A stretch of 64,000 bases of DNA. Origin: a virus (taxonomy: Duplodnaviria > Heunggongvirae > Uroviricota > Caudoviricetes). A program made the translations under genes and the position numbers. This document shows positions 1-64,000 of this stretch, in pieces. The notes beneath the pieces were generated by a model. That model saw nothing but the letters and a program-made list of their open reading frames with translations. It made no database searches and was not told the DNA's origin. How positions within the stretch are numbered: position 1 is the stretch's first letter; every line of letters starts with the position of its first letter. The stretch is taken from IMG/VR virus record IMGVR_UViG_3300035696_002535. One strand, given 5' to 3'.

Positions 1-522
1 CTTGATAGACTTAATAAATATACGCTGATTTTAAGAAAATGTCAAGGTTTGTTTTTGTTGTTCGCTTTCATCCCACGGCTAAAGCCGTGGGCTTTCCCGC
101 TCACAGATCGTAAAAAAGGCCATCATAAGTTTAATCGTATGAGACATAATTTTATCTATTCACAACTTCTTATAGCAATTGAACGCAGGGCTATTAAGGA
201 CGGGGTTGAGATCCGTAAGGTTACTCCTGCCTTCACTTCTATAGTAGGAATTTTAAAATACCAAGAACAGTACTCATTAAATCGTCACACAGCAGCGGCC
301 TTTGTTATTGGCCGTCGCGGATTAGGAATAGTAGAAAAGATAAGGGTTAGGTTAGAACCGTTAAAGAACGAGAAGCTGAACCTTGCAGGAAGAGGCTTCA
401 AGATTGCTTTGACGGCGAAGGCTTACTCCTACTTCAAACACTTATATAGAGTAGTTGAAGTTCAAACGCCAGCGGTCACACCGCCGTGCCTTAGTCCTCC
501 ATTGTTGGGGAATACGGCATAA
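1..522 (+). CDS. TnpB-like (IS200/IS605 OrfB family) C-terminal fragment; reading frame is open from nt 1, so the 5' end lies outside the window
   Basis: The frame has no stop back to position 1. '...IERRAIKDGVEIRKVTPAFTS' and 'NRHTAAAFVIGRRGLG' resemble the TnpB RuvC-III/C-terminal signature (dPxyTSq ... DaDvNAAxNIxrRG). The usual CxxC..CxxC zinc finger between them is missing. Confidence 0.4.
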   Translation, partial: LDRLNKYTLILRKCQGLFLLFAFIPRLKPWAFPLTDRKKGHHKFNRMRHNFIYSQLLIAIERRAIKDGVEIRKVTPAFTSIVGILKYQEQYSLNRHTAAAFVIGRRGLGIVEKIRVRLEPLKNEKLNLAGRGFKIALTAKAYSYFKHLYRVVEVQTPAVTPPCLSPPLLGNTA

Positions 523-563
523 GTTAGTTCACAGAATATTAATGTTCTGGGGCTAATGGTAAT

Positions 564-629
564 CGGACTCTATTTCTGGTCGAGTCCGTATGAGGTTTAA
601 AGACCTCATCTAGGAGTTGAAAGGACTCC
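564..629 (+). ncRNA. three consecutive short stem-loops directly 3' of the TnpB-like ORF; candidate IS right-end / guide-RNA (omega-RNA)-like scaffold
   Basis: Inverted repeats cggactc...gagtccg (564-588), gaggt...acctc (592-607) and ggagt...actcc (613-629) lie in an otherwise non-coding 150 nt gap. Confidence 0.3.
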
Positions 630-672
630 TTTGGGAACTCTTGAGTTTCTAAACCAGATTTAGGAATGATTT

Positions 673-2385
673 TTATTTCATATTTACGGAGTAAAGTTTA
701 TTACTACTAATGAACATTACAGACATACCATCAGTAAGGAGTCTTGTTGACGATGAAAACGGGGGTGAATCAAATTCATATATTTTGTTATTGTCTTTAA
801 ATACTTCAGCTTTATAATCTTCTATAGCTAAGACACACACTCCTTTAGCATTTACTGTAAAGTTAATACTATCTAAATTCGTATCTTCAGTTTTTCTACA
901 GCTATAAATAGTGTGCAGTCCGTCGAACTGTATAACAAATCGACTATACTTGCCCTTCTTCTCAGCCATCAGAACACAGAAACAATTTTCGTATTTGGCA
1001 TCAACAATTCGATAGCCATCGAGCTCCGGGACAGGAATGTTAATGCAAGCTCCAGGCCTGAAGGGTATTGCTATCCAGCACTTGCCCAGTATGTCCTGTA
1101 CAGCTACCCCTTTAAACAGTTTGGTAGTTGACTCGAAGACATTGCAGAGCCTTTTAACCATGTGTATGGGTTTGTTGAAGTTCTCAAAAAAGTTCTCATA
1201 AAGAGTGTCTCCTCGGAGAGCGTAGAGTCTACCGTTGAACTCCATGGCATCATCAGCGTTTATGGTGCCATATTCTGTACCTTTTTCATCTTTGAAGTAT
1301 ATAGTATCTCCATTTTTAAAAATCAGTAAAGGGCTACTATTTGGAACATCTACCAGGCCTATTCTAGGAAGTTTTGGGAGACTGGGATCAAAAAACTTCA
1401 TTGGACCTTTAAAAACAGCCCTAGAGGTCACATAATAAGTATATCCGTTAAAAAAGGATACAGATCTAATTAAGTCTTTAAATTCTGCTAGTTCTTTGAC
1501 TTCAAACTTACCTGTGCTGGAAGCTAACGTAGGACGTATTATAGCTACTGTAATAACGCCGTCTGGCATAGGGGGTATACTTCTATCCCCCTGCTCGAAG
1601 ATCGATTTAAACCAATCTAAATGAGGCTTGGGTATGGTGTCAAATTTAGGGCAATTTGGAGGTAATTTAGCATCTTTATTAAAAACTGATATATTTTTTT
1701 CCATTCTCTCAGGCCATTGATTGGGTTGAAATGAAGGATGACCCCCCCTGTATGGATGAACTCCCATGTAGAGCTGAAAGGCTACCACTCCAAAGCTGAA
1801 CCAATCGGATAGTTCAGTCCATTGGTTGTTTTTAACCTTTCGGTCTCGTATGGACTCCATGATGGCTGTAGCATGGTGGGAGGGAGTCTGATAAGAATCA
1901 ACATCAATGAAATAAGGCAGGGTGTAGGTCGCCTTATCCATTAGAAAGTTCATCTCGTTAAAGTCGACTACTAATATTTTATTTGTGTGAATGCTCAGAA
2001 GGGTCTCTTGCATTTTTCGGACGAGCTTGACCACCATATCGGGGGAGATGTTGTTATCGTTCTTAAAATTCTGGTTGAAGAGCCTGCACAGGAACTCCGT
2101 ATCCTTGATATAGAGCATGCTGAAACCGATAGGAACTTTCTGTCTTTTGAAATCAAAGAGGACATCTAAGGGACCAAGAATATTATTGTATTGAGAAAGA
2201 GCCTGCAGCTCTTGAATCTTATCGACCGGTATCATCTTCTTTTCGTCGTGGTATATCTTGTAGGCCTTTCCGCCTTTTTTTAGGATAGTCCCCTCACCAC
2301 CAGCTGCGACATAACAAGTATCCGTAAAGGTTTCGGTGCCTTTACCCTGGACTACAAGCGTGAAAGGATAGGAGATTGTAGGCAT
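673..2385 (-). CDS. hypothetical 570 aa protein; weak protein-kinase-like features only
   Basis: Long ORF with SD-like context. 'AAGGEGTILKKGGKAYKIYH' and 'HTNKILVVDFNE' loosely recall a kinase glycine loop and catalytic/DFG region. No secure motif. Confidence 0.3.
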   Translation of the reverse strand: MPTISYPFTLVVQGKGTETFTDTCYVAAGGEGTILKKGGKAYKIYHDEKKMIPVDKIQELQALSQYNNILGPLDVLFDFKRQKVPIGFSMLYIKDTEFLCRLFNQNFKNDNNISPDMVVKLVRKMQETLLSIHTNKILVVDFNEMNFLMDKATYTLPYFIDVDSYQTPSHHATAIMESIRDRKVKNNQWTELSDWFSFGVVAFQLYMGVHPYRGGHPSFQPNQWPERMEKNISVFNKDAKLPPNCPKFDTIPKPHLDWFKSIFEQGDRSIPPMPDGVITVAIIRPTLASSTGKFEVKELAEFKDLIRSVSFFNGYTYYVTSRAVFKGPMKFFDPSLPKLPRIGLVDVPNSSPLLIFKNGDTIYFKDEKGTEYGTINADDAMEFNGRLYALRGDTLYENFFENFNKPIHMVKRLCNVFESTTKLFKGVAVQDILGKCWIAIPFRPGACINIPVPELDGYRIVDAKYENCFCVLMAEKKGKYSRFVIQFDGLHTIYSCRKTEDTNLDSINFTVNAKGVCVLAIEDYKAEVFKDNNKIYEFDSPPFSSSTRLLTDGMSVMFISSNKLYSVNMK

Positions 2386-2388
2386 TAT

Positions 2389-2580
2389 TTACCTCAATGC
2401 CTCAGCAAGATGTTCTGTCTCAACAAGAGCAATTTGTTTCGTATCTTTTATTAATAACGGAGTCCAGCAAACTCCGGGATCTCCTATGGTCACTTCAGTG
2501 TTATCTGGTATCTCAATTCTTTCGTAATTATGACATTCCTTATTTACCGCATCCCGAAGTTCCCGCGCTTCCATGTTCAC
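2389..2580 (-). CDS. small hypothetical protein (N-terminus MEARE.. shared with next gene)
   Basis: 63 aa ORF. Its start region duplicates the start region of the YopX gene. Confidence 0.3.
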   Translation of the reverse strand: MNMEARELRDAVNKECHNYERIEIPDNTEVTIGDPGVCWTPLLIKDTKQIALVETEHLAEALR

Positions 2581-2987
2581 CCCTTTAGTAGATTTGGATT
2601 TTCGTGGATGTTGCCGAGGATTGTAGGTTGTTCCACTCTTGAAAGCAAATTTAAGAACTTCCCATCCTTATCCGCAATGATGAAATACGCTCCAGTATTG
2701 CTCCATTCTACAGCCCCTTCGTAATCACATGGCTCGCCTCGTTCCAATTTGATGGGGTCATACGAAGAAACAATATCCCCCTCGTAAATGGGATTCCCTT
2801 TCCTGTCGAGAAGGCCGGTGAATTGCTCCAAAATATATTCACCGTTTTCCCATGTTCGATCATAGCGATGCAGGGATGGCATTACCCCCTTGTTGAAATA
2901 GGGATGATAATTGTCCATTATAAAACCCTGAATCCAAGCCTGATGCTTGATTTCCCACGCCCGAAACTTGATTTCCCGCGCTTCCAT
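2577..2987 (-). CDS. YopX-family phage protein
   Basis: N-terminal 'MEAREIKFRAWEIK', central 'EQFTGLLDRKGNPIYEGDIV' and C-terminal 'ILGNIHENPNLL' match the YopX family pattern (FRAW.. / QyTGLkDknGkeIyEGDiv / GNihenpeLL). Confidence 0.75.
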   Translation of the reverse strand: MEAREIKFRAWEIKHQAWIQGFIMDNYHPYFNKGVMPSLHRYDRTWENGEYILEQFTGLLDRKGNPIYEGDIVSSYDPIKLERGEPCDYEGAVEWSNTGAYFIIADKDGKFLNLLSRVEQPTILGNIHENPNLLKG

Positions 2988-3088
2988 GTGAGCCTCCTAT
3001 GTCAATTCTAGATGCCCCGCAATGTAGAGTCGCGTTATCCTGCCGCGAAGCGGCGTGATGAGGCGATGGATACAAGAACCCCGCGACT

Positions 3089-3334
3089 TTAGTCGCGGGA
3101 GTACGTCAGATCTTCCAGTATAGGAAACCATACTTTGACATTCTCAACATTTTTAAACCATTTTCTGACAGGTTTGTTATCAACATAAATGTAGCCGTCA
3201 TTCTCGTACTTTCCTCCAGAAATAAACTTATTGTTGAATAAAAGAGATAAAGCGGTTGTATCGCTAGGGATTTCAGCTTGCATACCAGCTATGGTAAGTA
3301 TTGATCCTTCTCTGCTGAATACTGTTTCTTCCAT
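3089..3334 (-). CDS. hypothetical protein
   Basis: 81 aa ORF in operon orientation; no recognisable motif. Confidence 0.35.
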   Translation of the reverse strand: MEETVFSREGSILTIAGMQAEIPSDTTALSLLFNNKFISGGKYENDGYIYVDNKPVRKWFKNVENVKVWFPILEDLTYSRD

Positions 3335-3478
3335 AAGTTACCACCAGATTCCTTTAATAAAGGTAATTAATACAGCTCCCCCGACTATTATCAGGACGCA
3401 AAGAACGAGGGCTGAGGGGAGATTTATGCTACCCCGACAAACATGCGCTACAAGTGAATCAAGATTCATCGGAATTCC

Positions 3479-4366
3479 TTAATCTAATATGATGGCTGCG
3501 CAGGACACGTCATCATAATGGATGATGTGCTTCGCACGATTTTCTTTTTCCAGGCTCTTCATACGTCTTACGACGAACTCCCCGACCGGACTTTTATAAG
3601 TTGCTATGTTCGGGTAAATGTCTGATAGAGGAAAGACCTTGTCGTTCGTAAGGAATTCCTCGCTTCTAGGATCAAACTGGAAACTTTGCAAGCCGTCAGA
3701 AGAAACAACTATTTGGGATACGCTTGGTTTTCCGATGATCGTCCAGAGTTCACGTGAAAATCCAGTTTGATGCCCCCAATGATGAAAATCGTTTCTCCAG
3801 TCTGTATCCCCTATTCTGGGATCATTCATTGGAAAATTAAACACATTCTCTGTAATATGCATTCCACTGTCTTTTTGCTGGGCAGAATAAGCCAGATCTT
3901 TTTCGTGCGACATTTGATAAGATAGATAATAAGGCATGTTGTTGTCATAGGAAATACTGATGGTTCGTACAACACCATCCGTGTATTTGATAATAAAGTT
4001 TCCATCTCCCCAGCCGAATATGAAAGGGGCAATCCCCCTGTAAACAACAGATGCGAGGAGGGTCGCATCAAAAGCATCCACGGAGAGATTAAGAGAACCT
4101 TTAACTTCTAGGCATTTTTTGATGATCAGTTCTTTCAACGTCGGAACATATTCCTGATAACCTATAGCTTGATTTCTTTGTTGAAGATATAGTATAGCAT
4201 CCCTGGCGATTACTGACACTAACCGAGCACCTATATCGGTGTTCGGGGAAGAAGTGCAGCCGTCTGAAATGATAGCATAGGCAAACTCATCATCTGCGTA
4301 AGCAAGAGCATAGTCCTGACAGACTTGGTGAGTTGAACCTATTTCAAAATAAGAATCTGCTTTCAT
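3479..4366 (-). CDS. PP2C-family Ser/Thr protein phosphatase-like
   Basis: 'AIISDGCTSS...GARLVSVIA', 'VVSSDGLQSF' and C-terminal 'DDVSCAAIILD' resemble PP2C motifs (xADGMGG, lcSDGLw, DNiTvvvv). Confidence 0.55.
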   Translation of the reverse strand: MKADSYFEIGSTHQVCQDYALAYADDEFAYAIISDGCTSSPNTDIGARLVSVIARDAILYLQQRNQAIGYQEYVPTLKELIIKKCLEVKGSLNLSVDAFDATLLASVVYRGIAPFIFGWGDGNFIIKYTDGVVRTISISYDNNMPYYLSYQMSHEKDLAYSAQQKDSGMHITENVFNFPMNDPRIGDTDWRNDFHHWGHQTGFSRELWTIIGKPSVSQIVVSSDGLQSFQFDPRSEEFLTNDKVFPLSDIYPNIATYKSPVGEFVVRRMKSLEKENRAKHIIHYDDVSCAAIILD

Positions 4367-4905
4367 CGAAGTTCTTTCCAGAAAATATTGCTTTTTTTAA
4401 CGAACAAGATAGCGTCCAGTTCTGCCGTAGAAAGATGGTATTTTTTTGCTCTGCGTTGAAAAAGTCTTTCTATGTCCAGATACTGATCAATTGTTGTCGG
4501 CGCTTTTCTTATCTCCATCCACCGAAGGATGTGTACATCTAAAATCGCCAAGTCTTGAAACCCATAAGCATTTCTTAAAAACTGACTGGCTGTTTTGAAA
4601 CTCATTCCGCCAAGACGATTAACAAGCATCAATCTTAAAGCCGTGCTATCCAGACCTCTTTTTATGCACAAATTTATAACTCTGAAAATCTCTTCTTTCT
4701 GGTCCCAGGCTTCCAGGAGATACTGGGCTTTTCTGTTTTTAAATCTCACAAGTTTACAGAGCTCTGTGAGATCTTCCAAAGATGCTCGTTTATGGTAAAA
4801 ATCCATAAAACGAAGATTATTATTCACTATATGGTTGTTTCCTATTTTAGCTTGAGGAGCACAAAGTACAAAGCATAGTTCATAGAAACGATTTTCGTCG
4901 GACAT
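4363..4905 (-). CDS. HhH-GPD DNA glycosylase, Ogg2/AGOG-like
   Basis: 'LGGMSFKTASQFLRNAYGFQDLAILDVHILRWM' fits a helix-hairpin-helix with catalytic Lys followed by an ILDvHi Asp, as in archaeal-type 8-oxoG glycosylases. Confidence 0.5.
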   Translation of the reverse strand: MSDENRFYELCFVLCAPQAKIGNNHIVNNNLRFMDFYHKRASLEDLTELCKLVRFKNRKAQYLLEAWDQKEEIFRVINLCIKRGLDSTALRLMLVNRLGGMSFKTASQFLRNAYGFQDLAILDVHILRWMEIRKAPTTIDQYLDIERLFQRRAKKYHLSTAELDAILFVKKSNIFWKELR

Positions 4906-4979
4906 GCTCCCGTTGAACCTTTTGCAGGCTTCGTGCGCCTTTTTTATGTCTGTTGCTGTAAAATGAAGAGGCTTCGTAT

Positions 4980-5501
4980 TTAATCCCCTCCTCCACCATC
5001 ACCTCCGCCCCCATCCCCTCCCCCACCACCATCGCTGCTTCCACCATTGGTGCTTGTACCTTCGCTGCCGGTGCCCTCGGTGCTGACGCCCTCATTACTC
5101 TCATTGGATCCAGTTTCAGTTTCTGTTTCTGTTTCAGGAGATCCTTCTTGTTCTATTTCATGAGAGACTTCCTCGGGCAACTGCTCTTCTTTGACTTCTG
5201 CTTCCGGAAGTTCTTTTGCTTCTGGTTCTTTTATTTCTTCTTTGATCTCTTCAGGAACTCCTTGTTTTGATTCTGCCCATTTTACAGAAGAAAAATTCGT
5301 GATGGGCGTAGGAGATCTGTAATAAAAGCAGCTATTGTTGTTCATGTACATAATGTAATCATACTCATCGAGAGGGCTGGTTACACTATTAGTCGCCTGT
5401 GCCGCCGCCTTGAGGATTTTGTAGCAATGAATTTTGTGCTCTTTGTTTAAAGAACAACAAATAAACAGGGCCAATGTAATTACAAACAATTTTTTTAGCA
5501 T
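4980..5501 (-). CDS. secreted/lipoprotein-like acidic low-complexity protein (ETETETGS..., C-terminal GGGGD repeats)
   Basis: N-terminal hydrophobic signal 'MLKKLFVITLALFICCS'; Glu-rich middle; Gly/Asp repeat tail. Confidence 0.5.
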   Translation of the reverse strand: MLKKLFVITLALFICCSLNKEHKIHCYKILKAAAQATNSVTSPLDEYDYIMYMNNNSCFYYRSPTPITNFSSVKWAESKQGVPEEIKEEIKEPEAKELPEAEVKEEQLPEEVSHEIEQEGSPETETETETGSNESNEGVSTEGTGSEGTSTNGGSSDGGGGGDGGGGDGGGGD

Positions 5502-5511
5502 TGGTATACTC

Positions 5512-6165
5512 CTATTTCTTTTCCTCTTTGTTGCTTAGGTTTTCTTTCTTTTCTACTTTGAGCTCCACGGTAGGTTCTCCGGTACTCCTCTGACCAAGAG
5601 GATTTTCATCCATGTTAAAAAAATCAAGGAAACGCTTCATGCCAAAAATAGACTCTCCACCGATAAAAACCCAGCCTTCGAGGGCTTTTATATAATACAA
5701 AAAGACTCGATCACGAATATACAGTGTCCCAGTTTGATTGTCCAAACTGAATTGATCTCCAGTAAAAACTGAAGAGACAGCCGCCTGAAGATCGGCCAGA
5801 GCAGTGCCTACTACCCTTGATTTGTATTTTATTACCATGACAACGACGCACCCTTTTATCTCACTCATATTGTCAATGGTATATGAAACAGGAATACGAT
5901 AAGAGTGATTATAAGTCTCAGGGGTAAAAGTAGCTGCTTCGGCTATGTCTCTACTCAATATGACATCCCCTGACTCACAGAAATCTTTGAACGCTAAGGG
6001 AGCAGTCGGATATCCTGTAACAGTTCCATTTAACAAGGGATTGTTAGTCAAAGCCGTATCAAAAGCTGATTTAAACTTTGACCATAGACTAGGAGCAGGA
6101 GCACTCGGTTCTGAAAAAGAGCCACAGACGCACACCAACATAACCACAAGTAGCTTTTTGAACAT
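5512..6165 (-). CDS. putative lipoprotein, unknown function
   Basis: Signal peptide with a lipobox-like 'LVCVCGS'. Confidence 0.5.
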   Translation of the reverse strand: MFKKLLVVMLVCVCGSFSEPSAPAPSLWSKFKSAFDTALTNNPLLNGTVTGYPTAPLAFKDFCESGDVILSRDIAEAATFTPETYNHSYRIPVSYTIDNMSEIKGCVVVMVIKYKSRVVGTALADLQAAVSSVFTGDQFSLDNQTGTLYIRDRVFLYYIKALEGWVFIGGESIFGMKRFLDFFNMDENPLGQRSTGEPTVELKVEKKENLSNKEEKK

Positions 6166-6292
6166 TGGAACCCCAGTTAGTTAAAGTTATAAGTAAAGGT
6201 TGCGTAGGAATTCACAACAATGAACTTCAAAGGGCGCTAACCCTATGTGCTATTACATCTCTTTCTCATGCGATAACAACCCTACGCAACCT

Positions 6293-6688
6293 CTATGCTA
6301 TTGTTTTAAATGACTTCGTTATTTTCGCTATTGTGCCCTGTGAGAGTTCAAACTTTCTAGCCAATTCCCTTGTTGAGAGTCCAGCTTGAAACAGTTTTTT
6401 GATACTGTAATTACGGGATTCTCTGAACCAACGGAGTGATTTGATACCGTACTTCTTTCGCCAGCGAAGAACGGTTTGGCCGGAAACACCGTACTGCAGA
6501 CCGATCATGTCGTCTGTCTTCCATATCTTCTGGAGCCGAAGAAGTTGTTTTTGAGTTGGAATTTTCATAGGTTTTAAACCTCCTGTGCTTGTGTATCTGT
6601 TTGGTTGCTCATACATATTAAAAGTGGGACGAGGATGTTTAAGCCTCAGATAATTTAATATTGGGCTCATGGCATTCGTCCCACTCAT
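6293..6688 (-). CDS. helix-turn-helix DNA-binding protein (start trimmed to the internal Met to avoid overlapping the vWA gene)
   Basis: Two HTH-like segments: 'IGLQYGVSGQTVLRWRKKYGI' and 'LSTRELARKFELSQGTIAKI'. Confidence 0.4.
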   Translation of the reverse strand: MSGTNAMSPILNYLRLKHPRPTFNMYEQPNRYTSTGGLKPMKIPTQKQLLRLQKIWKTDDMIGLQYGVSGQTVLRWRKKYGIKSLRWFRESRNYSIKKLFQAGLSTRELARKFELSQGTIAKITKSFKTIA

Positions 6689-6701
6689 TTTATATCTCCT
6701 G

Positions 6702-7445
6702 TTAAAATGTGATCGGCTTCGAAGTTCCTCCGGTTCCCAACGCTTGGCTGGTTGACGAGACAGAAGCACTCGCAAACTGGGCGAACTTTGCCAAATTGTC
6801 CTTGGTGGCCTCGCCCATCTTTACAAACTGGTTAAGACCTGCTGCCTTGTGAAAATCTTCGCAGTACTTGATCACATCCTGTTCGTCCGAAGCCGCCACC
6901 AGGATGACGTTGATCGAATCAAGCTTCTCATCCTTTTTGATCTTGGTGATGGTCTTCCTGATCATGTCCGGATTCGCAACACGATTAATGTTGTTGGCTC
7001 CGTCCGTGATGATGAACAACACAGCATTGCAGGTGTAATCCATGCCGATGAGCTGTTCGCCGTAGGATTGGGTTGCTTCAAGGGACTCCTGGGTTGCTTC
7101 GTAAAGAGCCGTCAGTCCAGCAGGCTGGATGGATCCGTTGTAGTCGGTTTCATTGATGTTACGGAGCTCTTTGTAACCATGTATCTCTGTAATATCATCG
7201 TTGAAGCCAACTACCCGCATAGTAAGCTCCCCACTATTGGGATGCTTCTTACAGGCTCTCACGACTTCGACGCACATCTTCTCCATGTCGTCCTTGTAAT
7301 CCGTGATTGAAGGTGACATGTCGATAACAAGGGTGACAAGTGTGTACTTCGAGGCACCGAGGGTGGCTACGGTCTGGCCGCTGTACGTGTACTGGTGTAC
7401 AGTCTTGTGGGTTTCCATGGGCGTTAACCCCATCATTTTTGGCAT
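6702..7445 (-). CDS. von Willebrand factor A (vWA) domain protein
   Basis: MIDAS-like 'LVIDMSPSI' (DxSxS) plus 'LFIITDGANN', typical of vWA domains. Confidence 0.6.
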   Translation of the reverse strand: MPKMMGLTPMETHKTVHQYTYSGQTVATLGASKYTLVTLVIDMSPSITDYKDDMEKMCVEVVRACKKHPNSGELTMRVVGFNDDITEIHGYKELRNINETDYNGSIQPAGLTALYEATQESLEATQSYGEQLIGMDYTCNAVLFIITDGANNINRVANPDMIRKTITKIKKDEKLDSINVILVAASDEQDVIKYCEDFHKAAGLNQFVKMGEATKDNLAKFAQFASASVSSTSQALGTGGTSKPITF

Positions 7446-7487
7446 AATGTGCTCCTTAAGTAAAGGTTAATAGTTTAGTTTCAAAGC

Positions 7488-7736
7488 TTAGCTTTTAAGC
7501 TGTGCATCAACTGATACCTTTGAAGTTTTTTCAAAAACTTCTTCTAAGATACGTGATAGTCTGTTGCACTCGTTTTCCTTGTTACGAAGAACTTCGTCTT
7601 GTGAAAAAAGTCTCGCTTGCAAAGTTTCTACTTTTACTCTGTTTTCTTGAATTGCACATTTATAGCTTGTGAATGAAATAATACCAGCCAGAATCAGAAC
7701 TGCGACGCAAACGATGATTGCGATAATGACATCCAT
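7488..7736 (-). CDS. small membrane protein with coiled-coil tail
   Basis: N-terminal TM helix 'IIAIIVCVAVLILAGIISF'. Confidence 0.4.
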   Translation of the reverse strand: MDVIIAIIVCVAVLILAGIISFTSYKCAIQENRVKVETLQARLFSQDEVLRNKENECNRLSRILEEVFEKTSKVSVDAQLKS

Positions 7737-7758
7737 AGTGTACTCCTTAAGTAAAGAT

Positions 7759-8007
7759 TTATTCTGGAAATTTTGCTTCTTTCAAGTACTTTGCGGCAAT
7801 AAAATTTTTTGACAGTATATCTAGTAATTCCGGACTAATTTGTTGTTTCAGTTCTGATCGTGGTATGAAGCAACCTCCAGCTCGAACAATAGCACATTGT
7901 ATACTCTCAACAAAATCGTCACACCCATCACCAGAGTTGTCCATCTTTTCATAGAGTTGAACGAACTCATTTTTCTTAATCTCTTTTGGCAATTCTTTTG
8001 GAGCCAC
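7759..8007 (-). CDS. hypothetical protein
   Basis: ORF with an SD-like upstream context; no motif. Confidence 0.4.
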   Translation of the reverse strand: MAPKELPKEIKKNEFVQLYEKMDNSGDGCDDFVESIQCAIVRAGGCFIPRSELKQQISPELLDILSKNFIAAKYLKEAKFPE

Positions 8008-8023
8008 GATTTTGTTTCTTTCA

Positions 8024-8066
8024 GAAAAATTAGCCCCTAGTTGCCCAGGGGCTAACTAATTTTTAT
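8024..8066 (-). terminator. rho-independent terminator-like hairpin (bidirectional: A-run, 8-bp GC stem, T-run)
   Basis: aaaaat-TAGCCCCtagttgcccaGGGGCTA-actaattttta sits immediately 3' of the nicotinamidase gene. Confidence 0.55.
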
Positions 8067-8893
8067 GACACCTGCAAGAACTTGTCCGTCGTGGTGATCT
8101 TCATCCCCTTGGCTGTCATCTTGTTGATGAAGTCTTCCGCAGCCGCTTTTGCGATAGGGACCGGCGAACTTGCATCCTCAAGGTAGACGAACTTCTTGAC
8201 ATAGTCGTCCCCGAAGTGAGTCGCAATGTCCATCACAGTCGCCCGTACGCAATGGCTGGAAGCCTCCCCAGCGATGTAGATATACTTGGCATCTTTGAGA
8301 TACTGTACCAGTTTCATGTTGGGGCCAGTACCTTCGGCGTCATCGGGATCGAAGACTTCAGCCTTGAATGCGCTGTAATGCTCGGTGAACATATTCGAGC
8401 CCTTGGTCACGAAATCAACTACGGCGAACTGGGCTTCCCATTCCTGGAAAGCTTCGAACAAAACCGGTTCGACTTTGAACCCATTCGATCCGATAAGGCA
8501 GTGCATCGGCCAGATCATGAGAGTATAGTTACCCTGCTTCTTGAGAGTCTGCACGTATTTTTCCGAAATGGCTTGGAATCCCGGATTTGTGGCTCTCCAC
8601 TTGGCATTGGAACCTACGACATCCTCTTCCGGAATAGCAGTATAAGGATCTGGATGTTTTCCGTCCGAATTAATCCACCAGATGGGATGGGCGATGTGGA
8701 GGTATCTGTGCGCATCTTTTGTGCACACGATGCGGTCGATGATGTCTTTGTTCTTCGAGATAGCTTTTGCAAGACGTATCATGTCCTGATCAGCACCTGG
8801 AACAAAGAGACTTCCTGCGGAGTTGCAGAAATCAAACTGAGGGTCGATAGTCAGAAGGATAATCTGATCCTTCGTCTTCGCTGTGTCCGACAT
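8063..8893 (-). CDS. pncA: nicotinamidase / isochorismatase-family cysteine hydrolase (PncA-like)
   Basis: 'LTIDPQFDFCN' (catalytic Asp), 'DAHRYLHIAHP' (D/H metal site) and 'IAGEASSHCVRATV' (catalytic Cys in xxCV context). Confidence 0.6.
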   Translation of the reverse strand: MSDTAKTKDQIILLTIDPQFDFCNSAGSLFVPGADQDMIRLAKAISKNKDIIDRIVCTKDAHRYLHIAHPIWWINSDGKHPDPYTAIPEEDVVGSNAKWRATNPGFQAISEKYVQTLKKQGNYTLMIWPMHCLIGSNGFKVEPVLFEAFQEWEAQFAVVDFVTKGSNMFTEHYSAFKAEVFDPDDAEGTGPNMKLVQYLKDAKYIYIAGEASSHCVRATVMDIATHFGDDYVKKFVYLEDASSPVPIAKAAAEDFINKMTAKGMKITTTDKFLQVS

Positions 8894-8925
8894 AAGTACT
8901 CCTTATGGTTAAAGGTTGAATAAGG

Positions 8926-9192
8926 TCAGTCTGGGAACATTTCATCTAGCTCTTGGTCTACTCTGTCATAATCCTCTTTCGTAAGAACTTTGTCTGGCAA
9001 ACGAGTGAAGGAATCAATCATTTTTCCTTCAACTTCTTTTATTTCGTAAGTAAGAGAATCACCTTCTGCTATACCCAATACAGACAACTTATTTCTATCT
9101 ATCTGAGCAAATGAAATATGCCCTTCTTCATCAACAAGCTTTAGGTAACCAGTACCCTCGTCACACTTGTCGACATGGCCTATCCAAAGCAT
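8926..9192 (-). CDS. hypothetical protein
   Basis: 88 aa ORF preceded by the promoter-like motif at 9212-9226. Confidence 0.4.
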   Translation of the reverse strand: MLWIGHVDKCDEGTGYLKLVDEEGHISFAQIDRNKLSVLGIAEGDSLTYEIKEVEGKMIDSFTRLPDKVLTKEDYDRVDQELDEMFPD

Positions 9193-9211
9193 AGGAGCCC
9201 TCTTACCTTAT

Positions 9212-9226
9212 CAATATACTATCTTG
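9212..9226 (-). promoter_or_regulatory. conserved promoter-like motif caatatactatcttg (identical 15-mer at 23811-23825)
   Basis: Sits about 20 nt upstream of the minus-strand start at 9192. On the transcribed strand it reads CAAGATAGTATATTG and contains a -10-like TATATT. Confidence 0.4.
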
Positions 9227-9497
9227 TAATGGGCTGTCCACAATCTTTTTTACCCACAGGTTGATAAACAAACCACAAGATAACAATGACAGGCACAAAA
9301 ACCGTTTCGGACAGAATACATGCCCATACGATATTTCCAACACAAACTTTGTATTGAACGCAAGGATCTTTCTCGTCTGCGTTAATGAGACCGTACGGAG
9401 TAACCGTCTTTCCATTCACGTAAAGGTCATGGGCGCATCCAGACATCGTACAGGCCAGTAACGAGACGCACAGCAGCAAAGACACGAGCTTTTTCAT
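9219..9497 (-). CDS. small lipoprotein (start moved to 'MKKLVSLLLCVSLLACTMSGC')
   Basis: Signal peptide plus lipobox 'LLAC'. Confidence 0.45.
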   Translation of the reverse strand: MKKLVSLLLCVSLLACTMSGCAHDLYVNGKTVTPYGLINADEKDPCVQYKVCVGNIVWACILSETVFVPVIVILWFVYQPVGKKDCGQPITR

Positions 9498-9530
9498 AAG
9501 ACCCTCTTTTGAGTTAAAGTTATCTGTATT

Positions 9531-9547
9531 CAATATACTTTTTTAAC
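9531..9547 (-). promoter_or_regulatory. conserved promoter-like motif caatatacttttttaac
   Basis: About 35 nt upstream of the lipoprotein ATG; belongs to the same motif family as 15620, 28775 and 40627. Confidence 0.35.
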
Positions 9548-9594
9548 AATGCAGTTAATACATATTTTTATAATTATCTATTAATATCTGTTTC

Positions 9595-10578
9595 ATGTGT
9601 GTTACCCTGTTTAAGTACAAACAAAGGAGATATATGAACACTAAAAACATTCCAAAAAAAGATGTACTTGATCTTTATTCCTCTAGTAAGTCTGTTCTCT
9701 ACATAGCCAGCAAATATGGTGTGTCTACCAAACCAATATACAAGATACTAAAGGATAACAATGTTAAATTGAAAACCTATTCTGAGTCTGCTAGAAGATA
9801 TCCTTTAAATGAAAACTATTTTAACAAAATAGACACCCCTGAAAAAGCGTATTTTGTTGGACTCCTTTATGCAGATGGGTACAACAACAGAGCAAGAAAT
9901 TCTGTAATACTAAGTTTAGAAGAGCATGACAAATATTTGTTGGAGAGACTATCTTCTTTCATTTTTATAGGAAAAAGAGAGCTACTGTATATAAAACCAC
10001 CAAAAAGAAAGAAAAAAATCAACGGTAAATATATTAACACTAATCCGGCATATCGTTTGACCATAACTAGTAAAAATGTAAGTTCTGTTTTAAGGCAACA
10101 CGGAATGGATGAGCATAAAACAAAAAATCTTAAATTTCCTAAATGGCTCTCTCCAAAGCTACTTCGACATTTTATAAGGGGGTATTTTGATGGGGACGGA
10201 TACACAGGTATCAACAAAAAAAGAAAAGATGCAGAAGTTAGTATAATAGGTACCGAAAGTTTTATAAAAAACACAATCAAAGTAATAAAAACTAAACTTA
10301 ATATTACCGTTTTAAAGAAAAAGCACATATCCAAGGGTATTCTTTGTTTAAGAATTTGTGGTAACATACAGGTTTTAAAATTTCTTAATTGGATCTATAA
10401 AGATAGTTCTTTATTTCTAACAAGAAAACATGATAAATATAAAGAATTGCTGCAAATCAGATATAGCATAGAAAATAAGCCAAAAAAACTTTGTTCCTTA
10501 TGTAAAAATGAGCACTACGGTAAAGGACTGTGCTTTAGCCACTGGAGAAAAGCCCGTTATCGTGAACTTAAACTTTAA
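9595..10578 (+). CDS. LAGLIDADG homing endonuclease, free-standing, two-motif (single-chain) type
   Basis: Two LAGLIDADG motifs, 'FVGLLYADGY' and 'GYFDGDGY'. It is the only plus-strand gene inside a 40 kb minus-strand block, with a divergent low-complexity flank. Confidence 0.75.
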   Translation: MCVTLFKYKQRRYMNTKNIPKKDVLDLYSSSKSVLYIASKYGVSTKPIYKILKDNNVKLKTYSESARRYPLNENYFNKIDTPEKAYFVGLLYADGYNNRARNSVILSLEEHDKYLLERLSSFIFIGKRELLYIKPPKRKKKINGKYINTNPAYRLTITSKNVSSVLRQHGMDEHKTKNLKFPKWLSPKLLRHFIRGYFDGDGYTGINKKRKDAEVSIIGTESFIKNTIKVIKTKLNITVLKKKHISKGILCLRICGNIQVLKFLNWIYKDSSLFLTRKHDKYKELLQIRYSIENKPKKLCSLCKNEHYGKGLCFSHWRKARYRELKL

Positions 10579-11162
10579 ATAACACCGTCTTCAGCAAACC
10601 TTAAGAACACAAGATAAGCTTTGGCTCCTATTTTATTGTCAGGATTTTCTATAACAATTTTAACTTGTTTTCTATTTAAAAGAAAAATCTGGATGTCTTC
10701 AGATGATTCATTTTTTTCAAGGTTGATAGTACCTTCTGCTTCTACGAAAAACATGTATGTAGATTCATTTGTTAACCCAGCACTACTGAAAACAGGAGAT
10801 CTAGTTTTTCTTAATATTTTTTTTATCTTTAAACCTGTTTCTTCGAAAAGTTCTCTTTTGGCAGTCTCCTCAGGGGATTCCCCATAATCTATTAGTCCTG
10901 CGGCACACCCGTATTCATAGTCTTGAAGGGGGATACGAAACTCTTTGATAACAACAAGTCGTGGATTTGGATGGGGATTCGTGTTGTCTTCTGTATCAGG
11001 ATCATCCCCAGGGACTATCGCCACGATTACAACAGCGTTTTGATTCCCCGGGCGTTCAGCCGATATCCACTCTTTACGTTGCCCAGTCTTGTCTTCATAA
11101 ACGGTGCGCACCAGATTAAGGAAACGGCTTTCAGCTATGTTGTGTTTTTCTCGGATTTTCAT
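10575..11162 (-). CDS. NUDIX hydrolase
   Basis: A perfect Nudix box, 'GLIDYGESPEETAKRELFEETGL' (GX5EX7REUXEEXGU). Confidence 0.8.
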   Translation of the reverse strand: MKIREKHNIAESRFLNLVRTVYEDKTGQRKEWISAERPGNQNAVVIVAIVPGDDPDTEDNTNPHPNPRLVVIKEFRIPLQDYEYGCAAGLIDYGESPEETAKRELFEETGLKIKKILRKTRSPVFSSAGLTNESTYMFFVEAEGTINLEKNESSEDIQIFLLNRKQVKIVIENPDNKIGAKAYLVFLRFAEDGVI

Positions 11163-11441
11163 CTACATCCCCTTTGCGTAATCATATTTGTCATCTGAAC
11201 TGTCGAAAGCCTCACGGTGACCGTCCGCGTGTCCCTCATTATAACCGATGTTTAAGGCATATCGGATCAAAGCCCCGATGTCAGTCTTTTTGATGATCAG
11301 CAAGACCCCATTTTCTTCAGCTCGAGCTTTAATCCAGCTACCATATATTTTAATCCCATGCTTCTTCTGAGCATCCAATAAGATTCTATTTACTCGTCCT
11401 CTTGGCATAGCAATCTCTCCGCTAGTTAAAAAAACTACCAA
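11163..11441 (-). CDS. hypothetical protein
   Basis: 92 aa ORF packed between the NUDIX and macro genes. Confidence 0.4.
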   Translation of the reverse strand: MVVFLTSGEIAMPRGRVNRILLDAQKKHGIKIYGSWIKARAEENGVLLIIKKTDIGALIRYALNIGYNEGHADGHREAFDSSDDKYDYAKGM

Positions 11442-12051
11442 GATCAGAAGTGTCGACTATTGTCGTATCAGCCGTGGAATCAATGTCAGGAGGAATCACA
11501 ACATCTCCTAGATCACTGGAGATATCGACTTTTGATGTATCAGCTGTATCATTCTCGTACTTGGTCGGCCACCGGTCTTTTTGAGATGGAATGGTATAAA
11601 CATATGTATCAACCGTCATAACTTTTTTGATGATATTCTCAATTGTCAACCAATCACCCCCCGCGAGTACACAGCCTATCCTCGGCATGGCCACCGTCCA
11701 CCCATGTTCTAAAGCATGCTTGTATACATTAGTTAAACATTTTTCCACGGCATCATATCGTATTGGAGGAATTTTGCCTCTCCAACGGATCTCGTGCTGG
11801 GCAATCATATTCGCAACCATCACATCTTCTGCAAAAGGCACAAGTTGTATAGCGCCAAGTTCATATCCTCCTTCTGGCCCTTCAAGGGACCATTTCCGAT
11901 ATGCTTTTTCTGGATCTTTATTTTTCTTAGATAGAGCCATAACGAACCCAGCGCCCCACGCTCCGGGTACACAGTCGTTGCAGACGTGCGAGATTATAGC
12001 AGGCTTAACGATTGGTTCTGTTGCATCCCCGATAAGATAATGTAGTTCCAT
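11422..12051 (-). CDS. macro-domain protein (Poa1p/Macro_2-like ADP-ribose / ADP-ribose-1''-phosphate processing)
   Basis: 'IISHVCNDCVPGAWGAGFVMAL' matches the hhvCNc..mGaGiA signature of Poa1p-like macro domains. Confidence 0.5.
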   Translation of the reverse strand: MELHYLIGDATEPIVKPAIISHVCNDCVPGAWGAGFVMALSKKNKDPEKAYRKWSLEGPEGGYELGAIQLVPFAEDVMVANMIAQHEIRWRGKIPPIRYDAVEKCLTNVYKHALEHGWTVAMPRIGCVLAGGDWLTIENIIKKVMTVDTYVYTIPSQKDRWPTKYENDTADTSKVDISSDLGDVVIPPDIDSTADTTIVDTSDLGSFFN

Positions 12052-12052
12052 A

Positions 12053-12613
12053 TTAGCCTGCTTTCTGACTTGCCTCTAAAAATTCTAGATTCATTTCAAG
12101 ATGTTTTGATAGCCTCATTCTCTCCGGTCTGGTACCTACGTTAAAAATTGAGATACCCTTTTCTGCCGCTATCCGTAACGCCTGAGATGTGCCACCTTTA
12201 GTTACATACTTACTCCAAAACAGTACAGCAGAAACTGGAGTATTTAAATCTCTTCCCAATATCTGCAGACCATTTCTAGCATGTAAACATTTTGCTCCGT
12301 ATGATAAGTCAAACCATACCGGATGAAAATCTTCTGCCAAAGCAAAAGCCTGTTGTTTAATGGCATCGGGGATTTCTTTGCTCTTGAAATAGAGAGTGGA
12401 CTTGTTATCGTTAAATCCCTTCCAAGGAAGAAAGATTTCTTTCTCCCCTTTGCCTAGATCACAACCCTCTTCAAAAGCTTTGTCGGCACCATCTGCTCCG
12501 CCTGATCGGAGTACCCATCCTTTTTCCGCAAGTAGCTGACCGAGCTTTTTCATAATCTCAAGGACTTCAGAAGGCGTTTCCCTGGAGCCTATCCCGGCGT
12601 AATAGAGCTTCAT
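12053..12613 (-). CDS. DprA/Smf-like Rossmann-fold (SLOG superfamily) protein, stand-alone 186 aa
   Basis: 'YAGIGSRETP...VLRSGGADGADKAFEEG', 'CLHARNGLQILGR' and 'TKGGTSQALRIAAEKGISIF' follow the DprA Rossmann domain order (GSRxxS / SGxAxGxD / RNRiI / SGaLiTA). Confidence 0.55.
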   Translation of the reverse strand: MKLYYAGIGSRETPSEVLEIMKKLGQLLAEKGWVLRSGGADGADKAFEEGCDLGKGEKEIFLPWKGFNDNKSTLYFKSKEIPDAIKQQAFALAEDFHPVWFDLSYGAKCLHARNGLQILGRDLNTPVSAVLFWSKYVTKGGTSQALRIAAEKGISIFNVGTRPERMRLSKHLEMNLEFLEASQKAG

Positions 12614-12825
12614 TTATGTTTTTTCCTGCCTTTGGATTTCTTTTTTGTTTTAATTATTTCCCAATTTATAGGAAGACCCACATCATACAAACAGATGCTA
12701 GGAGCACCCCAGGCTTCTTTTGGACGTACAATACACGTTGCGTTACCACAAGCATCGCATTTATAGCGTTCCACTATGTCTCCTCCAGAACATTTGTTTT
12801 TACAAAGGGGGGGCTTGTTTTTCAA
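12610..12825 (-). CDS. small Zn-ribbon protein
   Basis: 'CKNKCSGGD...CDACGNATC' (CxxxC...CxxC). Confidence 0.35.
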   Translation of the reverse strand: MKNKPPLCKNKCSGGDIVERYKCDACGNATCIVRPKEAWGAPSICLYDVGLPINWEIIKTKKKSKGRKKHK

Positions 12826-12844
12826 AGCCCCCTTTGATAAGTGC

Positions 12845-13528
12845 TTATACCTTCGGAGCTGCTCCTGCCTTCAATGAAGCAAAAAGAGCCGAGCCCTTAG
12901 TCTTACCGAGTGCTTCGTCGGCCTGTTGTGCAAGCGATTTGGACGGTTCGGCTTGCTTGACCATTTCCGAGGAAACACGAAGCTGTTCATCGAGTTTCCG
13001 GCGTCTCTCCTTAAACCTCTGGACAGCCGAGCCAGATTTACCTGTATCGACATTGACTAGTGACTTGTTGGCATCTGTCACTGCCTGCTGGGTTTTCATG
13101 ATCTCCAGGTCGTTCTGGCATTCCCGCATATGATCTTCCAATGCGGCTTTAGAATCTTCGAACTGCGTGAGCAGGCCTTCTTGCTGAGTCATGGCACCCT
13201 TCAAGACGTCGAGTTTTGCCTGGAACCCTTCGACTTCCTTGCAAAGCTGTTCGGCCAGTTTATCGGTGGCATCGGTATGCTTGGCAATGAGAGCCTGGGC
13301 CTTATTCGTATCATTGTTGATCTGATCCTGAAGATCTTTCATGTCGTCGGTCAATTGACTCATACGGGCTTTGATATGCCCCAGGTTCTCCATGACCGTT
13401 TGCATATCGTGCTTCATGTCTTCCATGTCGTTTTTTGCGAATTCGACGGGGTCAGAATTTTCGAGACTTTCGGCGGCTTTTCTGTCAGTTACCCGAAAGA
13501 AACCTTTGAGTGCGCCAAGGAGTGCCAT
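12845..13528 (-). CDS. pspA: PspA/IM30 (Vipp1) family protein, bacterial ESCRT-III-like
   Basis: The N-terminus 'ENSDPVEFAKNDMEDMKHDMQTVMENLGHIKA' matches the PspA_IM30 start (EDPekmleqairdmeedl). Long coiled-coil throughout. Confidence 0.7.
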   Translation of the reverse strand: MALLGALKGFFRVTDRKAAESLENSDPVEFAKNDMEDMKHDMQTVMENLGHIKARMSQLTDDMKDLQDQINNDTNKAQALIAKHTDATDKLAEQLCKEVEGFQAKLDVLKGAMTQQEGLLTQFEDSKAALEDHMRECQNDLEIMKTQQAVTDANKSLVNVDTGKSGSAVQRFKERRRKLDEQLRVSSEMVKQAEPSKSLAQQADEALGKTKGSALFASLKAGAAPKV

Positions 13529-13558
13529 AAATAATTCCCCTTTCTAGGGAGTTAAGGT

Positions 13559-14173
13559 TTATTTGTGAAAAAGTTCCACTTCGCTGTTTTTGACCATACA
13601 ACCGTACCACGTTTCGACGTAGCCTTTTACAGTGTCTCCCTTCCAATCCATGAGACAGTAATTGTTACCGCCGTTCTCATCATTGGTGTAGTACTCGCCA
13701 AGGCTGCAGATCCCTTCTCCATCGGTAGTGCTCTCAAAATTGACACCGTAGGAAGAAGTCTGCCTATCCCAGGTAACAGCGTGTTTCCCGGAGGCATCTG
13801 TTACTTGAGCCTCGAATCGGGCTACAAAATCTTTACCGGCTTCATCGAAGAAGGCCAATAGAGGACACTGAGGCTGGCTTGTGGGAGCAGCATAAACAGG
13901 TCCTGATGCTCCAATGTCTTTGAAGAATACATAGGCTTCAAAGGCCTCCTTCATCGTTTTGATGAGAAGCAAATAAAGATCGTGAGCGGCATTGGGGGCT
14001 TCGACCACGTAACCGTAATATTTGAAGACCCCATTAGGTTCCGAATACGTGCGGACTTCCCTGATAGGAAAATCCACCGACAGCTTGTTATACTCTGCCT
14101 GCGTCTGCAGATCAGAGAGGGAGACTAAATCTCCCACCTGGAATCCTGCGAAATCTGCGATTTTTTTTATCAT
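13559..14173 (-). CDS. uncharacterised protein, paralog family A (paralog of 28801..29391)
   Basis: The C-terminus 'NNYCLMDWKGDTVKGYVETWYGCMVKNSEVELF' aligns with 'QNLCLIDWKGDNKTGKLEVWYGQKVKKREVRLF' of ORF 28801..29391. The N-terminal halves also align. The ATGA start overlaps the upstream gene's stop. Confidence 0.5.
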   Translation of the reverse strand: MIKKIADFAGFQVGDLVSLSDLQTQAEYNKLSVDFPIREVRTYSEPNGVFKYYGYVVEAPNAAHDLYLLLIKTMKEAFEAYVFFKDIGASGPVYAAPTSQPQCPLLAFFDEAGKDFVARFEAQVTDASGKHAVTWDRQTSSYGVNFESTTDGEGICSLGEYYTNDENGGNNYCLMDWKGDTVKGYVETWYGCMVKNSEVELFHK

Positions 14174-14778
14174 GCTATCAACACCACAAGAAGAATAATA
14201 CCGCCAACTACCACAGCAGTACCAGCACATACACCAACATAAAAAAGAGTTCCATGATGGTGATATGTAACGGGGATTGGTTGATTATATGGCTGGCTAG
14301 CATTTGCCACTATAGCGTCTGTGGCCGCAAGAGCGATCCACAACCCCAAAGGATTGTAATACCCATAGCATCCGTCATGGAAAACAACAGTGTAAGAAAC
14401 TCCACCGCGCATCACTGTGGAAGGAATGTAAGCTGGTCGTACTGCAGGCTGAGACGTAAACTTGTTATTGAATGCGGCCTGGGCTGAGGCTTGAGAATTA
14501 AAAGCTTTTGTTCCCATGGCATCAGACTTCTGCATGCTGGCATTCAGGGCACTTGGAGCAGTTGCCACAGGCTTTGAGGCCGAGGCAGCTGTAGGTGACG
14601 ACACAGTGGAAGTGCTGGATCTGGAACTCGACATACTTGGTGCCGGACTTGCCTTAGGAGATGAGAAGCTACTGGATCGAGAACTTGAAAAACCACCAGA
14701 TGAACCTCCCCTGGCAAGCAAATCCGACGTACCGAGCAACAGCAAACCGCAGACTAGGACTGAAAGAAAACGTTTCAT
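14170..14778 (-). CDS. secreted Ser/Ala-rich protein with C-terminal membrane anchor
   Basis: Signal peptide 'MKRFLSVLVCGLLLLG'; long Ser-rich low-complexity segment; C-terminal hydrophobic 'GTAVVVGGIILLVVLIA'. Confidence 0.5.
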   Translation of the reverse strand: MKRFLSVLVCGLLLLGTSDLLARGGSSGGFSSSRSSSFSSPKASPAPSMSSSRSSTSTVSSPTAASASKPVATAPSALNASMQKSDAMGTKAFNSQASAQAAFNNKFTSQPAVRPAYIPSTVMRGGVSYTVVFHDGCYGYYNPLGLWIALAATDAIVANASQPYNQPIPVTYHHHGTLFYVGVCAGTAVVVGGIILLVVLIA

Positions 14779-14824
14779 GAGACACTCTCCTTTGAAAATG
14801 TTATATGGATTTGGTTAAGGACAC

Positions 14825-15574
14825 TCATGCTTTTTCGAAAAAGATCTCGTCTCCCTTGAGGATGATGTTGATTGGGTCGACTCCATATCCGACTACTTTT
14901 CTCGGGATACTAACCCTGCCATCGTACCATACCTTCAAATTGGGATTGAGCTTGCCGGAATGAATTTTGATCTTGGTTGGATCAACCGTCTGTCCTGGTT
15001 TCCATCCAATGGCTTTGGTAATATCGCCTGGGATCTGTATCCTGCGAACATAGCGGCTCTTGCGAACGAGCCTCACACCCGTTCCAGAGATGTTAGGATG
15101 TGTGCCGTCGTCAAGAAGATCAGGCAGAGGAAGTTGCGAGTCGTCTTTTCGGTCTGTATCTGTCGAAACGACACTGGCTGATCCGGCTGTTCCAGGCTTG
15201 GATAATACCGCCGTAGCCGTCGAAGAAGATATCGGTGAGGGAGAAGCTGAAGCTGGACTCAGGGCGCTGAGATCACTAGGGCTAAATGCCCTCTGGTCAC
15301 GATCCAGATAATCGCCTGCATCCTTCCAGTGAGGGCGATATAGCATGGCGACTCTGTTTCCTCCATTGACGTCGATGGGCTCGGAAACATAATCCTGAAG
15401 CATGGAATCTTTGCCTATGTTGGAGCGAAGCCAATCTCGTACATCCCGATTGCGGATATCCATTTTTAAAGTTGTTTTCTTGATTGCGTTTCCGATATCC
15501 ACTGAGGTAAAGAGTTTCTCCGCAGTGACGAATTCCTGCACCGCTTCTCTGATCGTATCGTCCTTAGGGCACAT
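14825..15574 (-). CDS. hypothetical protein (start moved to 'MCPKDD', which is preceded by AGAGGAGGT)
   Basis: A strong SD 9 nt upstream of the internal ATG; the promoter-like motif lies further upstream. Confidence 0.45.
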   Translation of the reverse strand: MCPKDDTIREAVQEFVTAEKLFTSVDIGNAIKKTTLKMDIRNRDVRDWLRSNIGKDSMLQDYVSEPIDVNGGNRVAMLYRPHWKDAGDYLDRDQRAFSPSDLSALSPASASPSPISSSTATAVLSKPGTAGSASVVSTDTDRKDDSQLPLPDLLDDGTHPNISGTGVRLVRKSRYVRRIQIPGDITKAIGWKPGQTVDPTKIKIHSGKLNPNLKVWYDGRVSIPRKVVGYGVDPINIILKGDEIFFEKA

Positions 15575-15619
15575 GGTACCTCCTCTGGTTTTAAAGATTG
15601 CCTGATTTCGTTCTAACAG

Positions 15620-15635
15620 TAATATACTTTTTTGG
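15620..15635 (-). promoter_or_regulatory. conserved promoter-like motif taatatacttttttgg (identical 16-mer at 28775-28790)
   Basis: About 50 nt upstream of the ATG at 15574. On the transcribed strand it reads CCAAAAAAGTATATTA. Confidence 0.4.
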
Positions 15636-15674
15636 AAAATCGAATCCAAAAGAAAAATAAAATTATTTTTAATT

Positions 15675-15708
15675 AAAAAGGCACCCTATTTCTAGAGTGC
15701 CTTTTTCC
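15675..15708 (-). terminator. rho-independent terminator hairpin (A-run / GGCAC...GTGCC stem / T-run), bidirectional
   Basis: aaaaaGGCACcctatttctagaGTGCCtttttcc lies 36 nt 3' of the RRM gene stop. Confidence 0.55.
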
Positions 15709-15743
15709 AACGAATCATCAACAATTATTCCTACACTGAATAA

Positions 15744-16121
15744 TCATCTACGTCCGTAGTTGCTTCCGCCGCCACCTGCGCCACCATATGGCTTGTTGCC
15801 ACGAGGTTGCTGAGGATGTGCCTCATTGACCTTAAGAGCACGCGGAGGCGAGCCCATTTCTTTTCCATCGAGCTTGAGAGCCTCATCGAGGTTCTCCAAC
15901 TCGATTTCAACGAAACAGAAGCCTTTTGATCTGCCACTGTCACGGTCTGTGATGATATTCACGGTCTTGACCGTTCCAACGCCTGCAAAAAAGTTCCTGA
16001 GATCATCCTCTGTTGCAGCCCAGGGAATGTTCCCCACATACAGTTTCTTTAACACAAAACCCTCCACAGAAAAGTGAAAAATAAACGGCTTTAACACCGC
16101 CCCGTCCAGTTTGGACGACAC
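15744..16121 (-). CDS. RRM-type RNA-binding protein with Gly-rich tail (cyanobacterial Rbp / CIRP-like)
   Basis: RNP2 'LYVGNI', RNP1 'KGFCFVEI', C-terminal 'GGAGGGGSNYGRR'. Confidence 0.8.
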   Translation of the reverse strand: MSSKLDGAVLKPFIFHFSVEGFVLKKLYVGNIPWAATEDDLRNFFAGVGTVKTVNIITDRDSGRSKGFCFVEIELENLDEALKLDGKEMGSPPRALKVNEAHPQQPRGNKPYGGAGGGGSNYGRR

Positions 16122-16136
16122 TGATATAACAGATTA

Positions 16137-16148
16137 AATATACTATCC
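16137..16148 (-). promoter_or_regulatory. promoter-like motif aatatactatcc
   Basis: Sits 16 nt upstream of the RRM gene start; shares the core AATATACTAT. Confidence 0.35.
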
Positions 16149-16177
16149 TTTTCTTTAAATAACAAGGATAATTAAGC

Positions 16178-16876
16178 TTATAATTTATTAGCCCTAGCCA
16201 AACTCAACAGTTTTTCTGCATGGTCTTCTCTAAGTTGGTTGAATCCACGCCCAAAATAAGCTTGATGTTTAAGTAAACCTTTAGCAGAATCAGGGTCGTT
16301 AAACCAAGAAAAATCGTTTAAGACAACCCTACATTTAATTTCATTAATTCCTGAAATAAGATATTTGAATTTTTCCCTTGGATTTATATCTAATTTTTTA
16401 TTAGAGTTTTTCCACTCTTCTTCAGTCAGTTCTTTTCCATTCAACCACCACTCTTTAAAATTGTCAGGATAGATGACGGCTGGTCCTTCTGTTCTATGTT
16501 TTCTTCCGTGTATGTACCAGACTCTAGTTCCATTTTTAAGTGTGACAGCTGGTCCGTTTGTTCTATGAAGTATACGGTCTATAGTCCAAAATTCTCCACC
16601 TTTGTTTTTAGTCATTTCTGTTTTCTTTTGACGAATTTCATAGCCGGTTATTTTGTCTATTCCACAAAGAGTAAATATAGTTTTATTTCCGTCAAGAGAT
16701 CCTTCGATCACCGCAACCTGTTTTCCTATAGCATTTTTTAAAACCTGCTCAGGTTTACTGCTGAGCCACAATTCTCTAGGTTTTTTGCTTCGTTCTTTAT
16801 AGTAGTCACTTAAATCATTTCCCATTTTTTTGACCTTGTGATAGCCTACAAAAACAGGTTCTTGATCGCTTTTCAT
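16178..16876 (-). CDS. repeat protein with 'NGPAV..W(Y/W)xNG..HR..GPAV' units (MORN-variant/YwqK-like)
   Basis: Tandem units 'HRTNGPAVTLKNGTRVWYIHGRKHRTEGPAVIYPDNFKEWWLNGKE'. Confidence 0.35.
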   Translation of the reverse strand: MKSDQEPVFVGYHKVKKMGNDLSDYYKERSKKPRELWLSSKPEQVLKNAIGKQVAVIEGSLDGNKTIFTLCGIDKITGYEIRQKKTEMTKNKGGEFWTIDRILHRTNGPAVTLKNGTRVWYIHGRKHRTEGPAVIYPDNFKEWWLNGKELTEEEWKNSNKKLDINPREKFKYLISGINEIKCRVVLNDFSWFNDPDSAKGLLKHQAYFGRGFNQLREDHAEKLLSLARANKL

Positions 16877-16941
16877 TTGAAACCCCCCATTGACTAAGAT
16901 TAATCACGCTTCTACTCAAAATTAACTCAGATTAAATTAAG

Positions 16942-17781
16942 TCAGATAGTCTGATAGCATACTGCTTGTTCTGACTTTTTTCCTACCACAAGATAACCAC
17001 AGAAGCCACTACCTCGAGCTTGCTGGACGGTCTTAACTGAATTTTGCTTTTTATTTTCTTCTGGTTGCTCTTTTAAAGTTACGTTTCTCTCGAACAACTC
17101 TCTGGTCATCTCATTCCAAGTAGGTTGTTCTAATTTAACTTTATTATCCGTTATTGATTTAGCAACATCAAGGCATAGCAGGCTATTAATTTGGAGGTTA
17201 TACTCTGTTATTGGCTGTGTTTTCGTGGTTAGTCCCATTTTTGTTAAGCGATGATGTAGTCTCCATTCAGAATCCTTATATAGATCCTTAACTACACTAG
17301 GCCACTTAATAGTTTCAAGATCCTTGTTTGGGCGGGACTTGACTATATTTCTTGCCTTATTTGGGCGAGACTTAACTATATCTTTTGCTTTCGTGGATAT
17401 GTATTCATTAGTAAACAAAGATTCAACTTGTTTTGGAGATGTTATAAACCATTCATTTCCAAGACTGTCAGGGATATTTTGTCTCATTTCCGTTAAACAA
17501 TTGTGTAGCCACTTTTCTAGCTGAGAAGGGTAGTCTGTGTGTATTATTAAACCTATTATAGGCTGTTCATGGTAGCCCATAGCCAAGCTTTTTGCTCGCA
17601 TTTTAACATCCCCAGATAAACCTATCTTACATTCCCAAATGTCCTCCTCAATATAATGAGTTAATTCACGATTCGTAGGATAATAGTAAACATAGACACA
17701 ACCAGATCCCTCGCCAACTTCTTTTTCAATTTGAACACCCTTTATGCACGACACACTTATAGACTCCTTTTTCAGGTACAC
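16942..17781 (-). CDS. T5orf172/GIY-YIG-like domain protein with internal 11-aa tandem repeat
   Basis: 'GCVYVYYYP...CKIGLSGDVKMRAKSL' resembles the T5orf172 (MUG113) GIY-YIG-like fold. There is a 'KSRPNKARNIV/KSRPNKD' direct repeat. Confidence 0.4.
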   Translation of the reverse strand: MYLKKESISVSCIKGVQIEKEVGEGSGCVYVYYYPTNRELTHYIEEDIWECKIGLSGDVKMRAKSLAMGYHEQPIIGLIIHTDYPSQLEKWLHNCLTEMRQNIPDSLGNEWFITSPKQVESLFTNEYISTKAKDIVKSRPNKARNIVKSRPNKDLETIKWPSVVKDLYKDSEWRLHHRLTKMGLTTKTQPITEYNLQINSLLCLDVAKSITDNKVKLEQPTWNEMTRELFERNVTLKEQPEENKKQNSVKTVQQARGSGFCGYLVVGKKSEQAVCYQTI

Positions 17782-17783
17782 AA

Positions 17784-17798
17784 CAATATACTATTTGG
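17784..17798 (-). promoter_or_regulatory. promoter-like motif caatatactatttgg
   Basis: Immediately upstream of the start at 17781. Confidence 0.35.
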
Positions 17799-17895
17799 TA
17801 TAAAGAAGTTTAACAATTATTTCCATTTATAACCCAAGACAGGAGCGAGCTCAGGAGGGCAAGGACCTATGATATCTGTGAGTTTGTCGTATAGG

Positions 17896-18798
17896 CTATG
17901 AAAGGACCTCAGGAAGTATCTTTAATCTCCAGCCTTTATATTCTTCTGATGATTGTTCTTTTACAATACGTCTAATTATTTTTCTGTCCAGATTGTAATC
18001 TCTTGAAAATTCCCTAAAATTTATAATTTCATGCTCTACGTTATCTTTTATAAAAATGTATTTTTTTGAACCCCGAGCCAAAGACATTTTAATTTTTGTT
18101 GCTTCTGATGGTTTCACTCCTTTTTTAATATTTGACATTTTTTGTCTATACTCTGGTGATTTTACTATTATTAACATTTTAGCTTGACATGCTTCTGATC
18201 TTTTTATACCTTTATGAAGTACAGATTGTTTTTCACGAAACTCTTTGCTTTTCAGAACAGAAATGCGTTTGCTGTCATCCCTGTTTCTTGCCGCTATTTT
18301 TAATTTTTCTATCAAATCCGGAGGAAGTTTTGTACCTGTTCGGCATCTCCTTGTGTTTTCTCCTATTTCTTTTGCTCTCAATAAAGAAGCTTTTGACATT
18401 TTTTCTATTGTTTCTTTAGTGTGCTTTCTCCCACGCATAGGTGCAGAAGCATCTAAACTTATATTATAATAACCCGTTGTACCTACAAGAGAATCTAAAA
18501 GAATCTGCTCTTTTCTTTTAATTAAAGAAACCTGTTCAATGATTTCTGTAACTTGAAATACAAAGTTGTCTTTTCCGTATTTATTATAAGAAGCTTGTAA
18601 ATGAGGATTAACATGCTTTTTCCTGTTTAGTCCTTCTATGTGCCCTTTAAATCTAGAAATAAAACTGTCTGCTGTTGAGCCTACATAGAATTTATTGTTA
18701 ACTATATTTACTATCTTATATGTTCCTTTTTTGAGAAGCTCTGAATTTTTGGGCAAACTATTTTGTCTACTTTCAATTTCTTTAAAAGTGTAAACCAT
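17896..18798 (-). CDS. GIY-YIG homing endonuclease with NUMOD3 DNA-binding repeats (I-TevI-like, free-standing)
   Basis: 'KFYVGSTADSFISRFKGH...NKYGKDNF' (GIY-YIG). Four repeats resemble NUMOD3: 'GRKHTKETIEKMSKA', 'GTKLPPDLIEKLKIA', 'HKGIKRSEACQAKM', 'KKGVKPSEATKIKMSLA'. Confidence 0.75.
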   Translation of the reverse strand: MVYTFKEIESRQNSLPKNSELLKKGTYKIVNIVNNKFYVGSTADSFISRFKGHIEGLNRKKHVNPHLQASYNKYGKDNFVFQVTEIIEQVSLIKRKEQILLDSLVGTTGYYNISLDASAPMRGRKHTKETIEKMSKASLLRAKEIGENTRRCRTGTKLPPDLIEKLKIAARNRDDSKRISVLKSKEFREKQSVLHKGIKRSEACQAKMLIIVKSPEYRQKMSNIKKGVKPSEATKIKMSLARGSKKYIFIKDNVEHEIINFREFSRDYNLDRKIIRRIVKEQSSEEYKGWRLKILPEVLS

Positions 18799-18972
18799 AA
18801 AATTATCACCATAATTAAATATCCGAGGCGGGGTAGTTATTCCCTACAAGCTACAAACGCACGGAGGATTGTAGTTTGATTCTCGGATATAATGTTTCTT
18901 AAAAATTATCCGTGCAAAACGCGAGAAGAGAGTAACTAACTCTCCTATAATGGTAGGAATATGAAGAGAGTA

Positions 18973-20397
18973 TTATGGGCGTAATTCAACAATATATTTT
19001 AAAGTTTGATTCTCTAAATATGGAGTAATTAATTCGTCGTTGTACAAGGACTGGCCAGCTTTTGCCCAAATGCTGTCGTATCCTCTCGGAGTTCCACTAG
19101 GAAGAGAGTCATATGTTGTGTAATACTTTCCTAAAGCCACATCCGCTATAAATAAAAAGATATTATCGTATTTACTTCTTTTTCCACCCCATGAACCCAG
19201 GCTATATCGACCGGATTTTGTACTTGACAAACCGTAATACGCACCGGTCCCGAACATCCTCCCGCACACATGTGGTGCATTAACAGGAGGTATAACTAAT
19301 CCTGTTTTTAAAATCGAGAGACAATTACTCGAGCTACTTCCATGGAAGCACTCTTTAATGTTTCCTTTTTGTTTTCCCCTTGTTTCATAACGTTCTCGTT
19401 CTTTAGGTATCCTTATTTTAAAAAATCTGACTGGATTGTAGTTCCACACCTCATCATGTCTATGATTGCTGGCTTTTGTAGATATAATAAAATCTCTTAA
19501 TCTATCTGCTTCTGCTCTATCCTTCAAAATTTCTATGTCCGTTCCAAGAGCATTCATTTGCTGTTTAGTATTACCGGCCATAGCCGACCCCATCTGGACT
19601 CCAGTCGATAGCTGTGTTAACAAATCGTACTCATCCTGAAGTTTTTGGGCAGTATAAATCATATTTTCTGTAGATATCTTACGGCTGAATGGTTTGGGAA
19701 TAAGACTAAAGAAAAGGCTGTTGAGTTGTTGTACTTCTCTGTTTTCTGGGTCTACCTCTCCTTTTGTCCCCATAAGTCTGTTAAGTTCATCCAAAGGTTT
19801 ACGAGCTTTATCCACATGGGCACTTGTAACCGGACCCAAGGGAGTACTGTAACCATTTGTTGTATACTGAATTGAGGACAAACTAGTCACATTATGCACA
19901 TTCTCCCCAATAAGTTGTTGTAAGAGTTTTCCGATAGTAGGATCATACGAAGAAGTGTCTATAGCAGTTTTCACAGAGATCGTTTTTTTTGTTTCAGCCT
20001 TTCCTCGTATATTTTCCGATCCAATAGAAGGAGCAATCACCTCTACATTGACATAGGCTTCTCTTACTTTCTGCCCAGGATTGTCAGGATCTGGAACAGA
20101 TTTTCCGGACAGTTTCTTTTTGTGAATAGTATCAAACTCTTTTTTCGCAGTGTTAAAATCAAAACAAGGAGAACCTTCGTAGATTTCTCTGACTTCGTAT
20201 ATATTAGAAATCCCAAGTCGACCATAATGAGTAAAAATACGATATTGCCCTTGAGGATTTTTTTGGATCTCAATTAAATAGTATTTATTGTGATTCGAAA
20301 CTACATTAGCCTGATGCATTACATGGTATTCTACAGTCTCGTTAAAACCATCGTTCGAATTATCAGACGCTTTTCGTACTTCCCAGCCGTTTGCCAT
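18973..20397 (-). CDS. poly/mono(ADP-ribose) polymerase with N-terminal WGR domain
   Basis: WGR 'WEVRK...KYYLIEIQKNPQGQYRIFTHYGRLG'. PARP catalytic 'HGSSSSNCLSILKTGL', 'GTGAYYGLSSTKSGRYS', 'FLFIADVALG', 'YNDELI', so the H-Y-E triad is present. Confidence 0.8.
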   Translation of the reverse strand: MANGWEVRKASDNSNDGFNETVEYHVMHQANVVSNHNKYYLIEIQKNPQGQYRIFTHYGRLGISNIYEVREIYEGSPCFDFNTAKKEFDTIHKKKLSGKSVPDPDNPGQKVREAYVNVEVIAPSIGSENIRGKAETKKTISVKTAIDTSSYDPTIGKLLQQLIGENVHNVTSLSSIQYTTNGYSTPLGPVTSAHVDKARKPLDELNRLMGTKGEVDPENREVQQLNSLFFSLIPKPFSRKISTENMIYTAQKLQDEYDLLTQLSTGVQMGSAMAGNTKQQMNALGTDIEILKDRAEADRLRDFIISTKASNHRHDEVWNYNPVRFFKIRIPKERERYETRGKQKGNIKECFHGSSSSNCLSILKTGLVIPPVNAPHVCGRMFGTGAYYGLSSTKSGRYSLGSWGGKRSKYDNIFLFIADVALGKYYTTYDSLPSGTPRGYDSIWAKAGQSLYNDELITPYLENQTLKYIVELRP

Positions 20398-20422
20398 AAG
20401 AAATCTCCTCGTTTAACTGAAA

Positions 20423-20629
20423 TTAATTTTGATCAGCACGAGTTCCCGAATAGTTGTGTTCATACAGTTCTGATTCGTCAAAATTTGGACGAACTCTTTT
20501 AGGCTTACCACCCCTTGGGTGATTATTGTCACATTTGCAAAATATCATCCGTTTTTTGCATGCTGTACAAAAAGAAAGATCTATAGCTGCATAGTTAAAG
20601 GATTTTGTTTCCATTATTTGTTGTACCAC
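20423..20629 (-). CDS. small Cys-rich (Zn-ribbon-like) protein
   Basis: 'CTACKKRMIFCKCDNNH'. Confidence 0.3.
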   Translation of the reverse strand: MVQQIMETKSFNYAAIDLSFCTACKKRMIFCKCDNNHPRGGKPKRVRPNFDESELYEHNYSGTRADQN

Positions 20630-21150
20630 TCCCAGCAGTGTCCAAAAAGAAAATCTCCGTTATCCAACTCAATCAAGACATTCACGAAATCTCCAGCACC
20701 ATCATTGGGTAGTGTACCAAAAGTGTATCCGTGCCCAAGAAAAGCCATTTGGATGGTGTTAGCTTCCGGAAGAACTCCCCCGCTCATTTTATTAGTCCAT
20801 TTCGTATCAAAAAGATAGTCATTATAATTTACACTTTCACTTCCGTTGTCTTCTTCAAATTTTTTACGGTACTGATCAACACCGTTTTTCACAACAAGAA
20901 CCACAGGTATAAAATGATAATAGATATTATCCGAAAAAGGGCACTTATACCTAAAAGCCTCTTTAAGCTCTTTGGAGTCTATCCCCAGTCTTTCAATAGC
21001 GTGCCAGGGGTTATTACCGAAGGTACCTATCCACAAGTAATTCTCAAGTTTCTCTTTGTTTCCTACTTGGCGTACAAGGTACTTACCGCCTGAGAGAATT
21101 TCTCCTATTTCAGGCTTATAGGGGGTTTTTTGTTTGATGGGTTTAATCAT
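20614..21150 (-). CDS. hypothetical protein
   Basis: 178 aa ORF, co-directional with 4-nt overlaps. Confidence 0.4.
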   Translation of the reverse strand: MIKPIKQKTPYKPEIGEILSGGKYLVRQVGNKEKLENYLWIGTFGNNPWHAIERLGIDSKELKEAFRYKCPFSDNIYYHFIPVVLVVKNGVDQYRKKFEEDNGSESVNYNDYLFDTKWTNKMSGGVLPEANTIQMAFLGHGYTFGTLPNDGAGDFVNVLIELDNGDFLFGHCWEWYNK

Positions 21151-21530
21151 TTTGGTTCTTCAGTATTTGGAGAATCGGCAGGATAGACCCCATTCTGGAT
21201 TAGGGACATATCTACACCAACCAGTTTTGCTGCGACATTGAAGTCATGCCCTTTAACCTGGACTCGGTTATACCATCCGGAGATGTGAACTAGATGACCC
21301 GATGATGCATCTAACCAATAAATGCCGTCTGATGATGATTCGTTTGTGATACTCGTGTTGTAAAGTTTCCAGGCACACTTTGGCTTCATGTTCATGTCAT
21401 ACTGAACAACAATCCAATCGCTGCCAAAGGATTCAGCCGAAAATACCGAACAACCTCTCTGCACCCCCGCACATCCGAGAGCGAGTGTCAAAGCCCATAC
21501 CGACAGAATAGTTTTAAATCTCATGGTCAA
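21147..21530 (-). CDS. secreted/lipoprotein-like hypothetical
   Basis: Signal 'MTMRFKTILSVWALTLALGCAG'. Confidence 0.45.
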   Translation of the reverse strand: MTMRFKTILSVWALTLALGCAGVQRGCSVFSAESFGSDWIVVQYDMNMKPKCAWKLYNTSITNESSSDGIYWLDASSGHLVHISGWYNRVQVKGHDFNVAAKLVGVDMSLIQNGVYPADSPNTEEPK

Positions 21531-21787
21531 TCCTTTACTATATGGTTTTTTTCTAAGTCCTCGAGAACTTCTTTGAAGGGCTCCCCAACTTCCTCACAGG
21601 GACCCTTAAGTATTACTGTCTCTTCCCCATATTCGCCTTCATAGCGATATATGACCACATCATCAGGACCAAAAGCATCGCTGTCAAGGGCACTTGTCAT
21701 AATAACAGGAAAATCCGTCAGCTTAGGCTTCTTTTTGTTGCCCTTGAAATCGTAAACGAGATCATCCGGTGAAAGTATAACGATCAT
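21527..21787 (-). CDS. hypothetical protein
   Basis: 86 aa ORF. Confidence 0.35.
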   Translation of the reverse strand: MIVILSPDDLVYDFKGNKKKPKLTDFPVIMTSALDSDAFGPDDVVIYRYEGEYGEETVILKGPCEEVGEPFKEVLEDLEKNHIVKD

Positions 21788-21811
21788 TAAAATCCCCCAT
21801 TCAAGATAAAC

Positions 21812-22225
21812 TTAATGTGTCGGATCGTCTTCATCTTCTTTGATAAGCTCACGCAACTGCTCACCGTTAAGATTCCACCAAAGCTCCTCTTTACCTTCTT
21901 CATGTGCTTCGACTAGGGTTACAACCATATCATATATCTCTGCATGTGCGTATATCAGGCTTTTGTTATCTTCCCACCATTTTTCATCTTTTTTTATTGC
22001 ATGTGCATCAACAAGACCTCTAAGCAACTCGATAATGATCTTCATTTCCCAAGTATGAATTGCTCTTTCCAAGATATCTACGCACTCATTCATGGAAGGT
22101 TGCATCTGCATACCAGCCCACTGAGTTGTTTCGCGGAATTTTCTAATGACCGGGACCCAATAGTTTACGAATTCGTCGCTGAATTTTGACTTTTTTTCTT
22201 CTAGGTTCTGAGAAGTTATTTGCAT
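21812..22225 (-). CDS. hypothetical protein
   Basis: 137 aa ORF. Confidence 0.4.
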   Translation of the reverse strand: MQITSQNLEEKKSKFSDEFVNYWVPVIRKFRETTQWAGMQMQPSMNECVDILERAIHTWEMKIIIELLRGLVDAHAIKKDEKWWEDNKSLIYAHAEIYDMVVTLVEAHEEGKEELWWNLNGEQLRELIKEDEDDPTH

Positions 22226-22229
22226 AATT

Positions 22230-22520
22230 CTATCTCCTGATCCAAAGAGTGTCTCCTACTTTGTAAGAGCACTCTTTTTGATAGATTTTTATTCTATTGG
22301 TGTATATAACATATCTAGTTTTATTCTGGACTATTTTATTGACTACCAGATATGAATCGTTTGGTAGAAGTATTACAAGTCCAGAATAAAGTAAAAATAA
22401 TCCAGAAACAATAGTACATACAATTGCTTCTTCTTTGAGACTTCCTGTTAATCTACTAATACATATAATACCAACAACAACAAGAATAACTCCCAAAATA
22501 AAAAATACCCAGAAATCCAT
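22230..22520 (-). CDS. small membrane protein (2 TM)
   Basis: Two hydrophobic helices. Confidence 0.4.
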   Translation of the reverse strand: MDFWVFFILGVILVVVGIICISRLTGSLKEEAIVCTIVSGLFLLYSGLVILLPNDSYLVVNKIVQNKTRYVIYTNRIKIYQKECSYKVGDTLWIRR

Positions 22521-22531
22521 CTTTTCTCCCT

Positions 22532-23587
22532 TTAATCCTTGACTCCAGCTACGTAAATAGGGTCTCTTTGTTTAAGAAACAGCCTTCCAAATCCAATAAC
22601 ATACTGTTCTATTTCAGGTTTAATAACTATCCCTTCTCGTATTTTATTTACCAGCATACTCATCCCATGCGAAGCTTCCTGAAGAGTCCTACCAGCCATC
22701 CACTGTTCCAGGGTGACACCGATGGATATGATAGGGACGCATTTTTCTTTCAGTTCCACATAAGACAGAAGATTGACGAAATCCGAATAGTTGAAGGCTT
22801 TTCGGTTTACCTCTATTTCGAAAATCCTGGTAGTGTGCTTGCTGAAATTGTAATAATTCTTCTGGATCCCTGGTCCCAAGGCTTCCGAGCGTATGGTTAC
22901 CGAGCACCCTTTGAACTTGTCTCTCTGCAATTTCAGTACAGCATCTATGATCCCTTCATCACGAGCTACTTTCCAGAATGTGTGCTCATCGTGGTCGATA
23001 AGATTTTCAATAGCGTATCTATGCTGACACACAGAAAGTTTGTTCTCTGTGTCGACGGAGGTGGCCATGTTAGACCCCTCTAACTTCTCTGAGATAACGA
23101 CAGGCTTATGCAGGAGTTCTTCCACAATGTGGGGGTATCTATCACATCCCTCTATGTCGTGCTCGTAGACAGCCTTAGGGAGGCGAACAAGCTTCCCTGT
23201 TTGGGTCATAATCTCTGGAGGCTCGTATTTAGTGATCCCGAGAGCCGCAGTAAGGTCGGCAGGAAGTGTGTCTACTTTGAGGTATTCCTTGATGCTTTTC
23301 GCAGATGCTACATATCCCTGAGAGACCGCTCCGCGAAGGACGCAAGTTTTAATTCGGTTCTTGGCTTTTCCAGACATGAATGTTGCTATATTCTGCTGGG
23401 CTATAAGTTCCTGAGGCAAGAGGCTATCTTCTGGAAAATACACGACATCATCACCAGCCTGATACATTCCCTTCTGTACCACGAATTGAAAAGTCATCCC
23501 CTCTACCTGACCGAGCTCGAGTCTGTCTGCACTGGAGTGAGGATAAATTTTTGAGATTTTTTTGGCTTCTACAGCAAAAGTGCTCAT
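22532..23587 (-). CDS. ATP-dependent RNA ligase (Rnl2/DRB0094-like) with N-terminal tRNA-binding OB (Myf/EMAP-like) domain
   Basis: The N-terminus 'AKKISKIYPHSSADRLELGQVEG' matches the tRNA-binding-domain signature (hPnADkL..v.vG). 'EKLEGSNMA' resembles Rnl2 motif I 'EKIHGTN' (KxxG[ST]N). Confidence 0.5.
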   Translation of the reverse strand: MSTFAVEAKKISKIYPHSSADRLELGQVEGMTFQFVVQKGMYQAGDDVVYFPEDSLLPQELIAQQNIATFMSGKAKNRIKTCVLRGAVSQGYVASAKSIKEYLKVDTLPADLTAALGITKYEPPEIMTQTGKLVRLPKAVYEHDIEGCDRYPHIVEELLHKPVVISEKLEGSNMATSVDTENKLSVCQHRYAIENLIDHDEHTFWKVARDEGIIDAVLKLQRDKFKGCSVTIRSEALGPGIQKNYYNFSKHTTRIFEIEVNRKAFNYSDFVNLLSYVELKEKCVPIISIGVTLEQWMAGRTLQEASHGMSMLVNKIREGIVIKPEIEQYVIGFGRLFLKQRDPIYVAGVKD

Positions 23588-23592
23588 GACCC

Positions 23593-23793
23593 CTAGCTCT
23601 CCATGTTAAGCTCATCTTCATTGTTATAAGGGAAAGGGACAAAGGTGCAGGTAGCAGTACAACTGTAACCACCCAAAGATGCGTGTTCCCGTTCACGATA
23701 GTACAACCAACCTCCAGGGACTCGAGTTACTGTGTACTTTCCAGCAACACAGGATTCGTGTAACTTCAACAGATAGACCATGTTCGTAGTCAT
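23593..23793 (-). CDS. small Cys-containing hypothetical
   Basis: 66 aa ORF preceded by the promoter-like motif. Confidence 0.3.
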   Translation of the reverse strand: MTTNMVYLLKLHESCVAGKYTVTRVPGGWLYYREREHASLGGYSCTATCTFVPFPYNNEDELNMES

Positions 23794-23810
23794 AGCGTCC
23801 CCCTCTATAT

Positions 23811-23825
23811 CAATATACTATCTTG
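23811..23825 (-). promoter_or_regulatory. promoter-like motif caatatactatcttg (exact copy of 9212-9226)
   Basis: 18 nt upstream of the start at 23793. Confidence 0.4.
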
Positions 23826-23846
23826 AACAACACTTCCAAACAACTT

Positions 23847-24407
23847 TTATAAGAAATTTAAAACTCTTCTGTCGCTCTTCCTGGTTATTATTGAAAGACC
23901 AGCGTTAATGACCGGTAAAGTCACTATATTTAGATCTTTTCTCTCGCTGTAGATATAGTCGATTATCCTGTATGAATCCCCGCATTGCTTTTTATCCAGA
24001 AGGTCAGCACTCCAAGGATCTGTATCGTGCATGAAGATTAAACCATATTTAGCAAGGATATTTAAAGAATTTTCGAGATCTTTTACGGCAGACTCGAAAC
24101 AGTGATCCGCATCTATGAAGATGACCTGAACTTCATCCTTAAAAAATTTGAAAAAACTATCTGTAGAGCACATAAAGAATTCCCCGAACTTTTCTCCTTC
24201 TCTGTCATCTTTAATGTCCACTCCTATCCATCGACGGACAAGAGGTCTTATCGCCCTTGCAGTGTCCCCACGCGCTACACCCAACTCCAAAAAAGTCTCA
24301 CATTCCAATATCCGAACAATGGACATCATTAAATCTGTGTGTCCATATCCTACCTTTGGTTCTACATGTCCGTACATGCTCACATCTCCTTGAAAAAACT
24401 GGCACAA
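23847..24407 (-). CDS. class I SAM-dependent methyltransferase (O-MTase family-3-like)
   Basis: 'LELGVARGDTARAI' (motif I-like) and 'IFIDADHCFESAVKDLE' (compare FIDADK). Confidence 0.55.
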   Translation of the reverse strand: MCQFFQGDVSMYGHVEPKVGYGHTDLMMSIVRILECETFLELGVARGDTARAIRPLVRRWIGVDIKDDREGEKFGEFFMCSTDSFFKFFKDEVQVIFIDADHCFESAVKDLENSLNILAKYGLIFMHDTDPWSADLLDKKQCGDSYRIIDYIYSERKDLNIVTLPVINAGLSIITRKSDRRVLNFL

Positions 24408-25123
24408 AAATCCACAGGTACTTCTTCATTTATAGAATTGAACTCTGCTTTAAAGTCTTCCGAGGGAGCCAAACAATCACTTATCTCTTTAAGAAAAAAA
24501 TTATCGTACCATACAATGAGATTATCGTTCTGTACCATATCCGTAGAAAGAAAAGTTTTCGCTACACATATCCCTCCAAGAATCTCCAGAACGATGCAAC
24601 CTTGGTTAATATTTAAATACCGGAAGTTCGGTTCCATCATCTTAAGTCCTACTTGATGTGTAAGCTGTATAGTAAACATGAGGGTATCAAAATCAGTAGG
24701 ATCCGTATGATAGCGCTTTTTGAAAAATTGGCGGTAATATTTATAATGATCGTGGTTCATACGCTCTTCCCACCGCTCTATACAATGAGATGTAATGAAA
24801 AAATCCTCATATTGAAAAGATCCATACAGCCTCCCTTTATCCGTTTTAAAAATGTTATTAAGGTTGGTCGCCCAAGCCCATTTTTTTAAATTTACTATTT
24901 TTATATTTACAAGGGGGCCATATCGAAGACGAAGTTGCTGAAGGGCTAAATCATGAATATAAAACTGTTTTTTAATTCCGACTTTATTTTTTTTGTAGTC
25001 CTTACCTAACACCTTTTCTGTTGCATCTCGTACCAATAAATGCATAATGGCATTAATGTGCTTTTCCAGGCACACTGCTTTGAAATTTTCGTTCAAAAGT
25101 TTTAATACGACTTCACTGTCCAT
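24380..25123 (-). CDS. hypothetical protein
   Basis: 247 aa ORF. Confidence 0.4.
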   Translation of the reverse strand: MDSEVVLKLLNENFKAVCLEKHINAIMHLLVRDATEKVLGKDYKKNKVGIKKQFYIHDLALQQLRLRYGPLVNIKIVNLKKWAWATNLNNIFKTDKGRLYGSFQYEDFFITSHCIERWEERMNHDHYKYYRQFFKKRYHTDPTDFDTLMFTIQLTHQVGLKMMEPNFRYLNINQGCIVLEILGGICVAKTFLSTDMVQNDNLIVWYDNFFLKEISDCLAPSEDFKAEFNSINEEVPVDFCASFFKEM

Positions 25124-25124
25124 C

Positions 25125-26876
25125 TCAGTCCTTCAAAGTGACTTCTGTATTTAATTTATCTACAATATTAACAGAAAAAGAGTCGCACTCCCTGATGGTC
25201 TTATAGACATAGGGAACGGATATGTCATACTTCTCCTTTATCTTTTTTACTATGTAAATTCTTTTTAGCATCTCCTTTTTTTCATCTTTAAAGAGTCTTT
25301 TGATGGCATTCAAAAGATTTCGTTGAACTCTTTTTCTTACTGGTATAAGAGATTTGTAATTATCCTTGAGCTTATATAAGTACCGTTTACGGTTAGAGTT
25401 TCTGTGTCTTGTAACAATAGGAGATTTACTCAGGACGGCATGACAAGAACTCCTTTTTAGCCCTGTTACTGCGACAAGTTTATTTATCAACTGGTGTGGC
25501 TCCCAAACTTTGTTTTTCATTATTTTTATCAGCGCCTGGTGTACGTTGATTTTGGATCTATTGAATTTATAGGTATTAATTCTATTTTTGTATCGACCTT
25601 TCCAAGATTTCAATATCACGCGATGATCTTTCAAGCGAAAAAACTCTTTACCAATAAAAACTGATATAAGACTGATTACATTTTTTAATTCAACGTCTGG
25701 GTAGACACTCCTTAGGTTGTCATATATTTCTTTCAAACTACACGGCCTCCCAGAGTTTATTAAAAATCTTTTTATTACAACATACATTGGATCGGTATCT
25801 ATATCAGTTTCCCTTGCAGCCCACCTACCTGTTTTTCCTATAGGTTTAAATCGGATGTCCAAAGAAAGAGGCAAAGTCTTTATGTCAGATCCACGAAGTT
25901 TATTGACAGCTTCCAATAACTCTGTATATTCCATGTCTGTCTTGATTCGAGTAAGGATCCTATACGCTACATCTGATCCTGACGAGGCTCTGTCCGCCAG
26001 CTGATAGCGGTCTGAATCTATTCTTTCAATTTCAGGTATAAGTCCCAAGATATCCTGAAGGAGAACCTTAGGAACTTTAAATCTCCTAATTAAGTCATTG
26101 ATATTTACAAATAAGTAGTTTTTTCTGAAGATTCTTTTGACACTATAATAAAGCTTTCTTATTTTAATATGGGATCCTATAGGTCTGGTAAAATAAATAG
26201 GAGTAAGAAAAAAAGGATGGTATTCAATCCCGAAGATTTCAAAAAATAAGGAAAGGTTTTTCTTCTTATCGGCAGTCAATGGTATGTGCTCTTCTTCAAA
26301 AACTTTTTTAATAAAGTCATCGTTGAAAACCATGTGCCTGAAAAACACGTCTCGAAGTGCATGTATCTGTTGTAGAACTATCACATCGCACCTGAGATTG
26401 TTTATGGAATGTCCGCCGAACAATTTTTTTAGCTTATTTAAATGGATGTTTCTTACCTGCCGGACTCGTTCCCGTGACACTGTGTGCTCTTGTCCTATTT
26501 CTCTCAAATTTTTGTCATCGTTCCTTATTCCATAGTATACGAGGATACAATCTCGATTAAGTCCGTCTTCTATGGTGTCACAGTAGTCTTTTATGATCTC
26601 TGCAAAAATAGTAAAAGCATCCCAACTAGGATCAAGCTCTTTCGGTACAACTGTAGATATTTGACCGCACACCTGGAGACTATTGATATCTACAGGATCT
26701 TTTGGAGGATAGTCTATTTTGGCGACCCGTGGGTAGTTTGTTTTGAATACTTTTGAGTTTTTTTTACTATGTAGGAGAGGTCGATAAGTATAAGGAAAAT
26801 ATTCTTCCCGCAAAAAACGGTAAGTTTTTGATCTGGCTCGTTTTCTTATTGTTGAAGATAGCATAGATAAACTCAA
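25125..26876 (-). CDS. large protein with a sigma-70 region-4-like HTH domain (possible phage transcription factor)
   Basis: 'ILVYYGIRNDDKNLREIGQEHTVSRERVRQVRNIHLNKLKKL' closely matches sigma70_r4 (..LeEIG..lgvSrERVRQIe.rAlrKLr). Unusually, it lies in the N-terminal third of a 583 aa protein. Confidence 0.5.
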   Translation of the reverse strand: MSLSMLSSTIRKRARSKTYRFLREEYFPYTYRPLLHSKKNSKVFKTNYPRVAKIDYPPKDPVDINSLQVCGQISTVVPKELDPSWDAFTIFAEIIKDYCDTIEDGLNRDCILVYYGIRNDDKNLREIGQEHTVSRERVRQVRNIHLNKLKKLFGGHSINNLRCDVIVLQQIHALRDVFFRHMVFNDDFIKKVFEEEHIPLTADKKKNLSLFFEIFGIEYHPFFLTPIYFTRPIGSHIKIRKLYYSVKRIFRKNYLFVNINDLIRRFKVPKVLLQDILGLIPEIERIDSDRYQLADRASSGSDVAYRILTRIKTDMEYTELLEAVNKLRGSDIKTLPLSLDIRFKPIGKTGRWAARETDIDTDPMYVVIKRFLINSGRPCSLKEIYDNLRSVYPDVELKNVISLISVFIGKEFFRLKDHRVILKSWKGRYKNRINTYKFNRSKINVHQALIKIMKNKVWEPHQLINKLVAVTGLKRSSCHAVLSKSPIVTRHRNSNRKRYLYKLKDNYKSLIPVRKRVQRNLLNAIKRLFKDEKKEMLKRIYIVKKIKEKYDISVPYVYKTIRECDSFSVNIVDKLNTEVTLKD

Positions 26877-27583
26877 ACAAAAACTTTTAATCCTTTTTCT
26901 TCAAGTATCTTTTTCGCTTTTTTTAAAATTTTGTCTTTTCTCTTAAACGGGACCTGTATTTTGTTCCCTGTCTTTACTTCCACAAAATTGACTATAGCTT
27001 TTCCGGTCATGCCGTTCAGGTTAATTTCCTTGTATCCAAATTCTTTTTGTACTTTAGGTTCTACAGCCGAAGACTCTGTTATCGGAGATTCCATTGCCAG
27101 AGGCTCTAGCATTGAGATCTCCGGCGTTACGGGATCTATCTCAAAGTCAACTTCAAGAGGATCTGATATGTCTTCTGTAAAAGACGATATTAGGAGCGCC
27201 GAAACAGTCTCTTTCACTATCTCTACTTCTTCAGGTAAGACCTCAGTAGATTTTTGAAAGGATTCTTCTTTGACAGGCGTAATGACAGGATTCTGTTCAA
27301 AAACCGGAGGAGGCACACCATTTTCCATATCCTTCCCCATCTTTCCTGATTCAACATATTCTTGCTTTGCGGCACAGTGCGCCGGGACTGCAGGCAACTC
27401 AATTTTCGGCAGTTTCATCTTACAGCATGTTCTACACAGATAAGACCTTTGATGCCCCCACCCTATTTCTATCAAAATGTTGTTGTCTATGTCAGATTGA
27501 GTAAATGGACCTAGACCACACTCCAAGCAATAGTAATTCCGTATGAGATTACCAGAGGCATCTTTTGAAAATAGTGTTCTCAT
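26873..27583 (-). CDS. hypothetical protein with N-terminal Cys cluster and acidic central region
   Basis: 'CLECGLGPF...CRTCCKMK'. Confidence 0.4.
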   Translation of the reverse strand: MRTLFSKDASGNLIRNYYCLECGLGPFTQSDIDNNILIEIGWGHQRSYLCRTCCKMKLPKIELPAVPAHCAAKQEYVESGKMGKDMENGVPPPVFEQNPVITPVKEESFQKSTEVLPEEVEIVKETVSALLISSFTEDISDPLEVDFEIDPVTPEISMLEPLAMESPITESSAVEPKVQKEFGYKEINLNGMTGKAIVNFVEVKTGNKIQVPFKRKDKILKKAKKILEEKGLKVFV

Positions 27584-27609
27584 GTTGATCTCTCCTCTGT
27601 TTGTGGTGT

Positions 27610-27849
27610 TTAGGTTGCAAAATCTTTTGCTGAGTAGTTTTTACATTGTTTCCAAATATCAATGCAATAGGGACAATCAATTTTTGCCCCACGCTTCAAT
27701 TTTGCGGGTTGCTGTCGAACCAATGGACTATCATCATCTCCATCAAGACCACATAAAGTCTCATAATTACCCAGTGAAAAAGCTCCATTCATGTGTACTT
27801 GAACTATGCCATCCACATTTACCGCTACAAATTTAGATGTCTTGGCCAT
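27610..27849 (-). CDS. small hypothetical (Cys-rich)
   Basis: 79 aa ORF with 'CPYCIDIWKQC'. Confidence 0.3.
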   Translation of the reverse strand: MAKTSKFVAVNVDGIVQVHMNGAFSLGNYETLCGLDGDDDSPLVRQQPAKLKRGAKIDCPYCIDIWKQCKNYSAKDFAT

Positions 27850-27870
27850 GATGCTCTTGTCTCCTTTAGG

Positions 27871-28752
27871 CTAGAACAACAGACTCGCCTTCCGATTCCA
27901 TTTTGTGTAAAGATGACAGTCTGGACGAAGAATCAAATATCGAACCGTGTCCCTTGAGGTGGTTGACATACAGTCATCGTCTAACAAGACGGACATCCCT
28001 TTGACACCATATCTGGTAGCTCCAAAAGAAACCGTTTCTAGAGGATATCCATTATTGATAATCCAATTTCTAAGTTCTCCTGCATGTTTGTACTCATGCG
28101 AATTTATCCACTGATTTTGTGGAAGATTCTCGTTTCCAGAAGTATACAGTATCCTGAAGGTTATCTGCTGTGGAAAAAGACTTCCGGCTCTATTGAAAAT
28201 TTGTTCAAAACTCCAGCGATCATACTCACTCCACATATTCAGAGAAAGTCTAAGATTTAATCCGTGATCCCTTATACTTTTGCACAGGCAGTCGATGCCA
28301 AATCTGAGACCTTCGGGCGTATGATTTACTTTATGGTTAGAGTCATCATCAAACATGTTAGAAAGGCTAAGACTAATCCCTGTCACTCCAAGGATATTCC
28401 TGAGGAATTTTAACTTTTCGTTGTCGAGGGTGACACCAGAAGTTTGAACTTCTATCCAACGAAAAGGCCTGATTGTTCTAGTGTTCCAGTGGGCCAGCTT
28501 CTCTAGGAAAGTCATGTTTAAAAGAGGCTCTCCTGTGCCGGTGATTATGAGGGACTCAAAGTTTCTCTCAAGGCAGAAATCAATCCTATTTAAATAGTCC
28601 CGCTCGTAGAGATAGTCGCCGCTTTCTATGAGGTTCGGATAAGTAGTGTCATCCATAGATGACACGCAAAACTCGCAAGCATTTGGACAGCCTTTACCGT
28701 TTTGCCCGTGACCCTTAGTAGGGACAGCAATAGAAAGTGATCTTAGATCCAT
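27871..28752 (-). CDS. radical SAM enzyme
   Basis: 'GCPNACEFCVS' gives CxxxCxxC. Confidence 0.55.
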   Translation of the reverse strand: MDLRSLSIAVPTKGHGQNGKGCPNACEFCVSSMDDTTYPNLIESGDYLYERDYLNRIDFCLERNFESLIITGTGEPLLNMTFLEKLAHWNTRTIRPFRWIEVQTSGVTLDNEKLKFLRNILGVTGISLSLSNMFDDDSNHKVNHTPEGLRFGIDCLCKSIRDHGLNLRLSLNMWSEYDRWSFEQIFNRAGSLFPQQITFRILYTSGNENLPQNQWINSHEYKHAGELRNWIINNGYPLETVSFGATRYGVKGMSVLLDDDCMSTTSRDTVRYLILRPDCHLYTKWNRKASLLF

Positions 28753-28774
28753 GTGAACTCCTTTCGTTCATATA

Positions 28775-28790
28775 TAATATACTTTTTTGG
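28775..28790 (-). promoter_or_regulatory. promoter-like motif taatatacttttttgg (exact copy of 15620-15635)
   Basis: 23 nt upstream of the radical-SAM gene start. Confidence 0.4.
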
Positions 28791-28800
28791 AATACGGAGT

Positions 28801-29391
28801 TCAACATGTTTTTGCATAATTTATCGGGAATCTGAACAACCTGACTTCTCTTTTTTTGACTTTCTGCCCATACCAGACCTCCAATTTACCGGTTTTATTG
28901 TCACCCTTCCAGTCTATAAGGCAAAGGTTCTGCCCAGTCTTATCGTCCTTGGTGGTATACTCGGCTATGATATGGCTCTTGTTTAGAGAAAAAGAGTGTC
29001 CTTTTTTATGCCAGTGTATGGCGCGGGTAATCCGTTCGTGGCCATCCTGTACAATGGCTTCTATATGATCAGCTAGATCATTACCACACTCATTTAATAA
29101 TGTAGAAAACTCTCTCTTCTCATCAAGGCTACCCGCTGAGTCTAGATAATATATCCTAGGTTGGAATACAAAAGATTGTGGTTTAAACACAGCCATATAA
29201 ATAAGTCCTTCATATTCGTCGGATACATACGCTAGTACCTTTTTATAATCCCTGATCTCATAGACATCAAAAGCTATCTTTGGCTCGTGGAATTGTCTTT
29301 GCGTAGTTGGGTCCGATAAGACAAAACCATATCCCGTTTCTGTCCCCATGTTGTTTCTCCTAAAAACGAGGTCAGTGCAGACAGCTTCCAC
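28801..29391 (-). CDS. uncharacterised protein, paralog family A (paralog of 13559..14173)
   Basis: See 13559..14173; the shared C-terminal 'C-L-[MI]-DWKGD..K.G..E.WYG..VK..EV.LF' block. Confidence 0.5.
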   Translation of the reverse strand: MEAVCTDLVFRRNNMGTETGYGFVLSDPTTQRQFHEPKIAFDVYEIRDYKKVLAYVSDEYEGLIYMAVFKPQSFVFQPRIYYLDSAGSLDEKREFSTLLNECGNDLADHIEAIVQDGHERITRAIHWHKKGHSFSLNKSHIIAEYTTKDDKTGQNLCLIDWKGDNKTGKLEVWYGQKVKKREVRLFRFPINYAKTC

Positions 29392-29416
29392 ACTGACCTT
29401 CGTTTATGTTGTTGAG

Positions 29417-30931
29417 TTAAGCTTTCTTCGCACTAATAGGAGTAAGTTCTTCTTTCTTTGATGTTCCGAGCATCTCCGGAAGACTCATTCCAGCCTGCTG
29501 AAACAGGTCATTAAGAGCGGGTACGGATTTCAATATTCCACTGAGAAAATCTGCAGTGGAAGTTTTACCGTTTTCACCCGAACCTTTGTCCCAGACTGTG
29601 ACCTTATCGATTTTGATGTTTTTGATGGCATCAACCTGGATACGGGTAAGCTCGACCAGCTTATCCACGATAAGGAGTTTGGCGGCAGCAGTAGGATCGT
29701 TGTTGGCTGCTTTCACGATAGCCTCGAGACCGTTCGCAGTATTCTTGAGGATGGAGTATGCACCGCGTCCCTCAGCGTCCATGTTGAAGAACCTTCCGTC
29801 TGCTTCTCCTTTGGCCTCACGTCGCTTCTTCTCTGCTTCTGCCTCTGCCTCAATTACTTTCTTGTCTTTGGCGATTTCCGCAGCTACCACAACATCTGCA
29901 TTCTGTTTTGCTTTTTCCTTCAAAGCACGGGCGTCTTCAGCGGTTTTTTCTGCTGCATAAGCCAGGGTAAGAGCTTCGGCTGCTTGCACTTTTTCTGAAG
30001 ATACAGCTAATTTTGCGGCTTCAGCTTCTTTTTGTCGCCTGTTAGCCTCGGAATTCGCAACATCAATATGAGCGAGGTTTTCGCTTTTAACAGCCTCTGC
30101 ATTTTTTTCCGCCACCGCTACACGCTGTCTCTTATCAGCCTCTTTTTCACCCGCTACGGCTTCAGCATTTCTTTCGGCTACTGCTACACGCTGTCTCTTA
30201 TCGGCTTCTTTTTCACCCGCTACAGCGTCTGCTCCTGCAGAAGCTACACGGATACGCTGATCTTGCTCCGCTAGGGCTTTTCCGACTGCTCCATCTCTGT
30301 TCTTTTCAGCGACTGCTACCATGGCTTTGTTGACAGCCTCGGCAGAAGCATTTTGTCCGAGGGCTTTGATGTATCCGGACTCATCGTTGATATCCTGGAT
30401 GTTCACGTTAATAAGACGCAGGCCGATCTTTGCAAGTTCTGTTTCGACACTATTGGCCACGTGCCCCATAAATTTTTCACGATCTGAATTGATTTCTTCG
30501 ATAGTCATTGTAGCTATGACACTGCGAAGACATCCATAGATAATTTCATCAGCTATGCTTTTAATCTCGTCAGATTTACGCCCCAAAAGACTTTTAGCAG
30601 CATTCTCCATTATGCCTTCTTCAGTGGAAATGCTGACCGTAAAAGTAGATGGGATATCTACACGGATGTTTTGTTTGCTAAGGGCTTTTGTAAGCTGGAT
30701 ATCAATGGGCATAGGGGTGAGATCCAGATAACTATACCCTTGGAAAACAGGAAGAACAAAAGCCGCCCCACCATGGATACATTTTGAAGCGGAGATTTTT
30801 TTATCTTTCTTACCCACGCTTCCATAAACGACCATAATCTTATCGGGAGGACACTTTTTGTAACGAGAAAGTACAGCCCAGATCATAAGAAAAAATACAA
30901 CCCCAGCGACGCAAATAAGTATTGGTAACAT
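29417..30931 (-). CDS. SPFH/Band-7 flotillin-like membrane protein with repeat-containing coiled coil
   Basis: N-terminal TM helix, an SPFH-like domain, then a long Ala/Glu/Lys coiled coil including a 22-aa tandem repeat. Confidence 0.7.
   Translation of the reverse strand: MLPILICVAGVVFFLMIWAVLSRYKKCPPDKIMVVYGSVGKKDKKISASKCIHGGAAFVLPVFQGYSYLDLTPMPIDIQLTKALSKQNIRVDIPSTFTVSISTEEGIMENAAKSLLGRKSDEIKSIADEIIYGCLRSVIATMTIEEINSDREKFMGHVANSVETELAKIGLRLINVNIQDINDESGYIKALGQNASAEAVNKAMVAVAEKNRDGAVGKALAEQDQRIRVASAGADAVAGEKEADKRQRVAVAERNAEAVAGEKEADKRQRVAVAEKNAEAVKSENLAHIDVANSEANRRQKEAEAAKLAVSSEKVQAAEALTLAYAAEKTAEDARALKEKAKQNADVVVAAEIAKDKKVIEAEAEAEKKRREAKGEADGRFFNMDAEGRGAYSILKNTANGLEAIVKAANNDPTAAAKLLIVDKLVELTRIQVDAIKNIKIDKVTVWDKGSGENGKTSTADFLSGILKSVPALNDLFQQAGMSLPEMLGTSKKEELTPISAKKA
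30100..30250. repeat. 66-nt tandem repeat (2+ copies) inside the flotillin gene
   Basis: gctacacgctgtctcttatc[a/g]gc[c/t]tctttttcacccgctac recurs with a 66 nt period and encodes AVAGEKEADKRQRVAVAE[RK]NAE twice. Confidence 0.6.
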
Positions 30932-30967
30932 GATAGTTACCTCCTTTTGTTTAAAAGTGGTGTTTTA

Positions 30968-31603
30968 TTAGTTTGTGGTAGCAGCCACAGTAAATGTATT
31001 ATTTGAATACGACAAAACTCTAACAGTAGTTCCTACAGACAATGAAGGACCGGTTGATATTGCTATTCTTTCTTCGAGTTTTCCTCCCATGTTGAAATTG
31101 ATTTTTCCAAATCCTTTTCCTTTTTCAGGGATAGGGATGTATACTGTTGCCTGCTCCCCTACGAAATCTTCTTCTGAGATATTTCCGGATGCGTGTATCC
31201 CGTATAAAGCTTTCATTAAAAGAGCCATTATTATCATTGAGAAGCATCCAACGGCGAGGGCCATGATACAGGTTAAAAGCTTTGAAGCCTCGTATTCGAT
31301 CATAACGAGACCAGTCCACCCGAACATGCAAACGAAAGCGACCAAGTTCCTTAAGGTAAAAAGCTTAAGTCCTGCGGTAAATACGCTATGGTCATTGTCG
31401 CTATCGTGATCCTGTCCCATGTCGTGGGCATCCACGGAGCCGTCTGTATCGTGGCCTCCGATATTCTCTAACCCGAGAAACATGGACGCAAGCTGCATAA
31501 TAAGGACAACTGTCCCGAATAAAGCTACAGCCCAAAAAATCTGTGAAAATATGGACAAGTGTGTCCACCAAAAAGTTAACGATCCCATACTAACTCCTTT
31601 CAT
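30968..31603 (-). CDS. NfeD-like membrane protein (short NfeD/YuaF-type partner of flotillin)
   Basis: Multi-pass hydrophobic N-terminal part plus a C-terminal beta-rich tail 'GEQATVYIPIPEKGKGFGKINF...TVRVLSY', directly upstream of the flotillin gene. Confidence 0.45.
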   Translation of the reverse strand: MKGVSMGSLTFWWTHLSIFSQIFWAVALFGTVVLIMQLASMFLGLENIGGHDTDGSVDAHDMGQDHDSDNDHSVFTAGLKLFTLRNLVAFVCMFGWTGLVMIEYEASKLLTCIMALAVGCFSMIIMALLMKALYGIHASGNISEEDFVGEQATVYIPIPEKGKGFGKINFNMGGKLEERIAISTGPSLSVGTTVRVLSYSNNTFTVAATTN

Positions 31604-31609
31604 GTGAGT

Positions 31610-31870
31610 TTACAAATCCTTCTCCGCTAAAACAGCTTTTACAGCTTCCATAGCTTTTATTTCATCCGGCCCATCAGCTTCCACATTAAGAATTGTTCCC
31701 ACAGGAGCCGCAAGAAGCATCCCTTGCATTACACTAGATAGATTAGCTTCTTTATTTCCATTACTGGCAATAACTTTTGCATTTAAATCCTTTAAAGAAT
31801 TTATGATTTTCATAACGGGTCTTGCATGTAGTCCAAGTGTGATATCCACTCTAACTGCTTCTTTTACCAT
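31610..31870 (-). CDS. ptsH: HPr-like phosphocarrier protein
   Basis: 'ITLGLHARPVMKII' (active-site His in GLHARP) and 'LSSVMQGML' (regulatory Ser region). Confidence 0.7.
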   Translation of the reverse strand: MVKEAVRVDITLGLHARPVMKIINSLKDLNAKVIASNGNKEANLSSVMQGMLLAAPVGTILNVEADGPDEIKAMEAVKAVLAEKDL

Positions 31871-32387
31871 TAATATTCTTCTTTCTGGGATCCTCTACAT
31901 TGTCAGGGGTGTCATAATAGTAAGTAGTTCCCGGATAGACCAACTCATTAATCTCGTGCATGGTTAGTTTTCGATATTTCCTGCGATAGTAGTTAAAATA
32001 CTCGTTGGGCTGTGTATCTTGAAATCTTTTAAACTCCGTACCGTTGAGTCCACCATAAAACAAAGCTTTTTTACCTTTCAGCTGGAATAACAGAAAAGAA
32101 GCTCCCTCATCGACCAGAAGAAGTTTTATTTCCTCTTTTTGGCTACTATACTCAATCCCGCCTATGACTCTCATTATCCCGTGAAGATCCACGTTTATCT
32201 GTACAAAAGGCTCACCTTTATCAGTGATGGTAAACTCTAATGGGCCTGTTTTCGGAAAAATATCCAAATCATCTACTTTCAAAAAAGTAGACATATGCTG
32301 TTTAGCATAGTGAAGCACGGTTAGGGAATTTTTAGCAGCTTCTTCTATGAAACTGGCAGGGATAGGTACTGTTATGTTAAACTCCAA
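31851..32387 (-). CDS. hypothetical protein
   Basis: 178 aa ORF. Confidence 0.4.
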   Translation of the reverse strand: MEFNITVPIPASFIEEAAKNSLTVLHYAKQHMSTFLKVDDLDIFPKTGPLEFTITDKGEPFVQINVDLHGIMRVIGGIEYSSQKEEIKLLLVDEGASFLLFQLKGKKALFYGGLNGTEFKRFQDTQPNEYFNYYRRKYRKLTMHEINELVYPGTTYYYDTPDNVEDPRKKNINGKRSS

Positions 32388-32401
32388 AACAAACTCCTAC
32401 T

Positions 32402-33103
32402 CTATCTGCAGCACATAAAGGTTACGAAATCTTCTATGTATGGCGTATCCATAAAAAGAGGATATTCTTCTTTTTTGAGATACTTAGAAATCCTGAAATT
32501 TTTTAGGCTGATCCTTTTAAATTCGTGGCTATACCCTACTTCTCTTGGGTAAAATTTTATTTTCTGAATATCTTCTACTGAATAATCATGTAGATAACTT
32601 TCAAGAATGAGCTTCCGACCTTTTTTGATGATTTCCTTATCTTCATCATCGGTTGGGGATATATTTGTCAAATCTACAAACAAGTTTATTTCGTGATCAT
32701 TATTTTCCATATACGGATAAAAAGAGACATGTGTCCGCAAGCAATCCTTGCCAGTGGAACTCTTTTTTAGAAGGATCTCACTCTCTATTGAAGCACCGTC
32801 ATGGTCTTTACAAGGAAGATTGTTTTTAAAAACAAAAAAAGGTAATGATGCCGTCATTTCTAAAAATGTTTCCAATTCCTCTATCGAAAAAGGCGCTTTA
32901 AGACCATTAACCAATTTGATGTGTCTGCTTTCTATATCTGGGGCAACAGTTTCCTGTATCAATCTGTATAGATGTGCAGGATGATAATTATACCTGAAAT
33001 ATGTCCTGGATAATTCTTCAGTCTCGTCCATTGTAGACCATTTCTCGATGCAAACTTTTTTCCAGGCAGGATATTTCATTTTCAACATCAATAACATTAA
33101 CAT
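32402..33103 (-). CDS. hypothetical protein (true start probably internal)
   Basis: 233 aa ORF overlapping the upstream gene. Confidence 0.35.
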   Translation of the reverse strand: MLMLLMLKMKYPAWKKVCIEKWSTMDETEELSRTYFRYNYHPAHLYRLIQETVAPDIESRHIKLVNGLKAPFSIEELETFLEMTASLPFFVFKNNLPCKDHDGASIESEILLKKSSTGKDCLRTHVSFYPYMENNDHEINLFVDLTNISPTDDEDKEIIKKGRKLILESYLHDYSVEDIQKIKFYPREVGYSHEFKRISLKNFRISKYLKKEEYPLFMDTPYIEDFVTFMCCR

Positions 33104-33428
33104 TTCGTTCCCGAAGCCAATCTAAAACCATATTGTGCACAGATTCCTTTTCACTGAACCCGCCCTTGGGAACAACTATAGAACCATAGCCAAACTCGTT
33201 GTTCTCTACTCGCTGCAGGATTTTAACAAGGCTGTAGTTACCATCTTCAATCAAGGTCTGCCAGAGATTCTCCGTAGATATTATTTTTTTCTCTTGCTCT
33301 TGTTCTACAGCAGTCGCTTTGAAAAATAGGCCACTCTCTCGAAGATAATTCATGAAGCTGGTGAAATGCAATTTAAAAGCATTAGGACGTATGTCAGAGC
33401 TTGTACGGATTATGATCTGTTTTTTCAT
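33018..33428 (-). CDS. hypothetical protein, translationally coupled to nadE
   Basis: Its ATG overlaps the nadE stop (ATGA-type overlap). Confidence 0.4.
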   Translation of the reverse strand: MKKQIIIRTSSDIRPNAFKLHFTSFMNYLRESGLFFKATAVEQEQEKKIISTENLWQTLIEDGNYSLVKILQRVENNEFGYGSIVVPKGGFSEKESVHNMVLDWLRERNVNVIDVENEISCLEKSLHREMVYNGRD

Positions 33429-35314
33429 TTAGCCTCCGAATTAAGAGCCTTATTCTTCAGCTCATGATATTTTTTAGTGAAATAGGCTTCTCCTATGTAA
33501 TCACGAAAATCCCACCCGAAGACTCGACGGGTTAAACCCAGAATAGGAGGAGCCTGGACTCTTTTAACGACACTCATCCCTTTGAACAGTTTATACCATC
33601 GTTCCAGATCATCCGTGAATGTTTTTACAGTAGGAAATAGTTTGTATACATCTTCAGATGTCCCAAGTTTTTCATTGATGGTTTTATCCAAATACCACTG
33701 AAGGTTCTCTTCTGGAGTTACTCTGTACCACCACTGTTGCCAGGATTCAAAAAGTTTATCATGGTACCAGTAAATGAGGGGATCACCTTTACCTTCATCT
33801 ACGTTTTGTTCCGAAGAAAGTTCGGCAGAGGGGGTAACTGTGAAAGCTTCTTCCGGTATATAGTTTTTGATTTCATTTAACTCTCGCCCTATCTCATATA
33901 CTTGGTGTTTCCACAAATCACCAAGGGGAGCAAAAAAGCCACTGTTGTCGCCCCCTAGGGTACAGTATCCCACGCAACTTTCAGTTTTATTCGAATTACA
34001 AGTAAAAACTCCACCCCAGGCCGAGGCCAATGCAGCAAGGATCCTAGAGGATCTGTCACGAGCTTGGACGTTCTCCAAGTCAAACGAGGTTAGAGCCAGT
34101 GCCTTATAAGAACCTGTAGAAGAGTTCAGTCTAACTTTAACACCTTTTTCCTGCTGATAGACAGTAAGTCCATCAATATACTGTTTAGTTAGGTCAACCG
34201 AACTCTCTATAGGTATAATAGTATAATAGCATCCAATGTTTTTAGCTAGTTCCTCAGCAATGTTTCTAGTTGTTTTTGAGTTCCACCTAGTTGGCATATT
34301 CACCAACAGGAGATTCTCAGGTCCTACAACCTGGGCAGCAAGCGAGGCAACCACCGAAGAGTCTATTCCACCGGACACCCCAACAACCACCTTATTCGTT
34401 TTGCAAAGCTCTAGGAATTTTCTGAAACCATATTTCATAGCTGCTACGGTTTCTTTACTGCCTGTTGGAATAGAATAGCTTTTAGAGACAGGAAAAAGGT
34501 TGTTATTTTTGTATTCTACATAATAAAGGCCTTCTTCAAACATAGGAGCTTGAAAAACGGGCTCGCCATAGGAGTTATAGGCTACAGAAGAGCCATCAAA
34601 GGTATACACGCTTTTTCCTACGTTTTGTAAACCTGTAGCATTTAAATATATAAGAGGAGTTTTTTTGGCTTTAGCATGGCCCTGTCCGAATACTCTATCT
34701 CTGGCTTTGTTTTTTTCATAAGTATAGGGAGAGCAAGAACAATTAATTATAAGTTGGGCTCCTCTTTTAACAAACTCTTCAACTGGGCAAACAGGGTAGT
34801 CTTTACCTTTAGTCTCACACCAAAGATCCTCGCACACTGTAAAAGCAATCTCAGTCCCTTGAATAGTGTGAGGAGTAAAATAATCAGCACTATACAATTC
34901 CATGGAAGACGTAAAATGTCTTGGTTCATCAAATTCTCTATAGTTGGGAAGAAGGGCTTTGATGTAATAAGGATGCATTACTGTATGGTGTAGGTTGGGT
35001 CCTACCCAATTAATAACATTAAAAAGTTTAGGTCTTCCGTCTTTGTGTATCCCTTTACCTTTTTTTATATTACCATAAACAACTATGATTTCCTTGGAGG
35101 CCTCTTCAATATCCCTGTTATAACCTTCGCAATCTTCAATAAAAGAGAGTTCCTCCCACTGATCCCCAATAAGATATCCAGGTATGAATAGCTCTGGGGC
35201 AATGATCATATCGGCTTTAGCTTCTATAGCTTTGGGTATATATTCCAATAGCTTGGCACAATTTAAGTCAGGTCTTCCGGGGACACTCTCAAGTTGAGCA
35301 AGAGCAATTTTCAT
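33425..35314 (-). CDS. nadE: glutamine-dependent NAD+ synthetase (N-terminal nitrilase/CN-hydrolase domain + NAD synthetase domain)
   Basis: 'MKIALAQL' CN-hydrolase start and a PP-loop 'VVGVSGGIDSSVVASLA'. At 629 aa it is typical of two-domain NadE. Confidence 0.85.
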   Translation of the reverse strand: MKIALAQLESVPGRPDLNCAKLLEYIPKAIEAKADMIIAPELFIPGYLIGDQWEELSFIEDCEGYNRDIEEASKEIIVVYGNIKKGKGIHKDGRPKLFNVINWVGPNLHHTVMHPYYIKALLPNYREFDEPRHFTSSMELYSADYFTPHTIQGTEIAFTVCEDLWCETKGKDYPVCPVEEFVKRGAQLIINCSCSPYTYEKNKARDRVFGQGHAKAKKTPLIYLNATGLQNVGKSVYTFDGSSVAYNSYGEPVFQAPMFEEGLYYVEYKNNNLFPVSKSYSIPTGSKETVAAMKYGFRKFLELCKTNKVVVGVSGGIDSSVVASLAAQVVGPENLLLVNMPTRWNSKTTRNIAEELAKNIGCYYTIIPIESSVDLTKQYIDGLTVYQQEKGVKVRLNSSTGSYKALALTSFDLENVQARDRSSRILAALASAWGGVFTCNSNKTESCVGYCTLGGDNSGFFAPLGDLWKHQVYEIGRELNEIKNYIPEEAFTVTPSAELSSEQNVDEGKGDPLIYWYHDKLFESWQQWWYRVTPEENLQWYLDKTINEKLGTSEDVYKLFPTVKTFTDDLERWYKLFKGMSVVKRVQAPPILGLTRRVFGWDFRDYIGEAYFTKKYHELKNKALNSEAK

Positions 35315-35330
35315 AAAACGCCTTTACTTT

Positions 35331-36620
35331 TTAAGTACATCTGTGTGCTTTTAATATCTCGTATACCCTTCCAGGAGAACATTTTAAAAGTTTTGATATC
35401 TCAAATCTGTCTAGACGTTGTTTATGAAGACTTAGAATCCTATTTACGTCTATTTTGTTCTTACTCACCAAAGTGATACTCTTTTCTAAAATTTCTTTCT
35501 CATTGTCTTTTATGAAACCCACATCCGTATGCTCTATTTGATGGCAATTTCGGCACAGTACTGTGCACTTGTTTAACTCCTCTTTCACTTCCTCAGGGAT
35601 ATCATCTACGGTTTTCCAAACTTCGTCTATAATGTTATTACTTATCTTGAATGTTTTAGTTGTGTCATCTGTATGGTGAAACTCAAGAGAATCCAGACAT
35701 TTATTATATCCACAATAAGCACATCCACGGATATTTTTATACTCTAGACAAAGCTTTTTATTTAATATACTGCTATCTCTCTTCCTGTCTAAATGAAGCT
35801 CTCGGTGGCAATTTTGGCATAGTAAATCACATTTTTTGGCTTCTTCAAGTAGTTGCTCATATCTGACTTTACTCAATCTGGTGATATTGTCTTTTTTATC
35901 TTTCGGATTTCTGTGATGAAAGCATAGTACCCAAAATCTATCCTCAGAGCAAACCTGACATTTCCCTCCAGTATCCCTCACAAGTTTTAATTTTTTGGCC
36001 CAAATAAGAATTCTTCTGTTCTTGTTGTCCCTCCCCGTATCCCTACTTACTTTATTTCTTTTGTACACAGGAGTTGTTCTAACATAAGGTACTTTTTGTT
36101 TGCGACTTTTTTCTATAGCACAAAGTCTGCAACCTTTCCTCTTAGAAACATGGTTATTTGGTGTTTGAAAAAAGCTACCATGTATTTTACAAATAATTTC
36201 TACTTTGGTTAAAGCCGTTTTGTAGTGTACTCTACTATAGTCATATTTATTCCCGTGGACAGACACGGCATTTTCAAAGAACTTATCAGCAAAAGGTTTT
36301 ATATCAATTTTTTTACGGCAAAAAGGGCACCCCTGCCCTTTGTAGTGATTTCCTGGAGTAACTTCAAATTCCCCGTGTGTTTTACATAAAATTTTTAATT
36401 TCTTATGCCTTCCAGTGTAAACGGATTCGCTATAATCATATTTGTTTCCGTGTATCTCTCGTGCTTTAGCAGTAAAAAAATCAATGTCTTTCTTCTTCAT
36501 TTTTTGTTTGAACGGTTGGGTTAAGGATTGTTTTAACATCATATCCTCGTTTTTCGCACCATTCCCGTATAGCCTGCTCTGTAATTGCGAAGATCTTGAG
36601 TCCCTCTTTTTCAGACACAT
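35331..36620 (-). CDS. HNH homing endonuclease-like protein with two HNH motifs and duplicated N-terminal 'GNKYDYS...C..HG.F...P..H..G.GC..C' modules (true start likely near 36500)
   Basis: 'CQVCSEDRFWVLCFHHRNP...CQNCHRELH' and 'CAYCGY...LEFHHTDD...CRNCHQIEH'. Confidence 0.6.
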   Translation of the reverse strand: MCLKKRDSRSSQLQSRLYGNGAKNEDMMLKQSLTQPFKQKMKKKDIDFFTAKAREIHGNKYDYSESVYTGRHKKLKILCKTHGEFEVTPGNHYKGQGCPFCRKKIDIKPFADKFFENAVSVHGNKYDYSRVHYKTALTKVEIICKIHGSFFQTPNNHVSKRKGCRLCAIEKSRKQKVPYVRTTPVYKRNKVSRDTGRDNKNRRILIWAKKLKLVRDTGGKCQVCSEDRFWVLCFHHRNPKDKKDNITRLSKVRYEQLLEEAKKCDLLCQNCHRELHLDRKRDSSILNKKLCLEYKNIRGCAYCGYNKCLDSLEFHHTDDTTKTFKISNNIIDEVWKTVDDIPEEVKEELNKCTVLCRNCHQIEHTDVGFIKDNEKEILEKSITLVSKNKIDVNRILSLHKQRLDRFEISKLLKCSPGRVYEILKAHRCT

Positions 36621-36837
36621 ATTGACAGAATTTTAAGGTCTCCTGACTGCAGGCTAGTCTACAGTTTTTAGCAACCGTCTTCATAACCGTCCCTTTCTAT
36701 ACTTAATATACGCTTATGTAGTTCAAATATTTACATAAAAATGAATTATTTTGCATTATTCCCTTGGATAACTTCGATCTGAGCCATCGCAATTTTCATT
36801 GAGATATCCTTAATAAGTAAGAGGGATAGCCTTTCTA

Positions 36838-36852
36838 CAATATACTTTTTAG
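36838..36852 (-). promoter_or_regulatory. promoter-like motif caatatactttttag
   Basis: In the 36685-36874 gap upstream of the minus-strand HNH region. Confidence 0.3.
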
Positions 36853-36874
36853 CTAATGTCTATCCAACATATTT

Positions 36875-37261
36875 TTATTCCTCGGACGAAGCCTCAAGGT
36901 CTGCTTCATCTGGCTTAAAAGTCTTTGGGATACTCATAACTAAATCACCAAAATCATAGGTAACTTTAATCCCCTCTATTCTTTTGAGGTAGGTGGCTAT
37001 CTCTGTGTCCGTGGCTCCCTGTTCTTTTGCTTTTTTCACGACTTCTTTTGGCGAAGAATAGTACCCCTCTGGATGAGCGTACTGTCTTCCTGATTCCGGT
37101 TTTCTTTTTGAGAAAAGAACTATGTTGTAGTTATCCCGGGTGACACGCAGAGTGTCGTTTAGGTGAATGAAAAAGCCTTGAAGCTCCTTCTTATTCTCTG
37201 CGCGTTTCTGTAATCTCTTCTCAACTGTTTCGGCCTTAGCTAAATGAGAGCCTCTAGGCAT
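36875..37261 (-). CDS. hypothetical protein
   Basis: 128 aa ORF. Confidence 0.4.
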   Translation of the reverse strand: MPRGSHLAKAETVEKRLQKRAENKKELQGFFIHLNDTLRVTRDNYNIVLFSKRKPESGRQYAHPEGYYSSPKEVVKKAKEQGATDTEIATYLKRIEGIKVTYDFGDLVMSIPKTFKPDEADLEASSEE

Positions 37262-37889
37262 TTTTTCTCCTTAGGTTGAAGGATCTCCACTCTTTGATAT
37301 CCAGGAATCCCATTTCTTCCAGCCACTCGAGATAGATATCGTTTATCTCCTGCATCTTTCCTAAACTCTCGTTCGGTATCTCAGGTAGTTTCATGCCCTT
37401 CCTTTTAAAAAGTTCATCTAATATAACAAACCAACAACAAATTTCCAAGGGCTCCTTTAGCATCTCCTCCATAATAAAAGGCAACACAGTGTTGATGCCA
37501 AGAGCGACTAATTTTTCACCAGAGGGGGTGAGAGGATTAGAAGGACAGACAGCACAATATCTAGACTCATTCCACCAGGCCTGCTTCAGTTCTTCAAAGG
37601 TAGGTCTGAAAGCCTCAAGTCTTTCCTCCGCTTCTTTATATCGCTTCTCAAGACCTACAGCATCCACCCCGTCCATATAATCCCCTATCTGAACAACTTC
37701 AGGTGTGGCTCTTATACAGGCGTCACATATCCCTATCTGGTAGACGCCTCCATCGTACATGCTACCATAAGGGGCGTGCAATCTTTCTACGACCCCACCG
37801 TCGACCTCTTCATAGTCCTCACCATCCAAAGACTTCAACTCTTTACCGCACTTGATGCACTTGACTGGGGGAATAAAAGGGAATTTCAT
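37254..37889 (-). CDS. hypothetical protein with CxxC..CxxC
   Basis: 'CIKCGKEL...CDACIRA'. Confidence 0.4.
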   Translation of the reverse strand: MKFPFIPPVKCIKCGKELKSLDGEDYEEVDGGVVERLHAPYGSMYDGGVYQIGICDACIRATPEVVQIGDYMDGVDAVGLEKRYKEAEERLEAFRPTFEELKQAWWNESRYCAVCPSNPLTPSGEKLVALGINTVLPFIMEEMLKEPLEICCWFVILDELFKRKGMKLPEIPNESLGKMQEINDIYLEWLEEMGFLDIKEWRSFNLRRKNA

Positions 37890-37891
37890 AT

Positions 37892-38551
37892 CTACTCCTT
37901 TATTTTTATTCCAGTGAGTTTAAAGACACTGTCTACCGAGACCCTGTGCCCACCAATCCCAATTGGCTCAGACTCATCGTTGTCGAAAACGAACGCTTCG
38001 TATTTTCCCGTATTTTTTGTGAAGAGTACTTTCCAGCACCTTGTCGGAACTGTCACGATCCCGATCTTTTTAAGGGAACCAATCGAGCCACTCCACACAC
38101 AAACACTGTCGTTAGCCAGAACATCCTTACGTGTATACTCCTCAAGGCTTTTCCAATCTCCTCTGTTCAATCTAGGAGCCTGTGGAGTTATGTTCGAGAA
38201 ATAAAAGCATTGCACAAGACCATTTACAAAGCATTCATTATCAAAGGCGTCCATGTTATGACCACGATCATATCCGCTTCCCACATAATATCTATCTAGA
38301 TTCGTATAGTTCGGGAGAAGAGGATCCGGAGTAAACTTGTTTCCCCGTTTTAATCTGATCGGGCATGTCAGCATGCTTTTCGTATCCCACCACTGGACCA
38401 GAATAGGATAGAACTTGACGGTGTCGAAAACGGCAGTATAGAAATCATGCTTTAAAATAACAACACCTTGGGGCGTTTGTTCCTGGGCTTTAACCTGACC
38501 GCAGGAAATAACGGACAATGCAAGAGACAGTGATAGAATAAAGAGTTTCAT
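37892..38551 (-). CDS. secreted DNA/RNA non-specific endonuclease (NucA/EndA His-Me finger family)
   Basis: Signal peptide 'MKLFILSLSLALSVISC' and the catalytic motif 'GSGYDRGHNMD' (DRGH). Confidence 0.65.
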   Translation of the reverse strand: MKLFILSLSLALSVISCGQVKAQEQTPQGVVILKHDFYTAVFDTVKFYPILVQWWDTKSMLTCPIRLKRGNKFTPDPLLPNYTNLDRYYVGSGYDRGHNMDAFDNECFVNGLVQCFYFSNITPQAPRLNRGDWKSLEEYTRKDVLANDSVCVWSGSIGSLKKIGIVTVPTRCWKVLFTKNTGKYEAFVFDNDESEPIGIGGHRVSVDSVFKLTGIKIKE

Positions 38552-39180
38552 TTTGGTTTCTCCACTTTCTTCCAGATAATAGTAACAGGTTGTTTAGGTT
38601 CTATCATCCATTCCTCACCATAAAATCTTTTTCTAGTCTCGTTCCCGTCTCGAAGGACAGACTGATCAGAAGCAGTAGGTATCTTTCTTAGCGCGATGGT
38701 AAGCATTGCAATAGCGTGTAATTTTAGCTCATAATCGTGGATGGCCTCGGATAGGTTATCACATTTATTCCAGCAAATTGGTTCATATCTGAATACTAAA
38801 AACAGTTCATTATCTGAACTACTTTCATTTGCATGTATGCTCCATAGAGTATTCTTTATAGCATCCTCAAGTAGTTTATAAACTTCGGGATTTGTATTAT
38901 AAAAGGCAACTTGAGTCCATTTTGAGTGGGACTTGGGCTCCTCTTCACCCACATAACTATAGCCACAGCAGCTAAAAGAGGTCCGTAGACCTATACGATT
39001 AAGCTCCATCACAAGAGGCCGTATGGGTCTATCTATAGAATCTAGGACCGATCTTTTGTCCGCGTCTTTATTTAATTTTTTGTTTCGATCCTCAATATCT
39101 TTAAACTCAGGAAGCTTGTCTGCAGGCCTTGTGTCAATTTTTTCTTTTTCAAGTTTTTCATAGGAAATCTCGTTGTTCAT
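38548..39180 (-). CDS. hypothetical protein
   Basis: 210 aa ORF. Confidence 0.4.
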   Translation of the reverse strand: MNNEISYEKLEKEKIDTRPADKLPEFKDIEDRNKKLNKDADKRSVLDSIDRPIRPLVMELNRIGLRTSFSCCGYSYVGEEEPKSHSKWTQVAFYNTNPEVYKLLEDAIKNTLWSIHANESSSDNELFLVFRYEPICWNKCDNLSEAIHDYELKLHAIAMLTIALRKIPTASDQSVLRDGNETRKRFYGEEWMIEPKQPVTIIWKKVEKPK

Positions 39181-39191
39181 TTATTGCCTTT

Positions 39192-40619
39192 CTAGTATAT
39201 CCTCGATGACCAGCTGTCTACACCGAAGCCCTCCCGTGATACCCAACGTTTAATTATAGACATTTCTTTTTCCGTAGGCCCCCTGTTGTTGAGCCCTCTT
39301 ATCTGATTAAGACGTTTTCCGGAGATCTCTATAGTAAGATGTTTGAATAATCCTGTGTGATCTTGTCTGGTCAAAGACCATATAGAGCTTCTTCCTGAAG
39401 CACAAGACCCAGCATAACTGGCTACGCAATGGTGCATAGCTCTTCCTTCGGAGGACAGCTCCCTACTACTGAGGAGCTCTGTAATCCTCCAAAATTTAAC
39501 GTTCCTGCTTTCATTAGAGCCTTCTTGGAATTCGAAATCTTTAGAAGAAGAATGCTCCCAGTGTTGGTCTCCTCCCTTTTTTTCTTTGCCGAGCTGCCTG
39601 TGCCATCTTTCAACCTGAGCCATAAGGGATTCAACAGTACGGCCAGTCATAGAGAAATTAGGTTGAGGAGGACCACGGTGCTCGATCTGTCCACGGCCAA
39701 CAAAAATTGTTTGATTCTCATATTTTTGATTCCAGATATAATCTACTATAGGTCCCACTTGTGCAAGATCCAACATGGGGTTGGCTATAAAGAACCTGAT
39801 TATCGATAGGCAAAAATCGTCAAGGGTTGTACCACTGTAAAGTTTGGATCCAATAACAGCTTCCGTGAGCCGTGGAGTTCCACCCATAGCCATAACCTGC
39901 CCGAATCTCCAAGCCTTTTTGAAATCATAATTACTTGGTGCCTGCATAAAAAAATGAGCCATTTTCTTTGTACAGGGATAGCGTTCGAGGAATCCTGGGG
40001 CTGTCATGATATTTTTACCTTGAGCTACATGAATGTACCAATCATGCTCTACCCCATTGTCTCTTGTCCACACCTGATCGAAAAAATCTGGTACTTCGTA
40101 TTTTGCCAAGACATGATGCACAAAAGAAAGAAATTGTCTCTCAGCATTATAAGTATTTGGCTTCCAGGTCTCCCATGGACGTATCCAAGAATCCTTCTTC
40201 ACTATTAACCTTGCCAAAGGAAATATAAATATACCTCTCTCGAGTATCTTTGTCTTTTTATCGAAAAAGGCCAGGATGTCCAAGAAAGCTTCTTTATCGA
40301 TGTACAAAAATTCAGGATGTTCTTTTTCATGATATATCTTGGCCACGCAATTGAATTTGGAATGTCTGAATTCTGAGGTTCCGGATCGGATAAGTTCTAT
40401 GGCTTTTTTTGTCGTCAGTTTTGAGTTGTCTCTTAGTATTTCACGGACAGCAACATCCCTATTTATAAATTCTATCTCTTTGTTAAGTTGCGCTTTGCTC
40501 TTATTTATAGCCGTACTGAATCCGTGTTTTTCACACCACGACAGGTAGGAGGAAATGTCGGAGGCACCGACCAAGTCGAGGTGTCGCTTGTATTCAGCTA
40601 CATTTATCTTTGTTCCCAT
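39192..40619 (-). CDS. hypothetical 475 aa protein, possibly PcfJ-like
   Basis: The C-terminal 'EGRAMHHCVASYAGSC...IWSL...ERLTIEI' is reminiscent of PcfJ-like proteins; weak. Confidence 0.3.
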   Translation of the reverse strand: MGTKINVAEYKRHLDLVGASDISSYLSWCEKHGFSTAINKSKAQLNKEIEFINRDVAVREILRDNSKLTTKKAIELIRSGTSEFRHSKFNCVAKIYHEKEHPEFLYIDKEAFLDILAFFDKKTKILERGIFIFPLARLIVKKDSWIRPWETWKPNTYNAERQFLSFVHHVLAKYEVPDFFDQVWTRDNGVEHDWYIHVAQGKNIMTAPGFLERYPCTKKMAHFFMQAPSNYDFKKAWRFGQVMAMGGTPRLTEAVIGSKLYSGTTLDDFCLSIIRFFIANPMLDLAQVGPIVDYIWNQKYENQTIFVGRGQIEHRGPPQPNFSMTGRTVESLMAQVERWHRQLGKEKKGGDQHWEHSSSKDFEFQEGSNESRNVKFWRITELLSSRELSSEGRAMHHCVASYAGSCASGRSSIWSLTRQDHTGLFKHLTIEISGKRLNQIRGLNNRGPTEKEMSIIKRWVSREGFGVDSWSSRIY

Positions 40620-40626
40620 ATATAGT

Positions 40627-40641
40627 AATATACTTTTTCGA
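40627..40641 (-). promoter_or_regulatory. promoter-like motif taatatactttttcg in a divergent promoter region (40620-40784)
   Basis: 8 nt upstream of the start at 40619. A forward 'GGTATATTATT' lies 12 nt before the plus-strand gene at 40785. Confidence 0.4.
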
Positions 40642-40784
40642 GAATACAGCTAAAACAACTTTTTTCAGGATTTTAATAATTAAAACATGTCCAGGCCTCT
40701 TATCTCATATTTAAGCGTTAAAGTAAGAAAGACATAGAATAAATACGACTTTAAAAAAACCTCGACGGTTAGGTATATTATTCT

Positions 40785-41045
40785 ATGGCTATCGATAACT
40801 CATACCGTTTCTTCAATAATGCTCCCTTCTGTGAGTACTGGCCGTGTCATACCGGTATCCCCACAGAAGACTTTAACTGCAAGTTCTGCCTATGCCCATG
40901 TTACGCCTATGAAAACTGTGGAGGAAACTATACTGTTGAAAAAGATATAAAAGACTGCAGTGAATGTATACTGCCGCATAGAGCTGAAAACTATGAGGTC
41001 ATCATAGACTTTTTAAAAAAGAATGGAGCTCCGATACAAAAATGA
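40785..41045 (+). CDS. cysteine-rich small domain protein
   Basis: 'CEYWPCHTG...CKFCLCPCYAYENCGG...CSEC' matches the Cys-rich small domain pattern. Confidence 0.5.
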   Translation: MAIDNSYRFFNNAPFCEYWPCHTGIPTEDFNCKFCLCPCYAYENCGGNYTVEKDIKDCSECILPHRAENYEVIIDFLKKNGAPIQK

Positions 41046-41440
41046 GTACGTCTTTTATTAAACCTAAAAAAATTAAAAGATATAAGACCTTAGATAAACT
41101 GATGGCTTTTTTCTTTGGCTGTAAGGAATCTCAAGTGTCAGAATTCAGCTTAGGTGGAACAAACGAGGAGTCCAATAAAAACTACGTTTTGACTTATAAG
41201 AAATTCAAGGAAAATGCAGAGATCCAAGGAATATGGGGCTTTATAAAGGAAGATAAAGTTATGCATGTGTGGTTCAAAGAAAATATTCCAATAGAAGACT
41301 TAGTCATATTCATAGCCCATGAAGCTGGGCATTTAAACGGACGTCAATACAAAGATATTATGAAAGAAGAAAAGAAAGCCAAGCTTTTTGAAGAGGTAGC
41401 CATCTACGCTTATAAAAACGCTCTAAAAATCTTAGTATAA
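41042..41440 (+). CDS. small HExxH zinc metallopeptidase-like protein
   Basis: 'FIAHEAGHLNG'. Confidence 0.35.
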   Translation: MSTSFIKPKKIKRYKTLDKLMAFFFGCKESQVSEFSLGGTNEESNKNYVLTYKKFKENAEIQGIWGFIKEDKVMHVWFKENIPIEDLVIFIAHEAGHLNGRQYKDIMKEEKKAKLFEEVAIYAYKNALKILV

Positions 41441-41447
41441 GGGGTTC

Positions 41448-42101
41448 GTGACAATGGAAAAAAGATTCCTCGTAAAAAACAAAAACTGGAAATCTTATCT
41501 CGCAGCAGGGGAGGATATCAGAGAAGGGACCATACCAACAGAAGTAAACGTCTTTATAACAGAGCACACTACTCTCGGCAGCGATTATAAAAGATATCTG
41601 CTAAACATAGACGGAGTTTTTAACCAAGGGATACCAAATGAAGAGTGGGAGGAGCTCCAAAAGGCTCTTAACAATAAAGCAAGAGTTAAGGTAAAGGTTA
41701 TAAGTATATCTGGAAATCTGGTTAAAGCAGAGTTAAATGTAATAAAGGGTACCAGTTCTTTCTCCTATCTGATTCTGGAAGAAGATGCAGAGAAACTTCT
41801 TAAGATATGCACTGAGCCTGTATTGACGTATTCTAAATACGAATTTGGAGTGAAAAAGCAGTATTGGACTGATGACTACCAAATCTGGTGGATCAAGGAG
41901 TACTCAGGTCCTTATACTGGTTTGGTTCTAACCGGAGTTGAGATTAAAAATCCTTCGGAGGAGTTGACTATCCCGGATTGGGCTGGATCAGAGATAGCCC
42001 AGGATCAGAATGATATAGAAACAGATATGCTTTTGATTAAGCCTTCTAAAATACAACAAGTTCTGGCTAACTCAAAAGCTCCAGCTTATAAGGTGGATTA
42101 G
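41448..42101 (+). CDS. hypothetical protein
   Basis: 217 aa ORF. Confidence 0.4.
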   Translation: MTMEKRFLVKNKNWKSYLAAGEDIREGTIPTEVNVFITEHTTLGSDYKRYLLNIDGVFNQGIPNEEWEELQKALNNKARVKVKVISISGNLVKAELNVIKGTSSFSYLILEEDAEKLLKICTEPVLTYSKYEFGVKKQYWTDDYQIWWIKEYSGPYTGLVLTGVEIKNPSEELTIPDWAGSEIAQDQNDIETDMLLIKPSKIQQVLANSKAPAYKVD

Positions 42102-42102
42102 T

Positions 42103-42642
42103 ATGTTTCCAATGCTGGTAATAATACTCTCTATTTTATCTGTACTAGTTATTTGTATAATAGCTTTTTCCAATATCGCGGACAGGATAGAAAAACACAA
42201 ACATACAACGAACAAACTGGATTTATCTGACATAATCAAAAACGAAAGAAAGACAATTAGGCAAGCCTTAGTAAGCACTATCGAATCTCATTTGCCTAAG
42301 AGTTCTAAGTCCAGAAACATTAACAATGATACACGCCTGAGCGGAACTACTGGTGTAGTTGGACAGAAAGGATATCACGGGAGCACAGGTATAGTTGGAA
42401 CAAACTGCCTCTCAGGGATTACTGGAACAATTATTATCCCAAGAGCGACTACCAGCAGTCTTACTCTTTCTGGTGTCGGTAAGGATAGGAGAGTAGTGGG
42501 AACCAAATATGACCCACGAGGAGCTACTAGAACTGAATCGGATCCGCGAGGAGCTACTGGAACTGAGGTGGTTATAAAAACTATTTCAGAGGCTCAACGA
42601 AGCGCAGATATATTCAACATTATAGATAGCATGTGGAAATAA
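42103..42642 (+). CDS. membrane-anchored protein with collagen-like Gly-X-Y triplets
   Basis: N-terminal TM 'MFPMLVIILSILSVLVICIIAF'; 'GTTGVVGQKGYHGSTGIVGTN..GITGTI'. Confidence 0.45.
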   Translation: MFPMLVIILSILSVLVICIIAFSNIADRIEKHKHTTNKLDLSDIIKNERKTIRQALVSTIESHLPKSSKSRNINNDTRLSGTTGVVGQKGYHGSTGIVGTNCLSGITGTIIIPRATTSSLTLSGVGKDRRVVGTKYDPRGATRTESDPRGATGTEVVIKTISEAQRSADIFNIIDSMWK

Positions 42643-42851
42643 CCCTATAGCTATTTTTCCCCCTTAGAAAGAATTTTGTAATAATCTATGCATATACGCA
42701 CTTGTATGTATGCGTAGATACAATTTCTTTTTTCCAGAAGATCTAATAGAAGAACTTAAGGAGCTATCCAAAAAGACGGGTGCTCCTATGTCCGAGTTAT
42801 TACGCCGTTCTTTAAAAGAGTATCTGGATAATATAAAAAAGGACAATACTA

Positions 42852-43913
42852 ATGATAAGAGATGAGTATAGTCCTTATAAAATAGTACATCATCTAGAGA
42901 AGATAGCCCAATTTAAAAGGGGAGAACAACCTATACCTCTTCAGGTACAGATAGTCCCCACCAATAAATGCAACCATAGATGTGTTGCCTGCGCCTATAG
43001 AATGAAGGACTATCCCTCTAATGAGTGCTTTGAAGAACGAGATGAGTTAAGCTATGATAAGATAATAGAAACATTAGACTGTATGGTAGATATGGGCATA
43101 GAGGCTGTTCATTTTACTGGGGGAGGGTCACCCCTAGTACACCCAAAAGCTTTTGATATTATTAAAGGGGCATTTGATAGAAAAATAGAGGTAGCCCTTG
43201 TTTCTAATGGTTCTGCGCTCACAGAAAGCTTATGTGAAATGCTTGGAGATGCTGCCTGGGTCAGAATATCGGTAGATGCAGGATCCCCGGAAATCCACAG
43301 TTTGCTTAGAAATATCTCACAGAGTAATTTTGGAAAGATATGCAACAATATAAAGAACCTTGTTAAATACAAAAAGGGATCTATTATAGGTATAGGTTAT
43401 GTCGTTCAAAGCGAAAATTACAAAGAGATATATGAGGCTGCTAAACTTTTCAAGGACTTAGGAGTAGATAATTTTAGGATTTCTGCCGCTTTTACTCCAT
43501 TGGGATACGAGTATTTTAACAGTTTTAAAGATGAAGCTACAGGTCTTGCAAAAAAAGCAGAAAGCCTAACAGATAATAGATTCACTGTTTTTAACCTATT
43601 CAATGATCGAGTTAGGGATACTTTTGAAGGAGTTCAAGATTACAATCTTTGTCCTATAAAGGATCTCTTAACCTATATAGGGGCAGATGGGAATGTCTAT
43701 ACATGTTGCACACTAGCCTACAACCATAAGGGATTAATAGGATCCATAAAGAATCAGTCATTCAAAGATGTATGGAACAGCCTTGAAAAGCAAATGAAGT
43801 TCTCTTCGCATGACCCTTCTATTCACTGTAAACACCCTTGTATGTATAAAAATAAGAATGATTTTATTAATTACTGTATTAAACAGAATCCTAAGCACAT
43901 AAATTATATATGA
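42852..43913 (+). CDS. radical SAM enzyme with Cys-rich C-terminal (SPASM/twitch-like) extension
   Basis: 'NKCNHRCVACAY' (CxxxCxxC), 'FTGGGSPLVHP', C-terminal 'CCTLAY...CKHPC'. Confidence 0.65.
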   Translation: MIRDEYSPYKIVHHLEKIAQFKRGEQPIPLQVQIVPTNKCNHRCVACAYRMKDYPSNECFEERDELSYDKIIETLDCMVDMGIEAVHFTGGGSPLVHPKAFDIIKGAFDRKIEVALVSNGSALTESLCEMLGDAAWVRISVDAGSPEIHSLLRNISQSNFGKICNNIKNLVKYKKGSIIGIGYVVQSENYKEIYEAAKLFKDLGVDNFRISAAFTPLGYEYFNSFKDEATGLAKKAESLTDNRFTVFNLFNDRVRDTFEGVQDYNLCPIKDLLTYIGADGNVYTCCTLAYNHKGLIGSIKNQSFKDVWNSLEKQMKFSSHDPSIHCKHPCMYKNKNDFINYCIKQNPKHINYI

Positions 43914-44701
43914 AAACCTTCGATTGCTTTTTATTTTTTAATGAATTTGAATTGCTCCATCTACGTTTTATGGAATATTATGACTTTGTCGACTACTTTG
44001 TTTTGGTAGAAGCAACGAAAAGCCTGACAGGTAAACCAAAACCTTTGTACTACCAGGAATCCAAAGAACGTTTCAAAGAATTTGGAGATAAGATTATTAG
44101 TGTTGTGGTAGATGATATGCCGGAATATCGCTATCCTGATTTTATCTGGCCCGCCGAATATCACCAACGTAACTGTATTATGCGAGGACTCGAGGGGAGA
44201 GCTAAGCCAGAAGATAAGATATTCGTATCAGATTGTGATGAGCTTTGGGATACAAAAGTAGCCAAAGACCACGAAGCCGACAAAATAGTAACATACCAGC
44301 AGGATCTCTATTATTACTATGTAAATTGTAAACAAAACTCTATCTGGAACGGATCAATAGCGCTGCCGTACGGTCTATTACAAACTAATGGCCCTCAAGC
44401 TATTCGTAATGCAGCACGGTGGGGTGTGTACAATGTGGTATCTCCCGGTGGATGGCACTATTCTTATATGGGTGGAGCATCTAAAATAAAAGAGAAGGTT
44501 GAAAATCTGGCTGATGGCCATGATAACATTGATAGATTTGGCACAATAGAAAACATACAAAGTAAAATGGATACGGCTGGGGATCTTTTGGATCAAGCAG
44601 GGGTTGGCGTAAAGAAGGAATTTATTGAACTCAAATATACACCAAAAAAATTACCGGAATTTTTAAAACTGTATCCCAATTTCTATAGAAAGCCACAATA
44701 A
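43910..44701 (+). CDS. glycosyltransferase family 17-like (beta-1,4-GlcNAc-transferase-like)
   Basis: 'FDCFLFFNEFELLHLRFMEYYDFVDYFVLVEATKSLTGKPKPLYY' matches the GT17 N-terminal signature. Confidence 0.6.
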   Translation: MKTFDCFLFFNEFELLHLRFMEYYDFVDYFVLVEATKSLTGKPKPLYYQESKERFKEFGDKIISVVVDDMPEYRYPDFIWPAEYHQRNCIMRGLEGRAKPEDKIFVSDCDELWDTKVAKDHEADKIVTYQQDLYYYYVNCKQNSIWNGSIALPYGLLQTNGPQAIRNAARWGVYNVVSPGGWHYSYMGGASKIKEKVENLADGHDNIDRFGTIENIQSKMDTAGDLLDQAGVGVKKEFIELKYTPKKLPEFLKLYPNFYRKPQ

Positions 44702-45483
44702 TGGAACAGTCAGCTACAGAAAACAAAATAAAATACAGTTTTTTGATGCCATATTATGATCGTGAGTATCATTTGACATCTACTTTAAGATCTTTTTTGA
44801 TTAAATACTCAGAGCGAAAAGATTTTGAAATTATAGTAGTCGAAGATTACAAAAACATTCTCAATGAGGACCATCACAAAAAGTTATTAAATGTGATTAA
44901 CGACAAAAATTTCATACCCTTAAAAATAAAACATTTACAGAATTTTGGAAAGATTGTCTTTAGTCCCACCATCCTGTTTAATCAGGGGGCCAAAGAGAGT
45001 TCCGGAGAAATTTTAGTTATAACAAATCCGGAATGCTACCATGAGACCAATATATTAAAAGGTTTTGATGAGGAGTTTGCAATCAATAAAAATATATATG
45101 TAATATGTGCATGTCAGTCAGTTAATATGCAATACAATACTTCTGTTAATGAAGACGGATCAACCCACAAAGAACCTACAGGTTTCTATCATTTTGAACA
45201 GTGGTATCAACATTCTGTATATAATAACCGCAGACTTAATTTTTGCTCGGCAATTACTAAAGAGAATTATTTCAAAATAGGTGGTTTTGATGAAAAGTAT
45301 GCCGATGGCATAGCTTTTGACGATGATGACTTCAGAGATACTATTCTTTATAAAAGTGATATAAAGGTGATTACAAGGGATGATCTATTTGTCAGCCATT
45401 TTAACCATGACGTTTCCTATCAAACGAACACAAGTTTGATTAATGTTAATTTAAATTATTACAAAAAGAAATGGAATAAGTAG
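44701..45483 (+). CDS. GT-A glycosyltransferase (GT2/GT7 beta-1,4-galactosyltransferase-like)
   Basis: 'YSFLMPYYDRE' and 'GGFDEKYADGIAFDDDDFRD' (compare WGWGGEDDD). Confidence 0.45.
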   Translation: MEQSATENKIKYSFLMPYYDREYHLTSTLRSFLIKYSERKDFEIIVVEDYKNILNEDHHKKLLNVINDKNFIPLKIKHLQNFGKIVFSPTILFNQGAKESSGEILVITNPECYHETNILKGFDEEFAINKNIYVICACQSVNMQYNTSVNEDGSTHKEPTGFYHFEQWYQHSVYNNRRLNFCSAITKENYFKIGGFDEKYADGIAFDDDDFRDTILYKSDIKVITRDDLFVSHFNHDVSYQTNTSLINVNLNYYKKKWNK

Positions 45484-45501
45484 TGAAAGAAGATAACCTA
45501 T

Positions 45502-46311
45502 ATGCAAACATCTAAAACTATATCTTTCTTTTGGGCGAACAAAACAATGTCTTGGTTGCGTTATATGACATTGTTTTCTTTTAGGAAATATAATCCGGAA
45601 TGGGTAATAAACCTATATTTATCAGAACAAAAAATAAATAAAAATGTATGGGATACTCCTGAAAGCCAGGATTTTATTAGCAAAGACTATTTTAACCTTT
45701 TAAGTGGACTAAACATTGACATAAAAGATTATGAGATAAAATCAAAAAACGAGGAAGATTTGTCTCCACCACAAAGAAGCGATCTTTTTGAATGGGATAT
45801 TTTAGCAACCAGTGGTGGGTTTTATTCAGATATGGATGTACTTTTTTTAAAAAGTATAAACGATCTTTATGAAAAAACAAAAGACTATGACACAGGGATA
45901 TGCTACACCGAATACTATTCTATAGGATTCATGTTTTCAAATGGAAATAATAAGTTTTTCAAAGATGTTTATGATGGATTTTATAATAAGTTTGACAAGA
46001 GTGATAGTCAGGGGGCAGGATCAACAGGAATAGGTAGAAGATGGCCAAGTGTTAAAGATATAGAGTCAAATTACGGAAAGGTCTATAACATTCCTTTTAA
46101 TTTTTTCTATAAATATGACTCCAACAATGTTGAAAAAATATATGAAATAAATGATTTATACTCAATGGATGAAAACTGTGTAGGGCTTCACTGGTATGCT
46201 GGTCACTCGCTTTCACAGCAGATTAACTCTATTCTCAATGAATCAAACTACAAGGAACAAAATACTTTGCTTTCTAGAATACTTAAGAAAGTATTGGAAC
46301 AGAAAGATTAA
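45502..46311 (+). CDS. GT32-like glycosyltransferase (Gly_transf_sug, DXD)
   Basis: 'SDLFEWDILATSGGFYSDMDV' matches 'SDilRy.iLykyGGiYiDtDv'. Confidence 0.6.
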   Translation: MQTSKTISFFWANKTMSWLRYMTLFSFRKYNPEWVINLYLSEQKINKNVWDTPESQDFISKDYFNLLSGLNIDIKDYEIKSKNEEDLSPPQRSDLFEWDILATSGGFYSDMDVLFLKSINDLYEKTKDYDTGICYTEYYSIGFMFSNGNNKFFKDVYDGFYNKFDKSDSQGAGSTGIGRRWPSVKDIESNYGKVYNIPFNFFYKYDSNNVEKIYEINDLYSMDENCVGLHWYAGHSLSQQINSILNESNYKEQNTLLSRILKKVLEQKD

Positions 46312-46313
46312 CA

Positions 46314-47057
46314 ATGTTTGTTTTAAAGGTAATGGTTGTTGGAGGCTATGCAGAGAGATACATAGAAAGATGTATAGAATCTGTATATAGCCAAAAGTAT
46401 GAGAACTGGGAATGTCAAGTCATCCTCGATCCGGTAGGGGATAATTCTTATGACAAAGCAGTAAAATATCAAAATAAAAAATTGAAAGTTAAGCTTAATG
46501 AAATCAGACAGTATGGTCTTGCAAACTTTTTAGAAGCTAGTAAACTTCTAAACCCATTAGATAACGACATAATGGTAATGCTTGATGCTGATGATTGGCT
46601 GGCATCACCGGATACATTTTCTATATTAATTTCGAAATATATTAAAAATCCTAAGCTACTTTTAACCCACGGTACTTGGGAAAGCTACCCTCCCATAGGT
46701 ATATCCAGTAGATGGAATTATCCATATACTCAGGAAGATTTCAAAACTGGAGTTAGAAAAATAGCTTGGAGGGCAAGTCATTTGAGAACGTGCAAGTACA
46801 AGCTATGGAAGCGCGTTAAAGATGAGGATCTTCGGGACCCTTCAGGTAAATACTTTACTGTAACATGGGATTTAGCTTTTATGTTCCCCATGCTAGAGAT
46901 GGCTGGATTTAATAGAGTTGAATTTATTCCGGAGATACTTTATATATACAACATGGAGACGCCATTTAACGATTACAAGATAAACTCTAATACCCAGGTA
47001 AATACAGAAACATACATTAGAAATAGGCCACCATATGAGATTCTTGGAGAAATATGA
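46314..47057 (+). CDS. glycosyltransferase family 2
   Basis: 'VVGGYAERYIERCIESVYSQ' and 'MVMLDADDWL'. Confidence 0.7.
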   Translation: MFVLKVMVVGGYAERYIERCIESVYSQKYENWECQVILDPVGDNSYDKAVKYQNKKLKVKLNEIRQYGLANFLEASKLLNPLDNDIMVMLDADDWLASPDTFSILISKYIKNPKLLLTHGTWESYPPIGISSRWNYPYTQEDFKTGVRKIAWRASHLRTCKYKLWKRVKDEDLRDPSGKYFTVTWDLAFMFPMLEMAGFNRVEFIPEILYIYNMETPFNDYKINSNTQVNTETYIRNRPPYEILGEI

Positions 47058-47866
47058 CCGAATTAAACTGCATAGTATTTTCTCGTAATCGAGCCTGCCA
47101 GTTAGATGCATTTCTAAGAAGTCTTAAGTTGTTCTGGGTAGATTGGAAGGATTATACAAAAATCTCAGTAATATGGTGCTATGATGGGGCCAAATTCCTT
47201 GACGGATATAACAGGTTATTCAATGATCACCCGGACATAACTTTCATAGATCAAACCAACAAGGATTTCAAAGAAACCGTAATTAATAGTGTGGATCCAA
47301 GTATTCCATTCACAGTGCAGTTCGTAGATGATATCATTTTCATCAACCCTTTTACCATAAAATGCCCTGAATTCGAGGCTTTCAAAACTGAGCCTGAAAC
47401 AACCTGTATCTCTCTAAGGTTGCATCCTTTAATAACCTATTGTTATATGTTGAATATAAGTATGTTTCCTCCTCAATGGGTAGCAGAAGGAAAATGGGCT
47501 TGGTTGAATCTTCCAGGAGATTTTGGCTATGCCGATTCCGTGGATGGACATATTTTTAGGACAGAAGACATACTGCCATGCATTCGAGAACAATCTTATA
47601 CCTATCCCAATGCTTTGGAAGGTGCGATGACACAATTCATTCCAAAACGACCATATATGCGATGCTTCCAAAAAGCTAAAATAGTTAACATTCCAGCCAA
47701 CAAAGTTGGACAACTTATTACTAATAGGTCTGGGAATGTATCTGTGGATGTCTTAAATGATCAATATTTGAAAGGATTGAGGATTGATTTAAGGCCTTTT
47801 TGTGGGATACAGACTAGTTCTGTACACTGTGAATTGGAGTATAAGTGGGAACCAAATATCATATAA
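47054..47866 (+). CDS. hypothetical protein (possible GT-A fold)
   Basis: 'FVDDIIFINPF'; weak. Confidence 0.3.
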   Translation: MTELNCIVFSRNRACQLDAFLRSLKLFWVDWKDYTKISVIWCYDGAKFLDGYNRLFNDHPDITFIDQTNKDFKETVINSVDPSIPFTVQFVDDIIFINPFTIKCPEFEAFKTEPETTCISLRLHPLITYCYMLNISMFPPQWVAEGKWAWLNLPGDFGYADSVDGHIFRTEDILPCIREQSYTYPNALEGAMTQFIPKRPYMRCFQKAKIVNIPANKVGQLITNRSGNVSVDVLNDQYLKGLRIDLRPFCGIQTSSVHCELEYKWEPNII

Positions 47867-48693
47867 GGGGTTATTAAATATGAAAAGTTTTTTCAAAAAC
47901 ACACATCCTTCTATGCAGCTCAATAGCTCAGGATTCGGCGCAGTCATTAACAATGCAATTAATATTTGTAGGTATCATTACTACAAATTTGGAAATCTTG
48001 ATATTTACATAGATGCTCCAGAAATTAATAACATTTTTGACACCCCAGTCGTCAAAAATATATTTGAATATAATTATGACATAGAAAAAGATTTCAATTC
48101 GGCAAATTTTGAAAATAGCAGTAATGCCCATATTTTGTGTGACAAAGAAAAAATCATTATTAAAAATAAAATCTACAACGATATTTTTAAACTAAAAGAT
48201 ATCGAACTCTATAGGGCGGAAAAAGAAAAATTCATCACCGATAAAACCTTATCAGTACATGTCAGAGGAACTGACAAAAAAATAGAAATTAAACCCCCCG
48301 AACCGAACGATATAATTAATCATATTACTAAGATATATGCTGGAAAAACACGATATTAACAACATATTTCTGGCAACAGATGATATATACTACCAAGATC
48401 TTGTAATTAAAAATTTCAAAGATTTGGTGCGATACAGAGAAAGAACAGTGAGCCTTGACGGTAAACCTGTTCATTTTTTGTGTAGCAAAGATGAAAGATA
48501 TCGTTTTGATAGGGAGGTAATGTTTGATACCTATTTACTTGCTATGTCCAACTATTTTCTGTATTCATTTTCAAATACTAGTTATCTTGCATTAACCATT
48601 GGTATCAACAATTTCAAAAAAATTGATTGTATAAATATCCCTTTGCAGAAACAAACCCAGACTTCATATGGTTTTGGCGTGGAGATAAAATGA
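47802..48693 (+). pseudogene. fucosyltransferase-like gene (GT11/GT23/POFUT-type HxRxxD motif) split by a +1/-1 frameshift near 48340-48360
   Basis: ORF 47802..48359 carries 'LSVHVRGTDKK'. The overlapping ORF 48337..48693 carries 'NNIFLATDD' (compare fVaSDD). The two are in different frames and together form one roughly 300 aa protein. Confidence 0.45.
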
Positions 48694-49472
48694 TTCAAGT
48701 TTGCAAGGACATTCGAAAAGAAATATTGAGAATTTCAAAACTCTCAGGTCACGGCCATATCCCTACTTGTTTTTCTGTGGTTGAGATTTTGTATTCATTT
48801 TATAAGACAATGCCTAATGATCCAAGAAATCCGAACTGGAAAGATCGGGATGTCTTCATTTTAAGCAAAGGCCATGCTTCGCTTGCCCACTATGTAATTC
48901 TCGCAGAGTTTGGATATTTTTCTTTGAAAGAGGTTGAAACATTCGGCAGTTATAATTCCAATTTTGGGGGTCACGCGGATAGGTTGAAGATTCCTGGGAT
49001 TGAAGCATCAACAGGGTCATTAGGTCATGGAATAGGGTTGGCAGTAGGGATTGCCCTCGCAAATAAGATCCTAAAAATTACTAATAAGGTATATGTGCTA
49101 ATCGGAGATGGAGAATCCAATGAAGGATCAGTATGGGAAGCCATTATGGTTGCTGTAAATCTTAATCTGAACAACCTTACAATAATATATGACAATAACA
49201 TGTCTCATTCTCGTGGACTTCAGATTCCCAATCCGGCAGAACGTTTTAGATCTTTTGGTTGTGAGACAACTGAGTTAAATGGACACGACGTTGAAATATT
49301 GAGCAGTGAACTATCAAGAAAGCACGATAAAGTCAAATCAATAGTTGCTCATACAAAAAAAGGCTATGGATGTAGGACGCTTGTTGAAAACATGTATGCG
49401 TGGCACAGGCGTTCCCCTAGTGATCTTGAATATGCCCAGCTTATTGGAGAGCTTGATGAGACAACAGTTTAA
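48627..49472 (+). CDS. transketolase, N-terminal (TPP-binding) subunit
   Basis: 'GHGHIPTCFSVVEIL', 'SKGHASLAHYVILAEFGY', 'GSLGHGIGLAVGIALA', 'GDGESNEGSVWEA'. Confidence 0.85.
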   Translation: MYKYPFAETNPDFIWFWRGDKMIQVCKDIRKEILRISKLSGHGHIPTCFSVVEILYSFYKTMPNDPRNPNWKDRDVFILSKGHASLAHYVILAEFGYFSLKEVETFGSYNSNFGGHADRLKIPGIEASTGSLGHGIGLAVGIALANKILKITNKVYVLIGDGESNEGSVWEAIMVAVNLNLNNLTIIYDNNMSHSRGLQIPNPAERFRSFGCETTELNGHDVEILSSELSRKHDKVKSIVAHTKKGYGCRTLVENMYAWHRRSPSDLEYAQLIGELDETTV

Positions 49473-50334
49473 ACAAACCGTTATGGATCTGGCCTCAAAA
49501 GACGACAAAATAGTACTTATTTTTGGCGATGTTAGTGTATACTTATTCAATGATTTTGTAAAAAAATATCATGATAGGTTTTATAACTTGGGCATTTGTG
49601 AAAACACTTTAGTCAGCGTTGGAGCAGGCATGAGTTCACGAGGGTTTTTCCCATTTATTCACACAATAGCGCCGTTTATTACAGAAAGAAGTTTTGAACA
49701 AATAAAAATTGATATGTGCTACAACCAATTTGGCGGTAATATAGTGTCTTGCGGTGCTTCTTTTGACTATGCAAGTGATGGTGCAACCCATCACAGCTAT
49801 TATGATCTTGCTCTTTTGCGATTGCTTCCAAATATTGAGGTAATACAGCCGGGGTCAAAAAAAGAGCTTGACATTCTTTTAAGATCCCAATACAGTAATG
49901 GAAGAACTACTTATTTTAGGCTATCAGATTACCCCCACTCTGTCAATATCCCTGTTGAATTCGGCAAGGGGGTAATAATTAAGGATTTATCAGCTTCTGT
50001 AACGATTATGAGCGCAGGCCCTATTCTAGGAAATGTACTGGAGGCCTGCAAAGATCTCGAAATAAATCTCGTATACTTTCACACTATAAAGCCGATTGAT
50101 AGAGATTTAATTCAGAAGTTCAGAAACACTGATATTATTGTAATCCACGATGCTTTTGGACTTTATGAGGCTATATGCGAAGTTGGAGGACTATCAGTTT
50201 CTTACTATGGTTTAAAAGATGAATATTGCAATTCATATGGAAAGATTAATGATGTTCACCGCTGTTTAGGGCTCGATTCGGAATCAATCAAATCGTTTCT
50301 TAGAACAAAGATTAAAAACAGGAGATTTTCGTGA
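49456..50334 (+). CDS. transketolase, C-terminal (pyrimidine-binding/C-terminal domain) subunit; start set at the internal ATG 'MRQQFKQ', overlapping the previous stop
   Basis: 'LIFGDVSVY..F...YHDRFYNLGICENTLVSVGAGMSSRG' and a C-terminal transketolase_C-like region. Confidence 0.75.
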   Translation: MRQQFKQTVMDLASKDDKIVLIFGDVSVYLFNDFVKKYHDRFYNLGICENTLVSVGAGMSSRGFFPFIHTIAPFITERSFEQIKIDMCYNQFGGNIVSCGASFDYASDGATHHSYYDLALLRLLPNIEVIQPGSKKELDILLRSQYSNGRTTYFRLSDYPHSVNIPVEFGKGVIIKDLSASVTIMSAGPILGNVLEACKDLEINLVYFHTIKPIDRDLIQKFRNTDIIVIHDAFGLYEAICEVGGLSVSYYGLKDEYCNSYGKINDVHRCLGLDSESIKSFLRTKIKNRRFS

Positions 50335-51368
50335 AAGAGAATAGTGTTTTTTTTAGGAATGCACAACGGATTTGTAACAAGGTTGATTGTACGCCATTAG
50401 ATGGCGCAGATGTTTTTATCACAGGTGCTTCTGGGCTAATTGGTACTTCTTTGCTTGCCTGTCTCTGTTTTCTACGTCAACAGGGCATGAAGATAAAGAT
50501 AACTGCACAATATCTTTCCAAAATTCCGTTTCATATCAAAGATATTATTTCTGAAAATGAGATACAAATGTTAAATCTGAACTTGGGAAATTTCGACGTT
50601 CATAAAACCCCCCTTCCATACTCAGATGTTATAATACATAGTGCTGGATACGCTCAACCAGCTGTTTTCATTTTAAACCAGTTAGCAACTATTCAGGTTA
50701 ATACAGCTGCAACCTCAGCATTGCTCTCTAGTCTGTCGCCAAATGGAAAATTTCTTTTTATAAGCTCAAGCGAGGTCTACAGTGGGCTCAAAAAAGATAG
50801 ATTTAATGAGGCTGACATTGGTACCACTAATCCTCTTCATCCAAGAGCGTGCTATATAGAAGGTAAAAGATGTGGAGAAGCTATTTCTAACGCCTATAGG
50901 CAACAGGGAGTTCATTCTTGTTCCGCACGAGTTTCGATGGCATACGGTCCAGGGACCAAAAAAAACGACAAACGAGCCCTAAATATGTTTATTCAAAAAG
51001 CACTTTGTAACGGAAAAATTGAAATGATGGACACAGGTGCTTCTGTCCGAACTTATTGCTATATCTCCGATATTGTAGAAATGCTGTGGCACATTCTTCT
51101 GTACGGAAAAGAGCCGGTTTATAATATTGGAGGGAATTCAACAGCCACTTTTGCAGAACTCGCCAATTATATTGGGCGTATACTACATGTCCCGGTTGTC
51201 TTCCCTGATATTGAGCATCAGGTTTCTGGGGCACCTGCGGAAGTACACCTTGATATTTCAAAGTATGAGAATGAATTTAAAAAAAAAGATTTTATAGACT
51301 TTCAAGATGGTCTAAAGGAAACCATTGAGTGGCAAAAGGAACTCTATAGGGGTAATTTAAATGAATAA
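50331..51368 (+). CDS. NAD-dependent epimerase/dehydratase (SDR) family protein
   Basis: 'VFITGASGLIGTSLL' (Rossmann GxxGxxG) and 'SSSEVYSG'. Confidence 0.7.
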   Translation: MKENSVFFRNAQRICNKVDCTPLDGADVFITGASGLIGTSLLACLCFLRQQGMKIKITAQYLSKIPFHIKDIISENEIQMLNLNLGNFDVHKTPLPYSDVIIHSAGYAQPAVFILNQLATIQVNTAATSALLSSLSPNGKFLFISSSEVYSGLKKDRFNEADIGTTNPLHPRACYIEGKRCGEAISNAYRQQGVHSCSARVSMAYGPGTKKNDKRALNMFIQKALCNGKIEMMDTGASVRTYCYISDIVEMLWHILLYGKEPVYNIGGNSTATFAELANYIGRILHVPVVFPDIEHQVSGAPAEVHLDISKYENEFKKKDFIDFQDGLKETIEWQKELYRGNLNE

Positions 51369-52302
51369 AACTGACAAAATTTTTGTTGCAGGTCATAAGG
51401 GGATGGTAGGTTCTGCTCTGGTCCGAACCCTAAAAAACCAAGGATATTCCAATCTTATTTTACGATCTTCAAAAGAATTAGATTTAACTAGACAAAACGA
51501 TGTGGAAGCTTTTTTTGAAAAAGAAAAACCTGAGTTTGTTTTTGATGCAGCAGCACGAGTTGGCGGAATATGGGCTAACAAAACGTATCGTGCAGAGTTT
51601 ATTTATAATAATCTTCAAATTCAGAACAATGTTATTAATTCGGCTTTTAAATATGACGTTAAAAAGCTAATGTTTTTTTCCAGCTCTTGTGTATATCCAA
51701 GGCTAAGCCAACAGCCCATGCGTGAAGAATACCTTATGACTGGGGTTCCAGAGCCCACTAATGAACCCTATGCCGTGGCAAAACTTGCCGGTATGTCTAT
51801 GTGCCGGGCCTACAACGAACAATACGGAACTCGTTATATCTCTGTAATTCCTACTAATCTTTATGGACCTAATGACAACTACGATCCACTGAATTCACAT
51901 GTCGTAGCTGCCATGATCTTAAATTTTCATATTGCAAAAATAAAGAGAAGCTCCGCAGTATTGCTATGGGGATCTGGAAAACCCCGTCGAGAACTTATGT
52001 ATGTTGATGATGCTGCTGAGGCGGCTATACATCTAATGCAATGCTGGGAAGAAAATGAACCGGTGAATATTGGTGTGGGTACTGATCTTTCTGTTCGTGA
52101 ATTGGCCGAGATAGTCAAACAGACGGTTGGATATAACGGTGCTATTGAGTACGATATGTCAAAGCCAGACGGCGCACCACAAAAGCTGCTCGATATTCGT
52201 CGGCTATGTTCAACTAACTGGAAAGCGAAAGTGACACTTTCTGAAGGAGTTGTAAAAGCATATACATGGTTTGTCCAATCGCTATGTTATAAAAACGACT
52301 AA
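51361..52302 (+). CDS. fcl: GDP-L-fucose synthase (GDP-4-keto-6-deoxy-D-mannose 3,5-epimerase/4-reductase)
   Basis: Near full-length collinear match to Fcl: 'IFVAGHKGMVGSAL', 'AAARVGGIWANKTYRAEFIYNNL', 'SSSCVYPRLSQQPMREE', 'EPTNEPYAVAKLAG', 'IPTNLYGPNDNYDPLNSHVV', 'WGSGKPRRELMYVDD', 'KPDGAPQKLLD'. Confidence 0.92.
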   Translation: MNKTDKIFVAGHKGMVGSALVRTLKNQGYSNLILRSSKELDLTRQNDVEAFFEKEKPEFVFDAAARVGGIWANKTYRAEFIYNNLQIQNNVINSAFKYDVKKLMFFSSSCVYPRLSQQPMREEYLMTGVPEPTNEPYAVAKLAGMSMCRAYNEQYGTRYISVIPTNLYGPNDNYDPLNSHVVAAMILNFHIAKIKRSSAVLLWGSGKPRRELMYVDDAAEAAIHLMQCWEENEPVNIGVGTDLSVRELAEIVKQTVGYNGAIEYDMSKPDGAPQKLLDIRRLCSTNWKAKVTLSEGVVKAYTWFVQSLCYKND

Positions 52303-52318
52303 AACCAGAAATTAAACA

Positions 52319-53485
52319 ATGGAAATATTCTGGAAATTGCAGGAAAATGTGGTTACTGATGATGAGCTTAACTCTTTAGGCTTATTCATTAAGCAAACAA
52401 AACGTTTTACACAATTCGCTAAAGCTTCAGAATTTGAAGAAGCATTTGCTGTCTGGCAAGGATGTAAACACTGTGTGCTGGTAAATTCAGGAAGTTCAGC
52501 TAATCTGATTCTGATAAGTTCACTCAAACAGGTTAAAAATTGGAACAGTGAAGATGAAATAATAGTCCCGGCTGTTACTTGGCCCACAACCGTTACACCA
52601 GTAATTCAACTGGGGTTAAAGCCAGTGTTCGTGGATATTAATTTAGAGGATTTTTCCTTTGATTACGACAAACTTGAAAAAAAAATTTCTACAAAAACCC
52701 GTGGTATATTTGTTGCACATTTGCTTGGTTTTCCGGCGGATGTTACAAAACTGCAAAAATTGATAAAAGGCCGAAATATTGATCTTCTAGAGGATTGCTG
52801 TGAATCGCAAGGTGCAACGGTGGGTGGTATAAAAGTTGGCAATTTTGGACATGCTGGAACTTTTAGTTTTTATTGGGGGCACCATATGACTACCGTGGAA
52901 GGTGGCATGGTTTGCACCAACGATACTAATCTTTATAAAATTCTTCTTTTAAAAAGATCACACGGTCTTGCAAGGGAACTTCCAGAGCAATACCATGAAG
53001 AAATAAAATCAGAGTATCCTGACATTGATTTTAAATTTCTGTTTTTAACGGATGGGTTTAATTTTAGAAATATGGAATTTAATGCTGTTCTTGGTTTATC
53101 CCAATTAAAAAATGTGGACAAGATAATTAAAATTAGGAATAATAATTATTGCAGATTTTATGATATGTGCAAACTTCATGAAAATGAATTAATTGTATTT
53201 AGTAATCCAGGGATTTCTTCGTTTGTTTTACCATTTGTTTTTAGGAAAAAAGAAAGAAAGCTCGCATTTCAACAACTCATCGTTGATGCAGGTATTGAAT
53301 GCCGCCCGTTGGTTGGTGGCAATCTTCTGCGTCAGCCATTTCTAAATAAATATTACAATCAAAAAGAATTTTCAACTGCTGACTTTATTCATGATAATGC
53401 TTTTTACATTGGAAACAATCAATTTGTGAACGACAAACGACTGGACATGCTCGAGGGGCTGATTAATAAGTTTTTCAAAAAATAA
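52319..53485 (+). CDS. DegT/DnrJ/EryC1/StrS-family PLP-dependent sugar aminotransferase/dehydratase
   Basis: 'HCVLVNSGSSANLILISSL', 'LLEDCCESQGATV'; size and order are typical. Confidence 0.65.
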   Translation: MEIFWKLQENVVTDDELNSLGLFIKQTKRFTQFAKASEFEEAFAVWQGCKHCVLVNSGSSANLILISSLKQVKNWNSEDEIIVPAVTWPTTVTPVIQLGLKPVFVDINLEDFSFDYDKLEKKISTKTRGIFVAHLLGFPADVTKLQKLIKGRNIDLLEDCCESQGATVGGIKVGNFGHAGTFSFYWGHHMTTVEGGMVCTNDTNLYKILLLKRSHGLARELPEQYHEEIKSEYPDIDFKFLFLTDGFNFRNMEFNAVLGLSQLKNVDKIIKIRNNNYCRFYDMCKLHENELIVFSNPGISSFVLPFVFRKKERKLAFQQLIVDAGIECRPLVGGNLLRQPFLNKYYNQKEFSTADFIHDNAFYIGNNQFVNDKRLDMLEGLINKFFKK

Positions 53486-53494
53486 AAAGATTAA

Positions 53495-54151
53495 TTGAGA
53501 ATTGGAGTGTCAATGGGTATAAAATATCATTTAGGATGTGGATTAAACTACTTCCCAGGATATACCAATATTGATTACCCTCAATCTGAGCACACAATTA
53601 TTGCTGTTAAAGCTGACATTTATTCAGACCTGATGACCGTTAAACTGGAGCCCTGTGAGTTAATCGAGTCACATCATGTGTTTGAGCATTTTAGTTATAT
53701 AGAATCATTAGCTCTGCTAGTCAAATGGACACGGGTTTTGGTAATTGGTGGAGTTTTAAGGATTGATATTCCAGACATCGAGGTCCTCTGTCAAGAGTTG
53801 GGTACATCCATAACTGCTAAGGACCATCGAAGAGTCTTTAAAATAGTCCGGCTCTTATACGGATCTCATGAGGCAGAATGGGCATTCCACATAAATGGTT
53901 GGTCGATGGGCACCCTTTCTTATACTATGGACAGATTTGGGTTTAGTATAGTTTCATCAGAGCGTTACGGGTCTCGGAATGCTGCTTTTCCAAATTGTGG
54001 ACTTAATATGGTTTTTAACAAAACCAGAGAAGATGTAGATTTGGAAGCTGTGGCCAGAGATCTCTTAAGTTTTTATACGGATATTCCAGATCAGCAGAAC
54101 CTTTTAAATGAATTTCAGAAGCAATTTACAATTTTGATGGGGAAAATATGA
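53495..54151 (+). CDS. putative class I SAM-dependent methyltransferase
   Basis: 'YHLGCGLNYFPGYTNID' and 'VLVIGGVLRIDIP'. Confidence 0.35.
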   Translation: MRIGVSMGIKYHLGCGLNYFPGYTNIDYPQSEHTIIAVKADIYSDLMTVKLEPCELIESHHVFEHFSYIESLALLVKWTRVLVIGGVLRIDIPDIEVLCQELGTSITAKDHRRVFKIVRLLYGSHEAEWAFHINGWSMGTLSYTMDRFGFSIVSSERYGSRNAAFPNCGLNMVFNKTREDVDLEAVARDLLSFYTDIPDQQNLLNEFQKQFTILMGKI

Positions 54152-54942
54152 TTAAGATAGGACTAATTGGAGGAGGATTCCAGTATGCCTATTCTTCGAC
54201 ATGGTGGAAACATCCTTCATATTTTGAATGGGACAAAGGCCATACTCAAGACATAACATTTTGTATTGATGGGGACATTTTTCGTAACATAGATCTCAAA
54301 TGCAAACGAAAATTTGGTTGGATTGTTGAAGTTAGGGCTATTATTCCAAGTGTTATTAAAGAAATAAAACTTCACCACAAAGAAATCTCTGAATCATATG
54401 AACGAATTTTTACTTGCTGTAAAGAAATATATGAGCTGGCTCCTAATTTTTCTTTTCTCCCATCAGACGGATTTTGGATTGAAAAACCACAGATTTATCC
54501 AAAAACTAAACTAATATCGATGGTAAGCTCAGCAAAAGCGTATACACCGGGGCATGTTTTCAGGCTACAGTGGGTTAATAAATTAACGGGTAAAATTGAT
54601 ATTTTTGGACGGGGTATAAATCCAATAGAAAAAAAAGAAGAAGGTCTTTGTGATTATATGTTTTCAATTGCCATTGAAAATGACCAGTATGAAAGCTGTT
54701 GGACTGAAAAGATTCTTGATTGCTTTGCTACAGGAACAGTTCCAATCTATCATGGTACTCCAGACATAGGAAATTTTTTTAATATAGATGGGATAATTAT
54801 TTTAAAAGATGACTTTGATATATCAAAACTATCTAAAGAATTATATGAATCTATGATGCCAGCTATTAAGGACAACTTCCAGAGAGTTCTAAAATATAAT
54901 ACCATAGAAGATATAATTTTTACCGAGTATTTAAAACTATGA
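54148..54942 (+). CDS. alpha-1,3-fucosyltransferase-like (GT10)
   Basis: 'YMFSIAIENDQYESCWTEKILDCFATGTVPIYHG' matches the GT10 motif (yKFxLaFENS...YvTEKlw.al.aGtVPVv.G). Confidence 0.6.
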   Translation: MIKIGLIGGGFQYAYSSTWWKHPSYFEWDKGHTQDITFCIDGDIFRNIDLKCKRKFGWIVEVRAIIPSVIKEIKLHHKEISESYERIFTCCKEIYELAPNFSFLPSDGFWIEKPQIYPKTKLISMVSSAKAYTPGHVFRLQWVNKLTGKIDIFGRGINPIEKKEEGLCDYMFSIAIENDQYESCWTEKILDCFATGTVPIYHGTPDIGNFFNIDGIIILKDDFDISKLSKELYESMMPAIKDNFQRVLKYNTIEDIIFTEYLKL

Positions 54943-55604
54943 AAAATATAATAAGTTTTAGTCTTTACGGGGATAAAAAACTTTATCCAGTAGGAGCACT
55001 TAAAAACGCTCTACTACAAAAAACTGTTTATCCGGAATGGACATGTAGATTCTATGTAGATGATAAAGTCCCTAAAGAAGTTATTGAGCAACTAAAAGAT
55101 TATGGCTCGGAAATTATCGAAAAAGGGCCGTCCAGAAATTTTATAGGATCTTTTTGGAGATATGAAGTGGCCTTTGATCCCTCTGTGGATCGATATGCCG
55201 TAAGGGATTGTGATTCAAGATTAAATGATCGAGAATATCTGGCTGTAAAAGAGTGGATCTCTGAAGGAACTTCTTTCCACATAATGCGAGACCATCCCAA
55301 CCACCTTCATGTAATTATGGCTGGGATGTGGGGGGGAATTTCTGGAAAAGTTCCTGAATTTGAGCAAATTTATACTAATTATATAAAACAATCTAATGGG
55401 GAATTTTGGTCTGATATGTATTTTCTTGAAACCCTCTTATGGGATGGATATATCAAGAAAAACCATACAGCTCATGATGAATATTTTAAACCCCTCGGCA
55501 TAGAAAAGCCGTTTCCAATTAAACTTGTAGACGAATATTCTTTTGTTGGCAACAAATATGATGAGAACGATAAGCCTGTATATAGCGTAAATAGGAGGGA
55601 CTAA
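54939..55604 (+). CDS. hypothetical protein (possible glycosyltransferase)
   Basis: 'ISFSLYGDKKLYPVGALKN'; weak. Confidence 0.3.
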   Translation: MKNIISFSLYGDKKLYPVGALKNALLQKTVYPEWTCRFYVDDKVPKEVIEQLKDYGSEIIEKGPSRNFIGSFWRYEVAFDPSVDRYAVRDCDSRLNDREYLAVKEWISEGTSFHIMRDHPNHLHVIMAGMWGGISGKVPEFEQIYTNYIKQSNGEFWSDMYFLETLLWDGYIKKNHTAHDEYFKPLGIEKPFPIKLVDEYSFVGNKYDENDKPVYSVNRRD

Positions 55605-55606
55605 AA

Positions 55607-56314
55607 ATGTTAAGTATTGTGACAGGGACTTTAGAAAGAAGACACTTACTTCCGGGGCTTATTGCAAACACAGTCGATGCTAATGAACAGCTGGAGCTCG
55701 TATTGGTTGATGGGGGTTCTACGGACGGAACCATTGACTATATCAAGGGATTAAATCATCCTAGAATAAAACTAATTGAGGTTGGCCATCGCAGTCCATA
55801 TCCACACTATATGAATCTTGGAATAAGAAACGCCTCATACGACTATATCTGCCAATGGAATGATGATGTATTATTATTAAATTCCTGGAACGAAGTCATA
55901 ATTTTAATGCAAACTTGTGATGCCTGTCTTTTTTCTTGGCAGCATGGAGAGTTAAATAGTCTCCCTAATTCTTGGAATTTAATGTATGATAAGACCGCAG
56001 ATCCTAAATGTGGAAATGAAGTTGTGATGAATTATGGAACATATAAAAAAGAGATATTCAAAAAAATTGGAATGTATGATAATTCATATCTGTATCGATA
56101 TGTCGATGGAGACATGAGCTTCAGAGCGTGGTCTTTTGGATTTAAGGTCTACCCCGCCTATGAGATTAAAGTCCTTTCGTTACTATCGGAACTAAATACC
56201 AAGAGAATGACAGAATATCCAATGACATTAAATCCAGAAGACCTTCAAAACTATGCAAACCATCTAGCAATGTATAGAAGAAAAGAACTGTCGACAACTG
56301 CAGAATTCCTATGA
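55607..56314 (+). CDS. glycosyltransferase family 2
   Basis: 'LELVLVDGGSTDGT' (classic GT2 DxGSTDxT). Confidence 0.7.
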   Translation: MLSIVTGTLERRHLLPGLIANTVDANEQLELVLVDGGSTDGTIDYIKGLNHPRIKLIEVGHRSPYPHYMNLGIRNASYDYICQWNDDVLLLNSWNEVIILMQTCDACLFSWQHGELNSLPNSWNLMYDKTADPKCGNEVVMNYGTYKKEIFKKIGMYDNSYLYRYVDGDMSFRAWSFGFKVYPAYEIKVLSLLSELNTKRMTEYPMTLNPEDLQNYANHLAMYRRKELSTTAEFL

Positions 56315-56997
56315 AATATATATACCACCATCTAGGGTTAGGGGACCATATCATATGCAATGGAATAGTACGAACACTTGCAGAAGAAGAGCCTATATCT
56401 TTATTTTGTAAAAACATATATGCTGAATCTGTAAAAGCAATGTATGCAGACTCGGATAAGATAACAGTAATACCTGTACAGGATGATGGAGAAGCTAGAA
56501 AATTTCTTGAGGGCATCCCTTCCGAATCAGTCGAACGGATCGGATACTCTAGAGACGACTTTCAGTCGTTATCAAAAAATTTTGTCTTTGATGAAGTCTT
56601 CTATAAGCAGGCATCACTTCCTTTCAGTTATAGGTGGTCAAAATTCTACTGCAATCGTAATCTTAGTGCGGAAAGTTCTCTAAAAGAAAAAGTTGTATCA
56701 TTTGATCGGTATCAATTTATTCATTCTGACCCTGAAAGAAAGATGGTGATTAATCCAGACTATCTTAATAAAAGTCTTCCTTCTGTCTGCGCCATTTTAG
56801 GATTAACTTTGAATATTCTTGACTATATATCTATAATAGAAAGCGCAGAAGAGATTCATGTAATACCAAGTAGCTTTATGCTCTTAATAGACTCAATAGA
56901 AACTAATGGAAAGTTATTTGTTCATAAGTATACAAGACCTGTTATTTTTTTAGATGATCCACATCTTAAGAAAAATTGGACTATTTACAAAAAATAA
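56311..56997 (+). CDS. hypothetical protein, possibly GT9 heptosyltransferase-like
   Basis: 'IYHHLGLGDHIICNGIVRTL' resembles the GT9 N-terminal 'GaiGDvi..tP'; weak. Confidence 0.3.
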   Translation: MKYIYHHLGLGDHIICNGIVRTLAEEEPISLFCKNIYAESVKAMYADSDKITVIPVQDDGEARKFLEGIPSESVERIGYSRDDFQSLSKNFVFDEVFYKQASLPFSYRWSKFYCNRNLSAESSLKEKVVSFDRYQFIHSDPERKMVINPDYLNKSLPSVCAILGLTLNILDYISIIESAEEIHVIPSSFMLLIDSIETNGKLFVHKYTRPVIFLDDPHLKKNWTIYKK

Positions 56998-57012
56998 ATG
57001 TATAGGTAAAAA

Positions 57013-57654
57013 ATGAAAACTGCCGTTTTTGTCACAGCAATTCCCGACATGAAGTGGATAAGGACTCATGGCCCCATGTGTCTTGAAATTATTCGTGCCT
57101 ACTTTAGTCACTATGGCCATGAGGTACTGGTTCTCGACAAGAATCCTGGTATATCGGTAAAGCATAATTCATGGCTGTGGTTGCTTGCACATCAGATATT
57201 CCCAGGATATGACTATCTTCTTTATTGGAATCTTGATATATTGCCTAACAAATTTGATGAGGATATATTTAATAGCTTAGACTTAACCAAAATAGCAGTA
57301 TGCCGGGAAGCTGACGGTAGTAGTACAAAATTTCCATACTATTATTACAATTGTGGAATGGCAGGCATACCTAAACAATATAGTCAGTTCTGCATTGATA
57401 CATTTAATCGTTGGAAAGATGATCCAAATAACTGGCCGTCGTACGAGCAATATTATGTGAACATGGAATTAGGAGAGCATAAAATTGATGTACATGAAAT
57501 ACCAAAAAAATTCAATATGTTCTATGGATCGGATCCGTCCGTTGCGGTATGTCTACACTATTCATATACGGTTTACAAGGAAACAGAGCCATTAGCCACT
57601 CCGGTTATGGAAGAGCACTATAAAAGACTAAAAGAGCAAGGTATACTAAAATGA
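57013..57654 (+). CDS. hypothetical protein (possible nucleotide-diphospho-sugar transferase)
   Basis: No firm motif. Confidence 0.3.
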   Translation: MKTAVFVTAIPDMKWIRTHGPMCLEIIRAYFSHYGHEVLVLDKNPGISVKHNSWLWLLAHQIFPGYDYLLYWNLDILPNKFDEDIFNSLDLTKIAVCREADGSSTKFPYYYYNCGMAGIPKQYSQFCIDTFNRWKDDPNNWPSYEQYYVNMELGEHKIDVHEIPKKFNMFYGSDPSVAVCLHYSYTVYKETEPLATPVMEEHYKRLKEQGILK

Positions 57655-58670
57655 CTTTTTTTAATATTGACCAACATGTCTCCGTTAATAGTAATATTGA
57701 GTATATTCTTAAAAAATTGGGCCACAGCCTGGAAATAATTTCTCTTTCACAGCACCACTGGGTTATGAATAGAGAGCGCTTTCATGTTCCGTTTATTGAA
57801 GAAAACATTCACTGCCTTATTGAAAAAGAAAAATGGCAGGAATTTTACACTGTTTTTAAACACCCTCTTGCTTCGTTTGATGGATTTATTGTCTGTCATC
57901 CTCCAATATTTGCTGTTCTATATAAAAATTTTGTTAACAAGCCAATCATTGTACAGATATCAATAAGATATGATTTTCCATATACAGACAACCTCAAACA
58001 GCTAAAAATCTTTAATGATTTTTTACTAAGTGACTCAGTGATTATTACGGCAAATAATAAGTTAGATAAAGCATATTTTGAAGATCGGACAGACGGTAAA
58101 AAGGAATGCAAGTATATTCCGTCATTGTGTGAATACACCAATATGACATACAAACCACAACGTAATGAATTCTTATTATATGATAACCAACGACAATATC
58201 AAATAAAAGACACAGTAAACCGTCACGATCTTCCAGATGGACATAAATGGGTTGATATTGGGGCATTCAAAGGAATAATTCATATACCGTATAATATTTC
58301 GACTATGAGCTTTTTTGAGCAATATACGGCTTGTATCCCACTATTTTTCCCCAGTAAAAAGTTTCTGTTGGAACTGTATTATCAAGGAGCAAGAGTATTA
58401 GACCAGTGCTTTTGGTCACAGGAACAACACGGTAAATATGGATCTCAAACCATGGATAAAGTATTAGATCTAGCAGATTTCTATAGTGAAACTTTCCCAC
58501 ATGTGATTATGTTCGATTCTATCCAACAACTTGAAGATAAGCTTCACGACAATAGTCTTTTAGAGCAAACAACCGGGAAGATGGAAGAGGATAACAAAAG
58601 GAACAAAGAAAAAGTATATACGGCGTGGAAAGATATAATGAGTAACGTTGACTATAAGGTAAAGTCTTAA
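57651..58670 (+). CDS. hypothetical protein (339 aa)
   Basis: Translationally coupled within the glycan operon. Confidence 0.35.
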   Translation: MTFFNIDQHVSVNSNIEYILKKLGHSLEIISLSQHHWVMNRERFHVPFIEENIHCLIEKEKWQEFYTVFKHPLASFDGFIVCHPPIFAVLYKNFVNKPIIVQISIRYDFPYTDNLKQLKIFNDFLLSDSVIITANNKLDKAYFEDRTDGKKECKYIPSLCEYTNMTYKPQRNEFLLYDNQRQYQIKDTVNRHDLPDGHKWVDIGAFKGIIHIPYNISTMSFFEQYTACIPLFFPSKKFLLELYYQGARVLDQCFWSQEQHGKYGSQTMDKVLDLADFYSETFPHVIMFDSIQQLEDKLHDNSLLEQTTGKMEEDNKRNKEKVYTAWKDIMSNVDYKVKS

Positions 58671-58685
58671 CACAGGAATTGAAAT

Positions 58686-59600
58686 ATGGTTTTTGCACCA
58701 CAATTAAAACTTGCATCACACGAAAGATTCGTAAAATATCTCAAAGGTGAGGTTATACCAGTCATTAACACCGAAATATCAGTATCAAGCATATGCAACG
58801 CACAGTGCCCCGTATGCTTTTATCGAGATGACAATAATATAAAAGAAACGTTTATTCTTCGAAATAAATTGTTGACTTTTCTTTTCGATGCTGATACTAA
58901 TGGACTTGAAGCAGTAACATGGAGTGGTGGGGGTGAGCCAACGTTACATCCAGATTTTTCAGATATCGTGCAACAGGTCTCTCAACAAACAAATTTGGAA
59001 CAAGGGTTATTCACAAATGCCCTACTACAACCCACGTACCCAGCATGCTTATTAAAATGGATCCGAGTAACAAAAACCAATGAACCTTTCCCCGAAGAGC
59101 ACGTTTTATTACTTCGACAGCAATGCGTTAATACAGGTTTATGCATTAATTATAGAGGTAAAGAAGACGACCGAAACATTTGTAAAGCATTAGAGATTGC
59201 TCATAAAATGGATCTTCGCTATGTTCAGGTACGACCAGCACTAAATATCATGGGTGCAACAACTAATATCGAGAAACCTGATATTCAAGATGAAAAACTG
59301 ATATTAAATAAATACAAATGGGCTGAATGTGGAATCAAAGATCGTGGGTATGCACAGTGTGAGGCTTTTCATTTTAGCCCTATGATATGGGAAAATGGCA
59401 TCATGTCTGTTTGTATGTACATGAGACATCACGAAGAATATAATATCGGTAGCATCTATGAAAATAATTTTCTGGATCTTTGCCGAAAAATGCCCTCCAG
59501 TCTTCCAGTTTCTAATGACTGTCAAATCTGTTGCAAAAATAATGAGGACAATAAACTGATAAATGATTGCAAAAAATTAGAGGATAAAAAATTCATATGA
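58686..59600 (+). CDS. radical SAM enzyme
   Basis: 'SSICNAQCPVCFY' (CxxxCxxC), 'WSGGGEPTLHPDF'. Confidence 0.6.
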   Translation: MVFAPQLKLASHERFVKYLKGEVIPVINTEISVSSICNAQCPVCFYRDDNNIKETFILRNKLLTFLFDADTNGLEAVTWSGGGEPTLHPDFSDIVQQVSQQTNLEQGLFTNALLQPTYPACLLKWIRVTKTNEPFPEEHVLLLRQQCVNTGLCINYRGKEDDRNICKALEIAHKMDLRYVQVRPALNIMGATTNIEKPDIQDEKLILNKYKWAECGIKDRGYAQCEAFHFSPMIWENGIMSVCMYMRHHEEYNIGSIYENNFLDLCRKMPSSLPVSNDCQICCKNNEDNKLINDCKKLEDKKFI

Positions 59601-60334
59601 TAGGAATGGAAACGAATATTGTAGAGTTGGCTATATCTTATCGCTGTCAGAATAGATGTAACAACTGTGGCACACTATCAACGCAGGCCCCTGTAGATGG
59701 TGCCCTGACAACTGATGATATAAAAAACTTTGTTGATGAAACCGTTTCTTGTAATCATAAATGGTCTTGCATAACGATCACCGGAGGAGAGCCAACCCTA
59801 CATCCTGGTTTTTTGGATATTTGTGAAATACTGACAGCATATAGAAAAAAATTCAATCAAGATACAATTCTTAAGTTTGAAACTAACGGTAACGGGATTA
59901 TAACAGAAAAAATGATATTAGAGGCTCATAAAATCGGATTTACTGTTGGTCTATCTTTTAAAAAAGATAATGCAATAAACATACACGGAGAATGTATCCC
60001 CTATGTCCCTGTTAATAATTCACCTACAGACAATAGTGCTCAATACGTCCTTGGGTGCAACATATCAAAAGACTGTGGAGTATGTCGTAACTATCTTGGA
60101 TGGTTTGAGTGCACTCCGGCGGGGGCACAGGCACGGGTTTTTAACTATAAACCACTTGCAAAAACTTTAGCCGATTTTCTTAACCTGAAAGATGATGAAA
60201 TATATAAGGCATTTTTTCTTCACTGTAGGCACTGTGGTCATTCTTGGGAGCAGCCAAGAAGCTGTGAACAGATTACAAGTAAAACTTGGCAAGAAGCACT
60301 TGATAGCTATGCTATTAGGCATAAATCCTTATGA
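59597..60334 (+). CDS. radical SAM enzyme (second, adjacent)
   Basis: 'SYRCQNRCNNCGT' (CxxxCxxC), 'ITITGGEPTLHPGF'. Confidence 0.6.
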   Translation: MIGMETNIVELAISYRCQNRCNNCGTLSTQAPVDGALTTDDIKNFVDETVSCNHKWSCITITGGEPTLHPGFLDICEILTAYRKKFNQDTILKFETNGNGIITEKMILEAHKIGFTVGLSFKKDNAINIHGECIPYVPVNNSPTDNSAQYVLGCNISKDCGVCRNYLGWFECTPAGAQARVFNYKPLAKTLADFLNLKDDEIYKAFFLHCRHCGHSWEQPRSCEQITSKTWQEALDSYAIRHKSL

Positions 60335-60840
60335 GTTCTATAGAAACAATAACATTCAAAGGCATCAAATATCCATTATTTCAGGCTGAGGGATTTGCGG
60401 CCCAGTTTGCTTTTCCCTTTGCACTAAAGATCTGCAAAGGAGTTGGATATGATATTGGATGCATGAGGCGAGAATGGGCTTTTCCAGGATCCATACCAGT
60501 CGATAAGAATTTCAACGATGGCTGGAATGCCAATAAGCTGCCTCATAAGAATGTTGATTATATTTTTTCTTCTCATTGCCTTGAACATGTTGAGAACTGG
60601 GTTGGCACTTTTGACTATTGGACCGAAATTTTAAAACCTCATGGAGTTATTTTTTTGTATCTTCCTCATCCAGATCAGATTTATTGGCGTCCATGGCATG
60701 ATCGTAAACACCATCATAGTTTTTCAGTTGATATCATAAAAAATTATATGATAGATAACAATTACATAAACATTTTTAATTCAGAAAGGGATTTGAATCA
60801 TTCTTTTATGATCTTTGGGGAAAAGGATGCGATACAATGA
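60331..60840 (+). CDS. putative class I SAM-dependent methyltransferase
   Basis: 'YDIGCMRREW...SIPVD' and 'DYIFSSHCLEHVENW...LKPHGVIFLYLP'. Confidence 0.45.
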   Translation: MSSIETITFKGIKYPLFQAEGFAAQFAFPFALKICKGVGYDIGCMRREWAFPGSIPVDKNFNDGWNANKLPHKNVDYIFSSHCLEHVENWVGTFDYWTEILKPHGVIFLYLPHPDQIYWRPWHDRKHHHSFSVDIIKNYMIDNNYINIFNSERDLNHSFMIFGEKDAIQ

Positions 60841-61328
60841 AACTCATAAATGGGAGAGGGCAGCTGGGTGAAATGTTCCAAAAAAATATAAAATTATTTT
60901 ATCACGTGGATGCAACACTCTACCATACTTGGAATTACATTGATAAATCTAAAACTGTCCAATTGTGGTGCTTCAATAGATTTAGAGATTATATTTATAC
61001 CCACGAAGAAAGTATAATTTTCATATCAACAAAATCTGAGGAATATAATTTTTACACAGAGTACAAAAGAAAATCTGAAGAACTTCTCAAAGAAAAGTGT
61101 GCTCATTATTCCGTTATACGCCTACCCAATATAATAGGAAAAGGAATCTGTACCAGATTTATTCAAAATCCGTCTTTGGAAGCTTATGGAAATTTAGAGC
61201 TCATCACACTTGAAGAGGCTTATGAAAATATACGTACTAACTTATTTACTAATAATTCTATTATCAATATTAATGGGGAAAAAATTAGTGCCAAACTCGC
61301 AAAAATTTTGTTGCTTTTTAAAAGATAA
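60837..61328 (+). CDS. hypothetical protein (possible degenerate RmlD-like reductase N-terminus)
   Basis: 'MKLINGRGQLGEMF'; weak. Confidence 0.25.
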   Translation: MKLINGRGQLGEMFQKNIKLFYHVDATLYHTWNYIDKSKTVQLWCFNRFRDYIYTHEESIIFISTKSEEYNFYTEYKRKSEELLKEKCAHYSVIRLPNIIGKGICTRFIQNPSLEAYGNLELITLEEAYENIRTNLFTNNSIININGEKISAKLAKILLLFKR

Positions 61329-61373
61329 AATAAAATGAAATCTTTATACTTTAACAAATAAAAAGGAGATTTT

Positions 61374-62381
61374 ATGAAAACGGCACTTGTTTGTGGGGGT
61401 CACGGGTTCATAGGTCATCACATGGCTCGTAGGCTTAAAAAAGAAGGATATTGGGTAAGGACGGTTGATGTTAAAGATTATCCATATGGGAATCTCCGTA
61501 AAGATGTTGATGATTATGTTGTTGCAGATCTAAGAGATTTTGAGATCTGTAAAAAGGTATTTTTAACTCCAGAGGGCAAAGGATTTGGTGAAATATACCA
61601 ATTTGCAGCATTCATGGGAGGAGCCGGGATCGTCTTTACTGGTAACCATGATGCCAAGATAATACATGATTCAATGCTTATTAACATCAACAGCGCAGAG
61701 ATGGCAAAAAGAACTCATGTTGGGAAGATATTCTGGAGCAGTTCAGCTTGTATCTATAATCAGAAAAACATGGAATCCATAGACAACCCCATTACAGCAG
61801 AAGACTCTGCCTATCCTGCCTTTCCAGACAGCAATTATGGTTTCGAAAAACTCATGTCAGAAAGACTTTATCAATCATATGCTAAGAACTATGGTTTAAA
61901 TGTGAGAATTGCCCGTTTTCATAATATCTGTGGCATAGAGGGGGCCTGGGGTAATGGCCGCGAAAAGTTTCCAGCAGCAGTATCCAGAAAAGTAGCTACA
62001 GCCAAAAATGGAGATACTATTGAGATATGGGGTGATGGCCTTCAAACACGTAGCTTCCTGTATGTCGATGAGTGCCTTGAAGGGATCCGTCGACTGATGG
62101 CCTCAGATTTCCAAGGACCGGTCAATATCGGCTCTGATGAGATGGTATCTATAAATGATTTAGTAGAGATGACTAAAGATATAGCAGGTAAACCAGACAT
62201 AAAAATCAGTCATGTCCCAGGGCCTGTTGGTATTCGTGGAAGAAACTCAGACAACAAACTTATAAAAGAAAAGCTTAACTGGGTTCCCAACTATCCTCTT
62301 CGAAAAGCTATGGAAAATATTTATCCGTGGGTAGAAAAACAGATAAAGGAAAACAAGCAGGATTATTCTTGGACAAGTTAA
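61374..62381 (+). CDS. NAD-dependent epimerase/dehydratase (SDR) family protein
   Basis: 'ALVCGGHGFIGHHMARRLKKEGYWV' and the Y..K region 'SNYGFEKLMSE'. Confidence 0.7.
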   Translation: MKTALVCGGHGFIGHHMARRLKKEGYWVRTVDVKDYPYGNLRKDVDDYVVADLRDFEICKKVFLTPEGKGFGEIYQFAAFMGGAGIVFTGNHDAKIIHDSMLININSAEMAKRTHVGKIFWSSSACIYNQKNMESIDNPITAEDSAYPAFPDSNYGFEKLMSERLYQSYAKNYGLNVRIARFHNICGIEGAWGNGREKFPAAVSRKVATAKNGDTIEIWGDGLQTRSFLYVDECLEGIRRLMASDFQGPVNIGSDEMVSINDLVEMTKDIAGKPDIKISHVPGPVGIRGRNSDNKLIKEKLNWVPNYPLRKAMENIYPWVEKQIKENKQDYSWTS

Positions 62382-62670
62382 TCCTTTTTAATCCCTAGTA
62401 TTGAAGATTCGATTTCCTTGCCTTCAAGTTTCTTTTCTACGAGTAGCCATACCGTATAGAAATGGGTTGTATTGATGCAGGGAATCGAGTACAAGACTCG
62501 TTCCCCCTGGACTACATCTATAGTCAGTTTCTCCTCGTTTGGCACGATTGACAGCAGCATTTTATCCATCGAATGGCCCCTTATTAAAATCGCGGAGGAT
62601 TGGCCGAATTAGTTAAGACAGTCGACTACGTGTTTGGCTCCTCTGCCCGTTTTAATCCCCTCTCCTCCGC

Positions 62671-62940
62671 TTATATGTTTATATCGTCGCTTTCTTCGTC
62701 TAAATCATAACCATCAGGTTCTCGATAGATGGAACCGTCTTCGTTAAGGATATCTCCCTCGTGGAGAGTAGCCAGTTTAGCGGCTTCGTTTTCATCAAAA
62801 TCCTCCGGATCTTCTTTAACTGGGAAACTCTCGATATCGTTGTCATCAAAGATGTTCGTCATAACCCAACCCTCCTTAAAAAATTTATAAAGATAACATG
62901 ATAGTTCTAATGGTTCTAATAAAATGAACAAAGTATTCAA
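62671..62940 (-). CDS. small highly acidic protein
   Basis: 89 aa, rich in D/E: 'DDNDIESFPVKEDPEDFDENE...DLDEESDDINI'. Confidence 0.4.
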   Translation of the reverse strand: MNTLFILLEPLELSCYLYKFFKEGWVMTNIFDDNDIESFPVKEDPEDFDENEAAKLATLHEGDILNEDGSIYREPDGYDLDEESDDINI

Positions 62941-63599
62941 CTCATCTGAGTAGCTAAGATCCTTGGGTATTCCTCATCTATTTCCTTTTTGATTTCGGTC
63001 ACCAGATCCCCAACCTCTTTAACTTCCATTTTAAAAAAATTCTCTGGTATAATTTCTTTCCTTTTAAGGATATCATACATTTTGGTTTGTATGATACCTG
63101 CAGCTATTGAACTTTTTACGGCACCTGAGCTGCTGAGTGGACCGGAAGGAAAACTGGGTTCATCAAGCATTATCACAACCTTTCCTTCCTTTTTATACGG
63201 AAGGATTATCGCCCTCTCTTTTTCATGATCCTTGAAGTCCAAAAGATAGATTAGAATAGCTTCAAGTCTCATGCCTTCGGGATATACACTAGGTCTCTCC
63301 GTGCTGATGTTTTGAAGAGCATACTCATAATCCTCTTGTTTATCAAATTTTCTGAAAGTAGTATCCGATACAAACACTATTTGATGTGCTTTTTTCTCGC
63401 AAGTTAGTTTTCCTACTTCTTGTAGCATCTCTATCTTTTCTTCATCGTTCTTAAACGGCGTGAATACCACATAGATATTATCTTCTCCAAAAATGTGGGC
63501 TCTTGGTATGAATGTATCACCTTCGCTCACATATCTTTTAAGAGAGTCTATGTTGATAGACTTTATGTCATTAATTACTTTGTCATCCACTTCTTGCAT
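62937..63599 (-). CDS. hypothetical protein
   Basis: 220 aa ORF. Confidence 0.4.
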   Translation of the reverse strand: MQEVDDKVINDIKSINIDSLKRYVSEGDTFIPRAHIFGEDNIYVVFTPFKNDEEKIEMLQEVGKLTCEKKAHQIVFVSDTTFRKFDKQEDYEYALQNISTERPSVYPEGMRLEAILIYLLDFKDHEKERAIILPYKKEGKVVIMLDEPSFPSGPLSSSGAVKSSIAAGIIQTKMYDILKRKEIIPENFFKMEVKEVGDLVTEIKKEIDEEYPRILATQMS

Positions 63600-63607
63600 G
63601 TTTTTTC

Positions 63608-63826
63608 CTATTTGTCTCTGAAGACGATACGACCTTTTGTTAAATCATATGGCGACAGTTCCAACCGTACTTTATCTCCCACAAGGATTCGAATGAAGTT
63701 CATACGAATCTTCCCTGATACATGAGCATGGACCATGTGTCCATCTGAAAGCTCTACCTTGAAGTGAGCGTTGGGAAGAGTCTCTTTTACGATGCCCTCG
63801 ACCTGGATTGATTCTTGTTTGGACAT
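63608..63826 (-). CDS. infA: translation initiation factor IF-1 (start at 'MSKQES', preceded by GGAGGT)
   Basis: '[64 protein letters not shown]' is nearly collinear with bacterial IF-1. Confidence 0.85.
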
Positions 63827-64000
63827 GATACCTCCGTTTTCACTTTTTGTTGTAACTTTCAATATATCTTTTTGCAACGCCCTCTGCATATTCGTAAGTG
63901 TTAAACTTTTCCATGTCTCCGTCTTTAATGGTTATTCCTTCTTTAGTTGTAATGTACCAATGCTTACCTTCTGGCCACTGTGCAATATTAATGTCCTTCA

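Follow-up and report, generated by a model that had tools for sequence, protein, structure and literature searches.

A broken IS607-like transposon with a zinc-finger-less tnpB fragment and an omega-RNA-like 3' module in a phage contig, probably interrupted by an IS608-type insertion

At the left edge of the 64,000-nt stretch of viral DNA analysed here (IMG/VR record IMGVR_UViG_3300035696_002535; this whole stretch is called the window), nt 110-657 most likely represent the right part of a phage-borne transposon of the IS607 family, whose tnpB gene was probably interrupted by a second element, of the IS608 type and opposite in orientation, the left end of which marks the cut. The locus is of an already known kind, an IS607-family element with a RIIIr-4-type TnpB and a guide-RNA scaffold, which is here broken and probably interrupted by an IS608-type insertion. 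The tnpB copy in the window is dead, and no function is evident for it; the RNA and right-end module that follows it is structurally intact. The window also encodes a polymerase, an RNA ligase, an NAD synthetase, an HNH endonuclease and radical SAM proteins, a gene content consistent with a large phage. The features of the transposon, and the gene that faces it, are the following.

110..522, plus strand: 3' third of tnpB, aa 271-407 of a 411-aa relative (tblastn with P0043, 76% identity).
286..288, plus strand: CAC, the His codon at the RuvC-III position in the motif SLNRHTAAA, aligned with H333 of P0043.
468..657, plus strand: omega-RNA-like scaffold and transposon right end, about 190 nt (RNAalifold and pair counts, 22 loci).
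468-471/557-560, plus strand: closing helix, common to related loci.
472-484, 486-520 and 523-557, plus strand: three scaffold stems, overlapping the ORF end.
564..588, plus strand: hairpin hp1, CGGACTC-TATTTCTGGTC-GAGTCCG, 7 bp, identical in L003-L005.
590..609, plus strand: hairpin hp2, 8 bp, variable in sequence, with a hairpin at the same place in every copy.
612..630, plus strand: hairpin hp3, AGGAGTT-GAAAG-GACTCCT, 7 bp, conserved, with the pairing-preserving variants GGATGAT..GGCATCC and GGGTGAT..GGCGCCC.
631..652, plus strand: hairpin hp4, a short form, longer in most relatives.
646..657, plus strand: terminal TTTCTAAACCAG, the element end and putative scaffold/guide boundary, where between-locus similarity stops.
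658..677, plus strand: flank, the guide if the RNA is made and used, as the TnpB paradigm and the drop in conservation suggest; it overlaps the stop of the convergent 570-aa gene.
673-2385, minus strand: convergent 570-aa gene (ORF list).

A sequence-only reading of this DNA had described an ORF open to the window edge that ends in TnpB C-terminal blocks and lacks the Cys4 zinc finger. Frame 1 of the plus strand is indeed without a stop from nt 1 up to the TAA at 520-522, and both blocks, ..VTPAFTS.. and ..NRHTAAAFVIGRRGLG.., are found in its translation, the C-terminal part of which reads ...RKVTPAFTSIVGILKYQEQYSLNRHTAAAFVIGRRGLG...; with no cysteine between PAFTS and NRH, the Cys4 finger is absent from the fragment. 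Only nt 110-519 are tnpB coding sequence, however, since family homology begins at nt ~110 and the first 36 codons of the frame are read-through of a non-coding element. The assignment of the blocks to TnpB is borne out by the NCBIfam model guided_TnpB (E=4.5e-6, 26 bits, which is sub-threshold against the curated cutoff of 100 bits), by a match to TIGR01766 in the same search, and by the labels and predicted structure of full-length relatives described below; a Pfam search with the fragment gave zero matches, and its single PHROG match was discarded as spurious. The fragment starts just past the RuvC-II Glu (E267) and thus comprises neither RuvC-I nor RuvC-II, nor the N-terminal RNA/DNA-binding half, and a copy without RuvC-I and RuvC-II cannot encode a nuclease. 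There are no internal stops in the 137 retained codons, and dN/dS between the window and the family is 0.12, the within-family median; dS is saturated, so that a recent break would leave dN/dS unaltered. On these two features the break of tnpB looks recent rather than the outcome of long-term erosion. Alignment with relatives also places a 1-nt deletion near the end of the gene, which shifts its last four codons. Neither a second tnpB copy (tblastn with P0043) nor a recombinase was found in the 64-kb window.

The sequence to the left of the tnpB fragment, read on the minus strand, has the features of the end of another mobile element.

1..109, minus strand: terminal ~110 nt of a putative second mobile element with IS608-type (IS200/IS605 family) left-end geometry, running leftwards out of the window.
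17..45, minus strand: sigma-70-like promoter TTGACA-17-TATATT, 11/12 matches, pointing leftwards into the second element.
72..91, minus strand: subterminal hairpin CCCACGGC-TTTA-GCCGTGGG, 8 bp, the presumed TnpA-binding palindrome, with the guide AAAG at 95-92 directly 5' of its foot.
110..113, minus strand: TTAC, the putative target/cleavage tetranucleotide at the junction of the two elements, where family DNA homology starts.

Window nt 1-114 recur with 100% identity at nt 10-123 of L002, at the start of a viral contig of IMG/VR that has nothing else in common with the window, and with 84% identity between genes in a further contig (L007, 12450-12544). In the window and in both of these contigs the similarity stops at one common point, beyond which the sequences are unrelated, and TTTAC precedes the element in these three different flanks. 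The minus strand reads, from the flank inwards, TTTAC, then, past the junction, GATCTGTGAGCGGG, AAAG and the hairpin, followed by the promoter; the equivalent promoter in L007 is TTGACT-17-TATATT. By the rule published for IS608 (PMC3201880), the element is cleaved and inserted on the 3' side of a TTAC that stands 19 nt 5' of the left subterminal hairpin, counted from its foot, where the guide tetranucleotide AAAG is placed; at the right end, TCAA is found 10 nt 3' of the hairpin. The spacer between TTAC and AAAG is 18 nt in the window and 19 in L007, and on the plus strand the GTAA of the junction is part of the tnpB codons GGT AAA, which are conserved in the family. A 26-nt core around the hairpin is found exactly in 5 other viral contigs, and two contigs break inside the repeat at points no more than 9 nt apart, which would fit an assembly that stops at a multi-copy sequence. 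In L006, L008 and L010 the hairpin has TTAC (TCAC in L006) 13 nt before it and ...AGTATGTCAA (TCAA) ending 10 nt after it; these copies were considered as right ends, a reading that was rejected because the flanking TTAC and TCAA make them 43-nt single-hairpin units. Judged from these sequence comparisons, the insertion of an IS608-type element, or of a short derivative of one, into tnpB is fairly probable, and in that case the 5' two-thirds of the gene should lie beyond the element, to the left of the window, where a Y1 TnpA of the second element would also have to lie. A left-end hairpin in the IS200/IS605 style, for which the sequence-only reading had advised a search upstream, is present, but it belongs to a different, opposite-strand element that interrupts the gene.

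It has to be considered whether nt 1-109 might instead be a hairpin-plus-promoter regulatory cassette of the phage, the 5' part of tnpB having been lost by an unrelated deletion or recombination. No transposase was seen beside any of the six copies, L007 among them, where the left-end-like module is intergenic; in L006 and L008 the same hairpin occurs alone downstream of genes, following the gene end in a terminator-like manner, and could act there as a terminator; and the promoter of the module is a strong one. A cassette of this kind is nonetheless unlikely in view of the sharp common boundaries at TTTAC in three unrelated contexts, the agreement of spacing and guide with IS608 (18-19 nt, AAAG/TTAC) together with the TCAA ending 10 nt past the hairpin in three contigs, the identity of the 26-nt core across otherwise unrelated contigs, and the two contig breaks inside the module, which are of the sort that assemblers make at repeats.

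The missing zinc finger had been read as a possible mark of decay or miniaturisation, which the wider family contradicts. Database searches returned 42 relatives with the fragment as query and 624 with a full-length relative as query, many of which carry the JGI label 'IS605 OrfB family transposase', and a profile search of 1.84 billion cluster representatives gave 2888 clusters (50% identity) at E<=1e-3. Full-length members are 400-411 aa long, i.e. of normal size, and none of the aligned members has the zinc-finger cysteines; since the finger-less state is invariant across a large family, the absence is ancestral and does not reflect decay or miniaturisation. With regard to catalytic residues, the canonical D-E-D triad is absent from the family: D206 (GIDTNPDG) and E267 (IVLEDLKF) are kept, and an invariant H333 (SLNRHTAAA) takes the place of the third Asp, all three being invariant in 35 diverse members (P0043 numbering), while the window fragment retains neither the D nor the E. 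In a distant homologue from a Thermus phage an Asp is aligned with the family His (SLTKDVAAA).

An AlphaFold (AF2) model of P0043 (pLDDT 82.8) places H333 at the opening of the last RuvC helix and has only a short helix, 316-323, at the zinc-finger place. Foldseek searches with this model matched Cas12f, Cas12k, TnpB (8IAZ, 8EXA) and Fanzor2 with E down to 6.5e-12, and the family is thus predicted to have a RuvC (RNase H-like) fold with a WED/REC N-terminal half, the window holding the last third only. Sequence models reach less far: the precomputed Pfam domain PF27229 (SSO2105_N), on which a literature search for SSO2105 found nothing, spans the N-terminus of relatives, Cas12f1-like_TNB scores 13-17 bits on full-length members against a cutoff of 26.3, and the best reach of a PDB sequence search was Cas12f at E=0.096. 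A major TnpB clade, RIIIr-4, has been described as lacking the C4 zinc finger, having the RuvC-III Asp replaced by His and being well represented in viruses (Altae-Tran et al., PNAS 2023, PMC10691335). By these published traits, rather than by a tree, we infer that the present family belongs to RIIIr-4. No biochemical test of any member of the His-variant clade was found in the literature searched, including that after PNAS 2023. Distant relatives are multi-copy in several Clostridia genomes, and the closest genomic relative is found on a 168-kb contig binned as Thermoplasmatales.

As to the type of transposon, an IS200/IS605 element had been proposed, which does not hold for the element that carries tnpB. 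In L004 a protein with a MerR-type HTH (9e-12) and a Resolvase domain (4e-19) is encoded directly upstream of a frameshifted tnpB copy, and homologues of this serine recombinase stand directly upstream, on the same strand, in 8 loci (L004, L028, L015, L021, L023, L024, L025 and L031); a serine recombinase adjoining tnpB makes the element IS607-like and not IS200/IS605. The order in intact relatives is left end, small conserved ORF, tnpA (serine recombinase), tnpB (~405 aa), the ~190-nt scaffold and the right end ...TCTAAACCAG. On the left the boundary can be placed near CCAAATCC; on the right the element stops at ...CCAG, and 24 of 26 distinct flanks continue with G. Near-identical elements are present in different flanks in L014, L015 and L019, which shows the element to be mobile.

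The three perfect tandem hairpins reported downstream of the ORF were recovered at 564-588, 590-609 and 612-630, with a fourth at 631-652, and they form part of a larger structure. Related loci were collected in two ways, three through the protein (L003-L005) and 28 by searching JGI metagenomes for the hp1 motif; from its fifth base on, hp1 (stem and loop) is accordingly fixed by the collecting pattern in L011-L038, L003-L005 being independent of it. Across these loci the scaffold consists of seven local stems and the closing helix and overlaps the final 55 nt of the ORF, including the stop codon; a single-stranded tail, ...UCUAAACCAG, follows hp4. In the window, nt 460-660 fold at -73.4 kcal/mol, against -51.8 +/- 4.1 for shuffled sequences (z = -5.3; 0/200 shuffles as good), and when the window is compared with the three loci found through the protein the non-coding stretch is better conserved than the gene. 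Standard pairs fill 95.7% of the pair cells in the 22 distinct sequences, against 38-45% when the partners are slid, and changes on both sides occur at 16 pairs, a degree of covariation reached in 0/500 shuffles. Within the ORF, the alternation of PAVTPP and PGLTAP follows the compensatory change between GCGG..CCGC and GGGC..GCCC, and many G-U pairs of the scaffold fit the plus strand only. A long-range pairing proposed by RNAalifold (columns 18-21/278-281) was dropped, as those pairs never vary.

Similarity between loci ends sharply after CCAG: 24 of the 26 distinct flanks start with G and the window with A, so that the element end of the window is CCAGA as against the usual CCAGG. A conserved, structured module of this kind at the 3' end of the gene is the signature that would be expected of a TnpB omega-RNA scaffold and right end, and the earlier suggestion that the hairpins lie where a guide-RNA scaffold or right end would be found agrees with the conservation across 22 loci, the compensatory changes and the sharp end. 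A comparison of window nt 1-800 with Rfam gave chance-level hits only (the best, at E=0.025, was for the hairpin at nt 72-101). No match was obtained in scans of IMG/VR with the hp1 motif, in a megablast of window nt 1-3000 against GenBank phages, or in a blastn search with the structured region of L007.

The possibility that the stems act mainly as DNA, namely as a right-end recombination site for the serine recombinase and not as an RNA scaffold, is improbable. It would agree with the several short subterminal motifs bound by TnpA at IS607 ends, with the invariance of the final ~12 nt and with the frequency of fragments that have the module without tnpB, as expected if the end serves mobilisation in trans. 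Serine recombinases bind duplex DNA, however, and such binding would not account for compensatory changes in seven stems; the frequent G-U pairs (for example columns 43/53, 74/100 and 115/133) would correspond to A-C mismatches in the opposite strand, which argues for a single-stranded plus-strand molecule. It is thus from covariation and G-U pairing that we infer an RNA scaffold in preference to a DNA-level structure. In the last few tens of bases the roles of RNA scaffold and recombination site can coexist.

It had further been proposed that the phage might carry here an RNA-guided protein in domesticated or miniaturised form, and in a weaker version the locus could supply a stand-alone guide RNA for a full-length TnpB encoded elsewhere; either version is improbable. 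The stop-free 137 codons with their family-typical dN/dS and the intact RNA module of the window could be so understood, as could the retention of the RNA module without a complete gene in the independent loci L015, L016, L017/L037, L018 and L022. Fragments in which the RNA and right-end module has been kept are common, and L003 is another of them. The fragment is, however, devoid of RuvC-I, RuvC-II and the N-terminal nucleic-acid-binding half, what looks like its N-terminus comes from reading through a non-coding element, 64 kb of sequence offer no full-length partner, the saturated dS means that dN/dS stays as it is after a recent break, and the element end is mutated from CCAGG to CCAGA. 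Domestication and miniaturisation find no support in the family either, where full-length members are of normal size, near-identical elements occur in different flanks and some genomes have multiple copies. A related and equally improbable proposal would have the D-E-H TnpBs be active RNA-guided nucleases with a 190-nt scaffold and the scaffold-only remnants (the window, L015, L016, L017/L037, L018 and L022) be retained to guide full-length TnpB in trans; if it were true, the remnants could, for example, help to destroy the genomes of competing phages by cutting them where the insertion is missing. It is very improbable that the hairpins, for all that their place is a gap of 150 nt separating convergent ORFs, are ordinary terminators between convergent genes (the plus-strand ORF ending at 522 and the minus-strand gene ending at 673), since a terminator scan found no hairpin-plus-T-run site in nt 1-900, the stem set travels with the tnpB 3' end through 22 distinct loci with differing downstream genes, and the structure reaches 55 nt into the ORF and has compensatory changes.

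For the IS607-like element, the mechanism may be outlined by analogy with the TnpBs that have been studied. Processing of the tnpB transcript at its 3' end would yield an omega-RNA, the scaffold of which would bind TnpB, and its 3' extension would be the flanking DNA just past the right end; this guide would direct the nuclease to element-free sites and so help the transposon to persist. The His may take over the role of the Asp in the active site, for which other nucleases with the RNase H fold offer a precedent. In the window, tnpB would have been cut at codon ~271 by the IS608-type left end inserted 3' of TTAC, and the putative RNA could work only in trans. For annotation, this means that a TnpB without the zinc finger is no decayed gene, that state being normal in a branch which is large but has been little studied, and that part of the open frame at the window edge is an artefact, namely read-through of the end of another element. 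The gain is a modest one, a covariation-supported scaffold and guide boundary for a lineage of D-E-H TnpBs linked to a serine recombinase; this lineage is common on large phage contigs, and its ~405-aa, zinc-finger-free candidate nuclease becomes directly testable.

Compared with known systems, the family shares with RIIIr-4 the absence of the C4 finger, the RuvC-III His and the retained RuvC-I Asp and RuvC-II Glu, and both are large and virus-rich and have a long, conserved 3' stretch that could accommodate a guide RNA. The paper that defined RIIIr-4 highlights an archaeal subgroup linked to RHH/MazE (PMC10691335), whereas the relatives described here are linked to a serine recombinase and the window copy is a fragment. 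The TnpBs of ISDra2 and ISFba1 (PDB 8EXA, 8IAZ) have the same overall fold, with a scaffold that overlaps the 3' end of the gene and stops at the right end and a guide taken from the adjacent flank, as predicted here; they differ in having a zinc finger and a D-E-D triad and in belonging to IS200/IS605 elements with a Y1 transposase. The scaffold found here has neither sequence nor Rfam similarity to curated RNA families. The best structural matches are to Cas12f (type V-F; 8J1J and 7WJU, E ~1e-11), which is similar in size and domain order; no CRISPR array was found in the window or in the related loci examined, unlike the more distant Thermus-phage homologue, which adjoins one.

Nuclease-dead, TnpB-derived repressors, termed TldRs, were reportedly described by Wiegand et al. 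in 2024, in part from prophages, as having a C-terminal RuvC region that is altered and a guide RNA on the 3' side, and are said to have lost catalytic residues and mobility and to be tied to fliC or oppF. In the present family, by contrast, Asp, Glu and His are invariant, and the elements are mobile and recombinase-linked. The minus strand of nt 1-114 is like the IS608 left end in its TTAC, its 18-19 nt spacer, the AAAG at the hairpin foot and the inward promoter; the hairpin sequence differs here, and single-hairpin 43-nt versions exist in other phage contigs. With the IS607 family the tnpB-bearing element shares the order of tnpA then tnpB on one strand, a TnpA made of an N-terminal MerR-type HTH and a resolvase domain, and likewise many non-autonomous, tnpB-only copies, and the right end ...CAGG of most copies recalls the GG crossover dinucleotide of IS607; it differs from that family in that its TnpB is the zinc-finger-less His variant and in having an extra small conserved ORF before tnpA.

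The RNA/right-end module of the element (omega-RNA-like scaffold plus transposon right end) is kept in related loci that have mostly or wholly lost tnpB, namely L015, L016, L017, L037 and L022. In L015 the recombinase is followed by a tnpB gene with a deletion of residues 49-364, and in L017 and L037 the last ~190 nt are the sole remainder. A small conserved ORF, for example MKVLKVTKESYQLEDGREFFFDE..., lies inside the element ahead of the serine recombinase gene (tnpA), being also present in L021, L023 and L028. The 496,551-bp ENA contig_105700 (L004) carries at least four family members, including P0069 and P0149 located elsewhere on the contig; it also encodes a topoisomerase whose gene contains an intein/LAGLIDADG insertion.

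L015 1037-2001: RNA/right-end module copy with reduced tnpB
L017 6900-7102: RNA/right-end module copy
L015 ~880-1040 and L004 ~4040-4190: small ORF, ~55-60 aa, upstream of tnpA
L004 1-1268: topoisomerase gene
L004 5205-6441: frameshifted family copy
L004 6803-7996: 397-aa paralogue of the family

Among the right ends of L003-L038, an ATG occurs within the first 16 nt past the terminal ...CCAG in 17 of 26 distinct flanks, against a background of 25% (binomial p = 1.5e-5), a frequent form of these flanks being CCAGG-N4-9-ATG. The elements tend to lie just upstream of a start codon, a bias that would perhaps arise if the serine recombinase prefers GG/Shine-Dalgarno-like targets. In the window, the would-be guide overlaps the stop codon of a 570-aa gene convergent on the element, whose product has no match in PHROG and forms a singleton cluster in a 15-billion-protein collection. 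Besides the tnpB fragment, the window has another gene of mobile-element type, which encodes a protein with strong HNH homing-endonuclease matches.

673-2385, minus strand: 570-aa gene
35331-36620, minus strand: 429-aa HNH protein gene

The left-end module of the window is also found at the start of a gene-free stretch in L007, together with a promoter (TTGACT-17-TATATT) that is followed by several strong hairpins, among them GAAGCCCCCGAC-TTTA-GTCGGGGGAG. This stretch has no match in Rfam or among GenBank phages, and is possibly a non-autonomous IS200/IS605 derivative or a structured RNA of no known kind. Three otherwise unrelated viral contigs carry, in intergenic gaps, a 43-nt unit composed of TTAC (TCAC in L006), 13 nt, an identical hairpin CCCACGGC-TTTA-GCCGTGGG and then AGTATGTCAA. 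No transposase was found near these units, which look like REP-type or mini-IS200/IS605-type elements of phage genomes.

L007 12050-12560, minus strand: ~500-nt stretch without genes
L006 2868-2918, L008 ~12270-12320 and L010 ~2635-2685: 43-nt single-hairpin unit

Among annotated phage homologues, the closest is a 564-aa 'TnpB-family transposase' of Thermus phage Lalka27b, which lacks the zinc finger and has Asp where the family has His. A ~30-nt repeat (GTTTCTCCCGTGCGCGCATGGAGGCACCG), present in seven copies and labelled CRISPR in the annotation, comes directly after its gene, and the protein looks like a phage-borne, Cas12-like effector of the zinc-finger-less lineage.

L001 (PQ109077.1) 2065-4144: TnpB homologue and repeats

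Follow-up and report, generated by a model that had tools for sequence, protein, structure and literature searches.

The window, the whole 64,000-nucleotide stretch of phage DNA analysed here, is best explained as that arm of an uncultivated huge phage which carries accessory (host-interaction) genes, a reading of the whole to which we give somewhat better than even chances. Within it, a gene unit joining a PspA/IM30-like protein to ADP-ribose (ADPr)-processing enzymes is best explained as two modules with different histories, a triad and a variable slot, because the triad is kept while the genes 3' of PspA differ between lineages. The huge phages LR745208 and LR756511 ('uncultured phage' genomes of 485-595 kb) are distant relatives and carry homologs of the window's PncA, VWA, PP2C, kinase, PcfJ-like, IF-1 and NadE proteins.

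Gene Content of the Unit and Its Surroundings

The first-pass annotation had described eight minus-strand ORFs, a LAGLIDADG ORF and a downstream nicotinamidase-like ORF, all of which are present where it placed them, and most of its assignments to NAD+/ADP-ribose enzyme families hold in profile searches, PDB matches and conserved residues. The features are, in the direction of transcription:

15744-16121: RRM gene, single-gene unit upstream (Pfam RRM_1 8e-16)
15675-15706, minus strand: intrinsic terminator hairpin and T-run closing the RRM unit (RNAfold)
15621-15660, minus strand: candidate sigma-70-like phage promoter, by motif; -10-like AGTATATT at 15621-15628, TTGG-type -35-like element upstream
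14825-15574, minus strand: predicted first gene of the unit, 249 aa; ATG at 15574, preceded by GGAGG
14170-14778, minus strand: Ser-rich protein, triad member 1; N-terminal signal-like segment, C-terminal hydrophobic helix
13559-14173, minus strand: novel beta-rich protein, triad member 2; motif CL[IL]DWKGD...WYG
12845-13528, minus strand: PspA/IM30-like (ESCRT-III superfamily) protein, triad member 3; Pfam PF04012, AF2 and Foldseek, borderline
12610-12825, minus strand: short, Cys-rich ORF of 71 aa (54 aa if it starts internally); 4-nt overlap with the SLOG start
12053-12613, minus strand: stand-alone SLOG-fold protein, N4 gp14-like/'DprA-like' phage family (phrog_768)
11422-12051, minus strand: SCO6735/Bt_1257-type, ALC1-like macrodomain (residues 1-150) with acidic, Thr/Asp-rich C-terminal tail
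11163-11441, minus strand: ORF of only 81-92 aa, one stop codon away from the in-frame NUDIX
10575-11162, minus strand: NUDIX hydrolase, putative ADP-sugar/ADP-ribose pyrophosphatase type (Pfam NUDIX 1.6e-12)
9595-10578, plus strand: free-standing LAGLIDADG homing endonuclease
8926-9220, minus strand: promoter-like motif (9213-9220) and 88-aa ORF preceding PncA, separate unit
8063-8893, minus strand: putative nicotinamidase, PncA/Pnc1-like isochorismatase-fold amidase; catalytic and metal residues conserved
8025-8057, minus strand: intrinsic terminator after PncA; 13-bp stem, -21.7 kcal/mol, then UUUUU

Neither the small Cys-rich ORF nor the 88-aa ORF has a family match, and the Ser-rich protein has no match in Pfam.

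A Conserved Triad and a Variable Slot

The PspA/IM30 call passes the Pfam PspA_IM30 threshold narrowly, scoring 36.8 bits over residues 26-221 where the gathering score is 33.9. The AF2 model forms a helical hairpin (27-82/86-155), and its top 8 Foldseek PDB matches are all Vipp1/PspA at a borderline E of ~1e-3. By sequence, a profile of 10 family members failed to match any solved PspA or Vipp1, and hhalign against E. coli PspA returned a probability of 2.7%; the assignment is thus borderline. The triad of membrane protein, beta-rich protein and PspA is conserved at 51-78% identity in lineages L012-L017 and L022-L026 and in three further contigs, with homologs of the Ser-rich protein at the equivalent position in L012-L016, L024 and L025; in every related lineage examined, it is this triad that anchors the synteny. 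The same strand block contains a second membrane pair, spanning 28801-30931:

29417-30931, minus strand: SPFH/Band-7 protein (Band_7 7e-27)
28801-29391, minus strand: paralog of the PspA-adjacent beta-rich protein (~31% identity; motif CLIDWKGD...WYG common to both)

Downstream of PspA, sister lineages encode PncB, a radical SAM protein and NadE, L015 encodes HE and NadE, another lineage carries CoaC/CoaB, and elsewhere unknown genes follow; L016, the closest other lineage, has an unrelated 365-aa gene in this slot. Contigs with 99.97-100% identity to the window are the only ones in which the SLOG-macro-NUDIX trio comes after PspA. Since the trio is lineage-specific and the slot holds an unrelated gene in L016 and CoA genes in another lineage, the juxtaposition of PspA and ADPr genes is attributed to a variable cofactor slot. 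Hence, the PspA module appears to be a conserved cassette in its own right that is not functionally fused to the ADPr genes, and the proposal that co-transcription with PspA signifies dual protection of NAD+ and membranes is weakened, as the trio follows PspA in this lineage alone.

The coupling of PspA and NAD genes is unproven, though NAD-related genes come after PspA in three lineages of different arrangement, which could point to a genuine functional tie and not a neutral slot. The model of the first-pass annotation is an integrated counter-defence operon selected for co-expression, in which SLOG, macro and NUDIX would destroy or sponge immune signals derived from ADPr, PncA and NadE would rebuild NAD+, and PspA would repair membranes under attack by abortive-infection effectors. 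Such an operon, which we consider unlikely, is favoured by probable co-transcription of the eight-ORF run, by NAD+ genes following PspA in three or more lineages that differ in arrangement and by the SPFH-paralog membrane pair in the strand block, but CoA genes or unrelated unknown genes also fill the slot, and PncA (~1.7 kb downstream) and NadE (~20 kb upstream) each lie in other transcription units.

The Predicted Transcription Unit

That the eight ORFs look like one transcript had been deduced from gaps of 0-30 nt. This spacing is nothing special, being generic over the whole 40-kb strand block (median gap 22 nt over 51 minus-strand junctions, 31 of them ≤30 nt), while the single transcript itself is plausible on account of a promoter-like motif and two strong terminators. 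The motif AGTATATT occurs in 13 copies against 3.4 expected; 11 of the 13 lie on the minus strand, mostly directly 5' of genes and with an upstream (A)TGTTG element in common. One copy (15621-15628) comes right after the terminator hairpin between the RRM gene and the next gene (-19.5 kcal/mol, 14-bp stem, then UUUUU in RNAfold), and the next is not reached before 9532. A sigma-70 consensus scan found no excess of sites. Because the enriched motif shares a -35-like element, terminators flank the run, and stops and starts overlap or abut, a 9-gene unit from about 15.63 to 10.58 kb, made up of the eight ORFs and one gene upstream, is probably a single transcript. Contig L001, identical in sequence, supplied the gene call from which the length of this 249-aa first gene is taken; the gene has no match in Pfam or NCBIfam, and a weak homolog adjoins the PARP-like gene of LR756511.

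Generic spacing also suits the view that these are independently acquired accessory genes lying side by side in a dense co-directional array, as do the mosaic nature of that array (three homing endonucleases plus T5orf172), the varying neighbours of PspA and the absence of the trio from all other macro loci: neither SLOG nor the window-type NUDIX occurs within 8 kb in any of 80 IMG/VR viral loci with the window's macro type. A complete lack of functional relationship nevertheless appears quite unlikely, given that three of the six NAD/ADPr genes fall inside four adjacent gene slots (P ~0.04 for random placement among 94 genes), that ADPr is both macro product and NUDIX substrate, that start/stop overlaps suggest translational coupling, and that DNA-virus genomes combine Macro, SLOG and Nudix more frequently than expected by chance (PMC9503650).

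The ADP-Ribose Genes of the Slot

In the two-module interpretation, the slot of the window lineage is occupied by the trio. Its SLOG assignment is confirmed by a full-length match to phrog_768 (4e-56), and the protein stands alone rather than being a true DprA recombination mediator. Pfam LDcluster4 and DprA reach no further than its N-terminal ~50 aa, with scores under the cut-off. SLOG domains are gcADPR sensors in Thoeris, and phage SLOG/Macro/Nudix proteins were predicted to process ADPr derivatives and counter ADPr signals (PMC9503650), which speaks for the integrated operon; against it, tblastn finds this SLOG family in 1424 phage records (45-49% identity), many of them N4-like.

The macrodomain had been called Poa1p-like, which is not sustained: Poa1p aligns along some 50 aa with E 0.24-0.43, versus 2e-37 for Bt_1257 (2afc/2fg1), 8e-32 for SCO6735 (5e3b) and 1e-9 for ALC1. 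By these matches it is of the SCO6735/Bt_1257-type, ALC1-like class of predicted DNA-thymidine/protein-Glu de-ADP-ribosylases. N25, Q85 and G126-G132 align with Asn27, Gln85 and Gly128, which SCO6735 requires to strip DarT-made thymidine-ADPr and PARP1 Glu-ADPr (PMC9411070). The substrate of this subclass in the sole biochemical study is macromolecular ADPr on DNA or protein, not cyclic signals (PMC9411070), a further point against the integrated operon. A precedent for the clean-up role proposed below is the phage macrodomain AdfM, which overcomes DarTG2 (PMC13309987).

The Poa1p label would fit an RNA repair role, in which an ADP-ribose-1''-phosphate phosphatase clears by-products of a 2'-phosphotransferase in tRNA repair together with a nearby RNA ligase. 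The window has an RNA ligase at 22532-23587, Streptomyces phages carry the same macro type near RNA ligase, PNK and tRNAs, and the macro's phrog_335 match is labelled 'phosphatase'; yet Tpt1/KptA, 2H and PNK were not found in the window, an RNA ligase lies near just 2 of 80 macro loci, and the Poa1p scores given above make this role highly improbable.

The NUDIX box GLIDYGESPEETAKRELFEETGL is intact, and the best PDB matches (NUDT5 9e-12, NudE 2e-7, ADPRases) bear out the ADP-ribose kind rather than MutT (17 bits). In a strain variant (L003, 99.97% nucleotide identity), a Ser codon replaces the stop, and 11163-11441 and NUDIX form one 277-aa protein. The inserted LAGLIDADG gene (phrog_4645 1e-54; Pfam LAGLIDADG_3 and Hom_end) is indeed such an endonuclease, convergent with NUDIX with a 4-nt overlap. 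As the NUDIX and PncA scores fall below the NCBIfam equivalog cut-offs, the substrates of both are predicted from best matches and conserved residues alone.

Predicted NAD+ Recycling and the PARP

PncA scores 8e-13 with NCBIfam PncA, below cut-off, is likewise under the Pfam cut-off and matches Pnc1 in the PDB at 2.5e-6; its D17/K164/C215 and D60/H62/H131 correspond to the full catalytic and metal sets of yeast Pnc1, in agreement with the nicotinamidase call. Its inclusion in one gene set is correct as to position, ~1.7 kb downstream, but it belongs to a separate predicted 2-gene unit, and its conserved neighbours in huge phages are a VWA-PP2C-kinase set, not ADPr genes. LR756511 and LR745208 carry homologs of it at 47-49% identity. 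Pfam domain sets confirm two further enzymes:

18973-20397, minus strand: WGR-PARP_reg-PARP ADP-ribosyltransferase, predicted NAD+ consumer (three Pfam domains)
33425-35314, minus strand: glutamine-dependent NAD+ synthetase NadE (Pfam CN_hydrolase and NAD_synthase)

The former matches PARP1/PARP2 at 4e-19 with an H-Y-E-like set (H352, Y387/388, E455), and NadE reaches 104.5 bits with TIGR00552 (cut-off 63.65). PncB and NadD, suspected among the unannotated ORFs, were not recovered, there being no NAPRTase or CTP_transf_like match anywhere in the 64-kb window: Pfam matches none of the ORFs 31851-32387, 32402-33103 and 33018-33428, and gives 38548-39180 a sub-threshold TYW3 match alone. In sister lineages, bona fide PncB and NadE come straight behind the PspA triad, the window NadE being 52-56% identical to theirs. 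These comparisons support the view that the phage lineage invests in nicotinamide-to-NAD+ recycling, with predicted PncA and NadE here and PncB and NadE in the sisters. The route differs, as proposed, from the published NARP1 and NARP2 pathways, and also from NARP3.

Five activities within 27 kb on a single strand could also make up a self-contained writer, eraser and recycler, in which the PARP would mark phage or host targets with ADP-ribose, DNA breaks being one example of a site, the marks would be taken off by the macrodomain, and NUDIX would dispose of free ADP-ribose. PncA would clear nicotinamide, which inhibits PARP as its product, and NadE would refill NAD+. We regard this account, PncA and NadE roles included, as possible but rather doubtful. 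SCO6735 also de-modifies auto-ADP-ribosylated PARP1 (PMC9411070), PARP is tied to NAD+ synthesis in jumbo phages, which carry pncB-nadD-nadE and in many cases also PARP (PMC11662467), and PARP-like and PncA-like genes, present in just 16 and 7, respectively, of 50,697 phage records, co-occur in LR756511 and LR756500. However, the PARP lies ~7 kb from the macrodomain, outside the predicted unit, most phages of the collection that have PARP show no PncA or NadE match and vice versa, and the PncB-NadE sister lineages show no PARP in 10-kb flanks.

Proposed Mechanism and Implications

Family assignments and synteny as documented above allow the activities, the single transcript and their physiological purpose to be conjectured as follows. 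One transcript would begin at the candidate phage promoter (sigma-70-like, near 15.62 kb) and extend as far as the LAGLIDADG gene that converges on it at 10.58 kb. Its first module would comprise the Ser-rich membrane protein, the novel beta-rich protein and the PspA/IM30 ESCRT-III-like protein; the second, in the slot after PspA, would be an ADP-ribose clean-up cassette in the window lineage. The macrodomain may hydrolyse ADP-ribose off DNA thymidine (a DarT2-type lesion) and/or acidic-residue protein adducts, products of the phage's own WGR-PARP included, yielding free ADP-ribose, which the NUDT5/NudE-like NUDIX would cut into AMP and ribose-5-phosphate. The gp14-like SLOG protein may bind or cleave an ADP-ribose-derived nucleotide, the least certain step. 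From its own two-gene unit, PncA would convert nicotinamide to nicotinate, and the NadE encoded 20 kb upstream would turn NaAD into NAD+ by amidation; sister lineages encode a PncB of their own, and NadD would presumably come from the host or an unseen genome part.

Toolkits of ADP-ribose/NAD genes are already known from jumbo phages, and the idea of a counter-defence role is not new: it was proposed for phage SLOG/Macro/NADAR/Nudix sets (Iyer 2022; PMC9503650) and for Preiss-Handler 'NAD-jumbo phages' with PARP (Li 2024; PMC11662467). In the mechanism outlined here, NAD+ would stay up and ADP-ribose adducts and derivatives would be kept down during infection, a net effect that, if true, would serve counter-defence, pay for those phage enzymes that consume NAD+, or do both.

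Gene array and transcription units

The minus-strand array at 8063-14778, which the first-pass annotation had described as an NAD+/ADP-ribose gene set joined to a PspA protein and possibly serving counter-defence, is a real feature whose annotation is mostly correct, with one wrong subclass. All of the ORFs claimed for it, comprising eight minus-strand ORFs, an opposite-strand LAGLIDADG ORF and the ORF at 8063-8893, are present in the window. The genes of this array and the NAD+-related genes further upstream are as follows:

Genes of the array and NAD+-related genes of the same strand block
8063-8893, minus strand: nicotinamidase (PncA/Pnc1-like), with catalytic and metal residues
9595-10578, plus strand: LAGLIDADG endonuclease, mobile-endonuclease type
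10575-11162, minus strand: NUDIX hydrolase with intact box, best matches to NUDT5, NudE and ADPRases
11422-12051, minus strand: macrodomain (Bt_1257, 2e-37; SCO6735, 8e-32)
12053-12613, minus strand: SLOG protein (phrog_768, 4e-56, residues 2-177)
12845-13528, minus strand: PspA-like protein (Pfam PspA_IM30, end to end)
13559-14173, minus strand: beta-rich protein of the PspA triad
14170-14778, minus strand: Ser-rich membrane protein of the PspA triad
18973-20397, minus strand: PARP (WGR, PARP_reg and PARP domains, all above Pfam gathering scores)
33425-35314, minus strand: two-domain, glutamine-dependent NadE (CN_hydrolase, 3.5e-13; NAD_synthase, 1e-35)

The proposal that tight spacing betrays a single transcript holds only in part. 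Such spacing is generic across the minus-strand block (0.7-40.6 kb), which comprises approximately 52 co-directional genes with a median gap of 22 nt, gaps of at most 30 nt at 31 of 51 junctions and 12 overlaps, whereas a promoter motif and flanking terminators, as predicted from sequence, are consistent with one mRNA. The motif, AGTATATT, was recognized by inspection of the longer intergenic regions and occurs in 13 copies against 3.4 expected, a number reached by none of 100 shuffles. Eleven copies are located on the minus strand, mostly immediately 5' of start codons, and the copies have in common an (A)TGTTG element approximately 17-20 nt farther upstream. The full promoter-like pattern, (A)TGTTG-N17-20-aAGTATATT, is about four-fold enriched and is found 5' of many window genes; examples among the 11 minus-strand sites are 9213, 9532, 15621, 16137, 17785, 23812, 28776, 36839 and 40627. 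The AGTATATT sites presumably act as sigma-70-like phage promoters, and the pattern could mark promoters of an early or middle class in this phage. A scan of the window with generic sigma-70 and terminator consensus sequences did not reveal promoter enrichment.

One motif copy (15621-15628, minus strand) follows the terminator of an RRM gene and precedes the true ATG (15574) of the gene at 14825-15574; the terminator, a hairpin of -19.5 kcal/mol with a U-run, closes the single-gene RRM unit 5' of the motif. The next copies are situated at 9532-9539 and 9213-9220 with none in between, and a second strong terminator (-21.7 kcal/mol) lies 3' of the PncA-like gene. Because the motif copies and the two terminators fall at these positions, the most economical map predicts a unit of nine genes between 15.62 and 10.58 kb, composed of the eight previously noted ORFs and one upstream gene and ending against the convergent homing-endonuclease gene, while PncA is assigned to a separate two-gene unit.

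Macrodomain, NUDIX hydrolase and SLOG protein

The wrong subclass concerns the macrodomain, which had been termed Poa1p-like. Matches to this type of ADP-ribose-1''-phosphate phosphatase are confined to about 50 residues (E 0.24-0.43), and the protein belongs instead to the SCO6735/Bt_1257 subclass of ALC1-like macrodomains. It shares 45-52% identity over the macro fold with Bacteroides Bt_1257 and Streptomyces coelicolor SCO6735, and N25, Q85 and the GCVLAGG motif (with the GCxLAGG glycine) are invariant in alignment A4, so that equivalents of the Asn, Gln85 and Gly residues of both proteins are kept; the phage protein differs from them by an extra acidic tail of ~60 aa. SCO6735 strips DarT-made ADP-ribose off DNA thymidine as well as Glu-linked ADP-ribose off PARP1, and requires Asn27, Gln85 and Gly128 (PMC9411070). 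Phage macro and NADAR antitoxin mimics directed against DarTG are by now proven (PMC13309987, PMC11825919), among them AdfM, a phage macrodomain able to defeat DarTG2 (PMC13309987). In contrast to DarG2 and AdfM, the window protein features Gln at the position of the catalytic Lys and is therefore, by sequence, not a DarG2-like AdfM.

IMG/VR scans with the single PARP and the single macro protein returned no relatives, while a scan with the macro alignment yielded 80 loci of this macro type, many of them on contigs >200 kb. A SLOG protein or a NUDIX of the window type was found within 8 kb in none of the 80. Some NUDIX-box ORF is present in 11, in eight of these about 2 kb upstream and on the same strand. 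In the latter IMG/VR loci (L035, L037, L041, L043, L054, L056, L058 and L070) the ORF, with the box GY[LI]..E......IRELKEE, precedes the macro gene by ~2-2.5 kb on the same strand, and this arrangement in eight contigs is a different, recurrent macro-NUDIX association.

The NUDIX assignment is sound: the box GX5EX7REUXEEXGU is intact (GLIDYGESPEETAKRELFEETGL, residues 89-111), and the best PDB matches are all ADP-sugar or ADP-ribose hydrolases, with human NUDT5 aligning from residue 7 (9e-12). A MutT-type 8-oxo-dGTPase, named in the first-pass annotation as the adverse case, is negligible, its 17.4 bits falling far short of the cut-off (148). Since all NCBIfam equivalog scores are below their cut-offs (NudE, 41 of 169 bits; YffH/AdpP, 39 of 79.6; NudF, 33.5 of 248), ADP-ribose or an ADP-sugar is given here as the putative substrate. 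The small ORF 5' of the NUDIX gene is in the same frame (10575-11441, minus strand) with one stop codon between the two. In a 99.97%-identical strain (contig L003, 2310-3143) a Ser codon replaces this stop and yields one 277-aa protein, which is why the 81-aa segment may be an N-terminal domain of the NUDIX enzyme, or else readthrough of the stop may occur.

The SLOG protein, matched by phrog_768 over its full length, belongs to a 'DprA-like' or N4 gp14-like family with tblastn matches in 1424 phage records, and contains the glycine-rich nucleotide-binding motifs SGGADGAD and KGGTS. Matches to DprA and LDcluster4 cover only the N-terminal nucleotide-binding motif of ~50 residues, and a true DprA, with its Rossmann-like domain of about 210 aa, fails the thresholds (Pfam, 24.2 against 29.6, residues 6-50 only; TIGR00732, 19 against 191). 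As judged from these scores, the protein is a stand-alone SLOG protein, as originally annotated, and not a recombination mediator. Its closest homolog in a cultured phage, gene 198 of Bacillus phage AgentSmith (locus L010, 5602-6519; 47% identity), encodes a SLOG domain fused to an N-terminal domain of ~130 aa with a GSNxxGxHGKGAA motif and no Pfam match; a second SLOG paralog is encoded two genes upstream.

Nicotinamidase, NadE and PARP

The nicotinamidase, for which an alignment with archaeal PncA was also obtained, keeps all catalytic and metal-site residues, though it scores below curated thresholds (Pfam Isochorismatase, 20 against 27; NCBIfam PncA, 48.6 against 174): D17, K164 and C215 align with the Asp-Lys-Cys triad of yeast Pnc1, and D60, H62 and H131 with its Asp-His-His site. 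The Pnc1 equivalents we take to be D8, K122 and C167, and D51, H53 and H94. On this basis the annotation of 8063-8893 as a nicotinamidase is accepted. PncA is followed in the window by genes for a VWA-like protein, PP2C and a kinase-like protein, in the same order as in LR756511 and LR745208, two huge 'uncultured phage' genomes (loci L006, 20001-32460, and L009, 20001-27235); as gene order indicates, PncA thus has conserved neighbours of its own. These genes, within 673-8893 on the minus strand, are:

Genes 3' of the nicotinamidase gene
6702-7445, minus strand: VWA-like protein
3479-4366, minus strand: PP2C
673-2385, minus strand: kinase-like protein

The VWA and kinase Pfam matches are below threshold. 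By its composition the set resembles the TerY-P-like triad defined in PMC11090510, which is phage-borne here, whereas TerY-P-like modules have been reported as anti-phage defences.

NadE and the WGR-PARP were confirmed. Both NadE domains exceed their Pfam thresholds and the protein passes TIGR00552 (104.5; cut-off 63.65), while the three-domain PARP displays an H-Y-E-like motif, in which H352 and Y387/388 align to PARP1 and the Glu, by inspection, is E455 in YNDELI, in a register that is ambiguous by one residue. On the contrary, the suggestion that PncB and NadD might be found among the unannotated ORFs at 33018-33428, 38548-39180 and 31851-32387 failed, as Pfam recognised nothing in these beyond a weak match to TYW3. 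Moreover, Pfam scans of essentially all window ORFs of at least ~130 aa detected no NAPRTase, NadD/NMNAT, NAMPT, PRPS-like, PnuC or NadR domain, a CTP_transf_like domain was found in none of the scanned ORFs, and tblastn with a PncB from the sister lineages (other phage contigs with the PspA triad) gave no match in the window. Of a complete Preiss-Handler set (PncB, NadD and NadE), only NadE was found in the visible 64 kb. The domains of NARP1 (Adps and Namat), NARP2 (Nampt and Nmnat) and NARP3 (PnuC and NadR) were likewise not found in the Pfam scans, in agreement with the earlier claim of a route unlike NARP1 and NARP2.

The PspA triad and its variable downstream slot

The PspA-like protein passes PF04012 with 36.8 bits (gathering score 33.9), residues 26-221 covering profile positions 23-216 of 220, and PF04012 is precomputed on 10 of 10 homologs. 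An AlphaFold (AF2) model (pLDDT 74) predicts helices at 27-82, 86-155 and 163-192 and a long helical hairpin, and the best eight Foldseek matches in the PDB are all Vipp1 or PspA (E ~1e-3, TM ~0.5). Sequence searches of solved structures, including one with a 10-member family profile, did not recover PspA or Vipp1, and comparison with the E. coli PspA sequence gave nothing convincing. On the strength of the Pfam score and the predicted fold, the PspA membership claimed earlier is retained, with moderate confidence, as that of a divergent PspA/IM30-like protein. With ~225 aa, a full Pfam match, a predicted hairpin with C-terminal helices and Vipp1/PspA as top structural matches, it resembles bacterial PspA/IM30/Vipp1 of the ESCRT-III superfamily, from which it differs in being very divergent and phage-encoded. 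Its two fixed partners are proteins not known from Psp systems, and PspB, PspC and PspF were not detected within the window. The beta-rich partner, modelled with database homologs, has a confidently predicted fold with no PDB relative.

Neither the PspA-like protein nor the 204-aa protein upstream of it matched any of 50,697 phage records; homologs (51-74% and 52-78% identity, respectively) reside on metagenome contigs only. When IMG/VR was scanned with the PspA alignment, no relatives were recovered, and one metagenome scan with it found four loci only. In all contigs whose upstream flank was available, with the exception of L017, the order Ser-rich membrane protein, beta-rich protein and PspA is kept, while the genes that follow differ:

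Genes following PspA in the window and in related contigs
SLOG, macro, small ORF, NUDIX: only contigs essentially identical to the window
Small ORF, PncB, radical SAM, NadE: L012, L013, L014, L025, L026 and two further contigs
Homing endonuclease, NadE: L015
CoaC-like flavoprotein and CoaB (DFP): a 148-kb contig, with a CoaD-CoaE fusion upstream
Unrecognised genes: L016, L017 and one further contig

Because the order of the triad is kept while the downstream genes vary by lineage, the triad is, as judged from synteny, a conserved cassette and the slot behind it a variable cofactor island with NAD, CoA, ACP or ThyX genes. PncB of the sister lineages is a true NAPRTase (TIGR01514, 437 bits), and no NadD was seen in the available flanks of the PncB-bearing lineages; the CTP_transf_like gene of sister lineages is a CoaD-CoaE fusion rather than NadD. 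Between PncB and NadE the sister lineages keep a radical SAM gene, whose MoaA/viperin-like matches are weak (L012, 12237-13073; L025, 4995-5837; L026, 13478-14419). In addition, CoA biosynthesis genes surround the triad in related huge phages (CoaD-CoaE fusion and CoaB/CoaC-like genes; P0019 contig and L026, 5255-6421), and L026 also encodes ACP and ThyX. In these phages, a broader island of nucleotide-cofactor genes seems to be present.

Since the window NadE is akin (52-56% identity) to the NadE following PspA and PncB in sister lineages and yet lies 20 kb upstream, the present gene order is probably explained by rearrangement, not design. The postulated functional coupling of PspA to the NAD+/ADP-ribose genes is, on sequence grounds, not supported beyond adjacency, the content of the slot varying by lineage. 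The reading ranked first, and held to be somewhat probable, is that of an NAD+/ADP-ribose toolkit juxtaposed with a PspA cassette. An integrated dual-protection operon, which partly overlaps with this reading and with which the predicted single mRNA is consistent, is regarded as unlikely. Even more doubtful is a wider proposal, in which the triad would be a phage-specific membrane system with a functional tie to nucleotide-cofactor supply, its slot always holding NAD+, ADP-ribose or CoA genes owing to their joint action with it, and the lineage would possess a fourth, deamidated route of NAD+ reconstitution (PncA, PncB, host NadD and NadE), with macro and NUDIX returning ADP-ribose to AMP and ribose-5-phosphate to feed PRPP, which together would defeat NAD+-depleting immunity.

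Genomic setting

At the nucleotide level, the stretch 8.0-15.0 kb has no megablast match among 50,697 phage records. Several ENA and JGI metagenomes contain contigs that match parts of the window at 99.97-100% identity, and an identical PspA is encoded on a 110-kb contig. LR745208 and LR756511 (485-595 kb) encode relatives of PncA (47-49% identity), VWA, PP2C, the kinase-like protein, the PcfJ-like protein, IF-1 and NadE, as well as a weakly similar PARP. Further genes of the window encode three free-standing homing endonucleases, a T5orf172-domain protein, a sigma-like protein, IF-1 and HPr, and a glycosylation cluster spans 21 kb. Owing to these huge-phage relatives and this gene content, the window is concluded to be, as far as sequence tells, the accessory arm of a huge phage.

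Other genes of the window
4363-4905, minus strand: Ogg-type 8-oxoguanine glycosylase
15744-16121, minus strand: RRM_1 RNA-binding protein with its own promoter motif and terminator
16942-17781, 17896-18798 and 35331-36620, minus strand: other mobile-endonuclease-type genes (T5orf172/MUG113, GIY-YIG-NUMOD3, HNH)
22532-23587, minus strand: RNA ligase with PHA02142 OB domain
31610-31870, minus strand: PTS HPr homolog
37892-38551, minus strand: DNA/RNA non-specific endonuclease
39192-40619, minus strand: PcfJ-like protein, 41% identical to that of LR756511
40785-62381, plus strand: co-directional glycosylation cluster, 21 kb
63608-63889, minus strand: IF-1 homolog

The glycosylation cluster encodes GT2, GT10 (fucosyltransferase-like), GT17, NAD-dependent epimerase/dehydratase-family, aminotransferase, radical SAM and methyltransferase proteins. 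Four mobile-endonuclease-type genes lie within 27 kb, and in related contigs LAGLIDADG genes occupy differing sites beside NadE or PspA; this clustering and variable position suggest active intron-less homing in an endonuclease-rich region.

Proposed activities and comparison with known systems

On the basis of the family assignments, conserved catalytic residues and synteny observed here, the following activities are proposed. The macrodomain would free ADP-ribose from thymidine in DNA, as in DarT2-type lesions, from protein adducts on acidic residues, those made by the phage PARP included, or from both, and NUDIX would convert ADP-ribose to AMP and ribose-5-phosphate. SLOG may bind or cleave a nucleotide derived from ADP-ribose, in line with predictions for phage SLOGs. 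In the recycling of nicotinamide to NAD+, PncA would catalyze the first step and NadE the last, and PncB and NadD would come from the host or from other parts of the genome. Such a toolkit could counter host immunity in the form of DarTG or NADase systems, and just as well it could serve the NAD+ consumers of the phage itself, namely PARP and the NAD-dependent epimerases of the glycosylation cluster. A reading of PARP and its counterparts as ADP-ribose writer and eraser, which partly overlaps with the favoured reading of a juxtaposed toolkit, is considered possible, if somewhat improbable.

The counter-defence idea is largely anticipated, since two studies precede it. Iyer, Burroughs, Anantharaman and Aravind (2022) described SLOG, Macro, NADAR and Nudix domains as enriched and co-occurring in large/jumbo phages, predicted that phage SLOG, Macro and Nudix proteins process ADP-ribose derivatives, and gave NadV, NadM and NadR as phage NAD+ synthesis genes (PMC9503650); PncA, NadE and PspA did not turn up in a term search of its text. 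With this network the window has in common that SLOG, Macro and Nudix genes stand alone in an early/accessory part of a large phage. It is devoid of NADAR and DUF4326, has a macrodomain of the SCO6735/Bt_1257 subclass, and places SLOG next to macro, an adjacency seen at none of the 80 other viral loci that carry this macro type. Li et al. (2024) reported 'NAD-jumbo phages', whose clusters encode salvage or Preiss-Handler (pncB-nadD-nadE) enzymes and which also have PARP and LPS-sugar genes, and proposed for them a role against NAD+ depletion (PMC11662467); a term search of this second paper gave no nicotinamidase, Nudix, macro ADP-ribose branch or PspA. Common to both are the huge-phage context, NadE, PARP, PncB-NadE clusters (in sister lineages of the window), NAD-dependent sugar epimerases with a glycosylation cluster in the same genome, and a suggested role against NAD+ depletion. 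However, PncB and NadD are absent from the visible 64 kb, so that the window does not carry all genes of a NAD-jumbo phage there, whereas it adds a nicotinamidase and the NUDIX/macro ADP-ribose branch; furthermore, its relatives stem from ENA/JGI environmental metagenomes, and theirs from animal guts.

NARP1 and NARP2 (bioRxiv 10.1101/2024.02.11.579819) and NARP3 (PMC13464706) rely on other enzymes. The presumed aim, restoration of NAD+ from nicotinamide and ADP-ribose, is shared, but the route implied by the window is deamidated (Nam-NA-NaMN-NaAD-NAD+) and would need PncB and NadD encoded by the host or by other parts of the genome, and ADP-ribose would undergo degradation by NUDIX, not pyrophosphorylation. 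Novelty lies in the combination of a nicotinamidase, an SCO6735-type macrodomain, a NUDT5-like NUDIX and a PspA triad recurrently found beside cofactor genes.

Should the enzymes have the activities proposed, this phage lineage would recycle the two products of immune NADases, via a deamidated Preiss-Handler route and an ADP-ribose hydrolase. This deamidated route differs from the experimentally shown NARP1, NARP2 and NARP3 and is so far an in silico prediction for jumbo phages only. Likewise, the SCO6735-type macrodomain, if it acts in this way, would constitute a second class of anti-DarT enzyme in phages, distinct from DarG2. Apart from the NAD question, the most original element is the phage PspA/ESCRT-III-like protein locked to two uncharacterised partners: absent from cultured-phage databases and recurring beside cofactor biosynthesis genes, the triad offers a handle on the management of host membranes by huge phages.

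What the first reader, a model, noticed from the sequence alone, without database searches (positions are those of the whole stretch)
9212..40641. Recurrent 15-16-nt AT-rich promoter-like element, including exact repeats, upstream of at least nine minus-strand genes
The motif (T/C)AATATACT(A/T)T(C/T)TT(G) occurs 8-50 nt upstream of minus-strand start codons at 9212, 9531, 15620, 16137, 17784, 23811, 28775, 36838 and 40627. The 15-mer caatatactatcttg is identical at 9212 and 23811. The 16-mer taatatacttttttgg is identical at 15620 and 28775. On the transcribed strand it reads (CC)AAAAAAGTATATT(A/G), an A-tract followed by a -10-like TATATT. A forward-strand version, GGTATATTATT, sits 12 nt before the first plus-strand glycan gene (40785). 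This looks like a phage-specific middle or late promoter class. It could be the target of the sigma-r4-like protein 25125..26876.
Basis: seen in the sequence. Interest (0 to 1): 0.5.

Follow-up and report, generated by a model that had tools for sequence, protein, structure and literature searches.

The report
Stereotyped sigma-70-type promoters of a large phage
The repeated AT-rich element is the -10 half of about a dozen near-identical bacterial-type promoters that drive the accessory genes of an uncultivated large phage, which is a tidy but ordinary feature of big lytic phages.

Summary
All nine sites exist, and the two exact repeats are in fact 18-mers. The core A(A/T)AGTATATT occurs nine times, each time in intergenic DNA and in the sense orientation. 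Intergenic DNA is only 5.3% of the window.

Aligning 12 sites shows:
- an A-tract at -44..-40;
- a -35-like TGTTGnA, with TTG at -35..-33 and a 17-bp spacer;
- C at -20 and an A-run at -19..-14;
- an invariant G at -13 and an invariant TATATT.

Start codons with Shine-Dalgarno sequences lie 18-46 nt downstream. Two divergent genes start 5-7 nt after the -10, which predicts leaderless mRNAs. Syntenic relatives with about 50% protein identity keep the element before the same genes. A 467-kb phage contig pairs GTATATT with canonical TTGACA at 17 bp.

Best reading: these are strong bacterial-RNAP (group-1 sigma) promoters, probably read by the host enzyme early in infection, like T4 or T5 early promoters. 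A phage-encoded sigma cannot be excluded. A "late" class is unsupported. The "sigma-r4-like" protein belongs to a Sigma70_r4 + HARE-HTH family without sigma region 2, so it is not a sigma factor. This is a new member of a known kind, of modest interest.

The parts
40627..40665 (-). Promoter (-45..-7) before the PcfJ-like gene 39192..40619. The ATG lies 7 nt after TATATT, so a leaderless mRNA is predicted.
   Evidence: The same 7-nt arrangement is found in L016 and L015.
36839..36877 (-). Promoter before a 17-codon remnant ORF. It is orthologous in position to the NAD synthase promoter of relatives.
   Evidence: L016:11434 and L149:11082 lie before NAD synthase.
36705..36743 (-). Weaker family member (cGTATATT) before the 67-aa ORF 36481..36684 and the HNH endonuclease 35331..36620.
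   Evidence: PWM score 16.7.
28776..28814 (-). Promoter (TTGAAC-17-TATATT) before the radical SAM gene 27871..28752.
   Evidence: Orthologous promoter at L016:18545.
23812..23850 (-). Promoter before the 66-aa gene 23593..23793 and the RNA ligase operon.
17785..17823 (-). Promoter before the T5orf172/MUG113-domain gene. The Shine-Dalgarno-supported start is at 17754.
16137..16175 (-). Promoter (TTGTTA-17-TATATT) followed by a structured leader of about 80 nt with a terminator-like hairpin.
15621..15659 (-). Promoter before the gene starting at 15574. It is preceded by a terminator hairpin in the intergenic gap 15650-15743.
9532..9570 (-). Promoter before a 92-aa secreted or lipoprotein-like gene (start 9497). 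It is divergent from the LAGLIDADG gene 9595..10578.
9213..9251 (-). Promoter before the 88-aa gene 8926..9192. It is embedded in the 3' end of the upstream ORF, and the G at -13 is the last base of that ORF's TAG stop.
17..55 (-). Perfect TTGACA-17-TATATT promoter firing leftwards out of the window.
   Evidence: A near-identical promoter at L011:2390-2432 precedes a tRNA-like array.
40741..40779 (+). Plus-strand family member (gGTATATT) before the zf-like gene 40785..41045 and the 22-kb rightward sugar-pathway cluster. The ATG lies 5 nt after TATATT.

Best explanation
The recurring element is the -10-proximal half of at least 12 stereotyped bacterial-type promoters. Eleven point leftwards and one points rightwards. 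They lie in the accessory-gene arm of an uncultivated large phage whose source contig is 110 kb.

Consensus on the transcribed strand: AAAAA (-44..-40), n a TGTTGnA (TTG at -35..-33), a 17-bp spacer with T at -24 and C at -20, an A-run at -19..-14, G at -13, then TATATT (-12..-7).

Inferred mechanism:
1. A bacterial RNA polymerase holoenzyme with a housekeeping-type (group-1) sigma binds these sites. Most probably this is the host enzyme, right after infection.
2. The alpha C-terminal domain sits on the A-tract.
3. Sigma region 4 sits on the -35-like element.
4. Sigma regions 3.0 and 2.4 sit on G(-13) plus TATATT.
5. Initiation occurs about 7 nt downstream.

This yields 5' leaders of roughly 10-40 nt that carry a Shine-Dalgarno sequence. 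For the two back-to-back genes at 40619 and 40785 it yields leaderless mRNAs.

The extra conserved positions (C-20, the A-run, G-13, always TATATT) are lineage-specific additional information that makes these promoters uniform and strong. T4 early promoters are the precedent.

Shown here: sequence architecture, placement, orientation, statistics, and conservation in relatives. Inferred: which polymerase or sigma acts, the timing, and the start sites.
For: Placement and orientation:
- 9 of 9 core motifs and 12 of 26 GTATATT are sense-intergenic, and none is antisense-intergenic.
- PWM hits are 13 minus and 0 plus, against 2.4 in shuffles.

Architecture from 12 aligned sites:
- A at -44 and -43 in 10/12 (P 5e-4 each).
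- T-35 in 11/12 (2e-5), T-34 in 10/12, G-33 in 6/12, A-31 in 8/12.
- C-20 in 9/12 (1e-5), A-16 in 11/12.
- G-13 in 12/12 and TATATT in 12/12.

Comparison with the 79 other TATATT hexamers:
- The best -35 match at 16-18 bp averages 3.75/6 against 2.53/6 (P 4e-4).
- The A count at -45..-40 averages 4.1 against 2.0 (P 2e-4).

Downstream features:
- Seven sites are followed at 18-46 nt by a start codon with a Shine-Dalgarno, and the two divergent genes start 5-7 nt after the -10.
- The PcfJ ATG lies exactly 7 nt after the -10 in the window, L016 and L015, as expected if the A of the ATG is +1.

Conservation:
- Syntenic relatives L016/L017 and L149/L150 have PcfJ 48-50% identical, SPFH 77% and radical SAM 65%.
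- They keep AGTATATT before PcfJ (or the gene just upstream of it), NAD synthase and radical SAM, in otherwise unalignable spacers.
- L024, from a 467-kb phage contig with a 37% PcfJ homologue, has 7 GTATATT sites. Five have TTGACA, GTGACA or TTTACA at 17-18 bp, one directly before a tRNA. L011 also has 4-5 sense-strand sites of the same kind.

Literature:
- T4 early promoters are "uber" UP/-35/TGn/-10 promoters with extra consensus positions (PMC2988021).
- Sigma-70 senses the spacer just upstream of the -10 (PMC3130263).
- Position -13 is read by sigma (PMC3333887).
- Jumbo-phage multisubunit RNAPs lack alpha and sigma (PMC7598289), so UP-like and -35-like features point to a bacterial-type enzyme.

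Gene content is pre-replicative and accessory, with no structural genes.
Against: - No transcript data exist, and the host is unknown.
- The closest relatives (L016, L149) keep the extended -10 but have poor -35 matches of 2-4/6. The -10-proximal block may therefore be the only essential part, as in promoters read by phage-specific factors.
- The exclusivity of G(-13)TATATT is tighter than is usual for host-read promoters. It holds for 12/12 sites here with no TATAAT at all. It recurs in phage contigs of 35-49% GC (L016, L011, L007, L024). This could reflect a shared phage-encoded sigma.
- There is no TG at -15/-14, unlike T4 early promoters.
- The window holds no late genes, so class specificity cannot be checked.
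Confidence: 0.6

Rival explanations
1. The promoters are read by host core RNA polymerase carrying a phage-encoded sigma-70 homologue, or by host holoenzyme remodelled by a phage factor. That would make them a middle-type or phage-autonomous class. The stereotyped block C(-20)-A-run-G(-13)-TATATT would be the specific determinant, and the -35 would be dispensable.
For: - The extended -10 block is what is conserved in relatives, while the -35 quality varies.
- G(-13)TATATT is invariant here and shared by several large-phage contigs of different GC.
- Some huge phages encode their own sigma-70 (PMC7162821).
- Jumbo phages without their own RNAP usually encode sigma factors (PMC7824862; PMC7598289).
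Against: - No sigma region-2 protein was found in the proteins scanned: about 34 of roughly 60 minus-strand ORFs of the window, plus the precomputed Pfam lists for about 100 kb of related loci.
- The only sigma-like hit is a region-4 HTH fused to HARE-HTH domains.
- The UP-like A-tract and TTG at -35 are significantly enriched, and L024 uses a textbook TTGACA.
- A phage RpoD-like sigma would give the same picture, so this rival is weakened mainly by parsimony.
Confidence: 0.25
2. They are early promoters for a virion-packaged multisubunit RNA polymerase of a phiKZ/AR9-type jumbo phage. That enzyme recognises a conserved AT-rich element of about 10 nt centred near -10.
For: - Such phages have a bioinformatically obvious AT-rich motif of about 10 nt at -10 before early operons (PMC7598289).
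- The phiKZ early motif is an extended -10 plus a homopolymer-rich stretch upstream of -19 (PMC8244752).
- The relatives' contigs reach hundreds of kb.
Against: - Those polymerases have no alpha subunit and no sigma. Here an A-tract sits at the alpha-CTD position and TTG at -35 with 17-bp spacing, and TTGACA occurs in L024, L011 and the window edge.
- No split beta or beta' genes appear in any locus examined.
- No leaderless transcript was found in phiKZ, whereas two are predicted here.
Confidence: 0.08
3. The repeat is primarily not a promoter. It would instead be an operator for a phage HTH regulator (for example the Sigma70_r4/HARE-HTH protein), or a recombination module that shuffles gene cassettes, as with the PeSL elements of T4-type phages.
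For: - Exact 18-mers recur.
- Lineage-specific insertions abut promoter copies. Four genes lie between PcfJ and 36845, and the HNH cassette lies between 36845 and NAD synthase.
- PeSLs are promoter-containing repeats that mediate indels (PMC4122927).
Against: - The element has every feature of a promoter and is strictly co-oriented with genes.
- Only 1 of 12 copies (15621) is preceded by a stem-loop terminator, so the composite PeSL structure is not met.
- An operator or recombination role would be additional to promoter function, not an alternative to it.
Confidence: 0.05

Closest known systems
T4 (and T5) early promoters: strong host sigma-70 promoters with UP, -35, TGn and -10 elements plus extra phage-specific consensus positions (PMC2988021)
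   Same: - Many near-identical copies lie before pre-replicative accessory genes of a large lytic phage.
- There is an A-rich UP-like tract near -42, a -35 element at 17 bp and a near-consensus -10.
- Conservation extends into the spacer beyond what host promoters show.
   Different: - There is no TG at -15/-14. Instead there is an A-run at -19..-14 with an invariant G at -13 and C at -20.
- The -10 is always TATATT.
- The -35 is TTGnAa rather than GTTTAC.
- No T4 core genes are seen, and the host and timing are unknown.
Canonical bacterial sigma-70/sigma-A promoter (TTGACA-17-TATAAT with a proximal UP subsite)
   Same: - The spacing, A(-11) and T(-7), TTG at -35..-33 and the A-tract at -44..-40 all match.
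- Two family members are perfect TTGACA-17-TATATT (window 17-45 and L011:2426).
   Different: It is far more uniform than a host promoter population. G(-13) and T(-8) are invariant, and the spacer is conserved.
[quoted passage not shown]
   Same: There is a highly conserved AT-rich block centred at -10, with a homopolymer-rich stretch just upstream, before early operons of a very large phage.
   Different: UP-like and -35-like elements are present. No phage RNAP genes were seen. Leaderless genes are predicted.
PeSL (promoter-early stem-loop) cassettes of T4-type phages
   Same: Repeated early-type promoter sequences flank variable accessory genes, and some lineage-specific insertions abut them.
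   Different: The stem-loop/terminator half is present at only one of 12 copies. The identical stretches are only 18 nt long.

Membership tests
Bacterial sigma-70-family (-35/-10) promoter | -10 hexamer of TATAAT type with A at -11 and T at -7 | tested here: met
   TATATT in 12/12 aligned sites.
Bacterial sigma-70-family (-35/-10) promoter | -35 element related to TTGACA, 16-18 bp upstream of the -10 | tested here: met
   T-35 in 11/12, T-34 in 10/12, G-33 in 6/12, A-31 in 8/12. The best match averages 3.75/6 against 2.53/6 at other TATATT hexamers (P 4e-4). It is weak in relatives L016 and L149 and canonical in L024.
Bacterial sigma-70-family (-35/-10) promoter | Lies upstream of, and co-oriented with, a transcription unit | tested here: met
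   All 12 are sense-intergenic. Start codons lie 5-46 nt downstream at 10 of the 11 scorable sites, and 36845 is followed only by short ORFs before a gene at 154 nt.
Bacterial sigma-70-family (-35/-10) promoter | Transcription start 5-9 nt downstream of the -10, dependent on holoenzyme | not testable with these tools
   No RNA data. The only indirect support is the conserved 7-nt distance from the -10 to the ATG at the PcfJ gene in three lineages.
UP-element-containing promoter (alpha-CTD contact) | A/T-rich proximal subsite around -46..-38 | tested here: met
   A in 9-10/12 at -44..-42. The A count at -45..-40 is 4.1 against 2.0 (P 2e-4). Binding itself was not tested.
T4-type early 'uber' promoter | Extended -10 TGn at -15..-13 | tested here: not met
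   Positions -15 and -14 are A/T and A, and G is at -13.
T4 middle (MotA/AsiA) promoter | MotA box (a/t)(a/t)(a/t)TGCTTtA centred at -30 replacing the -35 | tested here: not met
   The conserved block is TGTTGnA at -37..-31, at the -35 position, not at -30. No MotA or AsiA hit was found in the ORFs scanned.
T4 late (gp55) promoter | TATAAATA at -10 with no upstream element, before late or structural genes | tested here: not met
   The motif is GTATATT(A/G), upstream elements are present, and there are no structural genes.
Jumbo-phage virion-RNAP early promoter | Highly conserved AT-rich motif of about 10 nt centred near -10 before early operons | tested here: met
   The block at -20..-6 is conserved.
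Jumbo-phage virion-RNAP early promoter | Phage encodes split beta/beta'-like RNAP subunits, and the promoter lacks sigma- and alpha-dependent elements | tested here: inconclusive
   No RNAP-like Pfam hits were found among the window proteins scanned or in the related loci. Only part of the genome is visible. The -35-like and UP-like elements present argue against membership.
PeSL composite terminator/promoter cassette | Stem-loop terminator physically coupled to each early promoter copy | tested here: not met
   Only the copy at 15621 has an upstream terminator hairpin.
Sigma factor (for protein 25125..26876) | Sigma region 2 (core binding and -10 recognition) in addition to region 4 | tested here: not met
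   Only Sigma70_r4 is detected (residues 108-151 of the 583-aa ORF). PDB hits cover sigma region 4 only. In the family, 27/34 members have Sigma70_r4, 14/34 have HARE-HTH and none has r2.
Bacteroidota sigma-A promoter | TAnnTTTG at -7 and TTTG at -33, with genes lacking Shine-Dalgarno sequences | tested here: not met
   The base after TATATT is G, A or T (5/5/2) and the next base is not G. Strong GGAG-type Shine-Dalgarno sequences are present. The consensus used is recalled from the literature, not checked here.

The most novel reading that the evidence does not exclude
G(-13)-TATATT, with its A-rich upstream flank, could be the recognition code of a phage-encoded sigma-70-like factor or of a phage-remodelled polymerase. 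That factor would be shared by several lineages of very large uncultivated phages (window lineage, L016, L149, L011, L007, L024; 35-49% GC). These phages would then carry their own promoter dialect across different hosts. Conserved leaderless expression of the PcfJ-like gene would be part of that programme.
Probability: 0.2. Interest if true: 0.55.

Novelty: new member of a known kind. Interest (0 to 1): 0.3.

Why it matters
- It gives a precise operon map for 40 kb of otherwise opaque accessory genes of an uncultivated large phage: about 11 transcription units, with two predicted leaderless genes.
- It provides a searchable promoter signature that links several huge-phage contigs.
- It supplies ready-made strong promoter sequences whose unusual invariant positions (C-20, the A-run, G-13) can be tested for what they contribute to polymerase recognition.
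- It does not reveal a new kind of regulatory system.

Tried and rejected
- **Cultured relatives.** Megablast of 20 kb, and tblastn of the 583-aa protein against INPHARED phages, found nothing. The RNA ligase, PcfJ and SPFH proteins gave only distant hits.
- **IMG/VR with the 583-aa protein.** No relative was found.
- **LR756511** (595-kb uncultured phage, 41% PcfJ match). No comparable motif usage.
- **Host inference.**
  - PcfJ homologues in GTDB genomes are chromosomal genes of Poribacteria, Planctomycetota and Gammaproteobacteria at about 40% identity, and those loci lack the motif.
  - Homologues of the sugar-pathway aminotransferase gave no usable taxonomy.
  - The host remains unknown.
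- **Generic sigma-70 consensus scan.** No overall enrichment (45 against 43, 44 against 47, 85 against 78), so it cannot find these sites by itself, although it lists several of them.
- **Long PWM.** A 54-column PWM from 9 sites overfits and finds only its own sites.
- **Rfam on the window.** No family was found.
- **Free MAFFT alignment of the NAD synthase upstream regions.** It failed to align even the motif, because the spacers are otherwise unrelated.
- **Literature search for GTATATT.** It returned only primer noise.
- **Models rejected on defining features.** PeSL, MotA box, T4 late and Bacteroidota promoter models (see the membership tests).
- **Structure prediction of the sigma-r4 protein.** It was not run, because the family-level domain scan already answered the question.

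Full report
**What the window is.**
- Minus-strand genes run from 673 to 40619.
- A plus-strand cluster of lower GC (0.35) runs from 40785 to 62381.
- The minus-strand arm encodes the following:
  - a PARP-like protein, a glutamine-dependent NAD synthase, an RNA ligase, NUDIX and a non-specific endonuclease;
  - radical SAM, SPFH/flotillin, PspA-like and methyltransferase proteins;
  - four homing-endonuclease-type genes (GIY-YIG, HNH, T5orf172, and a LAGLIDADG-like ORF on the opposite strand, assigned by eye from its sequence).
- No structural gene is present.
- The plus-strand cluster holds glycosyltransferases and a CDP-dideoxyhexose-type pathway.
- Both arms sit on one 110,352-bp JGI contig.
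- No cultured phage is close. The nearest relatives are metagenomic contigs, some of several hundred kb.
- The window is therefore an accessory, early-type region of an uncultivated large phage.

**Checking the observation.**
- All nine sites are real.
- The degenerate 14-mer occurs 5 times, against 0.03 expected.
- The two exact repeats are 18-mers.
- I used a curated gene map in which intergenic DNA is 3,372 nt, or 5.3% of the window. On that map:
  - A[AT]AGTATATT is sense-intergenic in 9 of 9 cases (P about 6e-15);
  - GTATATT is sense-intergenic in 12 of 26 cases and never antisense-intergenic;
  - every sense-intergenic TATATT is preceded by G;
  - no TATAAT lies in sense-intergenic DNA.
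- A PWM of -20..-6 gives 13 minus-strand and 0 plus-strand hits at 12 bits or above, against 2.4 in shuffles. There is a clear score gap between the ten intergenic sites (14.7-21.0) and everything else.
It is clearly not met.
- Two members were missed: 36705 and the window-edge site at 17-23.

**Anatomy.** I aligned 12 sites on the G of GTATATT.
- A at -44..-42 in 9-10 of 12 sites.
- T-37, G-36, T-35 (11/12), T-34 (10/12), G-33 (6/12) and A-31 (8/12). This is a TTGnAa hexamer exactly 17 bp from the -10.
- T-24 (8/12) and C-20 (9/12).
- An A-run at -19..-14, with A-16 in 11/12.
- G-13 in 12/12 and TATATT in 12/12.
- Both the -35 match and the A-tract are significantly better than at the 79 other TATATT hexamers of the window (P 4e-4 and 2e-4).
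- This is the layout of a bacterial promoter with a proximal UP subsite, a -35 and a -10.

**Downstream features.**
- Seven sites are followed by a start codon with a Shine-Dalgarno 18-46 nt after the -10.
- The site at 36845 is followed only by short ORFs before the next gene, 154 nt away. The start after 16143 is ambiguous, at 15 nt or at 81 nt with a Shine-Dalgarno.
- The two back-to-back genes at 40619 and 40785 start 7 and 5 nt after it, without a Shine-Dalgarno. This is what a leaderless mRNA requires.

**Relatives.**
- PcfJ homologues led to the syntenic loci L016/L017 and L149/L150. Protein identities to the window are PcfJ 48-50%, NAD synthase 53%, SPFH 77% and radical SAM 65%.
- In L016, (A/G)GTATATT(A/G) sits before PcfJ (again 7 nt from the ATG), before the NAD synthase operon and before radical SAM.
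- In L149 it sits before NAD synthase and before the gene preceding PcfJ.
- The surrounding spacers are otherwise unalignable.
- L015 (PcfJ 51% identical) uses GTATAAT, and the PcfJ ATG is again 7 nt downstream.
- A pattern scan of IMG/VR found unrelated large-phage contigs with the same architecture (L011 173 kb, L007 386 kb).
- L024 (467 kb, 26 tRNAs in 16 kb) has seven GTATATT sites. Five have TTGACA, GTGACA or TTTACA at 17-18 bp.
- The -35 is weak in L016 and L149.
- The element is therefore conserved by position and function. The -10-proximal block is the constant part.

**Which polymerase.**
- The A-tract at the alpha-CTD position, and TTG or TTGACA at a 17-bp spacing, argue for a bacterial-type enzyme with a group-1 sigma.
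- Jumbo-phage multisubunit RNAPs have neither alpha nor sigma (PMC7598289). Their early promoters are, however, also conserved AT-rich blocks at -10, so I keep that model as a minor rival.
- T4 early promoters are the closest precedent. They are many strong UP/-35/TGn/-10 promoters with extra consensus positions, placed before pre-replicative genes (PMC2988021).
- The spacer next to the -10 and position -13 are known sigma contact points. From memory, not checked here: sigma-70 is reported to prefer G at -13 where sigma-S prefers C (Becker and Hengge-Aronis 2001).
- I therefore favour host housekeeping holoenzyme acting early.
- The main rival is a phage-encoded sigma-70 homologue or a remodelled holoenzyme. 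Such factors exist in huge and jumbo phages. That rival would explain the rigid G-13/TATATT and its recurrence across contigs of different GC.
- No sigma region-2 protein was found among the proteins examined, but most of the genome is unseen.

**The proposed sigma-r4-like reader.**
- The ORF 25125..26876 is probably 515 aa long (JGI call, P0121).
- It matches only sigma region 4.
- An exhaustive search found 229 homologues. Among 34 aligned members, 27 carry Sigma70_r4, 14 carry HARE-HTH and 9 carry a Schlafen/AlbA_2 domain. None carries sigma region 2.
- It is a DNA-binding or polymerase-associated HTH protein, not a sigma factor. Region 4 would not read a -10/A-tract element.
- Whether it touches these promoters remains open.

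**Other models tested and rejected.** PeSL composite cassettes fail because only one copy has a terminator hairpin upstream. The MotA box, T4 late and Bacteroidota promoter models were also rejected.

**Verdict.**
- The interpretation as a promoter class is right.
- The class is best described as stereotyped sigma-70-type, probably early promoters, not late ones.
- The suggested protein partner is not supported.
- This is a new member of a well-known kind of phage feature.

Noticed in passing
window 17-55 (minus strand); L011:2390-3680: The left-edge promoter (cttgacattttcttaaaatcagcGTATATTta) is almost identical to a promoter in an otherwise unrelated 173-kb IMG/VR contig. There it precedes a non-coding array of about 1.2 kb made of tRNA-like units. 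Each unit follows a repeat (gatctttgaaatagtcgg...ggcttacatt). ARAGORN calls none of them, and Rfam tRNA matches two. A similar RNA array may lie just left of the window.
   Followed up: partly
window 40619-40785; L016:9975-10003; L015:9987-10003: The PcfJ-like gene starts 7 nt after the -10 hexamer, without a Shine-Dalgarno, in three lineages. The divergent zf-like gene (40785) starts 5 nt after its -10. Both are predicted to be conserved leaderless mRNAs from a 165-nt divergent control region.
   Followed up: partly
window 35331-36874: A 17-codon ORF (MKIAMAQIEV..., 36799-36749) follows promoter 36845. It resembles the N-terminus of NAD synthase (MKIALAQLES..., 35314); the first 60 nt are 32/60 identical. 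Between them lies a cassette with its own promoter (36705), a 67-aa ORF and an HNH endonuclease. Relatives have the promoter directly before NAD synthase. This looks like a homing-endonuclease cassette insertion that duplicated the gene's 5' end.
   Followed up: partly
window 16040-16136 (minus strand): Promoter 16137 is followed by a structured leader of about 80 nt. It contains a G+C hairpin plus a T-run (GGGCGGTGTTAAAGCCGTTTATTTTT) before the first Shine-Dalgarno-supported start at 16055. Fold z-score is -2.2. It may be an attenuator or a small RNA. There is no Rfam match.
   Followed up: partly
window 25125-26876 (minus strand): The "sigma-r4-like" protein belongs to a broad family with at least 229 homologues. 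The family combines a sigma region-4 HTH with HARE-HTH domains, and some members add Schlafen/AlbA_2 or an RNAP alpha-CTD domain. The function is unknown. The likely true length is 515 aa.
   Followed up: yes
window 9595-10578 (+), 16942-17751, 17896-18798, 35331-36620 (-): There are four homing-endonuclease-type genes in 27 kb (LAGLIDADG-like, T5orf172/MUG113, GIY-YIG+NUMOD3, HNH). Three lie next to promoter copies. The LAGLIDADG assignment is by eye from the sequence and was not scanned.
   Followed up: no
window 10575-11162, 18973-20397, 33425-35314; L016:6149-6937; L149:5745-6545: This lineage carries an NAD/ADP-ribose toolkit: PARP-like (WGR+PARP_reg+PARP), NAD synthase and NUDIX in the window, and ADP-ribosylglycohydrolase in relatives. 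It may counter NAD-depleting defences.
   Followed up: no
window 40785-62381 (plus strand): A 22-kb phage-borne sugar cluster (radical SAM/SPASM, GT17-like and DXD glycosyltransferases, transketolase-like, CDP-6-deoxy-hexulose 3-dehydrase-type aminotransferase, epimerase/dehydratase). GC is 0.35, against about 0.40 elsewhere. It has only one family promoter, at its start.
   Followed up: partly
window 18799-18972: A 174-nt non-coding gap lies between the PARP gene and the GIY-YIG endonuclease gene. It has internal repeats (tactctctt) and no family promoter. The function is unknown.
   Followed up: no
window 7452-7465 and 7743-7756 (minus strand): An exact 14-mer, CTTTACTTAAGGAG, spans the ribosome-binding sites of two neighbouring genes. 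Two matches were found against 0.8 expected, so it is not significant alone. Two adjacent 82-aa ORFs suggest a local duplication.
   Followed up: partly
L024:1700-16250: The 467-kb IMG/VR phage contig carries 26 tRNA genes within about 15 kb, interspersed with TTGACA-17-GTATATT promoters and the PcfJ homologue.
   Followed up: partly
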